Origin: Bilabrum cf. latius
Taxonomy: Eukaryota
Assembly: GCA_965178125.1 (NCBI GenBank)
Contig: OZ237736.1
Location: forward strand, 992,001-1,056,000
Direction of reading: 5' to 3'
DNA: 64,000 bases
Shown: in pieces, positions 1 to 64,000 of the stretch
How the letters are laid out: every line of letters starts with the position of its first letter
Position numbering within the stretch: the stretch's first letter is position 1
The notes under the pieces: generated by a model
The model's input: the letters and a program-made list of their open reading frames with translations, nothing else
Told to the model about the DNA's origin: nothing
Databases searched by the model: none
Made by a program: the position numbers and the translations under genes

Positions 1-487
1 ATCGTGCCGATAGTAATGAAAGGATCTGATGCGAGCGCGGCTGTGGCGACTGCAGCCCACGGTGGCGAGGAGCTGACTGCAGCTACACGACGGCGCACAA
101 TGAAATGCAGCAGCTGCCGGCCGAAGAGGAAGCTACAAATACATACGAGGATGCCGGCATACGCAGCACGATTGAATGCCAGTGGCACTGGGCGAAACGG
201 CATGGCTTCATTGTGCATGCCCGCTTGTCTGCCGGTGCGCTCCACACAGCTAGGGTGTGCCCGCCATAAAAACACATGCAGGAGCATGTTTGCATTTGGC
301 CGCTGGGCATATGAAATGGTGGGTGTAATAGATCACTCGATGCTGCGTATTGCGCTTCTCATCTCTGGTCTTCAGTAGCAGGCACGCATCACTAGGGCGC
401 CTCCCCCTTGTGCAGACTAAGCACAAATCCCGCCATCGCTGACACTAAATAACAGAGAGCGCTACCGCCTGCAATCCTGCAGGCTGC

Positions 488-891
488 TCATCTGAGACGG
501 CGTGCCTCACGCTCCCACTCAAGAAGCACCAACACGTCGCCCTTCTTCACGGGTCCCTTCACGTTACGGATGATCTTACGGGCGGTGTCATCGATGAACT
601 CCACCTTCACCTGGGTAACGTTACCGGTGCTGCCGGTCCGGCCCAAAACCCTGCGAAGGCGAAGAGAGTAAAAGGCAGCGGATGCAACTACCGATAAATC
701 GAGTGAAGGCGCCAACCATGCGGTAATGCAAGCCCTCAAAGACAACAAACACAACAAATAGCCTCACTCAGTCACGCGAGCAAGCTTGGTCTCGACGTCC
801 TGCGATATTTGAGAGGCAAAACAGCGAAAGCGATTCATAGGTACGATATTATGAGGCAATTCTCTGCCATACTAGCTCCCACAGGAACCAT
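488..891 (-). CDS. RPS28: 40S ribosomal protein S28 (3 exons; introns 651-767 and about 800-882)
   Basis: Splicing gives ...[26 protein letters not shown]...[28 protein letters not shown], ending in TGA. GT-AG introns. The first micro-exon (ATG at 891) is less certain. Confidence 0.93.
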
Positions 892-1104
892 TGACTTTGA
901 ATTTGGGATATTACATCGACGATGACAATCATGGGCCAAGGATTATTGCCCAGAACTAACCATGACGGCTAACAACCCCTGATATGTTGCTGCTGTGGCT
1001 CCGTGGTAGGATGGATCGGATCATTTCTGTGGGTGCCGCGCGAAACTGGTTCCGCTGCAAGGCAACGGATCGATCCCGACCAAAGATCATTAAAAGTTCC
1101 CCAG

Positions 1105-2960
1105 ATGGACGACATTCTCGTTGACGGAGAAAAACCACAATATACAGCGAAGGGTGCAAACACACTGCGCGGTGGAAAGCGCCAGTATGGATGCAGAATA
1201 TTGCAAGGAAACTTCGAGGAGCAACGGTATGAGCCTGGAATCTATGAAGGCAGGGAGTATGGGTCATTTGTCACCGAAGAAAGCGCTCGGTAGGCAGCAG
1301 GTAAGAACATTGACCAGTACTACTGAATTGATCGCCATGATTTCCCCGGCATGGACTCATGCTTGGAGTCATTTGATTCATTTGCGCAGTTGCTGGAAAG
1401 AAGCCCCGCGTGTTCGGACAGAGAGTCATGGAGCGCTTGGAGGAGGACGAAAGGGGGTCGAGGTACGACTACAGAAATACTATTCTTCCAGACAAGGCCG
1501 CAGACCCCACGAAGTGGACAAGCACCATCAAAGCCTCATACCGGCCGACAGGTCAGCCCGCGGATGAAACCGTCAGGGCAACCTCAGGAACCTTTCAAAT
1601 GCCATTGCATCCTCTCAAAGATGACAAAGAATAGAGAGAAAAGTACAGGCTGCGCTGGATCACCGGGTAGCTCCCATCTGCGACGAAGGGGCGGTTCCAG
1701 TCATCAATGGCCGAGGCGCAGGCCGGGGCCGTCGCGCCGCGTTTCAGGCCCCCACCGACACGAAAGCTCGTGGCAGTGCCAAAGTCAATGGAGATTTTGC
1801 GAGAGCGAGCCATCACCCGCCATGGGGCGTGGGCTCCGGTGCTGCTGCGCCGAGCCTTCGAGGTCGCCGAAGTGTCCGACGGGAGGGCCGGCCTGAGCAA
1901 GGAGGAGCTCGTCACACTGCTGCAGGACGCGGGGCTGTCCATGTCGGTTGACGAGGCGGACGAAGTATTCCTCTTCCTGGACTCTGACGGCTCCGGCTCG
2001 GTCAGCTGGCGCGAGTTCATCCGGATCCTTACGAGGGGGGGCGCGCCCCCGGGCGCAGAGTCGCTGGCCCGGGCGGCGAGAAGAGAGGCCAGGTCCATCG
2101 ACGCGTCGCTGCGGGCGGGCAAGGGAATTGCGGAAGCGACGGTCACGGCCGCGTCACTGGCTCGGCGGGAGCCCGAGGGCATTGCCGCGGAGGAGGAGAA
2201 GCAATAGGAGGAGGCGCTGGACCCCGTGCTCACGCCCGCCAGGCGCGGCGTGCTCGCGGGTGCCTTCGAGGACCTGAGGACGAGGCTTGGGGCGGACGGG
2301 GGGGAGGAAGTTGCGGGGGGTGGGCTGCCGTTCGACTGGCTGATGCTGCAGTGCGATGCATCCCAGCTGCCCCCTGTGCTGCTGTCTGCAGAGGCCAGAG
2401 CAGCGATGACCGCGGCTCAAGGCGGTGCCGGGCTGCCGGCTGCCAAGCGGGCCATAACCTCTGCAGTGCCCAACGAGCTTGCCAAGGGTGGCGGTGCGCA
2501 GGCGCTCTCTCTGCTGGTGGGCAGTTGCGAGCGTCTGGCGGGTTTGGCTGGCAGTGTGCCTGGACTGCGTGGTGGCGGCACAGGTGCCGGTGGGTCTGGG
2601 TCCGGCGAGGCTGTGTCTCTGGCAGACTTCAGCGAAATGCACGAAGGAGTCAGCATGGAGGAGGAGGACGACGGAGCATTTTCGCTCCGGATCGGGCTGG
2701 TTTGGAGGGTGGACTCGCTCGCGACCATGCCTGGGTCCGTGGCTGCGGCTGGGCCGAGGGGCAAGGCAGCTGCTCAGGCCACCACAAGTCTCGCGGTGCT
2801 TGCGATGCTTCAGTCTGGGGAGCGGGTCATGGTTGAGACGAGGCCCGGGCCGTTTTTCCGGCGTGGAGACAGGGCGACTGAGCGCCTGCTCGTTGAGGGG
2901 GCTCTCCGTCGCATGGGAAAGCCAGCGGATCAGTTGTAGCGCTGGAGCTTTGATTTTTGA
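1105..2960 (+). CDS. EF-hand protein with an N-terminal NWE-like motif (possible axonemal protein); intron 1301-1389; in-frame TAGs
   Basis: EF-hand DSDGSGSVSWREF. N-terminal YGCRILQGNFEEQR. Frame continues through TAGs at 1291, 1632, 1668, 2205 and 2937 to TGA at 2958-2960. Confidence 0.7.
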
Positions 2961-3114
2961 ATTCGATTGGAACTGTAAGCAGGCGATCTGCCTTGTACAA
3001 CCTTACGACCGAGCTGCTGAAGCCCGTTCGCCGCACTTGCGGTTCCGGCTTCCCGATAGCCACTCATGGCCGAATCCTTCACCACACGGAGCAGCGCTTC
3101 GCGACACAGTTATA

Positions 3115-6100
3115 ATGCATGCCAGAATAGGCATGATATGCCCTCTCCTTGCAATCGTGGGATCGATATGCTTCGGGGTTTTGAATTTCAAGGACGGCTT
3201 TTTCCTCTCGCGCACTGAGTTGCCGTTGGCCTCCCATTGCGAAGACCTAAGGGATTCTGGACACGCAGAGCTGAAAATGGTAGAATCACAGCGGAATTCA
3301 CAGTGCTGGGGCAAGCCACGCTTCAAAAAGCTCGTGTTACTTTTGGTGGATGCTCTCAGATACGATTTCGTTCGAGACATCGTCAGCGAGCCCCATGACA
3401 GCGAGGAGGGATTTCCCTCTATACTTCGTGAAAATGACCCTCAGTCTAAGCTGCACCCGTACGAATCACCAGTAGACTCGCAATCTCCAGGAAAACTTCG
3501 TGGCAGTGCTCAGGCTGACGAAGGCAGTAGCACCAGAAACAGCCAGCAGACGGAGTATCACAACCATATGCCCCGGCTGCAAAAGATTCTGAAGGAGTAG
3601 TATCCGAATGGGAGAATACGACTGCATCGATTCGAAGCGGATCCGCCAACGGTCACGATGCAAAGGCTCAAGGGTTTGACGGCCGGCTCGCTGCCCACCT
3701 TCATCGATGCATCGGACAACTTTGCTTCGCCTGCTATTCGCGAGGACAACTGGCTTACTCAAGCCATGAAGGCTGGTCGTAGAGTACTCATGGTAGGCGA
3801 CGACACATGGGCCCGGTTGTTCCCTGGGCTGAGCCAGAGCGACGATGCCACCACCTCGCGGTGCTTCCAGTTGGGTTCACCGGGGCAAGAGGGAAGGAAC
3901 TCATCAGGGGGGCATTCAAGCTGCTTTCCGAGCGCCGAGTCGTTTCCTTTGCCCTCGTTCAATGTGTTTGATTTGCACTCGGTGGATGACGGCGTCATGC
4001 ACCTGATGGTGCCTGCGATGAAGGACGGTGCCTGCGGCGTGGCCCGCGCTGCCTAGAAGCACGGTGTGCGCAAATGGCACGGCGAATCTCTGGACGGGGC
4101 GAAGGGAATCTATGCCAGCGATCCTACTGCAGATGCCTTGTAGGCTGACGGTGCCATTCTCGAAAATTGCTAGCGCGATGCGACAACCGAAGGCTCCCAT
4201 GGACCAGGGTACGATATCATCATTGGACACACTCTTGGCGTCGACCATGTGGGCCATAGGTTCGGACCTGCGCACGACACAATGCGAAGGAAGCAGCTGC
4301 AGACGGACCGCATGATTGAAGACGTCTGGCAGCACCTGGATGATGATTCCTTGCTCGTGGTGATGGGCGACCACGGGATGACACAGGGAGGAAACCACGG
4401 CGGGGCAGACGAGGAGGAGCGGGCGGCTGCAATGATCATGGCCGCAAAGAAACCGTTATATTACGCGCCTTTACTGCGAGGGGCGGGCTGCGGTCAGTCC
4501 CAGGGCGTGCAGGAGCTGTTTGCAGGGGCGGGGCGTGGGGCCGGTCAGGACACCTGCGTAGAAAGCAAAGATGCGGACACGGGCGAGGGGCTGGCCATTC
4601 GCGCTGCAGATCCGAGCAGTTTGGTATTGGATCACGGGGGCAGGAACGGTTCGTCGTCAAGCTCCCACACGAGGCGCTGGCACGTCGATCTGCTCGGAGA
4701 AAAGGCTGCAGCATCGGTGCACGGCCACTGTCACCATCACCATGTACACAATCACGGCCATAGCACTGCGACTGAGCCCAGCAAGATGGAATCATGGCTT
4801 GGTCTGGCTGATTCGGTCGTGTAGCAAGTTGATCTTACGCCGACATTGTCCATGTTGCTAGGACTGCCCTCCCCGCACGGCTCCGTGGGCCAGGTAGTGC
4901 CTGGCCTGCTTTGGGATGATTCGGTTGCTCGCCGGCTGGCCGACCTTGCAGAGCACGGTAAGCACATGGCCGAATCCTCCAACTCTCTGGATGCTGCATG
5001 CCAGGCTTGCAACCAGGCCAGGGTCTAGGCCCACGAGCAGGAGCTCCATCGCCTGCTTGCCAACGAGTTCTAGGTGCGGAGGTTTCTCATGCAGTACGGT
5101 GAAGTCGCTCCATCTTTCACCGCGTTTTCCGATCTAGAGTCGATGCACGTCGATGCGGTGTCTATGTCCATCGATACAATTGGATCCGTGGCAGCCAGGG
5201 ACAATTTGCTCGAGCCGTTGAGAGGTTTGCGACGCTATCTGGCTCGAGCCCTTGACAAGTGCCGCGAGGCATGGACCCAATTCGATGTAGCGCTGATGCG
5301 TTCGTCTTCACTGCTGAGCGGGTTTGGCCTATTGGCTGCCATGGGTACCGCGGCAGTTTTATCGTAGACCAAGAATAGCTGGGAAGTGAGCAGTTTGGGT
5401 GTATTGGTTGCAGCAACTGTTGGCGCGGCAGTCTCAGTCGTGTATTCTCCTGTTGACTGGCTGGCTGCATGCCTCTAGCTCCATAGCATGATCGTTTCCT
5501 TCGGAGTCCCAGTGTTGCAGCCAAGCCTGTAGGATCTAGAGGTATACATGGAGCGCTTGGCAGACGGGTGTAGAGATTCGTTGGAGGCATCTGTGGCTGG
5601 AGGGATAAGGCGAATACTGCTGCCGTGCGGGAGCCCACCTCGGGGAGAAAGCCAAGGCTTGCTGGACATACTTGATGTAATTCTAGCATCACCACAGCTC
5701 GCAATTGTGTGCGCTGCTCTAATTCCAATGGCTGTGGTCGGTGTGCGAGCTGTGGTGCGCTCCGCAGTTGCTATTACTACCGCAAGCCTAGGCAGCTTTG
5801 CTCGCCCTAGTCCGACGCTGTCCAGGCGGAACCTGCTGGACGTTGGTGCCTAGATTGGTGCTGGAGCCACCATGACTTTGCTAGCTCTATGTGAGTATGC
5901 GCGACGAGCTTGGGCGTTCGAGGCCATCGGATTTGCCATGCTGTTTGCCAGGGTAGGAGGCGCTGTTAGCAACGGGCTAGTAGAATCCGAGGCAGAGGGC
6001 ACTCTTTACGCGCTGGGGTTCGGCGTTGTTTGTGTATACGTCGTAGGGAGCGTGTCGGCCGGTGCCACCCCGTTTGACTTTCGGGTATTGCGAGTGATAC

Positions 6101-7767
6101 TGTTTGAGCAGAAGGAGGTTGTACCTGCCGAGGCGACTCGCGCGGCCTCGAAGCATGCGAATGCCAGCCAACAGCGAGCAGCTGATGGGTTGCTGCTAGT
6201 TTGTGCGTGCCTGCTTTCGCTGCGCTTGGGGTTTGCCTGGAGAGAGCACGCATAGGAAGGAATCGTTCCGTCAGCGGTCAGAACGTACGTGCCTGCTGCC
6301 ATCATGAGCGCGCTGGGACTCTGGCGGTGCTGGGGCTTGCCTGCAGGCATGAGTGAGTCCAGCAAGGGAGATAGCAACGCACGACAGCCCACACGATGGG
6401 TGCGTCTGCTTGCGCAGGGGCTCCAGGCATGTGCCACTGGGCTCATAGTCGTGTACTGGCGTGCTCGAACAGAGGCAGGCGCGGAGCTCGCGAACGTGCC
6501 GCTGCTTAGACTCGCCCTGCCGAGGCTCGGATACCTGCTGTCCGCCGTGGCAGTAGTGTTGCACGTCAGCGCTATGCATTCCACCTGGGGGTTCTCGCTG
6601 CAAACTGCACGTCGAGCGTTAACGTCTCTCTGTTGCGCCAGCAGGCAAGCCGACTCTGCAAAGAAACAGGCAAGCACGCCAGACATGACCAGATACCTGA
6701 CGCCAGACGTGGCATCGAGGCTGGTTGGGCGTGCAATTGGGAACAACCTGCTTGGGATAGCGGTCCTACAAGACGGGCTGCTGCTAGCACTGGCATCGTG
6801 GCCAATTGCAGGCCTCGTGTTGGGACCGAATGCTCCCGGCACAATCCTGTGCATCCTGGTTGCGAGCGTATCGCTTCCTCTACTCGTAGCATGGTCTCGC
6901 GTTGCTGCATTCGACCAAGCCTGCCGGTCTGCGGCGGACGCCGCCGTTCGACTGGGCTGGGCAGCCGCACCAATCGGTGCTTCCGCACAAGCAAGCAGTT
7001 CAGATTCGGGCGTCAGCGCTGTACAATTTTCGTCATCATCCAATGGCGCGCTTCCGGATGCCCTTCGCAAGGTTGCTGCTCGCAAGAGGCGCACCCTGCC
7101 AAAGGACGCTGCAGATAGTGCCGTCGCAGAGTCGAATCCTAGCAGCACAGCTGCGCCCGAAGGTAGCAATCGTAGCGGCCCAAGCGCTGAATCCACGGCG
7201 TAGAAGCAAGTCGGCCGTGCAACAGACCTGCCGGTGGCACTAACTCCATAGCTGCCAGCAGTACCACTACTCCATGCCATGTGTGTGTATGGCCTGTGCG
7301 CTTTTTCATTCTATGTGACGGGCCATGCTTCTCAGTTTTCTTCGATTGACTTTGCTGCGCCATTCGTTGGCTTTGACTAGTACGATTACATCCGAGGCAT
7401 TGCTGTCGTGGCGACGAGCTGCTACTGGGGCACAATTCTCGGCGGATTCGCGGTGGCCTCGACCGGGTTCATGTACTTTGCAGGTGCAGCAGAGGATCTC
7501 GTTCATCAGATTAGATCAAGGGTTGTGCAAGGTCAGCTGGGAGGTGTCTAGATCTCCATAGGGCTCAAAAGAATCGCGGCGCGACACGTCACGGCAGTCT
7601 TGATTGCGCTCGCCTCGGTCACTTTCGTGACGCTAGAGTTTACCTGCTTCGCGAGGCGGCACCTCATGGTATGGGCAATCTTCGCGCCAAAATTTGTGTT
7701 TGAAGGCATAGCTGTCATTGTTATGGCTGTTGCAGCTGTTGCTCACGGCAGCTTGCAGGCGGTTTGA
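3115..7767 (+). CDS. PIGO: GPI ethanolamine phosphate transferase 3 (PIG-O/Gpi13 family), intronless, about 1550 codons, 16 in-frame TAGs by my count
   Basis: Family motifs in one frame across TAGs: LLVDALRYDF, FEADPPTVTMQRLKGLTAGSLPTFID, GHTLGVDHVGH, GDHGMTQGGNHGG, QVDLTPTLSMLLGLP, FYVTGH, RRHLMVWAIFAPKFVFE. Ends in TGA. Confidence 0.93.
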
Positions 7768-7903
7768 TTCCTACCCCTGGCTTGCGCGACGCAAACGGGT
7801 GTTGCTGATGGTCTATTGAGCTGTTTGTGGCGCATATCATAGGATTCCCAACTACTCTACTATTTTAAACGACCTTTTGTCCAATGCTGTGCAACAACGA
7901 CGG

Positions 7904-9859
7904 TCACTGGCGCCCCCCATCGCTCGATTCTGCATCGATCTAACCACCCTCAGCCTGTTCAGCGTCACCTGACCTCTGCGCCATTCGCTTCCTCCTCCTT
8001 CTCAGCGACCGCCTCCTGCTAAACACGGGGTCTAAGGGAGACCCAAGGGCCTGTGCCGCCAGGATCCCACGTGCTAGCGCTGCATCATCCGGTGTGACCA
8101 GGCTCGAAACCCTCCCTTGCTGACCGAGCCTGCCCGTGCGACCAACTCTGTGCAAGAAGGACACGGCAGATGATGCAAAGTCCAGCTAGATCACATGGCC
8201 AACCTCGGTGGTGTCCAGCCCTCGGGCGGCAATGTCCGTGCACACGAGCACTTTGAGGTCGCCTTGCAGGAACCGCGCCATCGCCGCCTGCCTTCGAGCC
8301 GCCCCGATCTTCTTATGAAGCACAGCCACCGACAGATGGGGAGCACTCGACCGAATCTGCCGCAGCGCAGCGTTGGCTGATGCCACCGTGTTGCAAAACA
8401 CCAGGGTTTGGGGCATTCCCGCTGTATCGAGCTGCGTCAGTGCGGTGGTCTCATGCACCAGCTTGGTCGCCTTCAAATGAACCTCTATCTCAGTCGGATT
8501 CGACCCATGCCTGACTTTCCCCTTCTTTTTCCGCCTCGCATCCGCACGTACTGATGGAAGCACGATTTCTTCTGACAGCCTCAATATCTCGTCCCTATCA
8601 ATACTCTGTCCTTGCTCAGTGCTTGGTGGCGCTGTGGCTGGGTCACTAGTGGTCCCCACCACCGTACCATCCGCGGCAGATCGGTTTTCTGAGTCGCTAA
8701 TCAGTGCTGTGATTTGGCCCCCTAGCGCTGGGCTGATGCTGGGTTTGCCGTCGACCAGCCCGATGGGGTCATCGCTCGTCGCAGTAAGGAGGGCAGGCAG
8801 CAGGCGCAGCTTTGCCGCCTAGATGCAGTCGTGTCTCTCTGCCAAGAGCGCCTCTCTCTGGGCCATGAGCGCCAGGGGATCGATCCCCGCCGGCATGATA
8901 CCATCCTCCAGCTCTGCATGGGCATCGGCCTGCTCGTCGGGGCCGCTCCCGTGTGGCGGCTGCGCGTTGGCGGTACCCGCCACTATCCTGAGTGCCCTCT
9001 CGTCCCCAAACAGGGCCTCGTCCACTTCAATTGCACAGTACTTGTGCGCTGTCCGCTCCGACATGGAGTGCTGCAGTCCGGTCTGCACCCACGTGGCGTC
9101 GGGGAAGTTGCCCTGAATGAACGAGGTCGCGCTGGAGCTTCCCGCGTCCGGCACAGTCGCACCACAGAACACTGTTTGTAGAATCTGGTTTCGGGCCTTC
9201 GCTGATTTGCTGCTGCGGCTATGCCGGCCTTTCACGAGCCATTCGGTGACATCATCCGAGTACTCGCCCGTCAACAGGAGGTCGGCTTCGTCCAAGACCA
9301 CAGTGCGGAGCAAGCGCAGCCGAGACTGCGAGATGTTTTCGCGCAAGGCTTTCGGCGTAGCCACAAGAAGCGAGCACAAGTCTTTAGGGCGCGGACCAAC
9401 GGCCCCGTACGTTGGTCGAATCGCTTCGGTCATCCACGGAAAGCACTGCTGAGCAACTGCTGTGACTTGAAGTACAAGTTCCTAGGTTGGTACCAGCACA
9501 AGTGCGCTCGGTTTGTATAGATCCACTACATCAAGTCTCTTCAGCATGTCTACGATTGGGGCAATGTATGCCACCGTCTTGCCAGAACCAGTCTCCGATG
9601 CTAGCACTGTGTTCCCGCCTTTCAGAATTGCAGGAATCCCAGACTTCTGAATCAAAGTTGGCCTCGCTAGTCCAACAGCTGTCAGTGAATCGCATACATC
9701 TTTTGATAGACCAAGGCTAGAAAATGCTGTGCCAGGTTCAGCGAACAGCGTGGTGTTCGGCGTCTGGCACGCACGTTCAGAAGACCCATGGAAGCCCCTC
9801 CGTGCGCACCATGTCATTGGCAGCAGGCGTAGTCGGTGGAATCTAGTCATTTTGCGCAT
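7904..9859 (-). CDS. DEAD-box RNA helicase, probably organelle-targeted (DDX28-like); 4 in-frame TAGs
   Basis: Q motif PTLIQ, SETGSGKT, PT*EL, LDEAD, TDIAARGLD and HRVGRTGR all in one frame. TAGs at 9482, 8819, 8186 and 7940. TGA at 7904-7906. Arg-rich N-terminus. Confidence 0.9.
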
Positions 9860-10004
9860 AATTTATGTAGAATACTGGAAAACCATTCCACAAAGGGTGC
9901 AACAGGAGGAAATTCCATGTTTTTTTCGCGAAGATGCAGCGCACTGCAGCAATGCTAGCGACGCAGGGACATTCCCCTCAATTTCGGTGATTGTACGAAC
10001 GAAA

Positions 10005-13000
10005 ATGGCCAATTTAAAGGCAGGTACAAGTGATATTGTATCATTGGCTTCGGCTGAAATCGATGTTAGTAACCTTTTATGCACCATTAATGTTTGTAGT
10101 TGCCAGGTTGCTCCAACGACTAGATTTGCCCCGTTTACTGTGCTTGTCCATGCAGCGGCTCTTCCGTCAAATATCCGGTGGATTCACCAGTGATTTAGGT
10201 GAAAAAGAGTGGCTGTCGGCTGTATCTACATCTATAATCCCAGTGAGGCGATCTTGATGTTCTGGTCATGATCAGCCAGCTCGGTGGAGATACACTGATT
10301 CAGCCCCCCACCAGCATACTCAACCTTCGAGCCGCAGACGTACTCCAGTAAAGGGACTATCATCCCGATATTTCATGCGGTTCGTGATGCGGAGAGCGAT
10401 GCTAGCTCAGGCCGCATCGGACGGGCGGCGTTCGATGCATTGCTTCGCACGACTGCTGGGGCAGTGTTTTAGAACAGTGTGAGACCATTTGGCTGCTAAA
10501 GGTGCGACAAGCATTGGCGTTTTATCACGCGCTACACTCCCTATTGCGCTATTTAGCCTTCGCAGGCAATGCGGCGGATCGTGTCCGATGTAAACGGCGC
10601 CCAGCACTTACTCCTGTACCTGCTCGATGCTCAAGGCACCATATTTCCACAAAGCAGGGCATACGTGCAGCGAAAACTGCGAGAGGGGGTCATGCAAGTT
10701 CCATCTCGCAGCAGAGACGTCCACAAGATGGTGCATGATGCTCTCGAGCTGGACCAGGACGAGAGAGGTGCTGCTGCCCCTGCAGCCTCAGCCTGGCCCC
10801 AGGCCACGTCAGCCGCAGGGACGGGCGATTCTGAACAAGTCATGTAGACGGCAACTGCAGAGCGAAGTAGAAGCCCCCTGACAGCATTGCCGCTCTCAAA
10901 AGAGGCTAAAGCCCTGTCTCGAACAAGCACCCCCAAGCGATCGCGCAGCCGAGCTGGGTCCCAAACATTGGATGGGCAGCTCGGCACTTCTGCTGCCTCG
11001 CCCCCTGCAGCTGTGCCAGAAGAAGGATTAACTCCGCTTTCCATGATTGTCTCAGACAGCGACGACTCCGATGGGGGTGGAATTCGCGCGCAACCGCGAC
11101 GTGGTGCTGGATAGGCTCGAGAACAACCGAGGAAGAAGAGCGTGCGCCGATCCGCAAGTATGCTGCGCTCGCCTGTGCCAGCGTCAGGCGCTAGGGTACA
11201 CATAGATCAGCGCGCACCCATAGGCTCTGCTAGTGGACTTGCCTCGCCTCCAGGTCAGTGGCCGAGGGCAGGGCCTGCGAGAGGCAGCAGCGGAGCGACG
11301 CCAGCAAGGCTACCAGACAGGGTGCCTGCCCCGCCCAGCCTGCCACTGGCCCCTGCCTGTGATACTGATGGCACGCACACAGTTGCAGATCTTCCTACGA
11401 CGAGATCAAGAGGGAAGGCACCCAAGTCGCGCCCGCCTGCCACTCTCCAGCCGAGGCTGGCCACGAGTGACACGGTTGCTCGTGGGCCTCGGCAGCGAGG
11501 GCCTCGTCCTGTGCTCGCACGTGGAATGACTGGCGTGCTGGGACACAATGTATCATAGAGCGGTGCTTCCGCAGCTCCAGCGAAGGTGGGGCAATCTGCT
11601 TCAAGGAGCAGGAGCAGGAGCAGGAGCAGCCAGCAGTCAGTGGCTGCTGCCGCCGCCGCCCTTGCGGATGTTTCAATGGGAAGAAGATCCAGCAGCTAGC
11701 GGCACCAGCGAAAAGCAGCGAAACGCTCAGAACACGCTCAGCATTAGGACAAAGCTGCCTAGTATCGCGTGGTGGCAGGGGCATCTCCTCGCCAGAGCCC
11801 TACTGCTGCGGCAGCACCGCACGCTGATTCAACAGCAAACTGTGGCCTGATTCAAGCAGGGAAGCAGCCGACGGCTTTTACTGGTGATGATAGAATGTAG
11901 GTACTGCGGGGACGAAGCATCGGCCTGCAGCAGGATGACGTGAAAGTCAGTGTTGGTGGTGCATCGTACGATGGTTCCGAGCGAATGCCGCACGATGGGG
12001 CTGAAATCCAACTCGATGACGAAGCAGGCTCTAGGACTAGCTCGACCTTGCTCCATCAGGCTGGTAGCGCACCAATCCATGCCGGTCCAGCGAAGCCAAG
12101 GGGCAAACACACACGAGCACAGCCGACCTCCCGGCAGTCCCGGCAGAGGGGGTCTCGAATCACGGGCGACTTGCTAGCGAACTCCACGAGGATCCGAAAA
12201 GGCGCGATCGAGGCAATGATGGTCAAGCTGCTTGCTATCTACTGCAATGGGAATAAGACCAGTTTCCGGCGGGCAGTCGCTGCAGGCCCCGGCGCAGAGA
12301 GCAAACAGGGCGACTTGGAGCCCGACACGGGCAGCCTTGCGGGACTCTCTGAATTTCGCCGACTGTGCATCGATGCGGGCTTGGTCGGGCGTGGGGGCAC
12401 TGGCGGAGGGCGCGTAACGACCGGTGACATTGACACAGTGTTTCGGTCCGCTGTTGCGCGGTCAGCTGGAGTCGGGCATCTCGGGAAGCTACAGATATGG
12501 AAGCAGAACAGCTTTACGGTGGAGACTCAGGGGCGTTCGATGCTGCACCTTCGGCTCAACGCCAAGGGTTTTCTAGAGGCGGCTGCGCGGCTTGCTCGCC
12601 GTAGGTACTGCGCTCCCTCGTGGGCAGATGCCCGTCCGTCCCACTCTGATGACCGCGGCAGCGATACCGAGGAGGGGCATGCTGGGCAGCTCTCGTCATG
12701 GGAGAAGTTTCAACGTTGGAGGCAGCTTGGCCAGCGCAGTGTTCACGCCCGGGAGATATCTCCATCGATTGCCAACAGACTTGCGGTCCTTCAGCACTGG
12801 TTGCCCCTTGCAGCGGCATGCGGTGTGGATACAGATGTCCTAGAACACATCGCACTCCCTCTGTATGCAGCCGAGACGAGTCCAGCCATGCTTGACGACG
12901 GAAGTTCTTCAGCGTCAGGGAGCCAGCAGTCACCTACAGGAGGAGATGTGGGCATGGAAGCAGAGTCAGCTGTGTTGGCTGCACGGCAGCACATTGAACG

Positions 13001-16000
13001 CTCGCTAGTTGGCATGCGATGGAGAGGCCAGCCCCTCACCAATGCAAACAACTAGGAGTCCAAGCAGGACTCAGATGACGATACTCCAGCGGAGCCCGGG
13101 CCTGTGACACAGTTACATGGTGACACTCACAAGGGTACATCGTCAGCAGATGCTTCGAGCCTAGCAGCAGCAGCAGTATCAGCGGCACAGGCGCACCTTG
13201 GTAGCGTGCTTGGAGCATAGGCTCGTAGGCAACTGGATATTGTTATGGCAGACTCTGCCGAATAGTCCATCGAAGAGCCGGAGCAATAGGGTGCGTCTAG
13301 ATCCCCGCCTCGTCGATAGAAACGGTAGCCGCATAGTGCGGCTGTATCACCCGATCGCGTGCCGGAGCCTTTATACGCAAGCAGGCTCCGCCGCCAGCAT
13401 CGATCGCGTCAGCGGGCTGCAAGGCGCCCGCAACCAGTCAGTGCGCGTGCAACTAAGCCGAGACAGGCTTCAGCGACGCTGCAAGAACAGCAACAGCGAG
13501 GTACCATCGTTTACGCGGGACCCGCAGCTCGTGCCCAGACAGCCCTGCGCACGGCAAAGATCCACCTCGGCGAACGAGACGGGTACCAGAGCGATGGCGC
13601 AATCATGCGGCTAGCAGAGAGGGAATTGGGCCTGTACGCCGCAAGGGCCGGCAAGCACGACCCGTACAATCTGCACCGCTCGGTTGGGGTGTACGCTGCG
13701 AGATTTGCAGCAAGGTCGCTTCGCAAGCATAGGGTGAGGCAGGAGCACGAAGCTCGCTCCCACGGCGCCCATCGCATTCATCGGGCTGAGTCCGAGCATC
13801 ATGAGCAGCGTGCTGCAGCTGACAATGTGACAGAGGTGCCTCTGTCCTTGGCGGACGATGGGGAGGATGGCAAGTGGTCCGTTGTGTCTGCACCCGCGGA
13901 CGAGCCCGGTGCATCGTTGTCTGGCGTCCGAGCAGTACGCGCGCCGTTCGAAGAAGATGGTGACACTGGCCGAGCGTTCGGAGGATGGCTGACCACAAAC
14001 GCATCCAGCATGCCGGATGCCACCCGCAGGCTAGATCTAAGTGGAAGAATGCGGACGGACAGGCAGAGAAATGCTGCAAGCTAGCTCACGCAGAAGCTGG
14101 CCAAGACTCCTGGGCTGGCGCTAGAGGTCGCTCGGCTCGATCTTCGAGACAGTATGAAGGGTACGGGTAAACTCGCCACGTTCTCGAAGGGAACCAAGGT
14201 ATGGAGGTCAGACTTCGAGGCAGACATCCCATCGGGGGCCGGTGGCCTATTCAGTGAGACCATCGAGGAGCCCAGGCGCAGCATCCCAGTTGCAGGAATC
14301 GGATTTGCGGATGACCAGGGCGGTGATGAGCCAGTACCGCACTATGCTTAGCCGACGATGTGCAGTCCAGTGCCCACTATGAAGCGAGCTACTCGCACGT
14401 TTGCCCTCGCGCACAATTTGGATTCTCCTCGAGACGTGATCTCTAGAGATGATGAGAAGTCTGGTGCCGTGACAATTCGTCCGATAGGTCCAGCCTCATC
14501 GCGCACCAAGCGATCCAAGAGTGTGGCTGCTGCGTCTCGAAGAGCCACAGTTAACTTGGCTGATCTGGCCAGGTCGATTGGGCTCCAATCGATGAGGGCT
14601 CCAGCTAGCGATGCAGATGCCTCCCAGAAGGATCCTAAGTCGGCCAAGCTGCTAAAAGGCACTGATTGGGCCGATGCTTCAGCCGCAAGCAAGCAGGGTG
14701 GGGCCGCTCCTGAGACGAGGAGTCGATCCGCATCCCCCAGAAGCAGAGCAAGGTCGAGCCCGCCGCGCAACGCAGCCCTATCAGACAAGCTGTTTCCAAG
14801 ATCGAAGCAGCACCAGGGGTTCTCGCAGGAGGGTTTCATGCCGAAGAGGCGAAGGGTACAAACCGACCTTGGGATCGAGCTCGGGGGTGCAGTGCCGCTC
14901 GAAGATTCCCCGCTTGCGGCGAGCATTGCCCGAACACAGCAGGCCCTCCTGTCATCGGACGATGAGGCAGGCGCGAGCACGCGCGATGAGTCCAGACAAC
15001 GAGCCCTAGCGTCTGATAGACGCACGAGAATTCCGCGATCGCTGGCTATGGAGGCAGCTGTGCTCTCACCAGCCGTATCTCATGCGACCAGAGGACGCCA
15101 TGTTGCCGAGCAACGCCTTGCCAACGAGCTTGCAGCATCTGTTCAGCACAAGACACCCCGTATCAATGAGGCACAGGTTCCTGGGGATCAAGCCACCTTT
15201 GCAGACTCGCTCCGCTCTGCAAGTAATTCCGATCGGACACCCGCAGAAAGTACATCGCCAGGGTCTGCAGCGCCATCGGGGCGCAAGCCCTCACCAGAGG
15301 TGCAGGCGATTCGCAGGGCAATCCTTGGGCAGTCAAGCGGATTACGCGATCGTGCAGCAGCTGCAGCGTACAAAAACGCGCTTGAGCAGTCGGGTGTACC
15401 AACTATGGCTGCTGTTGCGAGACAAGCTGATCCGCACTCCAAGCACATGGCTGAACCACTGCCGCCCACAAGCCCTCCCAACGACCCAGGTACATTGAAG
15501 GATGTACATTCATTGGTGGAAAATCCTAGTCTTGCCTGCTTTGAAGGCAAGCAGTCACCGAACGTACCGAGTACTACTCAGACCGAGGGGCGTGAACACA
15601 AGCATGCCAGTTCAGAAAAGCTTGACTGTGATTCCGGTGGACTTGACAGAAACGCCGATAGACTTGACGGGGATAGCGGTGACGTAGCACCATCGTCACA
15701 TGCGTCACAATCGGATTGGATGTCGGAGCACTAGGCGAGAAGCACATCGCCAGGCAAAGAAACCGACAGCTCGCCATCTGATGGTGCCCCTGCAAGCACT
15801 ACTGGTATTGCTCAAGCGCAGTCCGGCGAATTTGCGAGCCCAAGCTCCACATCGGGACGACGGGCGAGCGGAAGACACGTGGTCTGGGCAAGCCAGGTGG
15901 ACGTCCAGGAAACTGTACAGTCCGATGACGACGATGCAAGCGTTCCAACCGCAGGATCCTGGAATGAAGCCTCCGCTGCGACCCACCGCAGCTACCGAAG

Positions 16001-18918
16001 CGAAAAGCAAAGGATCCGGGACAGCTCGCCGGCTGCTTCATCAGCAGAGATGAGCACGTTCGGCTAGAGTACCCAGGCTCGTGCTAGCCCGGTGGCTGTC
16101 CCTGAGTTTTCTGGTGCTGAAGCAAACGACGAAGAAAAGAGTCCCTCCGACAAGGTTTCAGAAGCAGCTTCGGACTAGCCCTCATCGAAGCCAGCCAAGA
16201 CCCCGAAGGGCAAGGGAACGTCCAAGGGCACCTACACCGCCAACTTGCCGACTTCAGAGCGAGCGCAACGGTTGTGGCAGCGGCAATTCCAGTCTACGTC
16301 ACCAGTGCCGATGCAAGGACTTCAAGCAGGAGACAGCCCTGCAACAAAGGCCACGCCGCCGTCCGAGTCGCAGGCTGCATCTCACGCTGCTGCAGAGGCT
16401 AGCGAGGTGAAACCTGTCGCACATGGTAGCACCAACTCCAACGGAGAGGCACACCAGCAATAGGCCACGATTGTGATGTAGGATTCCCCGCGGTCTCCGA
16501 GTGAAGGCGATGCTGATTTACCGGAGCAGAAGGGTGACGCCGGCGCCCTGAGCCCCACCTCATTGTCGGTGCCGGGTCGCAAGCAGCCAGTAACTCCCAA
16601 CATCCCCTAGGAACAAGTCGGCGATGCTGCCGCAGCGGTTGTGACGCCATCGCCCGTGACGATGCGGAGCAGAGTGTACTCGAGGCGAGTAGGCGCAAGC
16701 GCACCTGACAGCCCTGGAACGCTGCCGCGGACACCAGCCGAGAGGCAGGCACCCAGCGGCAAACAGATGACAGACGTCAAACCCTCTGATGGCGATTCAA
16801 GCGCTAAGCGTGCAGTGCCGCAGAACCCGACCAACCTCCAAGTCCACATAGGACCAAACGGCGTGACGGTGACTACAGGCTAGTCTGGACGGACAGGAGC
16901 AATGCCAGAAGCTGCCAGCATAGATCAATAGGACGACGGTGGTACCGGCGATAGGAATGGGGCAAGCTTGCGACAGACCAAGGAGTCGTTCGCCTCAGGT
17001 CTAGGCGCAGGAGCGTCGTGGAAGGGAAGTGCCAAGGTGAAGATGATGCCCGATGGAGGCATCGTGGTGGAGACGGACTCATCGGGCAGCGGTGCTGGCG
17101 GTGCAGGCGCGTGGAATCCGCAAGGACAGCATGGCACGCAAGATCATCACGGCGCGCGGCGCATGGCCCACACAGGCGAACCGACAGGCCACCACCAGTC
17201 TCTGTTTCCAGCTGGCATCTCTCCCATGGGTACTCTGGCTCCAGCCTCTGCGAATCCACGCATTCGACGCGAGCACGGCACATGGCGTCGTAGCGGTAGT
17301 GCAGCTAATCGGGATGCCACAGAGCCCCACAGGAGGCATTGGGGGCTTGGAACAGCTCCTGCTGTGCCCTCACGACGCGGGGGCCCTATGGAGGCAGGCC
17401 AATCCGATCCACGTGGCGTCTCCTGGAGGCGCACACGGAGGGGCCAGTCGAGGTAGACTCCCCACAGCAGAGATCGCGCGTATAGCGCGGAAGGCGGTGC
17501 TCCATCGGACGATGTAGGAGCGATGTAGTCGCCACCACATGCATCGGATGATCACGCGAACAGTGCAAGTGGGCGCCAACCTGAGGCCGCAGCGCCTCCG
17601 CACCGTCGGCAGCGATCTGCCAGCGCGGTGAGATCTCGGCAGCTGCAGAAGAGGCCGGCAGCTGACCCCGCTCTTAATCGACAGATCTCTGAAGCTCAGA
17701 GGGCCTATCGACTGTACGGCAGTCCGAGGAGAAACACTGTCGAGGGTGCGGAGGAAGAAAGGGTGCAAAGGCGCAGACAACGAAGCTCGTCGGTGTCTGC
17801 AGCCCCTCAGAGCAGGCAGACATCCCCGCGCCTTCAAGCCCTGGCTGAAGCACGACGCAGCGTCTCGCCATACAGTGCCGCTGGTTGGCATCAGCGCCAC
17901 AGCCCCATATCAACAAGAGTTCCCCCATCAGGATCACCCCTTGGTGGGCGCACGGGAGACGCCGGAGCTGTTGTGTCGCAGCTATCCTCACCACCCTCCT
18001 CTAGAAGCCATCCAGCAGCTTAGAAAAGCACGTCGCCCATGCCCTCTATGGAGCAAGTTGCGGGGCTGCTGCGGGAAGCCATGGCTCCATTTGGCGCGGG
18101 ACTGTCTCATGAACATGGGAGATCGGGCCGTGTGCCAGAGCTGCCGGACGAGATGTCGTTGTTGGCAGCAGGACAGGCTGGTGATGATCCTCAGCAAGTG
18201 CCTCAGGAAGCCATGGGGCTAGGATCCCTGGGTCAAGGTCGGCCAGCCGCAGAGAGTACCGCCACCATACCGACAAACTCAGAATTTGGCGCCACTCGAA
18301 GCGAGGAGAGTAGCAGAGTGCCTGCAGTCGCCACGGTGGGGCGTCGCAAGCCGGTCAAGGAGCGGAAGGGCAGAGATTTTGCTTGCAGTCGAAGAAGGAA
18401 TGCCCCTGTCGCAGCGCTGCACTCAATGGTTCCGTCTCTGGCAAGCGGAAGTGGAGCCATCGAGGCCGGTCTGACAGGATCGCGTGTTGAAGGAGGCGAT
18501 ACCGACGAGGTCATCGACCTGGGCAGAGCACCCCCACCGCCGCAGCTAGGGGCACCCCCTGCCCTGCAACAGCCAGGGGTGATCGATAGGGCTAGGGGCA
18601 GGGCTGCCAGAGCTCATCAAAGTCACACCAGGGAACAAGGGTCCCGGGAGCAGAGCCCAGGGTAGCGAGGCTCACCGCCACGATCCAGCCAATCAGCTGC
18701 CAGTGCATCACCGCTGGGGACGCCGGAACGAAGCGGACCTGGGGCGGCAGCAGTGGCCTTCCGTCGCCGCCCGCCGCCAGCTCTCCGCATGCCCTCTGTA
18801 GACGGATGGGGCGAAGGCCTCGGAGCCTAGCTCTAGCTCGGGCGCAGCAGCGATGTGTTAAGACGTGCTGCCAGCTCCAGGTCAGTGAGCCCCCTACAGA
18901 GGCATGCTGGGCATGATG

Positions 18919-18950
<32 letters not shown>

Positions 18951-19478
18951 GCTGAGTCACCAGCACTGCGTAGGGCGGGTCATGATGTGGGCATAACCAG
19001 GAGGGGGCTTTCTAGTGCAGCGAAGCGAAGGCGAGCATCTGTGTCTCGATTGGGGGAGGGCCAGCGTCTGGGGCAGCAGCGAAGTGGGGGTCGGGCAGAG
19101 TCCGTGCCTCGGCTGGTGTGGCGGGGTGAAGCTGCGGGTGCCGGCGGGCTTGGAAGTGGCGTGGCAGAGTCACGAGACGGCGTGACGCCTCGAGGGGTGC
19201 ACATGGGGCATGGGCCCGGGGGTGCAGGTGCAGTGCACGGCGACGCGTCTAGCATAGAGAGCAGCAGGGCGAGCACGCCTTCCGTTGCGGCCCGGCGGCG
19301 TGCGATGGCACCGCGTCCAGGCCGGTCGCCGAGCGCTGCACCACGGCTGCTTGCAGCAGTCACGCCTGGAGGCTCGAGGTTCGGTATACAGGCCAGACGG
19401 CCAGACAGCCGCGCTGCACCGCGCATCCGGAGGGTCAAGGTAGAGGTAGAGCATTCGCCTGGGTTTGGAGAATTTTGA
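10005..19478 (+). CDS. Very large (about 3000 aa) low-complexity protein with a p25-alpha/TPPP-like segment; predicted introns 10024-10099, 10243-10337 and 10479-10565
   Basis: ORF-track fragments from 10569 to 19478 share one frame and are separated only by TAG (more than 25). I saw no TAA or TGA until TGA at 19476. The three 5' GT-AG introns are phase-compatible. RVTTGDIDTVF...FLEAAARLARRRY resembles p25-alpha helices. Confidence 0.72.
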
Positions 19479-20017
19479 GACTTGAAAACGAAGTGATTTC
19501 TTCAGAACGAAGCGTGAGACAAGCAAAAATGTGCGTGTAAGCTCGTAGAATCACACATTCGGCCACCCACCCAAAGGTTGGTGCGATCAGACAGCGACGG
19601 AATGCAAAGCGAGCGTGGGGGCAAGGTACGGGACCGCGACGAATCGAAGGCAGTACAAACAGACGACGACACTAGGCACATATTCGAGAGTTCCCAGGGT
19701 TGCTCACTGTACACATGGCTCCGAGGAAAATGGCAAAGCCGAAGGCTCATCTGCAGCCGGTCAAACCGGGGAGAGCCAACGGCAGCCAATCCTACGCATG
19801 TATCCAGTTTGCACCCTGTTTCCATCTCTAGCAAGTACCTGGCAAGTGCCATCGTCGCCCTGTACTATCGAATCGCGCAGCCTCATTCCCCGCAATCTCC
19901 ACGACACCAGCGCCCGACACATGTCAGCGACATCAATTTTCCTTTCTAGAAGAGCAAAGATGACCGAACAGCTCCGCAACGAACTTGACCGCGAGTGTCA
20001 CTTCAGCATAGAGTCCT

Positions 20018-20855
20018 TTATCCCTTGAGCTGGTCCACCAGCCAGTCCAGGCCCTCGTACAGGCCATCGCCGGACGTGGCGCAGCACGCCTGCACCCACC
20101 AGGTCCTGCCGCGCAGAGACTCCAGGGCCAGCTTCTTCGAAACGTCAGACGCTGACAGGGCCTTGGGCAGATCCTGCTTGTTGGCGAACACCAGAATCAC
20201 AGCCTCGCGCAGCTCGGCCTCGTTCACCATCTTGTGCAGCTCCTCGCGAGCGTCCGTCATACGGTCGACATCGTTGGAGTCCGTCACGAAGATGAGGCCC
20301 TGGGTGTTCTGGTAGTAATGGCGCCACAGGGGGCGGATCTTGTCCTGGCCCCCGACGTCCCACACGGTGAACGAGATGTTCTTGTACTCGACAGTCTCGA
20401 CATTGAACCCTGCGAAGCAAAACAGCAAAGGCAGACCGATCAAACGAGTGCGCAATGAACACCAATCTACTAAATACAAATGATTGTTCAAAGTATGGCG
20501 TGGCAGACCGGTTGGGCAGGCAGCTGTGATCAATTTGCTGCATCGAGAACGGCGGCCGTTTCGAGGAAGCTTCCAGCACATCGGGCAGCAACCGCTTTCA
20601 AGCTCACCGATGGTAGGGATGGTGGTCACAACCTCTCCCAGCTTAAGCTTGTACAGGATGGTAGTCTTGCCGGCGGCGTCGAGGCCCACCATGAGGATGC
20701 GCACGTCCTTCGAGCCGAAGAGGCGAGACCAGAGACTGCGATGGCGAATAGGTATCCCGATTGAGGCACTGATCTTGTTTAGATGGATCGGGTGTGTAAG
20801 ACAGATAATTATTTGAACACTGGAAGGTTGCTTACCCGGACAAAGACATTCCCAT
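20018..20855 (-). CDS. ARF1: ADP-ribosylation factor (ARF1-like GTPase), copy A; introns 20736-20835 and 20410-20607
   Basis: [52 protein letters not shown]. Ends in TAA. Confidence 0.95.
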
Positions 20856-21379
20856 GGCTGTAAACGATCTTGATATGTGATTCGTGTGGCGTGGCGTCGC
20901 AACTTTTAGTCGCGCCAGAGACAAACTATTCTCCTCTCGTCGCCCCTTATTGGGGTCATTGCTTGGAAAGTTCCCGGAAAGGCACAGAAGCGAGCAGAGG
21001 AAAACTGAGCTTGTGGCAAATCCTAGGCACCAATGCATAAATAGCATATGCTGGCTTCAAATTGACATAATACGAAAGTCCTGACTGGATCACCTGGGGT
21101 CACTTCGAAGGTTGATGCGAGCTGGCGTCCTTGCTGATGAGCACGACGAAGGCACCCGAGCAGGTGGGTAGTTTCACGCCTCTAGTACTCGGTCAAACCG
21201 AGGAGGTCCACGAATCTACCCAATCATTGGCTGGTACGTTCATCTGGATTGCAGCGATGTCCCATTAGGCAAGCCTGTGGCTGCTTGTGTCGTCCCTTGT
21301 TGGACACCCCGACATCAATTTTCCTCCCCATTGAGACCATGGGTCTACCCATCAAGACTATCAAATGATCGTAGACCAG

Positions 21380-22297
<918 letters not shown>

Positions 22298-22446
22298 TTA
22301 TCGAGCCTTGCCGGGCAGCCAGGCACAGGGTGCTCGCTTGCAACAACGGATCACCAGCGTGAATATAGCCACTGAAAAAATGCTTAGGCCCGAAAGAAGT
22401 GGCACGAATTCATCGCTACAACATCCAGCAAACCCCAGCATCCCTC

Positions 22447-22458
22447 CAGCAGCAGCAA

Positions 22459-22506
<48 letters not shown>
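22447..22506. repeat. (CAG/GCA)n trinucleotide microsatellite between the AKR stop and the ARF-B start
   Basis: Visible run agcagcagca... with one aaa interruption. Confidence 0.95.
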
Positions 22507-22533
22507 CAGGCTACGTGCTCATGCGTGCCATGG

Positions 22534-23887
22534 TCATCCGGGGGCGCCCGCGTACGCCGGATACTTTGCAAGCAGCGTGAGTCGCCGTCCGAGAGCTGCA
22601 AAGTACTTTTCGACCTCAACGCCCTCCCAGTGCCTCCTGCCCGGCGGGAGAACCTCCCGGAACGTTCGCTCAGCCTCGTCCATGAGGCCCCTCTCCTTCT
22701 CCGTCAGCGGCGAATCGCCCGTCGCGATCGCCAGGTTGATCCTCCACAGCTCCATCGAGGCGGATGAGACCATGACGGTCGAGACGTCACCGCGCCCCAG
22801 GCTCCACGCCATCGCCAGGCGGCCCAGGCTGACACCCTCCTTGGCGCACTTCGCTGCGAATGTGGCGGCCGTTGCCTTGATCTCGTCCGTGGCAGGGTGC
22901 CAGTCCGGCGGGCTCCCGTTGGTGAGCAGTCCCATGGAGATGGGCGCGGCGTTGATGACACCGATGCCTCTGGACCGGAGGTAGGCGAGCGTGCCAGAGC
23001 TGGAGAGGCTGTCGTCGAGCAGGGTGTAGCGGCAGTAGGAAATGCACGTGGAGAGCTTCACCGGCGATTTCTCGGCTAATTCGCGGAGCACGTGCATGGG
23101 GTATCCGGTGATGCCGATGCGACGCACCTTGCCCGCCTTCCTGGCCTCCTCCAGGGCTGGCAGCGTCTCGTGCAAGACGATGTCCAGGCTCGGCGCGAAC
23201 TCGGGGTCGTGGACCTGGATGAGGTCGAGATACTCAACTCCAAGGTGCTTAAGGCTTTCGTCGATGGAGGCGAGCACGCGCTCCTTCCTGAAATCGAACA
23301 TGTGCTCCACCTCCGGCTTGTAGCGGCCGACCTTCGTGTGGATGTAGTACGCCTCTCGAGGAATGCCCTTCAGAGCCTTGCCAAGAACCTGCTCGCTCTT
23401 GGTATCGCCGTACCACGGTGCCGTGTCAATAATATTCAAGCCTTTCGATAGCATCTCGGCCACGATTTTGGCGCACTCTGATTCATCAGCCTGCTCAAAT
23501 CAAAGGTAGTGAACATCAGCATTCAGCCGCTTTCGGGCGCGAGCTTCTTCGTCAGCATGAACAGATAGCAGTAAATGCATAGTATTAGTTCCAGTCTCGG
23601 CATGGACCATAGCGTCGACCACGAGCGGAAAAGCAGGCAGTTGCAGTTGGATCCGAACCGGAACCAAGAGCGCGCGACCTTACATCACCGAACACGCTCC
23701 CAAATGCGGATGCACCCAGTGCAAGACATGAAACAAAGCGATCGTCCAACCTCCTGTACCGCATTTTGCGGACTGCGTCCTCATCATGAAAGCCCTTCAC
23801 GAATGTCTCTGGCAACGCGTCACAAGGAAGAATCTCAATGTCAGTGCTTTCCTTCGTGGCCGAGTCTTCGACTCCTACTGCCGCCAT
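22534..23887 (-). CDS. Aldo-keto reductase, L-galactose/D-arabinose dehydrogenase-like; intron 23491-23683
   Basis: LGASAFGSVFGD|ADE, IDTAPWYG, TKVGRY, LDLIQVHD, GKVRRIGITGYP, NAAPISMGLLT. TGA stop. No TAG. Confidence 0.9.
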
Positions 23888-24041
23888 GTTGCAATCTGAT
23901 TACCTGAGAACGTACAATGTTACTTGCCTGCTGCGGTTTCTGCCGGCAACGTGTGAGTGCTGCCCAGCAGCGCCAGACGCAGTGCACTGTGGCGATCACT
24001 GGATAATGAATGAGCTATGCACCTGTTCATCAAATATCAAC

Positions 24042-27000
24042 TCACTGCTGGCTCAAAGAGCTGAGCAAGCCCCGCCAGACCCTTGCCTCCTCGTCCCAGA
24101 CACCCGTGCAGCACCTCAGGTACACCCGCCTCGTCCTGTGCACCTCGTGGTACACCACCGTGTCGGGAGCTGGGCTGCGCGCCTCCTCCTGGTCCGCGGC
24201 ACCAGGAGCAGACGATGCAGCAGCCGAGGCAGACCTAGCACCACCCTTGCGAGCAAGTGCTTCTGCTCGCTTCAGCTGCTCCAGCGCCGCCTCAACGCCA
24301 GCGGCGACGGCGGACGAGGGGTGCACTCGGGCTTGCACCCCGGACCTTCGAACGACGAACGAAACGCTTGACTGGGCCGTGGGCACAACCGCCGCTGCCG
24401 GCGTCTCTTCCCCCGCCCTGGCCCCACTGCTGCTCCTGCTGCTAGCACCCGCCGTCATCTGCTCCGATGCCTGCAGAGCGCCCTACCCCGCACCTTCCCT
24501 TCTCGCCTGTGTCAGGGGCGAGCCGGCCAGCAGCGCCATGCGCAGGAGCCCCACTGCAGTGCGATGCTTCTAGACATCGGCACTGCCATGGCCGACCGCA
24601 TCTGCTTGCTTGCCGGAGCTTCCAGCTGCTGCCGTGTCCTCTGCAGCAGCCGCCGCAGCCTCGAGCTCCCGTGCCCTCGCCAGACCCACAGAGACCAGCC
24701 TCACGTCAGGCACTGCCTGCCGTCCCCTTGCCCCTCCGCTCGCGCTCGGTTTGCTCCTGCTTGCACCGGGCTCGATGATTTGGCCGTCCTCGGCCACGAG
24801 GCCGGTGGGCAGCAGCCCCACGCTCTGCACAGCCGCCGCATCTCCGGCTCCGGCTGCCTGGGTGGCTGGTTCGGCTGCAGAGCTGGAAGCCTTCTCTACC
24901 GCAGCAACTCCTTCTGCGCCCGCGCCCGCGTCTGCACTCAACCCCGCAGCTCCCACCTCGACCGTGCCGATGCCAGCCTCCCTGCAGAGCCCAAGCACCT
25001 GCCCGAAGACCCGCTGCGCCGACCGCATCGCTCGGGCAGACAGCCCGTGACGGTCGCACCATCCGACCAGCTTGGTCCAAGCCGAGGAGCTCTGCGACGC
25101 GCCTTTCCTCGGAGACTTGGATCGCGCCCACTTGGCAATGCTGCCGCCATGCCCCTGCCCCTGCCCCTGCCCCTGCCCCTGCCCCTGCCCCTGCCCCTTC
25201 CCCTTGCCGCTGCCTTGTTTGCCGTCGTCAAAGGCGCTCTCACCCATGGCAGACCGAAGCGCCGCCATCTTGCGCCGCTTGTCCTTGGCCGACATCCCGC
25301 CGCCGCCGCTGCTGCTGCTGCTGCTGCTGCTGCTTGCAGCCTCCGAGCTCACCCCCTTACCCTTGCCCTTGGCGCCCCCACTCCGCCTGGACCTCGCGTC
25401 GGCCAGCAAGAACGCACCGAAGGCTCTCAGGTACGTGAGGTGGTCGCTCGACGGCACCCTGAACCCGGCCTGACGAGCCGCGATCGCCCTCGCCTGCCCG
25501 TCCGTGGCGGTGTCGAGCTACCGAAACACGGGAGTGTCAGCCGACAGAAGCGCCACGATCGCGGCACCCTCCGCCGTGGCACCGACGGCAGCGAATGTTA
25601 GCAGCATGGCGGATAAGGGCGGGTCCAGGGGCAGTCTGGCCATGAGCTGGCCCCTGGTGGACAAGCCGCCGAGCCAGGCGCTCGACCCAGCGCTTCCTGC
25701 CGCCGCACTGCTCGGCAATGCCAGCAGCGGGAGCAGCCGAGGGTGATACGATCCGCCGGCAGTCTGGCCGCTGCTGCCACCCGCCTCCCTTGCCGCGCCG
25801 CCGCCCTCGCGGATGGCACCCAGCCTGGACAGCTCCCAGAGCCCCTCGGCCACCGCATCCCTGGGCGGGGCCTCCACCCATGGGAAGGACAGCACGTGCG
25901 ACGCAGGCACGCCTGAGGCGATCAGCCGCAGCAGCAAGCCAGCCAGGGGTGCCCTCAGTGCCTCGCACGGCTAGAAGTCGGGCAGCATGGAGAAGCACTA
26001 CTCGGGGTACAGGCGCATGCACACCCCCGGGCCCGTCCTGCCTGCCCGGCCAGACCGCTGCCTGGCCTGTGCCTTGGACTCGGGTCTTGGCAGCAGCGAG
26101 GCCACCCCGGGCTGGGTGGGGTCCCTGTCCCTGAGCTTCGTGACACCCGCGTCGACCACCGCCCTCACGCCGTCGATGGTCACCGAGGTCTCCGCGATGG
26201 TGGTGGCGAGGACGACTTTGCGCACGGCGGCGAGCGAGCGGCCTGCCTCCTTCTCCAGCTGCGCAAGCGACTCGGCGTAGTCGCTCTAGGCCGGGCTCAG
26301 AGAGACACCCTCGGGGAGCTCTAGCAGCGGCTTGAAGGCGAGTAGCTGCTGTGAGGGCGGCAGGGCGGCGTATAGAGGCAGGGCCACGGGCAGCGGGCAG
26401 CCCACCGGGATGGACACTTCACTGTCGTCCCCATCCGCCACAGAATGCCCGTCGTCGGTGCCTCGACCGCGCTTGCGCTTGCTGCCAGCGGCCGCCTGTG
26501 GCCTCGCTCCGCCGTCTCCTGTGACTTGCCCTTGCCCACCCGTAGAATCGTCCTGCCACTCGCGCACCACCTGATCGGCCGCCTCCTCCAGGGCTGCCTT
26601 GGCCTCCCTGATCTCGTCCTGGCCGGGCAGGAACACCAGCAGAGACTGCCTGTCTCCAGCGGCAGATGCGGGGCCTGCGCCCGGCTAACCCGAGGACTCT
26701 GCCCTCCACATCTTGACGTGCATGGTGACGGCGGCCCGCACAGCTTCCCTCACGTAGTCCCTGCAGGGGTGCTCCAAGTACAGCACGCTCACGGGGTGCT
26801 GGCGCGAAGGCACTACGAGCAGGCTGGGGGCCGGCGGGTCGTCCTTGTCGTCCTCCCGGCTGTCACTCTTCCTTGCCAGACTCGCAGCACCCTTGCCGCC
26901 ATCTGCCTATGCCCCCGATACCTGGCCCTTGGGTCTCCTCAGCCGTGCACTGGCCTGCCGTGTGCTCGGCCACAAGGCAGCAGGCAGTGATATCGGCCCT

Positions 27001-28247
27001 AGGAAGCTGAGGAACACGTCGGCATCGAGGGTGGCGCTCATGATCACGACCCTCAGGGGTGGCAGCTGCCGCCAGACGTACCCTGCGGGCAGAGCGTCCC
27101 CTGCCCCGGGGCTGCGCCCCACGCAAAACGCAGCCCTGGCCTCTTCAAAGTCACACTGCTCCTGGGGGTTCCTGCGGGCGGCTCCCGCTGCCGGTGAGAC
27201 GGTGGCTGCTCTTTCGGGAGATGCCTTAGTTGCACGGACCTGGCTGCTGCTGCTGCTGCTGCTGCTGCTGCCCGCGGCATGCGCATCTTCTCTAGCGTGC
27301 GACCCTGGCCTCTCCCGCTCTGCCACCCAGGCCCCGCCTGCCGAGCATCGCTGCCTGGCTGCAAGCAGCAGCATGCCCAGCAGAACGTCGCTGGCCGCCG
27401 ACCTCTCGTGTGCCTCGTCCACCACCACCACGGAGTAACGGCGGAACAGGGCGTCCGACTGGGCCTCGCGCAGCAGCAGACCGTCCGTGCAGAAGCGCAC
27501 GCGAGTCTTGCCCGTGGTCCGGTCGTCAAACCGGACGGCGTGGCTCACGCACTCGTGGGGTGAAGTCGTCGGCACGTCGCCCCTGAACAGCCCGGCGCCT
27601 GCCTCAAGGGCCCGGGTCTTCGCGGCTGCCTTGTCGTGGCCGGGTGCAGAACTGGGACCGGGTGTCGCTGTGCCGCTGCCGCGCCGTTTCTTTCTCCAGT
27701 CCCTGGTCTTGGACACCTCCCAGCCCACGCGAGCTGCCACGGTGATGGCTGCCACGCGCCTGGGCTGCGTGACTGCGATCATCATCGGGCGCAGCTGCTA
27801 GCCCCGGGGTATTGCTTCGCCCACCGCAAGTTTCTCTGCGCGCCTTTCTGGGGCCCGGCCTGCCCATGCCCAGCCCTCGGTAGCGGCGCCGTCTTCCAGG
27901 AGGTACTGAGGCAGCTGAGTGCTCTTGCCGCTGCCCGTCTCGCCGGCTACGACCAGCGCTGCGTGCTATCGGATGGCTGTAACAATTGAGTGTCGACAAG
28001 ACGCTATTGGTAGCTGCTGCCTAGTCTGTGGTAGAGCAGGCATGTTCTCCCATGTTGTTGGCCTTCGGTCTGATTGTTCACTGGCTCCTTTCTTCGTGGA
28101 AGTTTTGGTTCTACCGCGACCGCGTCTTGAGTTTGTCGCTCCTTGTCTCTATTCGGATTTAGCTGACCGCTGCATGTTTGCCTGCTTGGGCTACACTTTT
28201 ACCGGGCGCGGCACAGCCTCGCCGGCGTCATCGCCAAGCCCGAGCAT
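24042..28247 (-). CDS. DEAH-box RNA helicase (DHX33/Dhr2-like) with low-complexity insertions and multiple in-frame TAGs
   Basis: [64 protein letters not shown] and HA2 LPLDP in one frame across TAGs (27798, 26907, 26286, 25998, 25971, 25518, 24570). TGA at 24042. Confidence 0.88.
25150..25198. repeat. (GCCCCT)n hexanucleotide repeat encoding a GQGQGQ tract in the DEAH helicase
   Basis: Direct reading of tandem gcccct units. Confidence 0.9.
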
Positions 28248-28596
28248 GCTGCTGCTGGCTCACTTGCGCGGTGCGAGCACACTGCGACGATGCAAATAAC
28301 TTAAGGATACATTTACTCACAGGTTGTTTGAAAGCGACAGGTACGCCTGGAAGTGATGCAGCCCGAAAAAGATGCCCTCACGTAAGTCTCAGAACTAGGA
28401 CTGCTGCGAGGACTACCGTTACCCCGCCAACGACAGACGCCAGCTGTTGCGTACGTTTAGCTTCCCACTCGCGACCCTTGACAAGACCGAGGGCAAACAT
28501 CGTCTCGTATGGGCCGCAGGCAGGGTTTCCCCAACAATCTTTTGTTGCGTGCGAATCCAACGAAACAATGTCAACTGCCAACAAGCACCAAGAAGC

Positions 28597-29917
28597 ATGG
28601 CAGCAAACAATCAAAGCAGCTCAGTGAGCCCGTAATGATCTTATTGTTATCATGTGACCCATCGACTCCGGCACAATCTCTGTTCTCGTCCTTCTAGCCA
28701 TTCTCTGCAGATCCCTTGGGTTACAGCTGGTATCGTGGCTGCCGCTGCAGCATGCTCGCTTGCTTCCATTCTGAGCCAAAGCGCCTTCGACGCACTTGTT
28801 CTTGTGCCATATAAGTGAGCCAGTGCAAGCTCTGGAAGCTGTGCTGCCCCCGTTCTTGCAGCCAGTTTACACGAGCAGCCCTGCCTTTTGGTCTTCTCTA
28901 TGCAAGCCGCAGGTCCTACGCAATCTGGACGTTAGCAACCAGCCAGTTTGTTGAAGCTAGTGCGCTGAAAGTAAGGGCGTCTTTCCGTTATTCTTGTTTT
29001 CGCGCTAGCTCGCGAACACGATCAACCGAGCTTGGCTGTCTCTCTACCAAACCCGCTCGCAGGTAGCTCTTTCGTTGCCAGTCTTATTTTTGCTCGGAAG
29101 GATAGCCGAGAAGCACCAAGGAATGCAGAATCTAGGGATCTTGCTCATGCAGAGCGTCGGGGTGTCGTCGATCGTAGCCGCTGCGATTGAGCTCGTCAAC
29201 TTCGGGATCACCCGAGATGTTGACAGCCTCTTCGTAGCAGTCCACGGTACTGCTGGCTTGTGTGCAGCGCTGTGTGTTGCGGCCTTCCAAGCTGAGCCCG
29301 AGGAAGTCGTGGGTGCCGGTATTCGCGTGAAAGACACACCCGTGCTCCTCCTGGTTGTGCTCGCTTTTGCCAGCCTCGCCGGCTTGTCTCGGGATTTGGC
29401 CTTCCTTCTCGTCGGATTTGCCTCGACGTGGTTTTACCTGAGGTACTTTGCACCCGCGGATGACGGCCGGTTCGGCGACCCCACCGATGCCTTTGCGTTC
29501 GAGAAGCTGTGGCCGGAGCCGGTGCGACCGGCCCTCCGAGCAGCTGCTCGGATGTGCGCGGGGGCGTGCATCCGACTGCCTTGCTTCCGAGGTCAGCCGC
29601 AGGCGCCCACCGCGGGGACTGGAGGTGCCCCGCACGGCGGAAACGCGACGGTGGGCGGCATGGACGGCCGGAGCGGCGGCACCGGGGGGGCGGCGGCTGA
29701 CCCAATGGACGATCCCGTGGCGCAGCGGCGCCGCGACGTGGCGATGAAGGCGCTGAATTAGAGGCTGGCAGATATCGAACAGCGGAGGAAGGCTAGGAAT
29801 CAGCAAGTGAAGAACGCGCTGACCATGGCGGACGGGAGGCGATAGGGTGGTACAGCTGCGGGCGGGGCAGGTGCTAGTCGGGCAGACGGCGGGGCTGGTG
29901 GTGGCAATGGGGTGTGA
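28597..29917 (+). CDS. TMEM115: TMEM115-like (rhomboid-superfamily) Golgi membrane protein, 3 predicted introns
   Basis: Spliced IPWVT...LVPY...WTLATSQFVE, WFYLRYF, GDPTDAFAF, WPEPVRP, RRRDVAMKALN*RL. Reads through TAGs at 29759 and 29843 to TGA at 29915. Confidence 0.8.
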
Positions 29918-29971
29918 CGCTGATAGCAACCTTTATGTGCGCAGTAAATCGAATAAACAAAATTTGTATGT

Positions 29972-30636
29972 TCATATCCCTGTCACGTTGCTCGCGCTGT
30001 TCAGACTGTCGGCATGCTCGGCCCTCCTAGAGTCCGGTACCTCCCCCGAGCTGGCGCACATCATACACCCTCCCACTACCAATAGTATACCCAAAATAAG
30101 TCCTGTGATAAGTTGAAAGTACAGAAGTTAGCGCCCAATTTGCGAGATTGATTGTCGCCAGGACTTTAGGATCGACAACTTGAGTCTGCTCACGTAAGCT
30201 CCAGCCCTTGGATTCACCTAGTACCCGGCTTGCCACGGCCGTCACGACGAATGTCAGGCTGTTTACGATTGGCACTTGTAGTGAAAAAGCTGCGAGGGGC
30301 TGTATGTCGGGAAAACGCTGATTCGTCTCATGTCACAAGGATTGGAAGCCCTTCTCACATTCCGGTGCGGACCTCACTTTCCGATGCATACAAAGTCGTG
30401 TTCAGAACAGACCCCAGCTTATTAAATATAAGAGGCAAAATGAACCATACGTTGATTAATACTTGGATGCATTGTTCCATAGCAGCTTGCACACAAGATT
30501 TCGACCTGAGACTCTCGGCGGTTTGTGGCTTTGGCGGTTGCTTTCTCTTTGCTCCCATCGCCATCAGAGGGTTGCTAATACCCCAAAATAGTGCAACAAC
30601 AAGAAACTTTGAGAAACTGATGAGATTCAGTCCCAT
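29972..30636 (-). CDS. TMEM234: TMEM234-like small multi-pass membrane protein (2 introns)
   Basis: VALFWGISNPLM, PLIFNKLGSVL, VPIVNSLTFVVTAVASRVLGE. Last exon LILGILLVVGG ends in TGA. Confidence 0.75.
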
Positions 30637-30773
30637 CGCCCTTACGGTTGGGAAAACTGGCGATTTTTAAATATTAATTGTTATTCCGGATCGATGATGT
30701 AGCGAACCTTCACGAACTGCGATCCTCCGGCGAAATCGCTTCACTGTTGAATACGCACCGCAACAAAACTATC

Positions 30774-32162
30774 ATGTTCGGTTTGTTTGAGAGTAAAACA
30801 ACAATCCAACTCGTGAAGGAGTACGCGTAGGAGAACCCATGGATCGTTGTAGGGGGTTTGGTTGCCGTGCTCTTTTGCATCATCCTCGTCGCCTTGTGGC
30901 TGCGCGGTGGATACAACAAGTACCCCAACGCTGATATGTCTGGAAAGGTGAGATTTTGTATGTGACATGCTTGTGGATCGCGGCGCTCACGCCGTGTGGC
31001 GTTCATACGCTGATTCCGACTGTTCTGTCCAAGGTACGTGTCATCGGGAGCTCCTCATTGCTTCCATTATAGCACTCGTGCCGCATATTTTAAAGCGCAG
31101 ACAGTACTGATCACCGGTGCAAACACTGGCATCGGACTTGAGACAGCCAAAGAGCTTGCCAGTATGGGGGCTAAGGTAATATTGGGATGCCGAGACACGA
31201 ACAAGGCCAAAGCGGCAGTAAATGCCGTGATTGATCACGCCAGGACAAACGGTCGCAATACAAAGGAAGGGCAGAAAGACTCCATCCCGGGCGACGAGAT
31301 CGCAGTCTCCATGGAACTCGATCTCAGCTCGTACAACCAGGTTCGACGGTTCGCTCGCCAGTACAAAGACGAGATAGGGAAGCTGGATGTGCTCGTCTTG
31401 AACGCGGGCGTGATGCGCCTCTTCGGCTGCGAGCGACTGGAGGCCCCCATGCACCCCGGCCACGAGCTGCAATTTGCGACCAACCACTTGGGGCACTACC
31501 TGCTGACTGTGCTATTGTATCCTCTTCTATCCGCTGCCAAGAATGGGAGGGTCGTCGCGGTGTCTTCCGCCGCCGCCGAATTTTACGCGAGGAGCGGCAG
31601 GCGCATCCGCTTCGAGGACCCCCACTGGACGGAGGGGTTCGACTCGACGTCGGCCTACGGGCAGTCCAAGATGGCCAACGCGGTGTTCGCAAGGGAGCTG
31701 GCCATCCGAGGGAGGCACAAGGGGGTCACCGCCGCCTCGCTGCACCCGGGTGCGGTTGCAACCGAGCTGGGGCGGCACAGCGTGTGGTGGTTCGCCCCCA
31801 TCTTCAATTTCTTTCGCGCGTTCGCCTTCAAGACCGCGGTGCAGGGGGCGCAGACGTCCATCCAGCTGGCCGTGTGCCCCGAGCTCAACGACCCCAGCAG
31901 CGACCTCAACGGATAGTTTTTTGCGGACTGCGCCAAGAAAGATCTCTCCTGGGCGGATGATTTCAAGGATGACGCCGTAGGCAAGAAGCTGATGCGCCTG
32001 TCTGCGCAGCAGGTGAACCTGACCGCCGACGAGGCCAGAGAGTCTGAGCTGCCCGGCGCCGAGGAGGACCAGTCCAAGGCGAGGGGAGACTTCTTCGAGC
32101 TCGAGAAGACCATGGACGCATTCGTGAAGGAAAAGAAGGGCGACGGCAAGAAAAAGCAGTGA
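30774..32162 (+). CDS. Short-chain dehydrogenase/reductase, retinol dehydrogenase 11/12-like; intron 30948-31100
   Basis: N-terminal TM anchor, ITGANTGIG, NAGVM, TNHLGH, YGQSK, HPGAVATEL. G*FFADC across TAG 31914, another TAG at 30828. C-terminal KKKQ then TGA (KKxx-type ER signal). Confidence 0.9.
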
Positions 32163-32263
32163 TTTGGTGTGAGCCTGTTTGCACATGCGGTATACGAGTC
32201 AAAATAACCCCCCAAAAAATCTCGACCAAATCAATCTACCACGAGCCATAGCTCCTCTGCTCC

Positions 32264-34652
32264 TCACAGCCCCTTCGCGATCTCGCGCTTAGACTTGAGC
32301 TCTCCGGGCACTGTCGCGGACTCTGGCCGGTCGCTCAGGGGACCTCCACGCACCTCCTCGAGGGCCGCTCGCAAGTCCCGAAGCGAGTCCTCGATGCAAT
32401 CCAAGAACTTGTCGTTGCCCAGGCCGTACGACGCCACGTGGAACTGCACGCCGCGCTCGTCGTTCCCGTACCCAATGCCGTAGCTCGTACGCGACACGGG
32501 CCCGAAGCCGCCGCCATCGAGGGCCGGCGAGCTCAGCGTGCTCGTGCTCATCCGAATGTCTCCCATCTTGGCGTAGGACGAGTCCTCGAAGATGGCGGGC
32601 ATGGGGATCCCCTGCAGCTCGGCGTGCTTGCGCAAGGCGAAGAGGTGCCTATCCACGCCCTTGCCCATGAGCGCCAGCCTGCTCGTCTTGGAGTGCGTCG
32701 CGACGGCGGCCTCCAGCGCTTCCACCCTCTCCTTGGCGCTCGTGCTCGCGTCACCGAAGCACCGCACCATGGCTGCGGCCTCGGGGGACGCGCTGCGGAT
32801 CGTCTCGGTCCTGCCGTGCTTAAACCCCGCCGTGGAGGCGGACTCGTAGGTGGAGGGGACGTACCCGTGGGCCTTGTAGTGGGCCAGCTGCAGCACCATC
32901 TGCATGATTCCGTCGGGCGACAGCTTGGCCTGCTTGATGTCCTCCTTGGTCAGTGAAGGCGTCCTGTACACGTCGATGTCGCACTCTCCCATGATCCTAT
33001 CGTGGTCCTTTTCGGCCTTGGCGATGGCACCCAGCACGTCCTGAGGGAGGCTGTCGAAGTCCACCCGGCGCACCACTTTGCCCAGGTCTGCGGGCACCTC
33101 GGACTTGGGCCTGGCGGGCTCCTTGGTGGTTGCATCGTGCACCTCGTTGAAGAAGTTCAGCACCGCCACGCCGTCGCCCCACGCGTGCTCCCAGGCGATC
33201 CCGGACCGCCCGTTCTCGCACACGATCAGGTTGAACGACTTGTCGAACCATCGGTTCCTTCCCTTGCCAGCCAGCATGCACTCGCTCAAATCCTCGTGGG
33301 TGTCAGGAGACGCATCGTCCAGGGATAGGGCGAAGAGGGCCCCATCGATCTCCTGAAGGCTCGCTCGAGCTGCAGGGTCCTTGTCCATCGAGGCCCTGGC
33401 GGCGCCCCACTCGTCACGATGCATTGTGGTCAGGGCCGCCACGGGCGGCCCGGGCTTTCTGGACGCAGCGTCTGCCTTGATCGCCCTGATCTGGGCCTCG
33501 ATGGCGGCGGCGGGCAGCGGCCGAAGGTTCTCAGGCTTGCCCGTGCCCCGCTCCGCGATGCCGAGCGCTCGGGCGGGGGTGTCCTCATTGGCTTTGGCAT
33601 CCTCGAACAACTGCAGCTTGTAGGCGTGCGTGCCCACGAACACGGCGGCGTACGCATCGTGCTCCACGGACCTCAGCTCGTCCCTGCCTTGCGCCACGGG
33701 GATGCGGGTGGAGCAGAAGAGGCGGTCGTACTGGGACATGTCGAGCGGGTAGGCGCCCGCGGCGTAGGCGGCGTAGTAAGAGACCTTGGTGGGGAGGGCA
33801 GCCGTGACATTCTCAAAGACAGGGTTCTTGGAGATCTCCGGCTTGGTGTGGAAGACGTCGGGAAGTAGCGTGCGGTTCTGGTACGAGACGTAGAACCGAG
33901 CAGCTGCTCGGCAAAGGTCTGCGGCTCGTACGGCCTGCTCGTTCTTGGCAGGATCCGCATGAAGCTTCCATGATAACTATGGAGTCAAGTTTAGCGGGAA
34001 AGCGTCTCGGTTGTCTAGATACATGTCGTACCAGAACCCTGCAATGTACGACGTCTCAGGATGCTCCTTGTCCCAGGCAAGTAGCGCTTCGTGCAGCTTC
34101 GGGCCTTCATTGGATGCAAATGAATCAACAGCTGCTTCCGTCTTCTCGTACTCGCTATCATCAACAATGGCCCGCACGAATTTCTTGTACCTGCGAAGGA
34201 GTTGGATCGCGCACGAAGTAGAAGATTGTCTCTTTTTTTTAAATAATTTTGTCCGTCGTTGGGCTCGGCCTCGATACGACAACAAGTTTACTTACTGCTT
34301 AAGCGTATCATCCAGTTCGGGGATAGGGAGCTTGGGCATGGAATCCTAGAAATGCAGAGTTGGGATCGTGGAGCGGTGCAGATGAGGGTCGGCCGCATCA
34401 GTCACAGCGCCGGACATGCCACCAAAGAATCGAGCCCGACCACCGGCTGATAGATAGACTTTCTTAGCAACAACGCCCTGCGAAAACTGACATGGGAGCT
34501 GCAATGATTCGCAGAACGAGATGTTCAGTACTCCGGCAAAAAGATGTTGCGGGCGCAGCATCGATCGCATGACTTGGCGAGCGAAGTCTGGTCCCGCTCA
34601 CACGAGAAGCTTGCATAATTCCGCGCATAATCCTTGCAGAGGCTCGCTGCAT
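32264..34652 (-). CDS. CPT2: Carnitine O-palmitoyltransferase 2-like acyltransferase; intron about 34191-34293; start uncertain (34652 or 34570)
   Basis: PTLHF*DSMPKLPIP, FWYDMYL, PLDMSQY, NRWFDKSF, EHAWGDG, TYESAST, GRTETIR, GVDRHLFAL, GGFGPV. TGA stop. Confidence 0.9.
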
Positions 34653-34787
34653 TCTCGGTTATACCGTTTCTTATGGAAGGTTGCCGTTCCGTTGCTGGCG
34701 GCGTGAGATGATGAGTGCCACAGTGCCACAGTGCGGTTATCAGGTGATTGCGAGTGTGTACTGATCCGTGGTTGAAATACGCGATGT

Positions 34788-36835
34788 TCACGACCCATAA
34801 CCCAGTGAAAGCTCTCGGATGTCCTCTGGACGCCCCGTGACCCCAACTTGGAACCTCTCTGGCGATGCTGGGTCGTACTGGCTCTTCACGAGCGCGCTGA
34901 GGCTCTTCACGAGAGCTGCGTGCCTGGGGTCCCCCGCTTCGTTCTTGCTCTCCCTGCTCCCGATCAAAACCAGGTCGTCGCCTTGGTGGTCGTACAGCTC
35001 GCGCCCGTATACCCCGCTCTCCGTCCAGTCAGCCTCCAGCAGAGTCCCGTTGAACTTCCTCCACTCAATCAGGTGCCAGTCGCGCGTACGAACTGCGTAG
35101 CCCATCCACCGAATCAGCGACCGGTCCACTTTGGTGCACATGTCCGCGCCGCCCTTCCACGCCGGCACCACGCCCTGCTCGCTGCACCTCGCGTACTGAG
35201 AGAACACGGCCTGCCGCATGGTCCGGCTCGGGGTCAGCCCCGGCTGGGCCAGCAGGGGGCTCTGGTCGATTCCCTCGGCCCCCGGCATGCCGCTGGTGGG
35301 CAAACCGGCGAGCCCCTGCATCGTCGGGAACAAATCAACGGCGTGGTACATTGCAGAGGATCGGATGCCGTGCGACTGCGGCAGCCAGGGGACGGAGAAC
35401 ACGGCTGGGATCCTGGTGGAGGCTTCCCATAACGTGTGCTTGCCCAGCGTCGAGTGGTCACCAAGCTGCGAGCGGTTGAGAGACGATGCGAGTGAGAGCG
35501 AGGGAGGGGGGATGAGACAATGGCATAGGGGACGAGCATGCAGCGATCGGAAGGGAGCAATTCAGTGCAGAACGATCATGCTACTGGGAGGAGCCAGGCA
35601 GGGCCAGACACGGCTGCCATGTCATTTGCATCGCCATGAGCGCAAAACCCTCCCACTCACCTGGTACCCGTGATCCGCAGAGAACACAACGGCCGTGTCA
35701 TTCTCCAAGCCAAGCTCGTGCAAGGCATCCAGCACCTCGCCGACGAATCGATCCACGAGAGTTACGGCGGAAAAGTAGTGCTGCCTCAGCCTCATGCGCT
35801 CAGAAGGCGGGATCGGCGTGGTCGGTGTCCCGACGGGCCACCGCTCCCCCGTGGTTGCGTTGCACACCTCCGTCGCGCCGTCGAACTCATTCGTGAACGC
35901 AATATCCACGAGTGGCTCTGGGGCTAGCGGCGAAGGGGTGTCATTGAACGCAGACCCGTCGGGTGGGTACATGTCCGAGATGGCATAGGGCACCTGATAG
36001 GCCCCGTGGGGCCGGACGAAACCGACCCCGAGGAAGAAGGGCTTCCCCTGCTGCTTGGCGTACTTTAGATTCCGGACGATTCGCTCCTTCTGAAACCAGT
36101 CCCCAAACGCAGAGTAGCCGTCTGCGGGCATGGACGTGTTGAGCGGCTGCGAACACGCGGGGACGGACGAGCCGTTGCAGGAGTGCGGCTGGCGCTGGCA
36201 GCCGGTCCACACCGGCCACTCGTAGGGCAGGGTCATGCTCCAGCTGAGAGGGGCGTCCCCGTTGAATGCTGGATCAGGATGATACAGCTTGCCAACATTC
36301 AGAGAAAGGTAGTTCTGTTGCTTGAATGCCTGCGGACCCGACACGACTCGCCTACCGCCGGGTGTGGCATTCCTGAAGTTGTCAATGAAGTTGTACACCT
36401 TGATGGAATCTGGGTAGCGACCTGCAGTAATCAATGTAAATTCAAGTTCTTATGGCTGGCTAAAAAGCAGACTGGTTTGGCCGGATCGATTCAGTGCCGC
36501 ATACTCACTCGACATAAACGAGTTGCGAGACTATGCACAAATCGCGTACTGGGTGTATCCCAGCCCAAACGTGAATCCTCTCTGAGCGAGCCTATCCAGG
36601 TTGGGAGTATGCATGTACGATTGCCTGTAGGCCCAGTTCAGCGCTGGTCTCTGGTCATCCGACAGTATCTGCGAGGTGATGAGGAAAGGAGCTGTGCGGC
36701 GACCATACCATGGAGGCACAACGACTGTCATTACAATGATTGGAGCTTACTCACCAAAAGGACGTTCCTTGGTTTTGCATGCGTAAACGCGGCCACCAGC
36801 GCACAAAGCGTCATTGCTGGAGTAGTGGCGCGCAT
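34788..36835 (-). CDS. Secreted sulfatase, iduronate-2-sulfatase-like (3 introns)
   Basis: Signal peptide, NVLL|ILSDDQRP, TPNLDRLA, CA*SR, GKLYH, FFLGVGFVRPH, SADHGYQ|LGDH, DLFPT, ELYDH. TGA stop. Confidence 0.85.
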
Positions 36836-37137
36836 GTCGCCAATAACTACAAGCCAAACCGCACGCGGACCACCTACAACAACAGAAGATCAAGCGTTCA
36901 ACGATTTCCAATCGCTTCCTTGTGCGTTTGGCCGCCCTTATGCGCAGCAAATGTAAATTGATGGAACTCGTCAAAGGATCCGATCCGTGGATTGTCCGGA
37001 ACCAGGCGTGGAGCAAGCTGCACGCACGCAAACGTGCACGCCTCTCTCGGCATGAATGCAACACTTCGGTATATCCGGGCACTGCCCGCTACATCGTTGC
37101 AAACAGACAAATCGCCGGTGCCCTCGCGCGCCAAGCT

Positions 37138-37413
37138 CGCAGGTCGAGGTCACGCATCCACCCTGGCAGCCCGCAGGTCGAGGTCACGCATCCACCCTGG
37201 CAGCCCGCAGGTCGAGGTCACGCATCCACCCTGGCAGCCCGCAGGTCGAGGTCACGCATCCACCCTGGCAGCCCGCAGGTCGAGGTCACGCATCCACCCT
37301 GGCAGCCCGCAGGTCGAGGTCACGCATCCACCCTGGCAGCCCGCAGGTCGAGGTCACGCATCCACCCTGGCAGCCCGCAGGTCGAGGTCACGCATCCACC
37401 CTGGCAGCCCGCA
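37138..37413. repeat. Perfect 34-bp minisatellite, 8 copies (aggtcgaggtcacgcatccaccctggcagcccgc)
   Basis: Units start at 37141, 37175, 37209, 37243, 37277, 37311, 37345 and 37379. No spacers. Confidence 0.97.
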
Positions 37414-40400
37414 ATCTGCTCTTGGCTTTGCCAGCTCCAATCCCCTCATCACCTGCACTGGCAACTCGAGAGTGACCTAGAGCACCAACACTTTTCACCG
37501 CTCCGCTCCCTGGTACATCCTACGGGAGCACGCGCTCCACGACACTCCGCAGGTGCTACGTTCTGGCCAGCATCACACCGTCCTCCTCGCTTGAGCGCTG
37601 CCCAAGCATCCGCCGGAGCCGGCGGCCGGATGATGGCCCCGGAGACGCAAATCGCACGCTGGCTTGTCTGCCTTCCATCTCCCTAGCGCCATCGCCCGCG
37701 CTCCGAGCCGCCGACCTGTTTACCCACATGGCGGCCTCGGCTATGGTGAGCAGCGACAGCTGCCTCCTCCGGTCCCTGGAACCGGGCGCGCCGGGGTCGA
37801 ACCATTCTGCCGCGCCATCGATGTGCTCATCATCGCTGTCATTCCCGGCTCGGTCCATTTGCTTTGCGGCTGCCTCTGCTCCTGCTTCAGCTCTCTCATC
37901 CGACTCTGGCCCGGCCCCAACCGCGTGGCCGTACCCAGTGCCGAGCTCTGGGTCTTCCACAGGACGATGCAGCGGATCCACAAACCGCGACAAGTCCAAG
38001 TGCTTTGCTTTGCTCCCCCGTGGACCTGCAACACGTGGTCTCAGCCTCCTGGGCATTGTCTCACGCGGGTCTTGGTCTACTTCGTCGTGCGGCAGCGCGC
38101 CTGACACGTCAAGGATCCAATCTCGGGCACGAATTGACCGCACCGATACCTTGAGACTGCCCCGCAGATCGATAGTTGACGGCTCTTTCGAGCTAGCTGC
38201 CGAGCGGTCACCATCCTTGCCGCCCTCGCCCGCCCACTCGTCCTCGGAGTCCCACCCGAGCGACTCGCTGCCCGACGTAGACGTCCCATAGCTATCTGCT
38301 ATGCTCGCGTTCTCATCCATGGGATTCATCAGACTTGCACTGCCGACCTGCTTATTTGCTGCGTTGGATGTAAGCGCTGTAGCACTGCGCTTCTGTTCGC
38401 GAACCTCTGAAGCGCGGCCTGCAGCTTCAGACTGTCGAATCTCTGAGCCGCCATGAGTCGTGGCGCTGCCGACCACGGACGCTGCGCTCGTTCCTTTCGT
38501 GACGCGAGTCTTTTTCGTCGATGAGCTGGCGTGCCTCTCTCGGTTGAAACCAGGACGGCCCAGGCCCTCTCCCCCATTCACCTGCGGCGACAGCACCCGG
38601 GCGCCGTGCGTCGCCGCCAACGAGGCATCGCCGACATCTGCAAATAACTCGCCGCGGGTCTCACCTTGCAAATCGTCACTGTATCCGGGGTTGAGGGCAG
38701 AATAAGACGCTTCTTGGTTTGCTAGAGCGTCCAACGCATCTTCAATCGAGGCGTAATCTTCGGCACTGTCTTCGACACGAGCCGCACCCTCCGTCAGCTA
38801 CACCCCGGCAGTGCCACGCTCCGCAGATCTTGCGGCAGTCGTAAACCCACCTTTGGCTACAGCTCCGTCTGGACTATTTGGTTCCAGTGGTGCCTCCAAA
38901 CTGGTCCGTTGCGTTGCCTGTAGCCCGAGGGCATTCAGCATGTCGTCCTAGCTGGAGCCCTCCTGCGCTGCTGCCCGTTGCGATGCTAGCAACATGTCAG
39001 CTGCGTCAGGCAGGCTGGACGCCCTCCTCTGGATTCTCTACATTCTTTCAATCGCACGCTCCATCATACCCCCGCGGTCCGCAGGAAACAGTACACCCAG
39101 GCTTTGTAGGCCTTCGGGAAGACCGCCTCGAGTCTGTGCTGGACGCTGATCCTTGTCTCGACCCAGCACCGCGCCGGGCCCACCGCCCTCCACGTAGCTG
39201 CCTCCCTGACGGTGCTCCCGCAGTACCAAGGGCTCGTGGCCCTCCACTTGACGGGCCCGCATGCTGGCGTCATGGGCACGGTGCACCAGTCGCATCGCAT
39301 CTGACTGGTACCCCACCCCTGCCGCCGCGTACATGGCAATTGACTTGTCTGCCGGGGCCGCGTCACTGAGGACTCCCAATGCCGACAGGCCCTTGGAAGG
39401 TTTGTCCGGTGCACCGACCGTGGCGCTCCTACGCAGGCGTGCGGGATCTTTGTGCTGCCTCTTGCCGCGGACCTGTGGCGGCCTCCACCCGGGCAGACCT
39501 TGCCGGAGCATGTCTCTTCCATCGCCGTAGGAAGCATGCGGACGATGCTTTGACTTCTTGGCGTGACGGCTGGACTTGCTCGAGACCGTCCATCTGGAGT
39601 CACTGGCAACAGAGGTCGCCCGCGCCCTGCTGTAGATGCCTGCCAGAGCGCTCATGCCGGCTACTTCCGGCGATGGGGCGGCAGTCCCTGGACTGCCCCA
39701 CTAGCTGGTCGCCTTGTCGCTTCCATTTGCGGCTCTGTCGACGTGGCCTGCCCCGGCACCATTCCCAAACGAGAGCCACGCTGCCTCCATGCCGTGCTGC
39801 CCAAGCTGCCCGTAGCTGCCATTCCCTGCCCCCACCATACGGCCATGGTCATCCCGTGTTTCGTCGGATGAGCCGTCGCTCGAACTTCCAGAGCTGGTAA
39901 TGCTTCTATCGATACTTGCCCTTGTCACTGCCGGACTTGCTGCACCCTCATCGTCCGCTTCAGCCAGCCGAGGCAGGGTTGCCACTGCTAGCGGTCCAAC
40001 CCTCGTCTTGGTAGATGCCAGGCGAAGCACTTCCCCTGGCGACTCTCCTGCCGGCTCCCCTGACCGCATGCTTTCATCGAATGCACTGCGCTGCAGCGCT
40101 AGCTTGGGCGGACTCGCTCGTTCATCGTCAGCCATGGCTGGAGTGGACCCCATGCCACCGCTCTCGGCAGCCCCAGAGCTGCGGTCTTCCACTCCCAGAT
40201 CTGCCTGCAGTGCAGCCAGGTCTGAGGGGTTGTATCGCCTGGACAGTGCCCTTCCTCTGGCAAGCATTTCGATGTCCTAGTCATCATCACCGAGGCGTGT
40301 CGCTCCACGTCCTTGCCGCTGACTCTACGTCTGGGTCAGCGAGCTCGTGCCCGCATCTGCAGCCTCGTCACCTGCTCCAAGCTCGTTCTTGTACTGGCCC

Positions 40401-42361
40401 CACCGAAGCTTGCCCCCCCTCTGCTGAGCTTTGTCCCGTGCAATCTCTCGGCCTTCTGAGCCTGGAGGAGATCTGGCACTGGCAGCACTGCTGCTGCTCT
40501 GGGGAGTAGCAGGTGTACCACCGACGGGCACCAGGCCCGCCTATAATCTACCACTCCTGTCTCCCCACTGGCTCGCTGCAATGCCTGCAATGTCCGCAAT
40601 GACAGCCGAGGTGGGCCTGCGACGATGTCTGGGAGCCACGTCGCTGTCTCTTGCCTGTCGTTGCACGCTTCGCTTGCCGCTGCTGTTGGCAGGCTGGACC
40701 GACGCCTGCCCCGTCGGCGTGCTCAAGTCAAAGACGCCCAGTCCCAGCCGCGGGCTTCGACCCCTAGTTGGGGTCTCGCTCGGAGTGCTGTCCCTTCCGT
40801 TGGACAGCTCAATGTCCTCGCTGAACACGAACGACCGCCCCTTTTCCCGTCCTCCACTGCTGCTCAGTGGCCTCGAAAAGGACCCCTGGGACAGCGAGCG
40901 CGACGATGGCACCCGACCTCCCAAGTCCTCGCCGGGCCCGCCCTGCCCGTCCCTCGGCACCTGCATCGTGAGCGCCCTGACGACACCAGGCAGCCGCTGC
41001 AGCCTCTGAGATCGGACCAGCGACTTGTTGCTCCGGTCCACCGCCCCCGTCGCGAATGGGTCCGAGCCGGACAGCCCTGACCCAGGTGCCACCAGTCGCC
41101 TGCCAGAGGGCGCCAGCCCCTCCAGCTCCAGCCCCACCCGCCGTCCTGCCCCTGCCTCCATGTCTCCCCCAAGGCTCTCCTCGTCCGAGTCCGACTGTGC
41201 TACGAGACCAACTGCGGCCCTAAGCGCGTCGATGTCCTTGCTGCTGTTCCTCGGCGGTGAGTCCTCCCCTCCCACAAGGCTCCCCTCGACCGCAGGTGTC
41301 GCTCGACCGCGCCCAGCTACAATCCCTAGGCTTCCCTGTCCCGCTCCCGCTGAGCGTGGCAAAGGGCTACCATGCTTGATTTTCAGCTCGCCCTATGCAG
41401 CAGCACCCCTTGTTGTTCCCTGGGGGATGTGGGTCGCGTCAGCATCGCTAGCCGAGTCGCCCTCGATCACGAACGCATCCTCCGTGCCATTCGAGTCACC
41501 ATCGCTGGCCCGGCGTCTGCTGCCCGACGTGCCGCCAGATCCCATGTTCTTGATACCACCGTTTTTATTGCTGAACGAAGGGGCTCGCGCCAGCATCCCT
41601 TCGCTCTGGTCTAAGGGGCCCAGCCCCAGTGCCGCAAGCACGCCGCCCTTGGTCTGAGTGGCGTCGTCGCCGAGGAACCGCAAGCCTCGAAAGGCAGGTG
41701 AGTCGAAGGCAGCAGAGTCTCCCAGATCTTCGTCTGTTCCCACTCCGCCCATCCCAAAAGCAGTTCCTAGCAAGCCATCGTCTGCATCTACCGCCGCCTG
41801 CTCCTCCTTCGCACCTTGCAGCATGCACCCGATCGCGGTGGACTAGCGGTACCCAGAAAGCCTTTCTGGCACTTCAAATGCGCCAGTGCCGGCTATTTGA
41901 ATCATATATATTGTAACAGTTACTGCAGCATTGAGCTGGGATTCCAGCAGGAACCTTCTTGTGTTCGCAGCCGATCGAGCGAACTCCGAAAGGTCAATCT
42001 CGACAACGCCCAGCTTGAGCCCGCGCCCCACCGCTCTCAAAGCTACTTCGCGCAGTGAAAGACGCAGGTAGAGCGGGAGCAAACGTCTCGTCTCTTTATC
42101 TACCTCCATGCAAGCCTGAAACCTAAACGTATGATTCCATCGAACCATGTCATTGTCCGGTCCATTCGAAGGAGTGACGCCTTCCACAGTAGTTTGCGGC
42201 GGGTGCGGACTAAATTTACCTTTTTGATCACGCGAGAAGCCTTGCTTCCATTTCACAAAGGCAGTCTGCGACACACCGAGCGGGAGGTTGACCGCGTCGT
42301 GCACCGTCGCCTGCACTGCAAACCTTGCCTCCTCTGTTGTCCTTCTGCTAAAGAATTGCAT
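37388..42361 (-). CDS. NT-C2 domain protein (EEIG1/FAM102-like N-terminus) with a long disordered tail, about 1650 aa, many in-frame TAGs
   Basis: N-terminal FVKWK...VRWNHTFRF...LRLSLREV...KLGVVEIDLSEFA...RRFLL. Fragments ending at 41843, 41393, 40541, 40325, 39701, 39038 and 37556 share one frame joined by TAG. TGA at 37388. Confidence 0.78.
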
Positions 42362-42533
42362 CAAAACTATAGATCGCACATCACTCGTCTGCTAAGTTAG
42401 TACATGAAGCAGTTGCAGTGCTGTGCTGCACCAATTGGATCGGGATGTGATGATCCGAATTGATTCGAGGAATTACCTATCACTTGGGCAAACGAACTCC
42501 GATACAAAAAGGAAGTGAACAAGACATTTTAAA

Positions 42534-44242
42534 ATGAAGATATTAGTACTTGGAAGCACTGGTTACGTGGGCCAGCACTTGATTGAAAGCCTGATACACG
42601 ACGGATTACTGGCAGTGGCAGGTGCAAGCCGATCATCAACGCGCAAAGTCTTCCCGGAAGTAGCCTAGGAGTTCATACTAGACCTTGCATTGGATGGAAA
42701 AGACCTTACTTAGCAACTTCAAGCTGTGGTAGAGTGGAATCCAGACGTGGTAGTTAACTGCGCAGCTTGCGCGTCCTTGGGTGTCTGCGAGAAAGATCCC
42801 GATCTAGCCATGAGGGTAAACCGGCCACTTGAGCTTGTGAACGCCCTTGCAAATAAGCAAATGAGCATCAAAAAGGCTGGTCCGCCCGCTGGAAGGCTGC
42901 TGGTCCACTTGTCGACCGACATTGTGTTCGGAGGCACGAAGCCGGGCACCTATACCGAGGATGATCCTGTGTCCCCCGTTAACGCGTACGGCAGGAGCAA
43001 GGCAGCCATGGACTCTGCGTTGCAGATGTCTACTTCTGCGGCGGGTAGCGAATCTGTACCAGACGAGGATGGCATAGTTGGCTCAGATCGCGTGGTCGTG
43101 GGTACAGGCATTCGCTCCATCATCCTGCGACCAACGAATATAATTGGAGAGCCCGCCCCCAGGATAGACCGGCCAAAGTTTTTGCAATGGCTAGCTAACC
43201 GAATCAAGGATCAAGATCCGGAGCCGGTGGTAGGGGCGAGCAGCAGCAGCGGTGGCGATGCGGCCACGTCCCCGAGCAAGTGCTCCCAGGAGCAAACGAA
43301 GTGCTTCGATGACGGTGAGGGGGGCCAAGACGAACGTTTGTGTCGATCGCATATGCGCATGTTGCATTTTCTCGCCCGTCCTCGCTGCGCCACCACATGC
43401 ATAGCTAATGCTGTACAGCCTAGCCGCGATACCCGCTTCACGCGTCACTCTGCGCTCCTCAACGCTCAACGCATGTGCCTGCTCGTCACACACCCGCAGA
43501 ATTCCGGTCCTATGTGTACATTGGGGATGTGGTGGCTCTGATCAAGAGTGTGATACACGATGAGGCCGTCAGAATCTGCCGAGAATCCCGGGAGGCAGAT
43601 AGTGATGATCGTGCCGGTGCCGCAGGTGGCAAAAAGAGTGGTGCAAGCTCGAGCTCGAGCAGCAGCGGCCCCGAGGCGGAGACACCAGCCAGAGGGACAG
43701 CGACGAGCGGAGCGGGCGCTGGTCAAGAGCCCCCGACGGCCCAGGATATCGCTGCTTTGCTGACAGATCCAGTGACAGGGAAGAAGTTCTCTGACATGAA
43801 GAAGTCTTCAGATGCGGCGGCTGCAGGTGCCTCTGGTTCCTCTGCTGGCGGTGATTCCGCTGCCTCGAGCACCGAGAGGGCGGCCAGCAGCAGCACCGAA
43901 TCGACTTTGCCGGGCATATTTGGGGCAAACAAATGGCAGACGGTGAGTGCCTGTGGCCCGACTTGGAGCAATCGCGTGGACGTGGCGCGAGCGGTGCTGA
44001 AGGCAGGGGGGTGGGCGGACCGGTGGCCGGGTATGGACGGGGAGGAGGGCGCGGAAAAAGTCGTGCCCGTGTCGCGGTTGTCTATCGATCTGGGATACAA
44101 GAGCCCGCTGGTGCTAAAGATGGATCCATCGAGGTGCGCTAGCGTCTTGAGGAGGGAGCCGATTGGTGTTGAAGAGGTGTGCCGACGAGTCTTCGGGAGG
44201 CGAGACACTGACACGCCGGCAGGTGCGGGGGAGGCAACGTGA
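42534..44242 (+). CDS. RmlD-like / MAT2B-like NAD(P)-binding extended SDR; intron 43315-43499
   Basis: MKILVLGSTGYVG lies upstream of two TAGs. VVVNCAA, HLSTDIVFGG, YTEDD, PVNAYGRSK, FDD|EFRSYVYIGD. TGA stop. Confidence 0.85.
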
Positions 44243-44327
44243 TGGAGAGTGTGTCTGTCCACCACTGGATTCGGAGCGCCACCACGACCAAGGTCAATTC
44301 AAGACACTTCCAGGTATTTGCCCCAGC

Positions 44328-45989
44328 ATGCCTGATTTGACGAAGCAGCGATAGCCGGTGCTAAATGCGACAAATATGCGTAGCTTGTGGACGCCTCCGA
44401 GCCTTTATCACGATTGGAATGAGGATTATGAGGAACGATCGTCGGCGTGGTGGGAACTCTTTGTGGACCTCTAGCTGGTCGCAGCATGCACGAATATCGC
44501 TGACGGCTTCAAGGAAGATGCCACTGCAGCTGGGCTGGGCAGGTTCTTGCTGCAAATCTTTACGTTTCAGACGGCCTGGTATGGATATGTGGCCCACACT
44601 TCGAGGTTCAAAGATATGTCATTGGCGCATTCAGCCCTTCTGCTATTATACCTTGGCGGTACTTCAAGCATGGTAATATACTCTAGTGGTTTTGGGGCAG
44701 TTGAGCTGCGAGGATACACAATCGGTATGCTTGTACAGCGAGGGGCACTTGCGATCATGTACCTGAACGTGGCATTCCACATCGCTAGGGCGAGATACTT
44801 TGCCTCGTTCGTAGTCCTCCAGCTTGGGATTCAGATTGTTTTCCTCTTGGTTGCATCTGCTGTGCATTTGGAATCAGGAGGTACCGACAACACAACAGGG
44901 TCGCGCGGAGACGGCAGCGGCACAGTGTTGTGGCTATGGGCTGCGGCCGTGATCGCCGAGCGCATGTCTTTCCCGGTTTTGTCGTGCTTCCTTGGCCGTT
45001 CATTGGTTCCAATCAACATTGACCATTTCGCCGACCGGGAGGGCGCCTTCGTGATGGTTGTCCTCGGCGAGTCGGTTCTCTCGGAGGCGATCAGCTACAG
45101 GCAGCTCTCAGACAGTTCCAAGCGGGGCTACGAGTACATCATCGGGGCCATCATCGGCTTCATCATGACGTTCTCACTCGCTCTCATGTACTTTCACGTG
45201 CAGCCAGAGCGCAAGCAGCACGCCTACAGGCTAAGCAGGGCCCGCGGGCTCTCGATGATCCAGACACACATGCTGCTGACCGCCGCCTTGCTGGCTCTAG
45301 GTACGGGTACTAAGCTGGCCATGGCCGCCGTGTCGGGGAACTCGGAAGGGGGAGGAGGAGACAATACCGAGCGCCACAGCGCGTCGCAAATGTCGTACAC
45401 GCAGGTGTGGGTGCTGCACGGGTCCCTTGCTTGCGTGTTGGTGCTGCTCATGGTTGTCAGGCTGCTGCACTACGGGGGCATCGAGCCCAAGTCAACGGAC
45501 TGTGACGGAGTCTGGCGCCTCAAGATGTGGTGGTGGGGCGTTCTGGGGGTGTGGTGGGTGCTTCCACTAGTGGCAGCTGCCTGTCTCGTGGCTGCCGACT
45601 CGGGCGGGGATGGGGTGCCCCCCCTGCAGTCGCTTGGCATATGTTCAGGTCTGACGGTTGCGGTCATGTTGATCGAGACTTCGCTGACGCACTGCCTGCA
45701 GGAGGTGGCCAAAGAGGACATGGGCAGGCGGGTGGCCGCACTGGTTGGCCAAAGTCACGATGGTGGAGTGGGTGGTATCACTCGACAAGGTAGCAAGCAG
45801 GTGCTGCAAGCGGGCAGCAATGATGGTACACCTGGCGGAAAATTGAACGGAGTGTCTCGCCCGACCGTGGGTGAGGGGGACGAGGCAGCAGCACTGATCA
45901 GCCAGCCTACTGGCAGTGAGGCAGCCGTCAGCCTACAGGTCGGAACAGTCGGTGCGGGTTACGGGAGCCTGCAAGGCATTCCGTCTTGA
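44328..45989 (+). CDS. Low-temperature-requirement A (LtrA)-like multi-pass membrane protein
   Basis: WWELFVDL*LVAA and PINIDHFADREGAFVMVVLGESV. Many TM helices. TAGs at 44352 and 44472. TGA stop. Confidence 0.8.
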
Positions 45990-46128
45990 ACATGACGACA
46001 TCAGCCTGAGTGCAATTTTGAGCTTCGAAACCAATATTGACTTCATTGCTACTGCGCCAAAAGTTGACCAAGAGTTCTGGCTGCACCCGCGTGCGGTTGG
46101 CTGTCACAACCATCCAGGCACAAAAGAC

Positions 46129-46669
46129 TCAGACAAAACCTCCAGTTTGAGCAATGGTGGCATCAATCTGATCCCCATCCTCAATCTGCAAAAATGAGAG
46201 GCAGGAGAATGCAGAAAGATAATGAACATAACGCTGCTGTGCCCGCTCTACTTGCAATCGGTGACTGTCAATCGGAGCCCCTTACGCCCTTGCTCTTCAG
46301 CGCCTCATCATCTTCCACCTGCGGGACTAGCATTAGTGGGATGTACTAGGATGTAAACAGTAAGAAAGTTGCGTAGTTCAGGATACGCACGGATTGCTTT
46401 AAAACGACTGACCACCTCTCCCTCCACAGTGAATGCAATCGCACCCTGCTCGACTCCCTATGCCTTGCTGAAAGCTGCCTTTAGCTTTCCGAACGTCATT
46501 GTGGGCTTCACCTGGGAGATCAAAGATTGGACGGGAGGATAACTTCTAGCAGGATCTGCAGGCTAGAACAGGGGTCGGGGGACATTTGACAAAGGTGCTT
46601 TTGCCTCACCTTGAACTGCACGGTGGAGCCGCTTGCTGCCTTCACAGAAATGAGAATTTTCTCGGCCAT
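46129..46669 (-). CDS. SUMO: SUMO-like ubiquitin-family modifier (4 exons)
   Basis: Spliced MAEKILISVK...VQFK|VKPTMTFGKLKAAFSKA*GV...|VEDDEALKSKG|IEDGDQIDATIAQTGGFV then TGA. Diglycine QTGG present. Missed by the ORF track. Confidence 0.85.
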
Positions 46670-46846
46670 TATTTCGCAAATGCCGACAAACAGGTGGCTT
46701 CTGACAGCGTCACTGAGGATGGAAGTAACACCTTCATCCATGCGAGCAGCCCTACAGTGCAATACACTTCCGGTTTAGTAACGTGCTGTATTTGATTTAA
46801 CCTAGATCCACTTGGTCGAACCCTCCCTCTCGCGGCAAAAAGTAGC

Positions 46847-49000
46847 ATGAAACTGTAGTTCGGTTTGCATTCTGTGCTTTTTACTAGTATGGTTCTCGGA
46901 TTGCACGCCAATGATCTAGATCCCCTTGCAGCCGAAGTGTTCGTCGACTTTGCTTCCACGAGTGTAGGCCCCAGCGCGTCACAGTCGTCCATCGGACTAA
47001 ATTTGTACAATGCATACGCCGAGGAGTCGGCTCTGTCGCCTGCATATCAACATAATGTCAGCTGGACCATTGCATCCAGTGCAGGGTCCACCGGACAGCC
47101 TAGTAGCATGCGCGGCCTTTTGCGATATCATCGAGCCGACATGCATGAGGATTCGGCCTCCAACAAAAACGGCTGGGTAGCCAACGCTTCAAGCTTTGAA
47201 TCGTTTGGTTGGAATCGCACAAGGATCTCGGCGGTGCTTGGCGGCTCGTTCTGGGCACAACAGGCGAGGGCAGGCGCGGGACCGGAGATTCTGATGAACA
47301 TCGGCCTGTGGCCAGCTGCGCTGTCAAACAGCACAGATTCGGACGTCTTGAATACAACCACGCCATGCATCGAAGCGTTTGCCAAGTTTTCGGCCTCTTT
47401 GGTGACCATGGTCAACGCAGCCCCGCCCAAGGGCCTGGGCCTCGGAGTGCGATTCTGGGCCGTCGGGAACGAGTGGGACAGCAAGTCATTCTATGCGGCA
47501 GACATGGGAGGCCGAGCCGCCCCTCCGATCCTCGCAGCAGCCAAGGCCATGCGCGCGGCGGAGGGAGGCGAGCACATCCTGGTGGGCGGCCCCGCCTTTG
47601 CTCGGCCCGACCTGTCGCACCAGGTCTCTTCCTTTGTCAACGCGACCATCGGGCAGCTCGATTTCATCGACTACCACAGCTATGCCACGGGTGATAGCGG
47701 CAACGCCGACTCCACTATCTGGGACAACGCGCAGAAATCTGGGGGCGTCACGGAGGGCGTGCAGCACGAGGTGGACCGGGCCAACGAAGGTTCGCTGCGA
47801 ACCGGGGAGCTGGAGGTGCCGGCCGCCGCGGTGGAGGCTTGGCGCGAGGTGGTGAACGCGCTGCATCACCGGTCGGATGCCCAGCCAATAGACGCTGCAG
47901 GCGCCGCTGCCATCCGCCTGAGAGGGCTCGCGAGGGAGCTCGCGCTGCGAGTGAGGAGAAGGCTAGTTCTAGGCGGAGCGAGCAAGCAGCTGCTCGAGCA
48001 TAGGTCGCAAGAGGGGGCATGGCTGTCATCACCACGGGTATTCTGGGCCGCAGCTCTGCGCGGCGATGACGGCGACGAGATCGGAGCAAGTGCTTCCGAG
48101 CGAGCAGTCGACGCCGCTCTCGAGACCACCGCCAATCTCGCCGACTTCCGGCGCTCGCGGAGGAACGCAATGATTCGGAGCCGGAAAGGAAGGTTTGCTG
48201 GTACTCGGCGAAGGTTCTCTGCCTCGGGCACCTGGACACCGCTGATGCTCCACGACGAGATCAACATCTCGTGGGCCCCGCCTGACTCTCGCATGGACGA
48301 CTCCGTGGGTGCCGTGTTCGACGCCCTCAGCGTGACGAGTGCAATCGCGAGCGGCTGCGACTCCATCCTCCGATGGAACGAGGCGGACGGCTGGTATGGC
48401 GCGAACAACGGGGGTCCCAATTTCGAGAGGAGGCCCCCTTCCTTCGCCAGGCAGGCCATGGTGGCAGCGTACGTGCCGGGCTTGCAGAACAGCACCGACG
48501 AGAGCGTGATTGTTCCCTCGGCCTCCTGGCCACAGAACGGCAGGGTCGTGGCTGCCTCGGCCACCCTCCGCGGTAGCCTTGCTGCCGGTGGTCACGGTGC
48601 CGGTGATGGAGCTGGTGCAGCCGGTCCCATCGCCGGGTGCGGCGCGCTGTCAAAGGATTCGCAGGCCTCGATACTGCTCATTAACAGGGGAGGGGCTGAG
48701 GTAGACGTGCAGATTTAGACGAGCTGGGGCGACGGCCAAGGTGCGGCGCCGAGCAGCGACTGCCCCGCCCTATTCGTGCTCGCTTCCCAAGCACCTGCTT
48801 CCTCCGAGGAGTCCGAAGGGCGGATCGGGGCTGCATGGACGGCTGCACCCGGAGCAGTGGTAGCCAAGTGGGGCGACGCTCAGTCGATTTTGGGCAAGAT
48901 GCCGCAGGATGGGATTGCCGTGGCTCTGCTGCCATGGGCGGGGGGCGAGGATGCGGCGAAGCACCTGCTCGGGCCCGACTGGTCCGTGAACGTCCAGTGA
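46847..49000 (+). CDS. Secreted clan GH-A glycoside hydrolase (GH39-like), intronless
   Basis: Signal peptide MKL*FGL..., FWAVGNEWD, VGGPA, LDFIDYHSY, LHDEINISW. TAGs at 46856 and 48716. TGA stop. Confidence 0.75.
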
Positions 49001-49105
49001 AATGCCAGTGAAGGACTTGATTGGACGTGATAGTCACGATTTAGCAAATTTATTTTACAAAAAGTTGTGCAGTTCTGTGCAGTCACCACTAGTATGAACG
49101 GCGTC

Positions 49106-49552
49106 TCATCTTCGCTTCAGCAGCGCGAGTCCGGCCGCTCCAAGCCCTAGGGCCACGATTCCGTGAGACAGCCAAATCGCCGTCTTGAGCTCTTGCTTGA
49201 CAGGTTCATTGCCTCCTGTGGCTTGGTGCGCGGCATACAATCCCTGGTTGGCAGCTACCGCAAGAGCAGCAATTGCAGTGCCAGCCTTTGACATCCCAAC
49301 CGCATCGCTAGCAATTCCTGCAGCCAAAATTCCAGTCGGATACAGCAAAAACCCCATGACATACGTTTTGTACAACGACCTTGTCAACGGAGACGCAACG
49401 CTCCCTGGTAGCAGGAGAGTTTCGGAAGGCGTCACTCCCGAATCGATGGCACCGCTTGCCCACTTCCAGCCATAGTACACAGACCCCGCTGCCATCATCG
49501 TGCCAATTGTATATATTGCTCCGTGCTCCAACGACATGGCAGAACGTTTCAT
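49106..49552 (-). CDS. Small hypothetical membrane protein (about 4 TM)
   Basis: Open 148-aa frame with hydrophobic segments, TGA stop, filling the gap between two genes. Confidence 0.6.
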   Translation of the reverse strand: MKRSAMSLEHGAIYTIGTMMAAGSVYYGWKWASGAIDSGVTPSETLLLPGSVASPLTRSLYKTYVMGFLLYPTGILAAGIASDAVGMSKAGTAIAALAVAANQGLYAAHQATGGNEPVKQELKTAIWLSHGIVALGLGAAGLALLKRR

Positions 49553-49694
49553 CCTATCTTTGTGCGTTCCCGCGTGCAGTGGTGCGCGTCATTTGTAACG
49601 AACACTATCCCACCTCTAGGATGGAAATCCAGAAGGTTCGTGTACACTTGAGCGACTTGAGTTGGGAATCAAGTGCACATTGAACAGTTAAGCA

Positions 49695-51467
49695 ATGATT
49701 TCATTTGTTTCGTCGGTGCTGACAACTGCAGTGGCTCTAGTTGCAGTTGGAAGCGGGGCGATCCTAGCCCCGCCGAGCTTCCCGTGGTCAAACTCCAGGG
49801 GCGTAAACATACACTATACCTCCGGCGTGCCTGGGGAGACTAAAATGCTCGCTGAAGGGTTCGATGGGATCAGAATGGACCTGCACTGGGCAGAGGTCGA
49901 GACGGTCAAGGGCGTCTACAACTTCTCAGAATTTGACACTCTGGTTCAAGATCTCGAGAAGAATGGCTTGCAGACAAGGTACCTCATCCTAGACTACTCG
50001 AATGAGCTGTACTGCAAGGGCGGTGAAGCCCCGTAGACCCCAGAAGAGCGCTCCGCGTTCGCGAACTTCGCGGTTGCAGCTGCCAAGAGGTATAACAGCC
50101 AGGGAGTCGTCTTGGAGCTTTGGAACGGTGAGTATCGCTCGTTTGGTGATTTTAATAGCCTCATGAATGCCTCAATTTCGTAAATGCTGCTACGGGGACT
50201 CGCATCTCTCGCAGAACCGAACGGTGGCTTCTGGCTCAACTCGACTGGGGCTCACGCTCCAAACGCTACCCAGTATAGCGAGCTTCTTACCACCGTTGGA
50301 CAAGCCCTCGCAACACGTGCGCCAGGCACAGTCTTGACCGGGCCCACGACGGCTGGCATGGATTTCCCATACATCTAGCAGGTCCTGGAGCGCGGCGGGT
50401 TGGCCTACTTGTCCGGCGTGTCCGTGCACCCGTACCGGCCGTCTCCGCCTGAGAGCGCCTGCTATGACTACGCGACCCTGCGATCCATGATCGCGAATCA
50501 CTCTGCTGCCAGTGGCGGTGGTTGGTCAGGCGGCCCCTCGGGTGCTGCGTTTCCAAATGGCGACCCCTGGGTGGGGGCAGGCACCAGGGTGTCCCCCCCT
50601 ACCCCCGCGGGTGTTCCCCCGGTGCTATCATCGGAGTGGGGCTACACCACGTGCACCAAGCCGGCATCGTGCATCCCCGAGCAGTCCATCAGCATTTCTG
50701 AATCGCTCTAGGCGGCGTACCTCCAGCGGCGCTTCATAGCGGACGCGCTGTGCGGAGTGCCCATGTCCATTGACTACGACTGGCGGAACGGAGGTGATGA
50801 CCCGTCGCAGCGAGAGCAAAACTTCGGGGGAGTGCTGCACGACCCCACTGGCAACAGCTCGCAGCCGTTCGTTCCCAAGCCCAAGTTCCTCGCTGCCTCC
50901 GCCTACAAGTCGCTTGTGGGTAGCCTGCAGCTCCGTGGGAGGGTCGCTGCAGACGTCACAACTGCCGCCACCGGCTCGATGCAGGCCAGCGCGCCAGGCA
51001 GCCACGAGCCATCGAATGCCACATTTGTGGCGGAATTCGCTGGTCCTCCCCGCAGTCAAACCCAAACCCAATCCTCAACCCAAGCCCAATCCTCAACCCA
51101 AGCCCAAGCCCAATCCTCGTCCTCGCTCGTGTATGCGGCGTGGACGATGGGGAGTCAGGGCTATTGCGGCACGCTGCCCTCGCACCACGATTGCGGGTTC
51201 TTCGCTATCTCTGAGAAGGAGTGCGTGGAAGGTCGTGGGTGTTGCTACACCCCGAACCATGACGGCTTGCCGTGGTGCTAGTGGCCCATGGGTGGCGGCA
51301 GCGTGCAAGCGTCCTTCGACGTGGACGAGCAGGTGCCTCAGGGAGCGTGCTTCCAGCAGCGGTCCTGGAACGGCACTGCAGAGGGCAAAGTGTGCGCGGG
51401 GGGGTCGTCAGGCCGGCAGCTGTCGGTCGAACTGACCCGCATGCCTGTCTTTTTGTCTATGGATTGA
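49695..51467 (+). CDS. Secreted clan GH-A glycoside hydrolase (GH39/GH5-like) with a trefoil (P-type) module; intron about 50128-50214
   Basis: Signal peptide, GVNIH, IRMDLHW, ELWN|EPN, VSVHPY, SSEWGY, *AAYLQR, YDW, CGFFAISEKECVEGRGCCY...PWC. TAGs at 50034, 50376, 50709 and 51279. TGA stop. Confidence 0.8.
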
Positions 51468-51664
51468 GGCGGTTTGTCCACTTGGAGTGCGACCTGCAGG
51501 GTAAACCCAGCTGAAACGCCACGCTACATTGCTGGGGTCAGTTCAATACCAGTATTTGCGTGGTACTGTGGCACTGGTGGTGGTGATGTCCGGAAGGTGC
51601 AGCTCATTGATGTGCAAGAAGACAAGTCTCGCCTCCGCCACTCACGTTGCATCGACAAACTCCC

Positions 51665-53743
51665 ATGCAGTAGGGGACGGCAATTGTGCCTAATGTAAGT
51701 AGTAGCGATTCACTTGGTCTCTGCATTGATGGAGATCAACGGTCTGACGAGTATCCTACTGGAACAAGCCCGATCCCACAACGAGCACTGGAAGCAGCGG
51801 GACTCTCTGCCGCACCTGGCCCTTCTGAAGATCAAAAGGGTATTGCTGGTGATTCAACAGCGGGACACGCTGTTTTAAATCATAGTGGCATTATGGATTC
51901 CCCGGGACCCTTTGCCATATCGCGAAACATTTCCTATGTCGTTGGTCAGACAAATGAACTGCAACTCGGTGCTCCTGCTATATCTTTGGACAAAATTAGG
52001 TAGTCGGAGCATTCGACAGGTATAAGAAGAGTTCAAAGTATCAGTTCCGGGCCCGGGAGAAGCTCGGGGTTCGTGCGACACTATGCTATGTCCGACGCGA
52101 ATCTTGCTGCTACGGGTACGGAGTCTACAGTTACCGGCAGCAATTCCGGCAAGATGGGTCAATCTGCCCCATAGCCTGGAGAAGACAAAATGCAGGTAGC
52201 TTCGCTAGGAGGACAGAATGAAGAGTAGGCCGTGGTGGCACCGATGTCGGCTATGCGCGTCAGGTACCTGCACCACCTAGATTGGGAGATCCGAAGAGAT
52301 GAAATCAAGCTCGTGCACGAGATCGGGCGAGGCGCGTTTGCTACCGTGCACAAAGGCCTGTGGCGAGGAGCGCCAGTGGCGGTGAAGCAGCTGAACACCC
52401 ACCTGCTTCAGGGCCCTAGGGAGGCGAAGATGGCCGCGCTCAGGGACTTCGCCAACGAGCTGGAAATCATGGGAGGGCTGGCACACCCCCGCGTCGTGCA
52501 GTTTCTTGGTGCGTGCACGTCCTAGAAGCCATGGCTGGTCATAACAGAGTACCTTGGGGGCGGCACTCTGGAGCACGCCTTGCAGCAGGCACGGAGGCGC
52601 CAGGTGGGCCTCGGAGTGGCGAATTCCATGCGAATCGCCAAAGACATCGCTTCTGGGCTCTCGTACCTCCACAGCAAGCGACCTCAGCGACTGGTGCACC
52701 GGGATCTGAAGCCAAGTAACGTGCTCATTGAGACCCTCTCAAAGATAGCCAAGATCTCGGACTTTGGGCTGGGCAAGGCTCTTTATACGATGCAGAGAGG
52801 ATAGGGCTCACAGCCCAGCCTAACTGTGATGGAGTCATCGTCGCAGCAGTCGGAACTTGACCATGAGCCTGCTCATGGCACGAATGGTCAGGGGTCAAGC
52901 AGGGCATCGGATAGGCATACTGAAGCCCATCCATCATCAGCAGGGGTGCAACAGCAGGCCGCTGCACCCATGCCCAGATTGGCTTTTGCTGGACCTTACC
53001 AAGACGATGATAGCATAGAACACTCGAATAGGATAGTTGTTCGAGCTGTCGGCACATCTTCGGCCTCGCAAGCTGCCGGGTCCCTTTCAGCGACAGGTCA
53101 CCCGGCAGGCCGCCATCCTTCGGCACTGGCAGCGTCTTCCAAAGGGACTGCCGGCGTGGCGATGGCGAGTGAAGTGCCCAATGCTGCCCTTAACAGCGCT
53201 GCTGTATCTTCACTGCGGCCTACCGGCTCCAAAGACACTGAAATGCGACAGTCCAACGCACCAGGATCTTCGGCAGCAAATGGTGGAAATACGCGCGGCG
53301 TGGACTCTGTATCGCCGGACATTGCCACTGCCGCGGGAGGTGCGCCGCCACCTGGAGTAGCAGGCACATTCCCGGAGATGACGGGTGAAACTGGCAGCTA
53401 TCGGTACATGTCAGGGGAGGTGTTCCGGCACGCACCATACACGGAGAAGGTGGACATCTTCTCGCTTGGCTTGATCATGTGGGAGTGCTTCGAGGGCGGC
53501 ATGTGGCTTAGGCACCTGGCGCCTGCGGTGGCCTGCCACCGCATGGCGATCGAAGGCGCTCGACCCCCGTTCTCGGGTAGGACGCCTGCGGGCGTGCAAG
53601 CTCTCATCAAGAGGTGCTGGGCGCAGCTGCCGCGGGATCGACCGTCGGCCAGCGATGTGTACCAGGAACTCTGCCGCATCGAGACTGAGGAACTGCTGCC
53701 GCCGATTTGCTACAACTGCGATGGAGCGTGCACAGTCTCTTGA
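51665..53743 (+). CDS. Tyrosine-kinase-like (TKL) protein kinase with a large activation-segment insert
   Basis: [71 protein letters not shown] stop. Start inferred. Confidence 0.85.
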
Positions 53744-53868
53744 GCGCAATGCGCGTTGGTTGCATACGAGTTGCGTGTTGAACTTTCAAGAAGAAGATAC
53801 GAGGTGCGACCCCCCAACCAATTCGGAATATGAACCAGACTCGATCTGTTCAGAAAACAGCCTTCAAT

Positions 53869-56346
53869 ATGGTGTCTGCCTCTGCATCCGCACCTGGCAA
53901 ACTCATATTGTTCGGTGAACATGCGGTGGTCCATGGAGCAACTGCTGTTGCAGCAGCTCTGAGTGATCTTCGAGCATTTGTTGATGCAGTAAGTGTGGCG
54001 ATTTGCAGCAAAGAAACCACCAACCAATCAGCACGTTCGTGTACTCAAACTGAAAAATCCTATATCTAACTAAGTTTGCAGGAAATTACGGAGGATGCGT
54101 TGATTTCGGTGACAATACCGGACTTGCAGAATGCAAACAGAAGCAGTGGGCAAGTCCCCGGATCTGAAGGGAATCGACCAGTGTTTACCTCCACCTGGAG
54201 AGTGTCTGATATATATACAGAGTTCTTGTCGTCTATCCCAGAGGCACCGGAGCCCGGCGCAGCGGTCCGACCGACGGAAGCAACCCGAGCCGCGCTTGAG
54301 GCACTTGCGGGTAAGGTGGGCGACAGCAGGGTGCAGCCCGCAATGCCATGCGTATTTCTCGCTTGCGGGATCCTTCGAGATCTGTTGTTTGACCCTGCCT
54401 CGCCTGATGGCGTGACTTCGAAAGGTACAGGCGTCAAGCTTCGTGTGGGCTGGCCATCGCTCCCAATTGCTGCTGGGCTCGGCTCCAGCGCCGCATACTC
54501 CGTGGCAGCGGCCGGTAGCATGATTCTCCTTCGAAAGCGCGTCCACGATCTAGAGAATGTGTCCAAGTCAAAGGAGTCGGAGTGGCGAGAGGCCTCCGAA
54601 TCCGAGACGGGAGGGATCAACGACTGGGCCTTCTGCGCTGAGGCCCTCTTCCACGGGCAGCCGTCCGGTCTTGACAACACGGTGAGCTCGCACGGAGGGG
54701 CCATTGCCTTCAGCAGATCCCCCCATCGCATCCGTGCGCTGCCCCCCCTTCCTCTGCTCGACATCCTGGTGGTCAATACGAAGGTCCCGAAGAACACGGG
54801 GCTGCTTGTCAGCGGGGTGCAAAGGAGGCACGACGTCATACCAGAGGTGGTCCGTCCGGTCTTCACCGCCATCGATGCCATCTCACGCACGTGTGTAGAC
54901 CTAGTCAAGGCGGAGCACCGCCGCAGGATGCGAGTGGCGGTGCGGAAGAGGCTCTAGAAGGTCGGGGCGGGCGGGGACGGCCTCGGGCTCTCTCGCAGGG
55001 AGGCCCTCGCGTTGTTGGGCGCGCTAGCCGAGAGCATGGAGGAGGGGGACAGGAGGGGGAAGGGGGGGAATGATGAGGAGGAAGAGGAGGAGGAGGATGA
55101 TGGCGATGATGACGATGAAGACGACGGGCAAGCCGACGAGAGGCAAGCTGGATCTGCTAGTGGGACGGCTGGCACGACGGACGTTGGGGCGTCAGCGGCA
55201 GCAGTGGATATCCACGGTTCGGCCATGGATCAGGAGATGGGTCCCGCCGGTGGTGGCCAGCACGGGTTCCAGTCCACCAAGGCTTCAGGCAGTGCTGCCC
55301 CCTCTGCACCCTGCGGGCCAGCGCAGGGCTTGGACGACGAAGGGGGCCCCGAGGTTGCGACAGCTGCAGGTGCTGGTGCTGTTGCTGGTGCCGCGGAGGA
55401 CTGCATCAGTCCGGTGCCAAGCGGGCACGTGGGGTGGTCCGAGAGCGACGGTTCCATCCCTTCCTTGACTCCAGTTGCGCGGGAGCAGCCGATCGCTGGG
55501 CATGGGTGCCCTGGCGCCGACTCATCGAGCGCGGGCAGCAGCGGCAGCAGCACAGACGGCGGCGGGAGTGGCAGCGGCAGCGGGGGAGGGGCCGGTGAGA
55601 TCCACAGGACTGGAAGCATCCTAGGACTAGGCAGCGGCCGAACGATGGACGATTCACTGAGGCGGTAGTGGTCCGACCACGCACAGAACGAGGCGACCGG
55701 GGCCTCCTTTGCCTTCGAGGCGGCCCAGGGAACAACGAGGCGGGACAGGCTAGGCAGCGGTGCGAGTGCCGAGGTCGTGGACGCTGCGGCAATCGCCGCC
55801 GCGGGGGAACCGGCGGGTCGCAAGCAGGTACCGCAGGGTTCGTCGCGCCCCGGTAGCGACGATGGGTCGGCCAGGCACCGGGCTCGCTCCGAGGGCGAGC
55901 TGACGCACGCCTTGGTGCAGGCCGCTGCGGAACATGCCATCACGGCGCCGCGCGGGGACCAGCCGCCGGTGTTGCCTACACCGGGCGACACCGCACGAGC
56001 TTCACGAAGGTTCGTCAGGATGCTGTCCTCCCTCGTGGAGACGAACCACTGCCTCCTGAACGGGCTCGGGGTTGGGCACCCCGCTCTCGAGACGGTTGTG
56101 CAGCGGGCCAGGACCAAGGGGTTTGCTGCCAAGCTGACGGGGGCTGGAGGTGGCGGCTGTGCCCTCGTTCTGTTGCATGCCGCGCTGCCGCCTGGCCCGT
56201 CCGCGGCTAGCTCCAGTGAGAGCGTGCCGAAGCCCTCCGGCAAGGAGCGGCGAGCACGCGTGGAATCCCTGCGGAGGGAGCTGGAGGGGCAGGGGTTCGC
56301 TTGCTTCAAGACGAGGCTGGCAGGGCCCGGAGTACTACTGAAGTGA
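53869..56346 (+). CDS. MVK: Mevalonate kinase with a large acidic/Gly-rich insertion; intron 53989-54081
   Basis: SAPGKLILFGEHAVVHG, LPIAAGLGSSAA, HGQPSGLDN, NHCLLNGLGVGHP, KLTGAGGGGC. TAGs at 54955 and 55666. TGA stop. Confidence 0.92.
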
Positions 56347-56522
56347 TTCAGATCTTGAAAGATGGTCGGAGGCAGTTGGAGGTCACGAGCGCTAGATCCG
56401 GATTAGCTTGTGCGGAACGGCTGCCGGCAGCATTTGGCGCCGCGCATAAGTCCATCATGGTTCCGCAAGCAACCGCTTCGCGCTCGACTCCAACCTACCC
56501 CTTGTTCCACGCTTGTCCACTC

Positions 56523-59500
56523 ATGGATACGTATACCGAATCAACCGCCCATTCTGATAATCAGAGTAACACTTCACGGGCTCCCAATACCGCGTCAAAG
56601 GACTCTGTCGACATGGTGCTGGCAGCAAGCGCGGCTGCGTCGGCTGCTGAAGCCATAGAGAGGCAAATGTTGGCAGAAACAGACGAGCGGCTGCGGCTGT
56701 AGCATAGACTAGCACAAAATGCGGACAGTGATAGCCGCAAACTGGCTGAGGAGGGGCCTGAAGGGTCAGACAGCTCGCAATCGGCAACAACCAGGCAGAT
56801 TGCGCGGCTGATGAATTAGACTCGGATGATGCAGGTCCGAGTCGAACGAGAAAAATCGCAGGCAGCTGCCGTACGGGCTGAGCTTGAGGAGGCCCAGCAG
56901 CACATCGCTCACTTGAAGAACGCGCTCAGTCGCAGTGCAGCTGGCACTGGCTAGGAGACACTGGCAAGGCTGCACTCACGGTGCGAGCACCAAACTCGCC
57001 AAATTGCCGGGCTCCAAATGGAAAAAGTGAGGCTGTAGCAAAGTTTGGACAGTGCGCAAGCAGAGGCTGATTCGAAGCGGCCGGAGCAAGAACGACTGCG
57101 GGAGACTGTGGATGTGCTGCGAGACAGTCTGGAAGACGCCCGCCAGGAGGTGCTGCGGTGCCAGCAGCAGTTAGATTCCGCAAAGGAAGATACTCAGGCC
57201 GCCCTTTCTGTTGCATCAAGCTACAAGGAGACGTTGAACCGCCGTAGCACAGCCATGGACATATCGCAGCGAGTTGCATACGACCGCGACCTCCGAACCG
57301 CGGTGGAGCGAGCCGTGGCAGCAGCGAAAGAAGCGTGGACACATAGATCGGAAGAATTAGCACGTTAGCTTAAGGTACAAGTCAACGAACTACAAGAGGA
57401 GCTGGTTTTGGTGCGAGAGGATGGACAGTTTGCTCAGGAGAGTCTCGCTGTCCGGCTGCAAGCGCAGTACGAGGAGGCAACCGGGAGGGAGCGAGAATAG
57501 ATTCGAGCCGAGATTTTGGCCCTTCGCGATCTTGTGGAATCGGATGCTGCGCGCACACGCCGTGACCACGACACTCAGCTCAAGCAGCAACTGCAGTTCT
57601 CGCTCAAGGCCGCCGCGTGCTTCCGGCTCGGTGCCGTAGCTGCTCGGTTTGTTCTCAAAAGGAAGATGAAGTCCATGGCGCAGTGGAAACAGGTAATGCA
57701 TGGATACTCACAGGCAAGACGGGCTAGAATTGCCATGGGCATGTGGTACCTGGGTCGCAAGCGGCGAGCAGAGTCGGCCAGGACCGTGCTCCGATACTGG
57801 CACGCTCTCGCGAGGCTGCGCGGGTGTGGCGTTGAGGCGGAGCTACTCAACGGTCTCGTTGGCCCGAAGCGTGCAGCGGACAGCCCAGAGCAAGCTTCGA
57901 AGTATGCCGTTGTTCGCACTTCACTGACTCGAGCCGAGGCGCTTGCGGGTACCAGACTCGCCCCAACAGCATGGCCGCGGGAGCAGGACCAAGGCCTCCA
58001 CGATGCACGGGCACGTGACCATGAAGCTATAGTTCCACGTGAATCAGCGGGTGATAGAACACTGAGAGGATACGAGACGCTCCATACACCGTTTCAAAGG
58101 CAAGGCGTCCGTCCTTGGAGCAGGTCTTTGAACCCCAGCTAGGCCTTGGTGAAGTTCGGTACTGACAGGTATGGCGAGCCACAGATGGCTAGAACAATAT
58201 CGTCACCTTCCATGGGAACTGCTGACGAGCTGATCAGGCCAAATACTCGACCGGTTTCTGCCGGTGATGATAAGCCAGCTGCGCAATAGCTGCAAGACTC
58301 AAAAAACACGGGCTGCATTCTCGCAGTGGTGCTTGGCAACCTCACGGCACACCAGAGTGCTGCGCTGCGTCCATCTGCTTCCGAGCTCCTGCTCCACTCG
58401 GCCAGAGCCATTGAGGATGCGTAGTACGCTCAAAAGCTAGCCAGGTCCTGCCGTAACGTGCCAGGAGATACATTGCTGCATCCAGCGGAGGAGCTTTGGC
58501 AGCGCAGTAGAGCTGACAGCCTCACACCACTTGGACCAACTTTATCTGGTTGGACCGACGACTGGGACATTGTGGAGCACCACAAAGATTTCAGACATAC
58601 TGATAAAACTACTGTGAGTACGGGGCAAGCCAGAGCCCTTTCACCGCAGGACCGGGCTCGCTTGCTCCCCTGGGGAGGCATCGGAAGCAGTGTAGCCGAG
58701 CAGATGCGCCGAGAGAAGGCGCTTTCTTCCCCTAGTCAAGGAGTCAGCGCACCGAGTCCCACCACCGAGTCTCCAAGAAGAAGCGATTCAAGCAGTGTGC
58801 ACGAGGCACTCCAATCTACCCGTTCAAGCGCGGCAAGGTCAGACGTTCCTCGAGCGAGCACTGCCGCAGAGGTAGCCCTCCCAGCGCTGCTCGAGATGCG
58901 AACCAAACGGGCCAGGCTGAACGCAGCAATGCGCTTGAAAGGGCCGACCCAGGTTCACTCCAGTGCATAGAATCCAGACAGCCCTGCAGGCACTGCAAAG
59001 CCGCTGGCGCCATTGGACGACTCGACAGTGGCTAAGCTCGACTCCATGATCGCGAGAGCACGGGAATCGTCTCCGGTTCGTATCGGCAAACGTCTTACCC
59101 CAGACGCACGCAATGTAGTCGAGGTGCACCCACCACCAGGCGTAGTATTGCCGCATTGCGACGGCGACACAGTCGCTGCACCAAGCACAATCAGCCTGGG
59201 CGCGCTGCCTCGCATGGTGGTCCGGATGCGGCGGCGGCGGCCGGGACCTCGGGTCACTCCCGACACGAGCAGTCAGCCGCAGCAATCCATGCTGTTTCGC
59301 ATGAGTGAACAGTCAAAGGTTCTGTTCGTGGAGGGGCATCGCTTGCGCGGCTTGGCCAGACTGTCGGGTATCATGCGTCGGGTGTACATGCGTAAGCTGC
59401 ACCTCGGATTCACAGCGTTACAAAGGCACTACATGCAAACTGGTATCCAGTTGAGGTTACGCGACGTGCCATCGCCCTCAAGGACGCATGAAGAAATCAG

Positions 59501-59636
59501 TTATGCTTCCAGGACGGATGTCGATGAGATGGCAGCCCTGCGGAAAGCGCTTGCCGAGGTATCGGCGAAATTGCGGCAAGCAATTCGGGACAAGGGCAGG
59601 GCAGAAAGGGCTCTCATCGCTGCCGGGGTCGATTGA
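56523..59636 (+). CDS. Coiled-coil protein of unknown function, multiple in-frame TAGs; start uncertain
   Basis: Fragments ending 56702, 57368, 58142, 58970 and 59636 share one frame joined by TAG. E/Q/R/A-rich heptads. TGA at 59634. Confidence 0.65.
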
Positions 59637-59771
59637 AATGCACCGATGACTGCAACAGGATCAGAGCTATTCTAGACTTCCCAATGAATTTCTCATCCAC
59701 AACACTGCACACAATCCATGGATTAGGCTTGCTCGCAGATTCCAACCAAGACGAGACCCGCTGCCTGCACT

Positions 59772-62700
59772 TCACTCCTTGGTACCAACGGTGAACATGC
59801 GGATCTGGCGAACATCAAAGAATGGCAGGTCTAGATTGCGAAGATATACTACGCTCCACAGATTGCGCTGCATCCATGCCTGGGTGTCTTCCGTAGGCGA
59901 GTACCGCTCCACAACGAGTTCGTGTGGGCGGGGCAGCACGCCGACGAGCGTGTCATCCTGGATGCAGCGAAGGACCGCCTCGTCGTCAACAGAGCCGCCG
60001 CCCGCCTGGATGAGGTTCATGACTCTGGGGCGCAGATGCCGCAGGGCCAGCTTGATTTCTCGGAGCGGAAGCATCGACTGCTGTTCTTCCAGCCATGTCT
60101 GCAGCTGCTCCCTGTACCGTCTCTGCGCAGTGAGATCAGCACCTGCCTGGTCTTCCTCCCCGTCAGCAGGGGCAGCCTGATCTTCTTCGGGTGAAGCGCC
60201 ATCAGCTGGTCGCACACCATCGGTGGCCATTGGCACAACGTCAGGAGACGTTCCTTTTCCGGCGTCTTCGCCGGGATCGCTCTGCCCATCACCGCCCTCC
60301 GCATCACTGGAGCTTGCCTCTTCGGGCAGCGGATCCATCACGTCATCCACCACAAAAGTCTCTAGCCTGTGCAGGATCGCTGCCTCCTTCACGAGCGCGT
60401 AGATCAGGTACGCATGACCATCGTACTGATACTGAATCACGTTACGAAACATCTGCAGCAGTCGCTGCAGTTGCAAGACGCTGTCCGGGCCGCGAAGCAC
60501 CTCGGATGGGTCGCCGAGAACCGTGAGCAAACTCGCAATCTTTGTGCCAGTCACCATGTGCACTCGTTTCACGAACACAGACACATTGCTGAGAACCAGC
60601 ATGAGCAGCGAATGCATGCGGCGATGGTTGCTGGAGCCGTTCACGAGCACCTTGTGCGCTGTGAGGTACAGCAGGTCACCATGGCATCCCTCGAACGCAG
60701 GCAAGCCGATCATCGGTGGCAGCTCTGCAGCTGACACAGTCTTGTTCAGCTGCACGCAGAAGCTCCTGTAGCCGCTTAAGAACAGCAGGATGAAGCAGAT
60801 TAAATGCACTGTGCCCCAGTCCTTGCTGAGCCGCTCCCTCCACAGGTAGTAGCAAAGCGGCCTGATCAAGCGGCACACATCCTCCTGCTCAACAACATGC
60901 CGAGCAAACGAACGATTCGAGTCCAGTAGATGCCACAGCAGCAAGAGGGCTTCCTGGTGGCTGCCGAGCGCCTTCATGCTGAACGGCAGTACCGTCTGCT
61001 TGCTCTTGGACGAGTTCGATAGGAACCTCACGATTGTACCAAACAGAGTCTCAAAGTCCGTGGTGTCAGTGATGCCTGCCATCAGCCCACGATACGCATT
61101 GTACACGAGCGGTCGCAACCGAGGCGAGGATTCTTGCTACAACCCGTCCTACAATGACCCGGCGCCAGCATCGGTCGAGGACCCTGCAGGCTCAGCAGGA
61201 TGATCTCTGTCCTCCCCTGCCCCAGATGCTGGACCTGCGGCAGCCTAGCCGACAGCGTGTGCACCGGGGGCCCCGTCGCCCCGCATGGCAGCCTCTTCCT
61301 CCTCCTCTGCTGCTAGATGCCTCGCGTCTTCACGGACTTTCTCCGCGTACGCCCCTGTGTCCCGCACCAAGGGCTCATCGGCGGGTGGCCGGTAGTCGAG
61401 CAGCAGCAGGAGCGCCTGAAGCGATGCATCGATGAACGGCTCCCTGCTGTCAGCCTCCATGGCAGACACGTACGGCAGCCCCCACCCTTCAGGGTCAAAG
61501 GACACCACCGTGTTGATGAGCGAGAAGAAGAGGGTGGGCAGCATGGGGCAGTCAGGGCTGATAGCAGTTTCGTACAGGGGGCACCTCGCCGAGGCCCCGG
61601 AGCCGGTGTCGACGTACAGGGGCTGCGACATGCACACGATAAGCAGGCGCAGCAGCTCTGTCCTGTTCTGTTCCCAGACTGATGACCTTGGTGGGCTCAA
61701 TGAGCGGAACACGACACCGCCAGACCACAGCAGGCTGGGCCAGATGGAGTTGGACAGGTTGGGAGCAAAGGGTGGCACCTCGCCCTGGATGACCGGCTTG
61801 GCCGGGGTTGAATCCGGCTCCCCGTCAGCCTCATCCATGCTTGCCGACTGGACATGCCCGTTCTCAGCAGAAGTGCCCGCGCTTGGTTCGTCGTCCTCTG
61901 GTGATGCCAACGCACCGGATGATGCAGCAGCAGCAGCAGCGCCGCCGCTCGCCACCCCTACATCGTCACCATCTTCGTCTATACCGGATGTTTGCTCGCC
62001 TTGCACCTCATCTGTAGATTCGTCGGATGTCTTTTCAAGGTCTTTTTGACCGCCAGATGTGCCCTCCTCGTTCCTGGCTGTTCTCGCCATGTCGGCATGC
62101 TGCTTCTTCATGGTTAGGAACCTGTCTCGGAAGAGAGCGAATTGCATGGCAGACACAGTAAACTCAGGCGTGAACAGCAGTCGCATTACACTATACACAA
62201 GGCGTTGGCCAAGGGGCGCACCATTCCCAGATTCCTGCAGCTACTGCCGCTAGATCTGCGCGGCTTCGGAGCTCAGCTGGCTGGACGAGCCTGCCGCACT
62301 CTGGTCGGGCCCGGCTGTGCCGGTGACCTCGGGAGCTTCGGCGCCAGAGTCTGCCCCGCCGCTTTCCCCCTTTGCCTATTCAGAGCCAGTATCTGACGCA
62401 GTAGCATCCTCTGTGCCAGGCTGGTCAACTGTGGTGCTCTACCCAGCCGCTGCGCTACCAGCGGCAAGCTTGTCTTCCAAGAACTGCTCGAGATAGTCGC
62501 CTACTCCGACCCAGACTTCCATAAGGTCTTCATCGTGCTGTTCCGGCGCGGTTGCAGATGAAACTGGAACACCAGCTGCCGTTTGTAGCATCGAGATTTG
62601 GTCATCCCACAGCAAGCGTTGCGTGAAGGCATCCTCCGTGTTTTCAAGCAGCACAGGCAAGATTCGAGTGAGCAAACGAACCTGCATGATAGTATTAAAT

Positions 62701-63054
62701 GAATTGCAGGGCCTTTGGTGCTAATGCTATGCCTTGTCTCAATATGGTAAGCTAAAATCACGCATGCCTCACTATGTTTAGAACAGGCCTTGAATCCTGC
62801 TTTGAAAACCGTCCAGAGTAGCGTTCCAGCGCTTCCACCAGTTTGATAACAAGCATACATAAATTTGTCGGAAGCCTGCTTCTCATTGCGCGCACGTCGT
62901 CTGGCTAGATCAGTCCAAAGATCTGCTCAACTCCAGCCTTATGATGCCAGAACCCCTCCCAAACGGGATGGTCGGGAGGAACAGTTGCCTTGCATATCTC
63001 TGTTACTGTAGCAGTTAAATCCCTTGGTGCTGGGGCTGACGCCGTATTTCCCAT
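59772..63054 (-). CDS. HID1: HID1 family Golgi protein; intron 62682-62772
   Basis: MGNTAS (myristoylation-type start), WEGFW, PTNL, VLNI|VRLLTRILP, NRTELLRLL, SLINTVVSFDPEGWGLPY, IQYQYDG. Several TAGs. TGA stop. Confidence 0.88.
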
Positions 63055-63205
63055 GCTGAAGATTGTCAACGCGAGCAGCCCCGCGGCGGCGCTGCCAGAT
63101 CGGAGAAAGTTCCGTGGTTCGGGGAGAGCGACAGCGGCGTTTTAGATTCGGGCTTGGCGACGCGCTGTGGTGGATGTTGTGTCTAGCAAACACAGAAACA
63201 CTTAA

Positions 63206-64000
63206 TCAAACAAGCAGCTGCCCAAGCGTAGAGGTGTCTGCCACGTACTTCATCGCCTTGACCGATGCCAGCGGGGCCTTGCCCTTGTGGAACTCGTCCT
63301 GCTTCCACGCGCTCTCAGTGGATTCCACCTTATCGTTCTCGCCGAAGACTTGCACTGACAGGCGTCGGGGCCAGTCGCTAGATGACCCGCTCTCACTTGC
63401 CCCAAGCACCCTCTCTCGATACATGCTCTCGATGTCTGCAAGCGTGACACTCCCGGCACGCAGCTGGGCCAGCCTTTCCTCGGCAGCTGCAAAATCGTAT
63501 CGCAGGGATGAGATCTCCTACCACATCCAGCTGGCAGCCTCTTCCATCCTCTACGGTTTCTTGCGATACTCTGCATCCAGAGCATCCACAAGTGCCTCCC
63601 AACGTGTGCGATTCTGCTCGCCTGATCCCTTCCCGAGCGCAGCGATCTCGACCGGGACGGTCTACTCCAAGAAGGCAGCGATGCGCCCGTCCATCAACGC
63701 AGCACTCTTTCCGCCCTGCGCAATCACGTACATGATATCCCTGGCGTCGCTGCCCCCCGTGGCACCGCTCGCCCCAGCCGCCGCTTTGCCCCGGGCGGCC
63801 AGCGACGGAGCAGTGTACGCGAGCCGCGTGCTGCTCTCGCGGTATATGGGATCAATGGGCTCTGCGGCCCCCCTGGGGGCAGCTGCAGACTGCGTCCCTC
63901 CAAAAACGATGTATCCAAGTTGCTGCTGCGTGCGCAGTGTCTCAAATGCGGGCGTTTCTACTGCGTCGCTGAGCAGACTGGCGGCAATGCTCTTCCTGGC
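63206..64000 (-). CDS. M16 metallopeptidase (insulysin/pitrilysin-like), C-terminal part, truncated by the window edge
   Basis: PAFETLRTQQQLGYIVF and W*EISSLRYDF (TAG at 63518). TGA at 63206. Confidence 0.75.

Follow-up and report, generated by a model that had tools for sequence, protein, structure and literature searches.

The window analysed here, a stretch of 64,000 nucleotides of contig OZ237736.1 from Bilabrum cf. latius, is very probably nuclear DNA of a GC-rich, gene-dense protist in which UAG has changed from a stop into a glutamine codon, with UGA (mostly) and UAA still terminating genes. Such a change is rare and known in few other eukaryote lineages; our literature search found no report of UAG as glutamine in the present lineage.

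Long frames and gene content of the window

Read with the standard code, the window holds no ORF beyond 619 codons; the maximum is still 619 with TAA as sense and 773 with TGA as sense. With TAG as sense the longest ORFs reach 2992, 1769, 1694, 1405, 1138 and 988 codons, and these six exist in this reading only, all others giving at most 773. Summed ORF length does not discriminate between codes, being largest with TGA as sense, since TGA outnumbers the other stop triplets in this GC-rich window (GC 0.59); the sole discriminating evidence is the length of the longest frames, together with their homology. The genes are as follows.

488-763 (-): ribosomal protein S28e exon, neighbour gene; Pfam Ribosomal_S28e, E 2e-25; no TAG
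1428-2960 (+): EF-hand protein; Pfam EF-hand_8/7; 510 codons, 4 in-frame TAG, TGA end
3115-7767 (+): GPI ethanolamine phosphate transferase 3 (PIGO/GPI13); Pfam Phosphodiest; 1550 codons, 16 in-frame TAG, TGA end
7904-9859 (-): DEAD-box helicase, DDX28-like; Pfam DEAD and Helicase_C; 651 codons, TAG at residues 126, 347, 558 and 640, TGA end
10569-19478 (+): giant low-complexity ORF; 2969 codons, 29 in-frame TAG, no Pfam family, TGA end
20018-20905 (-): Arf GTPase copy 1, with introns; Pfam Arf, E 1e-70; no TAG, TAA end
21380-22270 (-): Arf GTPase copy 2, tandem duplicate; Pfam Arf; no TAG, TGA end
22534-23499 (-): aldo/keto reductase exon; Pfam; 321 codons, GC3 0.82, no TAG, TGA end
24042-28247 (-): DEAH-type helicase; Pfam Helicase_C; 1401 codons, 12 in-frame TAG, TGA end
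29063-29917 (+): DUF1751/TMEM115-like last exon; Pfam DUF1751; 2 in-frame TAG, TGA end; upstream introns 28815-28912 and 28971-29062
29930-30636 (-): TMEM234-like gene, two exons, Pfam TMEM234 on both; intron 30290-30377, joint in contig X6 (see below)
31101-32162 (+): short-chain dehydrogenase (SDR) last exon; Pfam SDR; 1 in-frame TAG, TGA end; intron 30946-31098
32264-34186 (-): carnitine palmitoyltransferase 2 (CPT2) main exon; 640 codons, 1 TAG at 33977-33979, TGA end; introns 34188-34292 and 34477-34600
34788-36419 (-): sulfatase, two exons counted (34788-35465, 35661-36419); Pfam; no TAG, TGA end
37388-42361 (-): NT-C2 domain protein; Pfam NT-C2; 1657 codons, 11 in-frame TAG, TGA end
42534-43313 (+): RmlD-like epimerase exon 1; 2 in-frame TAG, both within the Pfam envelope; intron 43314-43498
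44328-45989 (+): LtrA-family membrane protein; Pfam LtrA; 2 in-frame TAG, TGA end
46847-49000 (+): secreted glycoside-hydrolase-like protein; weak Glyco_hydro_39, E 0.0027, below the Pfam cut-off; 2 in-frame TAG, TGA end
49695-51467 (+): GH5-like protein with trefoil domain; 4 in-frame TAG, TGA end; intron 50127-50213
51665-53743 (+): protein kinase; Pfam kinase; 6 in-frame TAG, residue 293 inside the kinase domain, TGA end
54076-56346 (+): mevalonate-kinase-like (GHMP kinase); Pfam GHMP kinase C; 2 in-frame TAG, TGA end
56457-59636 (+): coiled-coil-like protein without Pfam family; 10 in-frame TAG, TGA end
59772-62687 (-): HID1/Dymeclin family protein; Pfam Hid1 E 7e-80, Dymeclin E 3e-75; 971 codons, 7 in-frame TAG, TGA end
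63209-64000 (-): M16-peptidase-like C-terminal part, gene cut by the window end; Pfam PqqF-like_C_4; 3 in-frame TAG

The 21 gene models, 16,641 codons in all, contain 115 TAG in frame and no TAA or TGA, the two zeros following from the cutting of frames at TAA and TGA. Seven TAGs lie inside single Pfam envelopes (DEAD 126, Helicase_C 558, Carn_acyltransf 103, kinase 293, LtrA 104, RmlD_sub_bind 50 and 65). PIGO has 2836 homologs at E<=0.001, the named matches being PIGO/gpi13; the best PDB match of the DEAD helicase is DDX28; CPT2 matches Pfam Carn_acyltransf (E 2e-151), whose envelope spans the TAG, and PDB CPT2 (E 5e-114). Parts of the giant ORF are covered by three fragments from relatives 88-95% identical. 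The initial annotation had read TAG as a sense codon throughout the window, which these frames bear out, and its TAG counts hold for PIGO (16), the DEAD helicase (4) and the giant ORF (29 from the ATG or 30 in the whole frame). Among the genes it named, Pfam recovers PIGO, an MVK-like gene, CPT2, two helicases and HID1; a SUMO gene was found neither by a crude motif scan nor by reading of intergenic frames. In the DUF1751 frame the two leading TAGs fall within intron 28971-29062 and are not counted as coding. Small GT-AG introns are present in the genome, and the only in-frame TAA, in the GH5-like gene, sits in intron 50127-50213.

Terminators and the amino acid at TAG

Twenty terminators could be assigned: 19 are TGA, one is TAA (Arf copy 1) and none is TAG, an absence partly built into the cutting of frames. 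The initial annotation's view that ends matching protein C-termini are TGA holds for all but the one Arf gene. When the Arf paralogs are aligned, the TAA of copy 1 and the TGA of copy 2 fall at the same position: TAA is retained as a stop beside TGA.

It is unlikely, in our estimate, that UAG is ambiguous, standing for glutamine inside genes and also terminating some of them according to position or surroundings, as happens where a code has no dedicated stop. Since frames were cut at TAA and TGA, a true TAG terminator would hide behind a short false tail, and in the EF-hand, DEAD and DUF1751 genes the last TAG does lie 7, 12 and 24 codons before the TGA. However, the models free of TAG (both Arf copies, the aldo/keto reductase and the sulfatase) end in TGA or TAA; CPT2 ends in TGA far from its single TAG; and PIGO can be aligned with that of the relative P0128 to the last residue, 72 codons past the last TAG. 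Nor are TAGs enriched at 3' ends, their counts per gene quartile (37, 24, 28, 22) showing a spread along genes, and their context does not differ from that of CAG and CAA, the following base being distributed alike (chi-square P = 0.70). TAG makes up 14.6% of glutamine codons and behaves as a third, non-preferred one, frequent in low-GC3 genes and nearly missing from high-GC3 genes.

That TAG stands for glutamine, rather than for some other residue, is well supported by conserved alignment columns. At PIGO TAG 653 the column holds Q in 131 of 133 orthologs, and at CPT2 TAG 103 in 93 of 120 homologs, the 35 best among them; relatives L001 (codon CAG), L002 and L003 also have Q at the latter site. 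Relatives carry Q opposite PIGO TAG 570, 751, 343 and 1047, and so does a 91% identical relative (P0001, which ends just before residue 558) opposite DEAD TAG 347. A codon-versus-column likelihood over 10 well-filled columns returned Q at +16.1 bits, with N at -5.0, S at -5.1, R at -5.3, and K, L, E, Y and W all below -9.4. Applied to 60 sense codons, the same method decoded 58 correctly, and subsets of 10 columns drawn at random gave the right residue in 5145 of 5400 cases.

A different residue, of which lysine would be the best candidate, followed by the near-cognates Leu, Ser, Glu, Tyr and Trp, seems a very slim prospect. K does stand opposite TAG at residue 1261 of the giant ORF (94% identical relative) and at PIGO 314 (P0126) and 913 (P0128), and the column of DEAD TAG 126 is Lys-like, being R in 117 of 119 homologs. 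Pfam scores do not separate the two residues, their sums (1068.4 bits for Q, 1067.5 for K) lying within 1 bit. Yet Q to K is an ordinary replacement, the two nearly invariant Q columns and the likelihoods of the other residues oppose it, and of the 8 TAG sites compared with relatives of 60% identity or more, 5 have Q, 2 have K and 1 has D. Opposite PIGO TAG 353 stands D, and opposite PIGO TAG 1422 stands A. The column of DEAD TAG 558 is N in 114 of 119 homologs; at both 126 and 558, P0002 (the best eukaryotic match) and P0006 have Q.

By analogy with other UAG-reassigned eukaryotes (passages of PMC5304391), the glutamine reading would depend on a tRNA-Gln with anticodon CUA, pairing with UAG and not UAA, and on an eRF1 that would have lost or weakened recognition of UAG, keeping UAA and UGA. 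Neither the window nor L001-L004 yielded a tRNA, and there was no Rfam match.

Transcripts and relatives

The study with the best DNA match is not the source of contigs X5 and X6, which belong to other studies. Run kinds are guesses of a tool, and X6 is flagged 'probably DNA'; we call both RNA-derived only because of their intron-skipping joints. Their joints leave out 11 introns, each 86-195 nt long and bounded by GT..AG on the strand of the gene, and their pieces, free of mismatches, cover 25 of the 29 TAG codons of the gene models in 24001-44000. All 12 TAGs of the DEAH helicase lie within such pieces (0 differences), an X6 contig spans 37384-41109 of the NT-C2 gene (0 differences), and the CPT2 TAG is retained in spliced contigs. 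Since spliced contigs from two other studies match without differences, neither introns nor editing nor faulty assembly accounts for the TAGs; this answers the initial annotation's question of unedited, unspliced TAGs.

Relatives tell a similar story. In the metagenomic relative L001, whose CPT2 is 80% identical, the NT-C2 ortholog has 16 in-frame TAG in a frame of 1547 codons, and the CPT2 has an in-frame TAG of its own. The same code is used by at least one diverged relative (L001). Near-relative fragments that end inside a gene (P0001, P0124, P0125, P0127, P0132, P0133) break off immediately ahead of a TAG of the window in 6 of 6 cases, and downstream of TAGs the protein is 89-96% identical in relatives.

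There is next to no chance that the TAGs are untranslated, as sequencing or assembly errors, edited or spliced-out segments or dead genes: the sole points in favour are the guessed run kinds and the dropping of rare variants by Logan contigs, against which stand the identical spliced contigs, an independent metagenomic relative with the same pattern, TAG positions common to window and relatives, the conserved downstream protein and, for dead genes, 115 TAG against no TAA or TGA in frame. With splicing, editing, assembly-error and pseudogene readings checked, the proposed stop-to-sense reassignment of UAG in a nuclear genome is supported.

Comparison with known codes

A code in which UAG alone means glutamine is already known elsewhere (passages of PMC5304391 and PMC11687900). 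In the fornicate Iotanema spirale UAG is glutamine and UAA and UGA are stops (Panek et al. 2017, passages of PMC5304391). As in the window, UAG alone is reassigned, UAA still terminates, and the meaning was derived from conserved alignment columns; its eRF1 carries a T32G change in the GTS motif. Iotanema, however, is a metamonad, anaerobic and endobiotic, for which a transcriptome is the source of data and UAA the main stop (same source), whereas the window has TGA at 19 of 20 ends and 59% GC, and the best named matches of its CPT2 are stramenopiles, at ~42% identity.

Among ciliates, Protocruzia tuzeti and two phyllopharyngean lineages likewise read TAG as glutamine and stop at TAA and TGA (McGowan et al. 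2024, passages of PMC11687900). The window is unlike ciliates, as the initial annotation had remarked of its gene content and GC: it is GC-rich, its long genes have spliceosomal introns, and no ciliate is among the named best matches. In phages with code 15 the mechanism runs through bacterial release factors, not eRF1. The name 'genetic code 15' has been given to this same assignment (abstract of PMC9523058).

Both UAA and UAG are glutamine in many ciliates, hexamitid diplomonads, ulvophyte green algae, the oxymonad Streblomastix and the aphelid Amoeboaphelidium (passages of PMC11687900). These codes resemble that of the window in turning a stop into glutamine, presumably via tRNA-Gln variants, but in them UAA is sense as well, while in the window TAA is missing from the 16,641 codons in frame and serves as the stop of one Arf gene. 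UAG alone has gone to other residues in the rhizarian exLh (Leu), Scotinosphaera (Ser) and some phyllopharyngeans (Leu) (passages of PMC5304391 and PMC11687900). There, as in the window, UAG has a meaning separate from that of UAA; the residue is Leu or Ser, in contrast to the window, where Gln scores +16.1 bits, Ser -5.1 and Leu less than -9.4.

Gene content and frames open to TAG

The window has a GC content of 56–69% (∼0.59 overall), and its two strands together carry at least 24 eukaryotic genes. Pfam matches cover a PIGO-type phosphodiesterase domain, DEAD-box and DEAH-type helicases, an NT-C2 protein, an LtrA-family protein, a carnitine acyltransferase, a kinase, a GHMP kinase, HID1/Dymeclin, an EF-hand protein, two Arf genes, an aldo/keto reductase, DUF1751, SDR, a sulfatase, an RmlD-like epimerase, RPS28, TMEM234 and an M16-peptidase-like end. 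Top matches among solved structures were DDX28 (E = 1e–37) and CPT2 (E = 5e–114), and the PIGO homologs that bear names are GPI ethanolamine phosphate transferase 3 or gpi13. Three genes are additional to those of the initial annotation, while a SUMO gene it placed in the window was not found.

Principal genes and repeats of the window
488–763, reverse strand: ribosomal protein S28e (additional)
3115–7767, forward strand: PIGO
7904–9859, reverse strand: DEAD-box helicase
10569–19478, forward strand: giant ORF
19950–22362, reverse strand: tandem Arf genes, near-identical across exons and both introns but with different last codons and stops
22447–22506: (CAG)n, ∼20 copies, close to the 3′ end of the aldo/keto reductase gene
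24042–28247, reverse strand: DEAH-type helicase
25150–25214: 6-nt repeat, 10.7 copies, within the DEAH helicase gene, encoding a Gly-Gln run
29930–30636, reverse strand: TMEM234-like gene with one intron (additional)
32264–34186, reverse strand: CPT2
37134–37413: 8.2 tandem copies of a 34-nt unit, 99% matches, at and just past the NT-C2 3′ end (stop at 37388)
37388–42361, reverse strand: NT-C2 protein
63209–64000, reverse strand: M16-peptidase-like C-terminus with 3 in-frame TAG (additional)

Under the standard code the longest ORF in the window has 619 codons. Reading TAG as sense opens frames of 2992, 1769, 1694, 1405, 1138 and 988 codons; reading TAA as sense leaves the maximum at 619 and lengthens no gene, and with TGA as sense the maximum is 773. 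Summed ORF length does not discriminate, because TGA-as-sense yields the largest sum, and our argument from frames is built on the very long ones and their homology. We used ATGs, Pfam matches and introns shown by contigs of the sequencing runs X5 and X6 to assemble 21 gene models. Their 16,641 codons include 115 TAG and no in-frame TAA or TGA; the two zeros follow from how the frames were cut, and a random frame of equal total length would be expected to hold ∼260 TAA or TGA, as calculated from triplet counts of the window. Seven TAGs fall inside single Pfam envelopes (residue 126 in DEAD, 558 in Helicase_C, 103 in Carn_acyltransf, 293 in the kinase, 104 in LtrA, 50 and 65 in RmlD_sub_bind). 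The initial annotation had read TAG as a sense codon, and this is borne out by the long TAG-open frames with their homology, by the TAGs in Pfam envelopes and by TAGs retained in spliced contigs; its counts of 16 TAGs in PIGO, 4 in the DEAD helicase and more than 25 in the giant ORF were reproduced.

Both UAA and UGA remain stops, as each ends at least one gene of the window and neither occurs in frame in the models. Among 20 models 19 terminate in TGA and one in TAA. None terminates in TAG, but the frames themselves were cut at TAA or TGA, and evidence on TAG-ended genes is confined to TAG-free genes and the PIGO end. PIGO aligns with its relative P0128 through the last residue, and CPT2 aligns with that of the metagenome contig L001 to at most one residue from the end. 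The Arf copies stop at the same position, copy 1 with TAA and copy 2 with TGA; they share 93% identity over 1075 alignment columns, with differences almost all in the flanks, a pattern suggestive of recent duplication or gene conversion. The GH5-like gene has the sole in-frame TAA, within a GT..AG intron of 87 nt that begins with GTGAGT, ends with CAG and splits a conserved glycoside-hydrolase motif.

TAG accounts for 115 of the 787 glutamine codons (14.6%; CAG 483, CAA 189) when it is counted as one. It is rare in the six models with high GC3 (≥0.79; 2 TAG in 2050 codons) and common in the seven with low GC3 (≤0.64; 78 in 8838), and CAA follows the same pattern, so TAG behaves as a non-preferred synonymous codon. 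The base following TAG is distributed as after CAG and CAA (chi-square P = 0.70). Even spread of TAG along genes (37, 24, 28 and 22 by gene quartile) argues against a context-dependent read-through signal.

The amino acid assigned to UAG

As read from alignments, UAG is shown to correspond to glutamine. In PIGO, aligned with 145 of the 150 best representatives (five near-identical fragments were left out), 133 rows fill the column of TAG 653, and 131 of them have Q. The CPT2 column, across 120 homologs, holds Q in 93, F in 17, H in 5, A in 2 and S, C and Y in one each; Q is found in all 35 best homologs and in the metagenomic loci L002 and L003. The two DEAD columns carry other residues in most rows, R in 117 of 119 at TAG 126 and N in 114 of 119 at TAG 558, and Q stands at both only in P0002, the best eukaryotic match, and P0006. 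PDB alignments alone place R, N and F opposite TAG; since closer DEAD and CPT2 orthologs have Q, this is a sampling effect.

We summed Codetta-like log-odds over 10 of the 21 TAG columns in PIGO, CPT2 and DEAD, those with a residue in half of the rows or more. Glutamine scored +16.1 bits, followed by N (–5.0), S (–5.1), R (–5.3), H (–9.1), A (–9.4) and the rest lower. The residue obtained in this codon-versus-column check is Gln. The same procedure assigned 58 of 60 sense codons correctly (the misses were AAA and ATA), as well as 5145 of 5400 random 10-column draws of sense codons. PIGO by itself gave Q +7.2 versus S +1.8, with 53 of 55 controls correct. A reading of UAG as Leu or Ser, as in the rhizarian exLh and Scotinosphaera, is rejected by these sums (L below –9.4). 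Bit-score sums of the main Pfam families in five genes, with TAG = Q (1068.4), K (1067.5) and X (1065.7), lie too near one another to tell these readings apart.

Close relatives give a second view of the same question. At eight sites a predicted protein at least 60% identical to the window's could be read opposite a TAG.

Residues opposite window TAGs in relatives at least 60% identical
DEAD 347: Q (P0001, 91%)
PIGO 343: Q (P0126, 62%)
PIGO 570: Q (P0124, 92%)
PIGO 751: Q (P0133, 89%)
CPT2 103: Q (P0274, 85%; P0275, 81%; L001, codon CAG)
giant ORF 1261: K (P0123, 94%)
PIGO 314: K (P0126)
PIGO 353: D (P0126)

Q thus occurs at five of eight sites. Given that Gln makes up 4% of codons (672/16,641), the binomial probability of at least five such sites is ∼5e–6. 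In the reverse case, the TAG of the L001 CPT2 faces His (CAC) in the window. Opposite the TAGs of NT-C2 the L001 ortholog has Q, A, A, R, R, R, S, A and D in a pairwise alignment, a scatter due to poor conservation of this protein.

Relatives in public collections are fragments predicted with the standard code, and they show gene breakage at TAG under that code. All six near-relative fragments that end within a gene stop directly before a window TAG (DEAD 558; PIGO 162, 314, 638, 788 and 1047), and most TAG positions must therefore be shared and conserved. For the giant ORF, two fragments of a relative end directly before a window CAG and one before TCG; these are hints only, as they were read from proteins and not DNA. 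Three fragments passed when the giant ORF was compared with shorter proteins, among 8000 scored candidates.

Spliced contigs and relatives

We compared contigs of four sequencing runs (X5, X6, X8 and X23) with positions 24001–44000 of the window. X5 and X6 come from two studies, both distinct from the study of the best DNA match; run kinds are software guesses, and X6 is flagged ‘probably DNA’. Their contigs omit twelve stretches, eleven of which are 86–195 nt long and have GT..AG ends on the strand of the respective gene. Such joints imply that the contigs derive from spliced RNA. No other letter differs from the window across the pieces listed, and these hold, unchanged, at least 25 of the 29 model TAG codons of 24001–44000 (DEAH 12 of 12, NT-C2 9 of 11, DUF1751 2 of 2, SDR 1 of 1, CPT2 1 of 1); two epimerase and two NT-C2 TAGs lie outside the listed pieces. 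These TAGs are thus neither spliced out nor altered in X5 and X6 contigs, with run kinds guessed as stated, and the sense reading of the initial annotation stands on this point too. One CPT2 contig carries the exon–exon joint of 32199–34187 with 34293–34476 and retains the TAG at 33977–33979. Two seeming TAGs of the raw DUF1751 frame fall in the intron 28971–29062 and were excluded from counts. UAG is present in mature mRNA, in frame in conserved genes, and at positions conserved among relatives.

The twelfth joint (X5, X6 and X8) runs from 32671 to 32794 and omits 122 nt within the CPT2 coding exon, with CG..GC ends. Its short side has only 25 letters, there are loose ends at 32643, 32749 and 32818, and it is probably an artefact, a chimeric contig or another locus. 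X23, the sole run recorded as RNA, gave six pieces of 37–205 bases with 5–9 differences each, and the X8 contigs, which cover CPT2, belong to a relative ∼95% identical.

The CPT2 of L001 is 80% identical to that of the window (72.5% at the DNA level) and has one TAG; L001 also carries a 1547-codon frame with 16 in-frame TAG, the ortholog of the NT-C2 gene. The UAG change is common to at least three diverged forms, namely the window, a relative 89–96% identical and L001 at 80%. In L003 (1–12338; GC 0.675), whose CPT2 is 46–53% identical, the three long frames (770, 579 and 625 codons, ∼2000 in all) are free of TAG, and one of the three, with a response-regulator domain, ends in TAG. This hints, weakly, that more distant kin of the L003 kind keep the standard code, so that the switch could be bracketed among living relatives.

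Among named CPT2 matches Hondaea ranks first (42%), ahead of Achlya (41%) and Mucochytrium (40%), then oomycetes, Fonticula and Capsaspora; a CPT2 search of genome-contig and viral-contig collections gave no relative. A FastTree phylogeny of CPT2 was built from 48 of 121 rows (the query, P0274–P0309 and named rows, all 550 residues or longer). The query groups there in a clade (support 99) with 17 unnamed environmental sequences, while Labyrinthulomycetes, oomycetes, a haptophyte and opisthokonts fall in other clades; a tree from one gene does not suffice to place the organism. Named matches are stramenopiles for CPT2; for PIGO one is the MAST-labelled EukProt entry GSMAST32, and the others are animals, fungi and an amoebozoan. 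The organism is possibly a stramenopile. Runs X8 and X9–X22, with varied organism labels as well as protist, algal and marine metagenomes, contain 4–26% of the words sampled from the CPT2 stretch. This suggests a wide distribution of the organism or its kin across marine samples or cultures, though such small shares are not evidence of habitat.

A UAG-only code among known codes

Nuclear code changes are rare outside ciliates, and split meanings of UAG and UAA are rarer still. A further case, for which there are genomic DNA, spliced transcripts and diverged relatives, is a natural experiment in how eRF1 can drop UAG while keeping UAA and UGA. By analogy with cited work, a tRNA-Gln(CUA) would read UAG but not UAA, and eRF1 would no longer compete at UAG. 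tRNA scans gave no tRNA genes in the window or in the loci L001–L004, Rfam families were absent from the window, and the 64 kb contain no eRF1 gene. A GC-rich genome with TGA as main stop is relevant to the spread of a new Gln codon, and here TAG behaves like the non-preferred CAA. There is also a practical consequence: standard-code annotation of this organism and its environmental relatives splits genes at every TAG.

We give about even chances to an undescribed, independent origin of a UAG-only-to-Gln code in a marine protist lineage without a named close relative. If this is true, eRF1 variants that distinguish UAG from UAA could be read directly among the relatives. Our search, which covered a minority of subscription journals, returned no report of such a code in a stramenopile or other GC-rich protist outside ciliates and metamonads. 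The code type itself is already known elsewhere. UAG alone is reported to mean Gln in Iotanema spirale (PMC5304391) and in Protocruzia tuzeti and two phyllopharyngean ciliate lineages (PMC11687900), and other groups have UAG-only reassignment to Leu or Ser, or UAR to Gln (PMC5304391, PMC11687900). Different meanings of UAG and UAA are noted there for Iotanema, a rhizarian, Scotinosphaera and a few ciliates (PMC11687900).

A code with UAR = Gln (table 6 type) is rejected by the lack of any in-frame TAA and by TAA acting as terminator. A code without dedicated stops, of the Condylostoma or Blastocrithidia type, fails on the long frames, which have no in-frame TGA or TAA, and on TGA-as-sense frames not exceeding the 773-codon maximum. 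With the table 15 type of code, represented by Iotanema and Protocruzia, the window shares in-frame UAG, UAG at glutamine columns, and UAA and UGA as stops.

What the first reader, a model, noticed from the sequence alone, without database searches (positions are those of the whole stretch)
20003..20020. UAG and UAA appear decoupled: TAA is not seen as sense and ends ARF copy A
I found no in-frame TAA in any traced frame, although CAA is common and TAG abundant. ARF-A ends in TAA at exactly the position where ARF-B ends in TGA. Established: nuclear UAA and UAG are nearly always reassigned together. UAG-only codes are known from very few lineages (e.g. UAG=Gln in the fornicate Iotanema, UAG=Leu in a rhizarian, some ciliates). 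Caveat: this is a single TAA terminus, and an in-frame TGA follows 5 codons later.
Basis: partly seen in the sequence, partly recalled or inferred. Interest (0 to 1): 0.88.

Follow-up and report, generated by a model that had tools for sequence, protein, structure and literature searches.

The report
UAG reads glutamine, UAA still stops
This GC-rich eukaryote reads the stop codon UAG as glutamine but never uses UAA inside genes and still ends its ARF gene with it, a split of the two codons known from only a handful of lineages.

Summary
In 26 coding segments of 22 genes (17,326 in-frame codons) there are 121 TAG, 0 TAA and 0 TGA. The CAA/CAG ratio predicts about 34 TAA. Every TAA lying in frame inside a TGA-bounded ORF of a real gene sits in an intron or upstream of the start.

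TAG is glutamine:
- It matches Q at 3 of 3 sites in a 93%-identical relative.
- It matches the Q of the conserved CPT2 motif.
- Q is the commonest residue at two conserved helicase sites.

ARF-A ends ...LKG-TAA at 20018-20020, and ARF-B ends ...LKA-TGA at the same position. A distant relative found in a metagenome (L001: same gene order, TAG sense, no in-frame TAA) has one ARF. It also ends ...LKG-TAA. What follows there is unrelated, with the next TGA 25 codons on rather than 5. UAA therefore acts as a terminator.

UAA is a rare terminator, used by 1 of 22 genes here, while UGA ends the rest. tRNAs, eRF1 and the organism's lineage could not be examined. No close named relative was found. The code itself is known from Iotanema, Protocruzia and some phyllopharyngean ciliates.

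The parts
20018..20020 (-). TAA that ends ARF-A (after ...DWLVDQLKG)
   Evidence: Sequence. The same codon at the same position ends the single ARF of the distant relative L001. Relatives' ORFs all stop here.
20003..20005 (-). Next in-frame TGA, the fifth codon after the TAA; lies in the 3'UTR
   Evidence: In L001 the next in-frame TGA is 25 codons after the TAA and the intervening codons are unrelated. An in-frame TGA within 5 codons follows 5 of the 21 other stops.
20018..20409 (-). ARF-A exon 3, stop included
   Evidence: Translation. Intron 20410-20607 is removed in contigs of runs X5 and X8 (joint 20408>20607, CT..AC on the + strand, which is GT..AG on the minus strand).
20608..20735 (-). 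ARF-A exon 2
   Evidence: Bounded by the joints 20408>20607 and 20735>20836. Sequence.
20836..20855 (-). ARF-A exon 1 (ATG GGA ATG TCT TTG TCC GG)
   Evidence: Joint 20735>20836 in run X5. L001 has the same exon structure.
19054..20017 (-). ARF-A 3'UTR (at least about 500 nt, up to about 960 nt). It holds the motif AAAATTGATGTCG at 19940 and a small hairpin near 19755-19780.
   Evidence: Continuous contig pieces 19054-20052 (X5) and 19515-20408 (X8) with 0 other letters. Motifs.
21380..21382 (-). TGA that ends ARF-B (after ...DWLVDQLKA), in the same column as the ARF-A TAA
10479..10565 (+). In-frame 87-nt intron of the 3000-codon gene; holds the TAA at 10497-10499
   Evidence: GT..AG joint 10478>10566 in a contig of run X5. 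TAA position.
50128..50214 (+). Predicted in-frame 87-nt intron of the GH5 gene; holds the TAA at 50181-50183
   Evidence: GTGAGT...CGCAG. Removing it joins LELWN to EPNGGFW, the GH5 NEP motif. No RNA was laid here.
34191..34295 (-). Predicted intron of the CPT2 gene; its donor CA|GTAAGT creates the in-frame TAA at 34292-34294
   Evidence: Exon 1 and exon 2 each align to solved CPT2 on either side of it.
34346..34348 (-). In-frame TAG at the Q of the conserved CPT2 motif (TIPTLHF-TAG-DSMPKLPIP)
   Evidence: Aligned to Q of vPTmHyQDSlPrLPIP in 3 of 3 distinct solved CPT2 sequences.
8186..8188 (-). In-frame TAG in the DEAD-box helicase (VGHVI-TAG-LDFAS)
   Evidence: Q in 72 of 120 aligned homologues among the 150 best representatives. 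Kept in the contig piece 7879-9885 of run X5 with 0 other letters.
9482..9484 (-). In-frame TAG in DEAD-box motif Ia (VLVPT-TAG-ELV)
   Evidence: Among 54 aligned homologues: Q 19 (commonest), R 12, K 7. The more distant solved structures have R.
61137..61247 (-). Three in-frame TAG codons of the Hid1/dymeclin gene (residues 498, 530 and 534 of the ORF 59775-62738)
   Evidence: All three are Q in P0001, a 93%-identical protein of a close relative.

Best explanation
The window is nuclear DNA of a GC-rich (about 59%), intron-poor eukaryote. Its cytoplasmic code reads UAG as glutamine and keeps UAA and UGA as stops; this is the variant listed as NCBI table 15. UGA is the everyday terminator (21 of 22 genes) and UAA a rare one, kept at the ARF gene.

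Shown here: TAG is sense, stays in the transcripts and stands at Gln positions. TAA is excluded from coding frames. TAA sits at a conserved C-terminus in two divergent species.

Inferred from established knowledge (Panek et al. 2017, passages): a tRNA-Gln with anticodon CUA, which pairs with UAG but not UAA; no tRNA(UUA); and an eRF1 that has lost UAG recognition but still recognises UAA and UGA.
For: (1) TAG is sense. Six ORFs of 988-2992 codons are open only if TAG is read, and they carry real domains. Of the 53 in-frame TAG in 1001-21000, 23 lie in contig pieces of the spliced runs X5 and X8 that show 0 other letters.

(2) TAG is Gln.
- 3 of 3 TAG sites are Q in a 93%-identical relative.
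- TAG aligns to the Q of the CPT2 motif in 3 of 3 solved sequences.
- Q is the commonest residue at both conserved helicase sites, 72 of 120 and 19 of 54.
- 4 of 23 aligned TAG sites pair with CAG between the window and L001.

(3) TAA is not sense. There are 0 TAA against 121 TAG in 17,326 codons, with 19-34 expected. All in-frame TAAs of TGA-bounded ORFs are intronic or upstream of the start. L001 has 14 TAG and 0 TAA in about 2,180 codons.

(4) TAA terminates.
- L001 has the same gene order (DEAH helicase, AKR, ARF, giant gene).
- It is far diverged: AKR 72% aa and 66% nt, giant gene 38% aa.
- Its ARF nevertheless ends ...LKG-TAA, as ARF-A does.
- After the TAA the three ARF copies cannot be aligned until a UTR motif about 75-90 nt on.
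- The would-be extensions are QRTLC in the window and 24 unrelated residues, one of them a TAG read as Gln, in L001.
- Five relatives' ARF ORFs all stop at this position.
Against: There is no direct evidence of termination: no peptide, no ribosome footprints, no tRNA set, no eRF1.

Only two TAA termini were seen (window and L001), and they are one orthologous site.

TAA is used far less as a stop than composition predicts. Intergenic TAA:TGA is 97:197, so about a third of stops would be TAA, yet only 1 of 22 is (P about 0.002, my arithmetic). UAA may therefore be a disfavoured or weakened terminator.

Some TAG sites stand where distant homologues have other residues. These are R in PTRELA and N in VINYD of solved DEAD-box proteins, F in CPT2, and the P position of the sulfatase CxPxR motif. 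Also, 19 of the 23 TAG sites aligned with L001 pair with non-Gln codons, in poorly conserved stretches.

The tool labels X5 'RNA? (probably DNA)'. Its RNA nature rests on its GT..AG joints.
Confidence: 0.85

Rival explanations
1. Ordinary UAR=Gln code (table 6). Both UAA and UAG mean glutamine, UGA is the only stop, and TAA is merely rare because of GC pressure. ARF-A would then end ...LKGQRTLC.
For: 21 of 22 genes end in TGA, and a TGA follows the ARF-A TAA by 5 codons. The genome is GC-rich and TAA is the rarest of the three triplets. From memory, not from any call: human ARF1 continues ...NQK past this point, so a Q here would not be absurd.
Against: There are 0 TAA against 121 TAG, although A-ending codons make up 16-55% of every other NNR pair; P is at most 7e-10. 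TAA is common out of frame, in introns and just after stops. In L001 the same TAA follows LKG but the 'extension' is unrelated and 24 residues long. ARF-B stops at this very codon with TGA. A codon never used in 17,326 codons would have to be conserved as the Gln codon of the same site in two species whose synonymous sites are close to saturation.
Confidence: 0.05
2. UAA is nearly unassigned: neither decoded by a tRNA nor efficiently recognised by eRF1, and on its way out of the genome. This would be an intermediate on the road from UAG=Gln to UAR=Gln. The ARF TAA would be a tolerated relic.
For: TAA is under-used as a stop relative to composition: 1 of 22, against about a third expected from the intergenic TAA:TGA of 97:197. 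It is absent from coding frames.
Against: The one gene that keeps TAA keeps it in both species despite heavy divergence. Its contigs have by far the highest word depth of the stretch in the same runs: 3264 against 1.5-353 in X5, and 896 against 0-127 in X8. The tool warns that this is a poor measure of expression. A poor terminator would be least tolerated in such a gene.
Confidence: 0.07
3. The TAG-interrupted frames are not translated through. They would be pseudogenes, or the TAGs would be edited or spliced out, and the organism would use the standard code.
For: None specific. Gene callers using the standard stops cut these genes into pieces (P0001 covers only 631 of 988 residues).
Against: 121 TAG but 0 TAA and 0 TGA in frame cannot arise by decay. 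The ORFs carry intact conserved domains. The TAGs remain in spliced-run contigs with 0 other letters. The pattern is shared by the distant relative L001.
Confidence: 0.01

Closest known systems
Iotanema spirale (Fornicata): UAG=Gln, UAA and UGA stops (Panek et al. 2017, PMC5304391; abstract start and passages seen)
   Same: Same assignment: UAG is glutamine, there is no in-frame UAA or UGA except in retained introns, and UAA is kept as a terminator. UAG is a minority Gln codon in both (about 8% there; 121 of 812, or 15%, here).
   Different: In Iotanema UAA is the main stop (104 UAA against 15 UGA). Here it is the reverse (1 TAA against 21 TGA). This organism is GC-rich and encodes mitochondrial CPT2, whereas Iotanema is an anaerobic metamonad. 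Its eRF1 T32G change could not be looked for here.
Phyllopharyngean ciliates and Protocruzia tuzeti with UAG=Gln and UAA kept as stop (McGowan et al. 2024, PMC11687900; passages seen)
   Same: UAG alone is reassigned to glutamine. These are independent origins, showing that the change recurs.
   Different: The window is a 64-kb, 59% GC, multi-gene stretch with 87-198-nt GT..AG introns, which is unlike what I recall of ciliate macronuclear genomes. No close named relative was found.
Rhizarian exLh (UAG=Leu) and Scotinosphaera (UAG=Ser), as cited in PMC11687900 and PMC5304391 (passages)
   Same: UAG is decoupled from UAA, and UAA is retained as a stop.
   Different: The amino acid differs. Here it is Gln. 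Leu is a minority (14 of 120) at one helicase site and absent at the other.
UAR=Gln codes (hexamitin diplomonads, many ciliates, ulvophytes, oxymonads, Amoeboaphelidium protococcarum as reported; passages)
   Same: UAG is glutamine, and UGA is the predominant stop.
   Different: UAA is not sense here (0 of 17,326 codons) and ends a conserved gene. I considered Amoeboaphelidium as the source organism. Its proteins are in GenBank (passage), yet no named hit is close: AKR is at most 54% and ARF exon 3 at most about 80% identical outside unnamed metagenome and Logan records. The two primary aphelid papers are not held.

Membership tests
UAG-only stop-to-Gln nuclear code (NCBI table 15 type; Iotanema type) | In-frame UAG in conserved genes, at positions where homologues have Gln | tested here: met
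   3 of 3 sites are Q in a 93%-identical relative. TAG aligns to the Q of the CPT2 motif in 3 of 3 solved sequences. Q is the commonest residue at two helicase sites, 72 of 120 and 19 of 54. Against: R, N, F or P stand at some sites in distant homologues.
UAG-only stop-to-Gln nuclear code (NCBI table 15 type; Iotanema type) | No in-frame UAA in coding sequence | tested here: met
   0 TAA in 17,326 codons, with 19-34 expected. 0 in about 2,180 codons of L001. In-frame TAAs of TGA-bounded ORFs are intronic or upstream of the start.
UAG-only stop-to-Gln nuclear code (NCBI table 15 type; Iotanema type) | UAA marks homology-supported 3' ends of coding sequences | tested here: met
   ARF ends ...LKG-TAA in the window and in L001, with unrelated sequence after it. 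ARF-B ends with TGA in the same column. Five relatives' ORFs stop there. This is one orthologous site only: 1 of 22 genes here and 1 of 4 in L001.
UAG-only stop-to-Gln nuclear code (NCBI table 15 type; Iotanema type) | UAG is not used as a terminator | tested here: inconclusive
   All 22 frames run through their TAGs to a TGA or TAA, and conserved C-termini (AKR, CPT2, ARF) have no TAG at the end. A dual use near poorly conserved C-termini cannot be excluded; the helicase, for example, has a TAG 12 codons before its TGA.
UAG-only stop-to-Gln nuclear code (NCBI table 15 type; Iotanema type) | tRNA-Gln(CUA) present, tRNA(UUA) absent | not testable with these tools
   No whole genome is held. There are 0 tRNA genes in the window and in L001 and no Rfam match.
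UAG-only stop-to-Gln nuclear code (NCBI table 15 type; Iotanema type) | eRF1 N-domain altered so that UAG is no longer recognised (GTS, NIKS, YxCxxxF region) | not testable with these tools
   eRF1 is not in the window or in L001, and no organism-restricted search is available.
UAR=Gln code (NCBI table 6 type) | UAA as well as UAG in frame at Gln positions; UGA the sole stop | tested here: not met
   0 TAA against 121 TAG. A TAA terminus is conserved in two species.
Codes without a dedicated stop (Condylostoma, Blastocrithidia, Amoebophrya sp. Kv) | All three stop codons occur in frame within genes | tested here: not met
   0 TGA and 0 TAA in frame. Amoebophrya sp. [quoted passage not shown]

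The most novel reading that the evidence does not exclude
The window and the metagenome contig L001 belong to an undescribed eukaryotic lineage that is neither ciliate nor metamonad. It has at least two deeply diverged members. The lineage independently evolved UAG=Gln while keeping UAA, in a GC-rich genome where UGA has become the default stop. UAA would then survive as a rare terminator at a few genes. Such a lineage would add a new independent origin of the decoupled code and a GC-rich contrast to the UAA-dominated Iotanema, in which the order of events (UAG first, UAA later or never) could be tested.
Probability: 0.45. Interest if true: 0.75.

Novelty: new member of a known kind. Interest (0 to 1): 0.62.

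Why it matters
UAA and UAG almost always change meaning together. The few exceptions show that the two codons can be separated mechanistically, through a CUA-anticodon tRNA together with an eRF1 that tells A from G at the third position.

A further case in a GC-rich genome with mitochondria-type metabolism would add an independent data point on how release-factor specificity and base composition shape code change. In this genome UGA, not UAA, is the main stop, and a distant relative shares the code.

There is also a practical consequence. Gene callers using the standard code, or table 6, will mis-annotate this organism. With standard stops its genes fall apart at TAG, as P0001 shows. With table 6 its TAA-ended genes gain false tails.

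Tried and rejected
- **Whole genome.** None is held for the window, so genome-wide counts, a tRNA census and eRF1 inspection were impossible.
- **Protein Atlas.** The unmodified AKR ORF gave only generic aldo/keto reductase clusters and no useful taxonomy.
- **The look-up of sequencing runs.** No RNA holder is listed.
- **Pattern scans.** Scans for the ARF C-terminal peptide found 0 stretches in viral contigs and 0 in genome contigs.
- **Rfam.** 0 matches in the window and in L001.
- **Amoebophrya sp. Kv as source.** Rejected: its genome is AT-rich and UAA is common in frame.
- **Amoeboaphelidium as source.** Not supported, because no close named hit was found. The primary papers are not held, and PMC8657485 has none of the searched terms.
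- **Solved-structure alignments** of distant homologues (helicase, kinase, CPT2 exon 2) were uninformative or looked contrary for the identity of TAG. Closer homologues settled it.
- **Window-versus-L001 codon pairs.** The two are too diverged for a TAG-to-TAA substitution-rate test.
- **Literature.** Six searches found no paper describing a GC-rich non-ciliate eukaryote with UAG=Gln and UAA as stop.

Full report
**What is at the coordinates.** The finding sits at the 3' end of an ARF GTPase gene on the minus strand. ARF-A reads ...GAC CAG CTC AAG GGA TAA AGG ACT CTA TGC TGA. The TAA is at 20018-20020 and the next in-frame TGA at 20003-20005. A tandem copy, ARF-B, reads ...CAG CTC AAG GCT TGA (21380-21382), so it stops in the same alignment column. 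ARF-A has three exons (20855-20836, 20735-20608, 20409-20018). Both introns are removed in contigs of two public runs, at joints 20408>20607 and 20735>20836, which are GT..AG on the minus strand. Contig pieces run on without a break to 19515 (X8) and 19054 (X5), so the 3'UTR is long and the TGA five codons on lies well inside it.

**TAG is a sense codon.** The window is 59% GC.
- With the three standard stops the longest ORF is 619 codons. With TAG read through, ORFs of 2992, 1769, 1694, 1405, 1138 and 988 codons appear.
- These and the shorter frames carry ordinary eukaryotic domains: PIGO/PIGG, DEAH and DEAD helicases, Hid1/dymeclin, NT-C2, CPT2, aldo-keto reductase, SDR, sulfatase, LtrA, GH5 with a trefoil domain, a TKL-type kinase, mevalonate kinase and an M16 peptidase.
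- I count 22 genes.
- Of the 53 in-frame TAG in 1001-21000, 23 lie in listed contig pieces of runs X5 and X8. Those runs contain spliced forms and show 0 other letters, so the TAGs are neither edited nor spliced out. The tool labels X5 'RNA? (probably DNA)', and its RNA content rests on its GT..AG joints.

**TAG is glutamine.**
- A protein from a close relative (P0001, 93% identical over 631 residues of Hid1) has Q at all 3 TAG sites it covers.
- In CPT2 exon 1 the TAG aligns with the Q of vPTmHyQDSlPrLPIP in 3 of 3 distinct solved CPT2 sequences.
- I aligned the 150 best representatives for the DEAD-box helicase to the query. Q is the commonest residue at both conserved TAG sites. At VI-x-LD it is 72 of 120 (L 14, M 12, N 12). 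At PT-x-EL it is 19 of 54 (R 12, K 7). The query had been translated with Q at these sites, a small bias.
- Evidence against this reading: more distant solved homologues have R, N or F at TAG sites. One TAG stands at the P position of the sulfatase CxPxR motif. Of 23 TAG sites aligned between the window and the distant relative L001, only 4 pair with CAG; the rest lie in poorly conserved stretches.

**TAA is not a sense codon.**
- In 26 coding segments of the 22 genes, 17,326 in-frame codons hold 121 TAG, 0 TAA, 0 TGA, 497 CAG and 194 CAA.
- At the CAA share of 0.281, 34 TAA are expected (P of none 5e-18). At 0.16, the lowest A-share of any NNR pair in the six long ORFs, 19 are expected (P 7e-10).
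- The same DNA holds 41 and 52 TAA in the other two frames and 114 on the antisense strand. There are 7 in-frame TAA in the 20 codons after each of the 21 TGA stops.
- The segments were cut at TAA, so I checked ORFs bounded by TGA alone. In real genes their TAAs fall into three groups. Some lie upstream of the start. One lies in an RNA-confirmed in-frame intron (10479-10565). The rest lie in predicted GT..AG introns whose removal restores conserved motifs: LELWN|EPNGGFW in GH5...DDTLKQ|YKKFV in CPT2 where the donor CA|GTAAGT itself makes the TAA, and the mevalonate kinase and sulfatase introns.
- No other coding-like ORF ends in TAA.

**TAA terminates.** A pattern back-translated from the ARF C-terminal peptide found one metagenome contig, L001 (8,508 bp).
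- L001 carries the same neighbours in the same order: DEAH helicase, AKR, one ARF with the same two intron positions, and the giant gene on the other strand. It has 14 in-frame TAG and 0 TAA in about 2,180 codons.
- It is a distant relative: AKR 72% aa and 66% nt, DEAH 61% aa, giant gene 38% aa, ARF exon 3 97% aa and 88% nt.
- Its ARF ends ...CAG CTG AAG GGC TAA. It then runs GAG GAG CTT CAT GCC CTT GAC GAG TAG ..., with the next in-frame TGA 25 codons after the TAA.
- In a three-way alignment the coding identity stops at the stop codon. It resumes only at a UTR motif about 75-90 nt downstream.
- If TAA were Gln, a protein 97% conserved in its last exon would carry tails of QRTLC in one species and 24 unrelated residues in the other. 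A codon used nowhere else in 17,326 codons would also have been kept at that one site.
- The ARF ORFs of four close relatives (P0123, P0125, P0126, P0129) all end ...DQLKG. A more distant one (P0132, 83%) ends at the same position. None extends. The caller used standard stops, so this shows a stop-type codon there but not which one.

**How UAA is used.** UGA ends 21 of 22 genes here and 3 of 4 in L001. Intergenic DNA has TAA:TGA of 97:197, so composition alone would give about a third TAA stops. One in 22 is fewer (P about 0.002, my arithmetic). This is the opposite of Iotanema, where UAA ends 104 of 119 transcripts (passage). The contigs of the one gene that keeps TAA have by far the highest word depth in the laid stretch: 3264 against 1.5-353 in X5, and 896 against 0-127 in X8. 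The tool warns that contig depth is a poor measure of expression, so this is only a hint that UAA is kept where efficient termination matters. Why UGA is preferred so strongly is unexplained.

**Mechanism.** Shown: the codon usage, the Gln identity of TAG and the conserved TAA terminus. Inferred from established knowledge (Panek et al. 2017, passages): a tRNA-Gln(CUA), which cannot pair with UAA; no tRNA(UUA); and an eRF1 that no longer recognises UAG. None of this could be tested. No genome is held, neither the window nor L001 has a tRNA gene, and no eRF1 is in reach.

**Comparison with known cases.** The assignment equals NCBI table 15, which was wrongly attributed to Blepharisma (passage). 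It is documented for Iotanema spirale, Protocruzia tuzeti and two phyllopharyngean ciliate lineages. UAG alone means Leu in the rhizarian exLh and Ser in Scotinosphaera (passages). The window is a 64-kb multi-gene stretch at 59% GC with 87-198-nt GT..AG introns and a mitochondrial CPT2. I therefore judge it neither ciliate-like nor fornicate-like. That judgement draws on general knowledge of those groups, not on a test made here.

**The organism.** The lineage is undetermined. The best named homologues are about 50% identical for AKR (animals, a thraustochytrid) and about 80% or less for ARF exon 3. I considered Amoeboaphelidium, reported as UAR=Gln (passages). Its proteins are in GenBank (passage) and none appears among the close hits, so the idea is not supported. 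The two primary aphelid papers are not held. Six literature searches found no description of such an organism. Supplements were closed.

**Verdict.** The interpretation, that UAG and UAA are decoupled, is supported and is now backed by a second, distant species. This is a new member of a known but very small class of codes. Its own twist is a GC-rich genome in which UGA is the default stop and UAA a rare one. Direct proof (tRNA set, eRF1, peptides, footprints) and the placement of the organism are still missing.

Noticed in passing
window 19940 (-), 21322 (-); L001 about 3930-3945 (+): The motif (G)AAAATTGATGTCG lies about 75-90 nt after the stop in ARF-A, ARF-B and the L001 ARF, although the rest of the 3'UTRs cannot be aligned. 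This looks like a conserved 3'UTR element of unknown role.
   Followed up: partly
window about 19755-19780 (-), 21190-21210 (-); L001 about 4063-4085 (+): A second conserved 3'UTR element sits about 240 nt after the ARF stops. It is a small hairpin, CTCGG-TTTGA-CCGAG. In ARF-A one pair changes on both sides (U-A to C-G), and the loop is TTTAA in L001. With three sequences and one compensatory pair the evidence is weak.
   Followed up: partly
window 20003-22250 (-) versus L001 3060-3872 (+): The window has two tandem ARF copies whose last 98 coding bases are identical but whose UTRs differ. The distant relative has a single ARF in the same place. The single copy ends LKG-TAA like ARF-A, so ARF-B (LKA-TGA) looks like the derived copy.
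   Followed up: partly
window about 36470-36500 (-), sulfatase gene: An in-frame TAG stands at the proline position of the sulfatase CxPxR motif (ICA-TAG-SRNSFMS). If TAG is Gln the motif reads CAQSR, which departs from the proline I recall at that position.
   Followed up: no
window 10479-10565, 50128-50214, 34191-34295, about 54000-54081: Several introns are multiples of three (87, 87 and 105 nt) and stay open in frame apart from a TAA. With TGA as the only stop they therefore read through as if coding. A gene caller set to table 6 would translate them.
   Followed up: partly
window 19054-19478: The contig covering the ARF-A 3'UTR (X5, 19054-20052, word depth 668) overlaps the last 425 bases of the convergent 3000-codon gene, which ends at 19478. 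The two transcripts would be antisense to each other there.
   Followed up: no
window 1001-21000: Contigs with 0 other letters to the window occur in runs filed under three further coded organism labels from three further studies (X5, X6, X8). A relative with about 1,340 differences in 20 kb occurs in a fifth (X10). The organism seems to turn up alongside others. I did not pursue what they are.
   Followed up: no
window 7768-7903: In the relative X10 the 107 bases between the convergent PIGO and DEAD-helicase stops are replaced by 151 other letters, while both coding regions stay alignable. X10 also has a 3-base in-frame deletion at 7913, within the last codons of the helicase.
   Followed up: no

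What the first reader, a model, noticed from the sequence alone, without database searches (positions are those of the whole stretch)
34320..34370. Conserved columns identify the amino acid as glutamine
TAG sits where homologues carry Gln. CPT2 PTLHF*DSMPKLPIP (family pattern PTxHxQxSLPxLPIP; TAG 34346). SUMO KAAFSKA*G (family RQG; 46458). PIGO ANEF*VRRFL (family NAxQV; 5071) and V*QVDL (4822). GH ESL*AAYLQR (50709). DEAD GHVI*LDF (8186). DEAH PDF*PCE (25971). TMEM115 ALN*RL. Family consensus is recalled from knowledge, not aligned here.
Basis: partly seen in the sequence, partly recalled or inferred. Interest (0 to 1): 0.9.

Follow-up and report, generated by a model that had tools for sequence, protein, structure and literature searches.

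The report
In-frame TAG codons encode glutamine
This GC-rich eukaryote uses TAG, normally a stop signal, as an ordinary codon inside its genes, and comparison with related and distant proteins shows it most likely stands for glutamine, a rare but already known kind of genetic-code change.

Summary
On the minus strand, 34346-34348 is an in-frame TAG in exon 1 of a carnitine palmitoyltransferase-2 gene. It sits at the Gln of the conserved H-[FY]-Q-D-S-[LM]-P-x-L-P-[IV]-P motif.

TAG is a sense codon across the window. Reading it through lengthens the longest ORFs from 619 aa or less to as much as 2992 aa. There are 120 in-frame TAG in 16,512 codons. TAA and TGA stay out of frame. Seventeen of 18 ORFs end in TGA and one in TAA.

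Gln is the best assignment:
- **Near relatives (80-96% identical):** they carry Q, Q, Q, Q, K, E, S at seven window TAG columns. Six of six relative PIGO fragments stop exactly at window TAGs.
- **A ~50% relative without in-frame TAG:** it has CAG at both CPT2 TAG columns.
- **Distant homologues:** a calibrated likelihood over 21 columns puts Q first, 7.4 nats ahead of Glu.

Q is the commonest residue at about 5 of 21 columns, and several columns carry P, D/E, T/V or C/V instead.

The code matches the known UAG-only-to-Gln variant (Iotanema and some ciliates). This case is GC-rich and TGA-terminating, and its lineage is unidentified. No tRNA or eRF1 gene lies in the window, so the mechanism is inferred.

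The parts
34346..34348 (-). In-frame TAG in CPT2 exon 1, at the Gln of the H-[FY]-Q-D-S-[LM]-P motif
   Evidence: sequence. Q in 6 of 6 PDB chains. CAA in L001. CAG in L002.
34296..34435 (-). CPT2 exon 1 (the part supported by alignment; the start codon was not determined)
   Evidence: 80% identical to L001 over 45 residues; aligns to rat CPT2 residues 24-57.
34191..34295 (-). Inferred spliceosomal intron (GT..AG, 105 nt) between CPT2 exons 1 and 2
   Evidence: Read from the sequence. Joining the exons gives ...DTLKQ/YKKF..., which parallels rat ...DTMKRY. L001 has a gap at the same place. Inferred; no read was laid here.
32264..34190 (-). CPT2 exon 2 up to its TGA stop
   Evidence: Pfam Carn_acyltransf, E 1.9e-151; rat CPT2, E 5e-114.
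33977..33979 (-). Second in-frame TAG of CPT2 (LNLTP-X-LSW)
   Evidence: CAG in L001, flanks 100% identical. CAG in L002; rat CPT2 has F and ChAT has A.
46458..46460 (-). In-frame TAG in a SUMO-like exon (KAAFSKA-X-GV)
   Evidence: frame and coordinates; aligns to the Q of QRQGV in SUMO1.
5071..5073 (+). In-frame TAG in the PIGO-like GPI ethanolamine-phosphate transferase gene (ANEF-X-VRRFL)
   Evidence: Q in 7 of 9.
4822..4824 (+). In-frame TAG in PIGO (SVV-X-QVDL)
   Evidence: Q in near relative P0305. P9 H8 S7 A3 Q2 in distant homologues.
8186..8188 (-). In-frame TAG in the DEAD-box helicase gene (GHVI-X-LDF)
   Evidence: Q in 80 of 143.
9482..9484 (-). In-frame TAG in the DEAD-box helicase gene at the P-T-x-E-L position
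   Evidence: R64 Q22 K13 A12 V8 of 139.
25971..25973 (-). In-frame TAG in the DEAH-type helicase gene (PDF-X-PCE)
   Evidence: T36 V27 I12 S8 of 95. This is not a Gln column.
50709..50711 (+). In-frame TAG in a glycoside-hydrolase-like gene (SESL-X-AAYLQR)
   Evidence: Q in 5jvk_A, the only match.
44472..44474 (+). In-frame TAG in the LtrA-like gene (ELFVDL-X-LV); a column that argues against Gln
   Evidence: C5 V4 A1 I1 in 11 bacterial LtrA homologues.
29759..29761 (+). In-frame TAG in the TMEM115-like gene (KALN-X-RL); untested
   Evidence: Pfam DUF1751; coordinates.

Best explanation
The window is nuclear DNA of a GC-rich (about 59%), intron-poor eukaryote whose code reads UAG as glutamine. 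UGA is the usual terminator and UAA a rare one, which corresponds to NCBI table 15 (number recalled, not from a call). What is shown: TAG is a frequent in-frame codon of real, conserved genes; it is shared at identical positions by a close relative; and where relatives or homologues do not have TAG, they most often have Gln. What is inferred from how other UAG-to-Gln lineages are described: decoding by a tRNA-Gln with anticodon CUA, which would not read UAA, together with a release factor eRF1 that no longer recognises UAG.
For: (1) TAG is sense.
- The longest standard-code ORF is 619 aa. With TAG read through, ORFs reach 2992, 1769, 1694, 1405, 1138 and 988 aa.
- These ORFs carry Pfam families: carnitine acyltransferase, DEAD, Helicase_C, Phosphodiest, NT-C2, LtrA, Pkinase and dymeclin.
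- In 20 ORF segments, in-frame TAG is 121, TAA 1 (at the intron junction) and TGA 0. The two other frames hold TAA 43 and 56, and TGA 249 and 327.

(2) The codon is shared with relatives.
- Six of six PIGO fragments of an 88-96%-identical relative end exactly at window TAG codons.
- Contig L001 (80% identical CPT2) shows the same ORF lengthening, 1547 aa against 607 aa.

(3) The meaning is Gln.
- Near relatives have Q, Q, K, E (PIGO), S (DEAD) and CAG, CAA (CPT2) at window TAG columns.
- Log-likelihood from the same alignments: Q -16.3, K -24.0, E -30.9.
- L002 (~50% identical, no in-frame TAG in the aligned gene) has CAG at both CPT2 columns.
- P0303 (43% identical) has Q at 6253 within a conserved AW/GWR-[ED]-HA-Q-EG context.
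- Distant homologues, 12 columns: Q -35.4, E -38.0, K -39.2, S -40.2, L -47.2.
- Distant homologues, 21 columns: Q -60.4, E -67.8.
- Calibration: 12 true-Gln columns are called Gln in 98% of 300 draws. Twelve columns of any other residue were called Gln in 0 of 300 draws each.

(4) RNA editing is unlikely. Run X6 shows two GT..AG joints and gene-sized pieces, so it is probably cDNA. Its contigs cover PIGO and DEAD with 0 differing letters.
Against: Gln is not the commonest residue at most TAG columns of distant homologues:
- DEAH 25518: P in 27 of 27. The local alignment is ambiguous, because an X carries no mismatch penalty.
- DEAH 27966: D50 E43 of 119.
- DEAH 25998: W40 A27 R16.
- DEAH 25971: T36 V27.
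- DEAD 9482: R64 against Q22.
- PIGO 7378: D5 E4 S3 (all).
- LtrA 44472: C5 V4 A1 I1 in bacteria.
- CPT2 33977: F in rat CPT2 and A in ChAT.
- Kinase and epimerase columns: P/D, P/A/K/S and G/K/K.

The mean Q fraction at TAG columns (0.165) is half that at CAG/CAA columns (0.321). Three of seven near-relative residues are not Q. The two TAG codons of L001 face H (CAC) and E (GAA) in the window. No tRNA, Rfam family or eRF1 gene is present in the window, L001 or L002, and there is no peptide evidence.
Confidence: 0.9

Rival explanations
1. TAG is a sense codon for another amino acid, such as Glu, Lys, Ser or Leu. These meanings are reported elsewhere: UAG=Leu in a rhizarian and some ciliates, UAG=Ser in Scotinosphaera and UAG=Glu in one ciliate.
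For: Near relatives show K, E and S at three TAG columns. Glu is second in the distant-homologue likelihood, only 2.6 nats behind on the 12 best columns. D/E dominate DEAH 27966.
Against: Combined deficits relative to Gln are large. Glu is 7.4 nats behind over 21 columns and 14.6 behind in near relatives. Lys is 9.9 and 7.7 behind. Ser is 11.9 and 18.2 behind. Leu is 20.4 behind over the distant columns. Four columns are Gln in conserved contexts: CPT2 34346 and 33977, DEAD 8186 and PIGO 5071. K, E and S are each one base change from TAG and are common replacements of Gln.
Confidence: 0.04
2. TAG has a dual meaning: Gln inside genes, but also a terminator in some contexts, as in ambiguous stop/sense codes.
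For: This cannot be excluded from ORFs alone. Two ORFs have a TAG only 6 (EF-hand protein) and 11 (DEAD) codons before the TGA, and that TAG could in principle be the true stop.
Against: In the DEAD gene the near relative P0296 has Ser at that TAG and keeps the following residues up to the same end, so the tail is coding. In-frame TAG density (121) is as high as in the non-coding frames (123 and 155), so there is no sign of avoidance. All 18 ORFs have a TGA or TAA end.
Confidence: 0.05
3. The TAGs are not translated at all: they come from pseudogenes, assembly errors, or RNA editing back to CAG.
For: None found.
Against: 120 TAG codons lie in 18 otherwise intact conserved genes. They sit at positions shared with an independently assembled relative. 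The same sequence is held by runs of six studies. The probable cDNA contigs of X6 are identical to the DNA across 20 TAG codons.
Confidence: 0.01

Closest known systems
UAG-only-to-Gln nuclear code of Iotanema spirale (Fornicata)
   Same: UAG encodes Gln while UAA and UGA remain terminators (PMC5304391, abstract read).
   Different: Iotanema uses UAA as its primary terminator (abstract). Here TGA ends 17 of 18 ORFs. The present organism is GC-rich and has a CPT2 gene. I did not establish its phylogenetic position.
UAG-to-Gln in the ciliates Hartmannula sinica, Trochilia petrani and Protocruzia tuzeti
   Same: UAG is reassigned alone to Gln, and the changes are independent (PMC11687900, abstract and Discussion passages read).
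   Different: Those ciliates use UAA for 86.9-98.3% of stops (passage read). Here the preferred stop is TGA, and the window shows 64 kb of contiguous, intron-poor, GC-rich DNA.
UAR-to-Gln codes (many ciliates, Hexamita, Streblomastix, ulvophycean algae, Amoeboaphelidium)
   Same: A stop codon is reassigned to Gln.
   Different: In those codes TAA is also Gln (PMC11687900 Discussion; PMC5304391 Background). Here there is no in-frame TAA in 16,512 codons, against 43-56 in the other frames, and Arf ends in TAA.
UAG-to-Leu (rhizarian exLh, some phyllopharyngean ciliates) and UAG-to-Ser (Scotinosphaera)
   Same: UAG alone is reassigned and UAA is kept as a stop.
   Different: The amino acid differs. 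Leu is 20.4 nats and Ser 11.9 nats worse than Gln over 21 columns.
Code 15 of crAss-like phages (TAG=Gln)
   Same: Same codon meaning (PMC9523058, search listing and start of abstract only).
   Different: Those are bacteriophage genomes. Here the genes are eukaryotic nuclear genes with spliceosomal introns.

Membership tests
UAG=Gln, UAA/UGA=stop nuclear code (NCBI table 15 type) | TAG occurs in frame inside conserved protein-coding genes | tested here: met
   120 TAG in 16,512 codons of ORFs with Pfam families. ORFs lengthen from 619 aa or less to as much as 2992 aa.
UAG=Gln, UAA/UGA=stop nuclear code (NCBI table 15 type) | Homologues carry Gln at TAG columns more than any other residue | tested here: met
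   Likelihood puts Q first over 12 and over 21 columns. Near relatives show 4 Q of 7. L002 has CAG at 2 of 2 columns. Q is a plurality, not a majority.
UAG=Gln, UAA/UGA=stop nuclear code (NCBI table 15 type) | TAA is not a sense codon | tested here: met
   No in-frame TAA apart from the intron junction, against 43 and 56 in the other frames. Making TAA sense does not lengthen the ORFs (the longest stays 620). Arf ends in TAA.
UAG=Gln, UAA/UGA=stop nuclear code (NCBI table 15 type) | TGA is a terminator | tested here: met
   17 of 18 complete ORFs end in TGA, and there are 0 in-frame TGA against 249 and 327 off frame.
UAG=Gln, UAA/UGA=stop nuclear code (NCBI table 15 type) | A tRNA-Gln with anticodon CUA is encoded | not testable with these tools
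   No tRNA in the window, L001, L002 or L003. No Rfam match in the window, L001 or L002. No whole genome is held.
UAG=Gln, UAA/UGA=stop nuclear code (NCBI table 15 type) | eRF1 is altered so that UAG is not recognised | not testable with these tools
   No eRF1 gene among the window's ORFs.
UAG=Gln, UAA/UGA=stop nuclear code (NCBI table 15 type) | Peptides show Gln at UAG positions | not testable with these tools
   No proteomic data are available.
UAR=Gln code (NCBI table 6 type) | TAA as well as TAG is read as Gln | tested here: not met
   as above.
Ambiguous stop/sense codes | The same codon also terminates some genes | tested here: inconclusive
   All ORFs end in TGA or TAA, and the TAG near the DEAD 3' end is followed by conserved coding sequence. 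True 3' ends were not mapped.

The most novel reading that the evidence does not exclude
An undescribed, GC-rich, compact-genome protist clade has independently reassigned UAG alone to glutamine and terminates almost only with UGA. Its PIGO-like protein is closest, at about 30% identity, to oomycete and diatom proteins among the named hits. At least three species-level members share the change: the window, a ~92% nucleotide-identity relative in algae and protist metagenome runs, and metagenome contig L001. A more distant relative, L002, shows no in-frame TAG in the one gene I compared. That would be a UAG-to-Gln origin outside ciliates and fornicates, and the first with UGA rather than UAA as the preferred stop.
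Probability: 0.45. Interest if true: 0.65.

Novelty: new member of a known kind. Interest (0 to 1): 0.55.

Why it matters
Any standard-code annotation of this genome and its relatives is wrong. Public gene calls for the relative are already cut into fragments at every TAG, so its proteins are missed or truncated in databases. UAG-only reassignments are few: the papers read name Iotanema, three ciliates, one rhizarian and Scotinosphaera. They bear on whether the meanings of UAA and UAG can evolve separately. A GC-rich lineage that keeps UGA as its main stop would add an independent and compositionally different case. L002 offers a nearby outgroup that apparently uses the standard code, which could help date the change.

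Tried and rejected
- **Whole genome:** none is held, so I could not scan for tRNA(CUA) or eRF1.
- **Reads laid on 2458-12457:** the relative in X9/X10 covers the stretch at about 92% identity. The table of differing letters was cut after 40 of 948 rows (up to position 3240), so no TAG codon could be read at DNA level there.
- **RNA runs:** no RNA holder is listed on record. That X6 is cDNA is my inference from GT..AG joints.
- **Taxonomy:** the ESM Atlas search on CPT2 gave only family names. The cluster look-up of top hits gave no organism names.
- **NT-C2 gene against L001:** only 26-34% identical, so I did not use its TAG columns.
- **PDB search for the SDR TAG column:** no match.
- **Kinase, epimerase and one GH column:** they fall at variable positions with 1-4 sequences each. 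I counted them only in the 21-column total.
not possible, because the scan returns no alignments.
- **Columns dropped:** 20 of the 32 TAG columns in PIGO, DEAH and DEAD had fewer than 5 homologues at posterior >=0.8 and were dropped.
- **Not tested:** TMEM115, dymeclin, MVK-like, coiled-coil, EF-hand and the 2992-aa ORF.
- **Literature searches:** none found a report of UAG=Gln in a GC-rich lineage outside ciliates and fornicates. Subscription journals are not covered and supplements were closed.
- **Excluded loci:** L029, from the unpublished genome G049, and the sub-threshold match L028 were left out of the LtrA tally.
Full report
**The observation**

The plus strand reads c-t-a at 34346-34348. 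On the minus strand this is an in-frame TAG within ...STIPTLHF-TAG-DSMPKLPIPELDDTLKQ. This piece is exon 1 of a carnitine acyltransferase gene. It is followed by a GT..AG interval at 34295-34191, which I read as a 105-nt intron (inferred from the sequence). After that comes a 675-codon ORF ending in TGA. That ORF matches Pfam Carn_acyltransf at E 1.9e-151 and rat CPT2 at E 5e-114.

**TAG is a sense codon throughout the window**

- Under the standard code the longest stop-to-stop frame is 619 aa.
- With TAG read through, frames of 2992, 1769, 1694, 1405, 1138 and 988 aa appear.
- Making TAA sense instead lengthens nothing. Making TGA sense only produces many overlapping frames, as expected in GC-rich DNA.
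- The long frames are real genes:
  - a PIGO-like GPI ethanolamine-phosphate transferase;
  - DEAD and DEAH helicases;
  - CPT2;
  - an NT-C2 protein;
  - an LtrA-like protein;
  - two glycoside-hydrolase-like proteins;
  - a TKL kinase and a GHMP kinase;
  - dymeclin/Hid1, TMEM115, an SDR and an epimerase;
  - Arf, an aldo-keto reductase and a sulfatase.
- Over 20 ORF segments there are 121 in-frame TAG, 1 TAA (the intron junction) and 0 TGA. The other two frames hold 43 and 56 TAA, and 249 and 327 TGA.
- The absence of in-frame TAA and TGA follows partly from how the ORFs were defined. Frames of up to 2992 codons without either show that it is real.
- Seventeen of 18 complete ORFs end in TGA, and Arf ends in TAA.
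- TAG makes up 7.3 per 1000 codons, or 15% of Gln codons if it means Gln.

**Relatives share the codon**

- A search for shorter proteins found six fragments (P0304-P0307, P0309, P0310) that are 88-96% identical to the PIGO protein; five come from an 8147-nt contig and P0307 from a 1565-nt one. All six end exactly where the window has TAG, at columns 381, 533, 857, 1007, 1266 and 1641.
- The same relative, about 92% identical in DNA, is present in two runs: one coded only as organism E and one labelled as an algae metagenome.
- A metagenome contig, L001, encodes a CPT2 that is 80% identical. Its ORFs also lengthen under TAG-sense, from 607 to 1547 aa.
- A third contig, L002, is about 50% identical and 67% GC. 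It shows no such lengthening and has no in-frame TAG in the aligned CPT2.

**Which amino acid: near relatives**

Where the relatives do not have TAG at a window TAG column, they have:
- Q at 4822 and Q at 5365;
- K at 7201 and E at 7249 (all PIGO);
- S at 7940 (DEAD, P0296);
- CAG at 33977 and CAA at 34346 (CPT2, L001, with flanks 100% and 90% identical).

I built a substitution table from the same 1825 aligned columns, which are 87.5% identical overall; the window's CAG/CAA Gln is conserved in 85% of cases. With it the seven residues give log-likelihoods of Q -16.3, K -24.0, E -30.9, R -32.4 and S -34.5.

If the six shared TAG are counted as conserved, 10 of 13 covered columns are unchanged, which is in line with ordinary Gln.

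L002 has CAG at both CPT2 columns. P0303, which is 43% identical, has Q at 6253 in a conserved context, and K, S, G, A and G at five less conserved columns.

Conversely, the two TAG codons of L001's CPT2 face CAC (His) and GAA (Glu) in the window. At the His column, rat choline acetyltransferase has Q.

**Which amino acid: distant homologues**

I aligned the window proteins, with TAG written as X, to three homologue sets using phmmer:
- 45 PIGO homologues;
- 120 DEAH homologues;
- 149 DEAD homologues.

I kept only columns with at least 5 homologues at posterior >=0.8. That left 12 of the 32 TAG columns.

| Gene and TAG position | Commonest residues | Homologues |
|---|---|---|
| PIGO 5071 | Q7 A1 P1 | 9 |
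| DEAD 8186 | Q80 M19 N18 L16 E5 | 143 |
| DEAD 9482 | R64 Q22 K13 A12 V8 | 139 |
| PIGO 3598 | S2 Q1 K1 R1 E1 | 6 |
| DEAD 7940 | D E A Q R (one each) | 5 |
| PIGO 4822 | P9 H8 S7 A3 Q2 | 31 |
| PIGO 7378 | D5 E4 S3 A2 T2 | 21 |
| PIGO 5026 | S2 W2 L1 R1 | 6 |
| DEAH 27966 | D50 E43 S5 K5 N4 | 119 |
| DEAH 25998 | W40 A27 R16 S12 E5 | 119 |
| DEAH 25971 | T36 V27 I12 S8 N3 | 95 |
| DEAH 25518 | P27 | 27 |

I scored each column as one observation, against residue profiles learned from the 1264 non-TAG columns of the same alignments. The totals are Q -35.4, E -38.0, K -39.2, S -40.2, A -40.3, R -40.6, L -47.2 and Y -51.5.

Calibration:
- Twelve randomly drawn true-Gln columns are called Gln in 98% of 300 draws, with a median margin of 5.2 and a 5th percentile of 0.9. 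The observed margin is 2.6.
- Twelve columns of any other residue were called Gln in 0 of 300 draws each.

I then added nine more columns with few sequences:
- CPT2 34346: Q in 3 of 3.
- CPT2 33977: Q1 F1 A2.
- SUMO 46458: Q.
- GH 50709: Q.
- GH 50376: I.
- Kinase 52523: P, D.
- Epimerase 42666: P, A, K, S.
- Epimerase 42711: G, K, K.
- LtrA 44472: C5 V4 A1 I1, from 11 bacterial homologues fetched.

The 21-column totals are Q -60.4, E -67.8, A -69.8, K -70.3 and S -72.3. Q is the commonest residue at 5.2 of 21 columns, followed by P at 2.75 and D at 2.7. The mean Q fraction is 0.249.

**Results against the reading**

- Most TAG columns of distant homologues are not Gln-dominated.
- The DEAH column at 25518 is invariant Pro. 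The local alignment (F-R-X against F-Y-R-P) is ambiguous, and an X attracts conserved columns because it costs nothing.
- The LtrA column lies in a conserved hydrophobic motif, where Gln would be unusual.
- The Q fraction at TAG columns is half that at CAG/CAA columns. This may mean that TAG sits preferentially at less constrained Gln sites, or it may be sampling. I cannot tell which.

**Mechanism**

Nothing in the window bears on the decoding machinery:
- ARAGORN found no tRNA in the window or in L001-L003.
- Rfam found nothing in the window, L001 or L002.
- No whole genome is held.

Decoding by a tRNA-Gln(CUA), together with an eRF1 that has lost UAG recognition, is inferred from what is described for other UAG-only lineages. 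[quoted passage not shown]

RNA editing is unlikely. Contigs of run X6 show two GT..AG joints (10064-10156 and 10478-10566) and break at gene ends, so they are probably cDNA. They match the DNA with 0 differing letters across PIGO and DEAD. The tool itself labels this run 'RNA? (probably DNA)', so this is weak evidence.

**Comparison with what is known**

- UAG alone reassigned to Gln, with UAA kept as a stop, is reported for Iotanema spirale (PMC5304391, abstract).
- It is also reported for Hartmannula sinica, Trochilia petrani and Protocruzia tuzeti (PMC11687900, abstract and Discussion passages).
- In the phyllopharyngean ciliates studied in PMC11687900, UAA accounts for 86.9-98.3% of stops. 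In Iotanema, UAA is the primary terminator. Here TGA ends 17 of 18 ORFs.
- UAG=Leu (rhizarian exLh and some ciliates) and UAG=Ser (Scotinosphaera) are the other UAG-only variants named there. Both fit the data here much worse.
- Four literature searches found no report of this code in a GC-rich lineage outside ciliates and fornicates. The library lacks most subscription papers, and supplements were closed.

I could not name the organism. Among named hits, the PIGO-like protein is closest (about 30% identity) to Phytophthora, Thalassiosira and Triparma proteins and to a record whose name begins GSMAST. That is only a weak hint of stramenopile affinity.

**Verdict**

The codon and its context are as described, and the interpretation (TAG = Gln) is well supported. 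It rests on a plurality of Gln and on near relatives, not on Gln dominating every column. The code is a known kind. The lineage may be new.

Noticed in passing
window 34791-36449 (-): A sulfatase gene (Pfam Sulfatase, E 9e-15, in at least two ORF pieces) lies between CPT2 and the NT-C2 gene. In the relative's contig L001 the NT-C2 ORF ends about 350 nt before CPT2 exon 1, so this ~3 kb is absent there. The two pieces hold no TAG in 532 codons, where about 4 would be expected.
   Followed up: partly
window 10500-19475 (+), with joints at 10064-10156 and 10478-10566: A 2992-codon low-complexity ORF rich in Ser, Ala, Arg and Pro, with 30 in-frame TAG and no Pfam match. Two GT..AG joints in contigs of run X6 just upstream suggest that the gene starts before 10500 and has short introns.
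   Followed up: no
window, all ORF ends: Terminator use is extremely skewed: TGA ends 17 of 18 complete ORFs and TAA ends one (Arf, 20018-20020). This is the opposite of the UAA preference reported for other UAG-reassigned eukaryotes.
   Followed up: partly
L001 5199-7148 and 4993-5127: The relative's CPT2 has its own two in-frame TAG codons at different columns. They face His (CAC, window 34091-34093) and Glu (GAA, 34316-34318). So TAG positions turn over between species that are 80% identical in protein.
   Followed up: partly
window 44472-44474 (+): A TAG sits inside the conserved E-L-F-x-D-L-x-[FL]-V motif of the LtrA-like protein, where 11 bacterial homologues have Cys, Val, Ala or Ile. 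A Gln there would be unusual for a membrane helix.
   Followed up: partly
window 20021-20905 (-), 22537-23499 (-): The Arf gene (split by an intron) and an aldo-keto reductase gene contain no TAG at all. The numbers are too small to tell whether highly expressed genes avoid TAG.
   Followed up: no
L002 (12338 nt, GC 0.675): A more distant CPT2-bearing metagenome contig, about 50% identical, shows no ORF lengthening under TAG-sense and has CAG at both window TAG columns. It may be a standard-code outgroup for dating the reassignment.
   Followed up: partly
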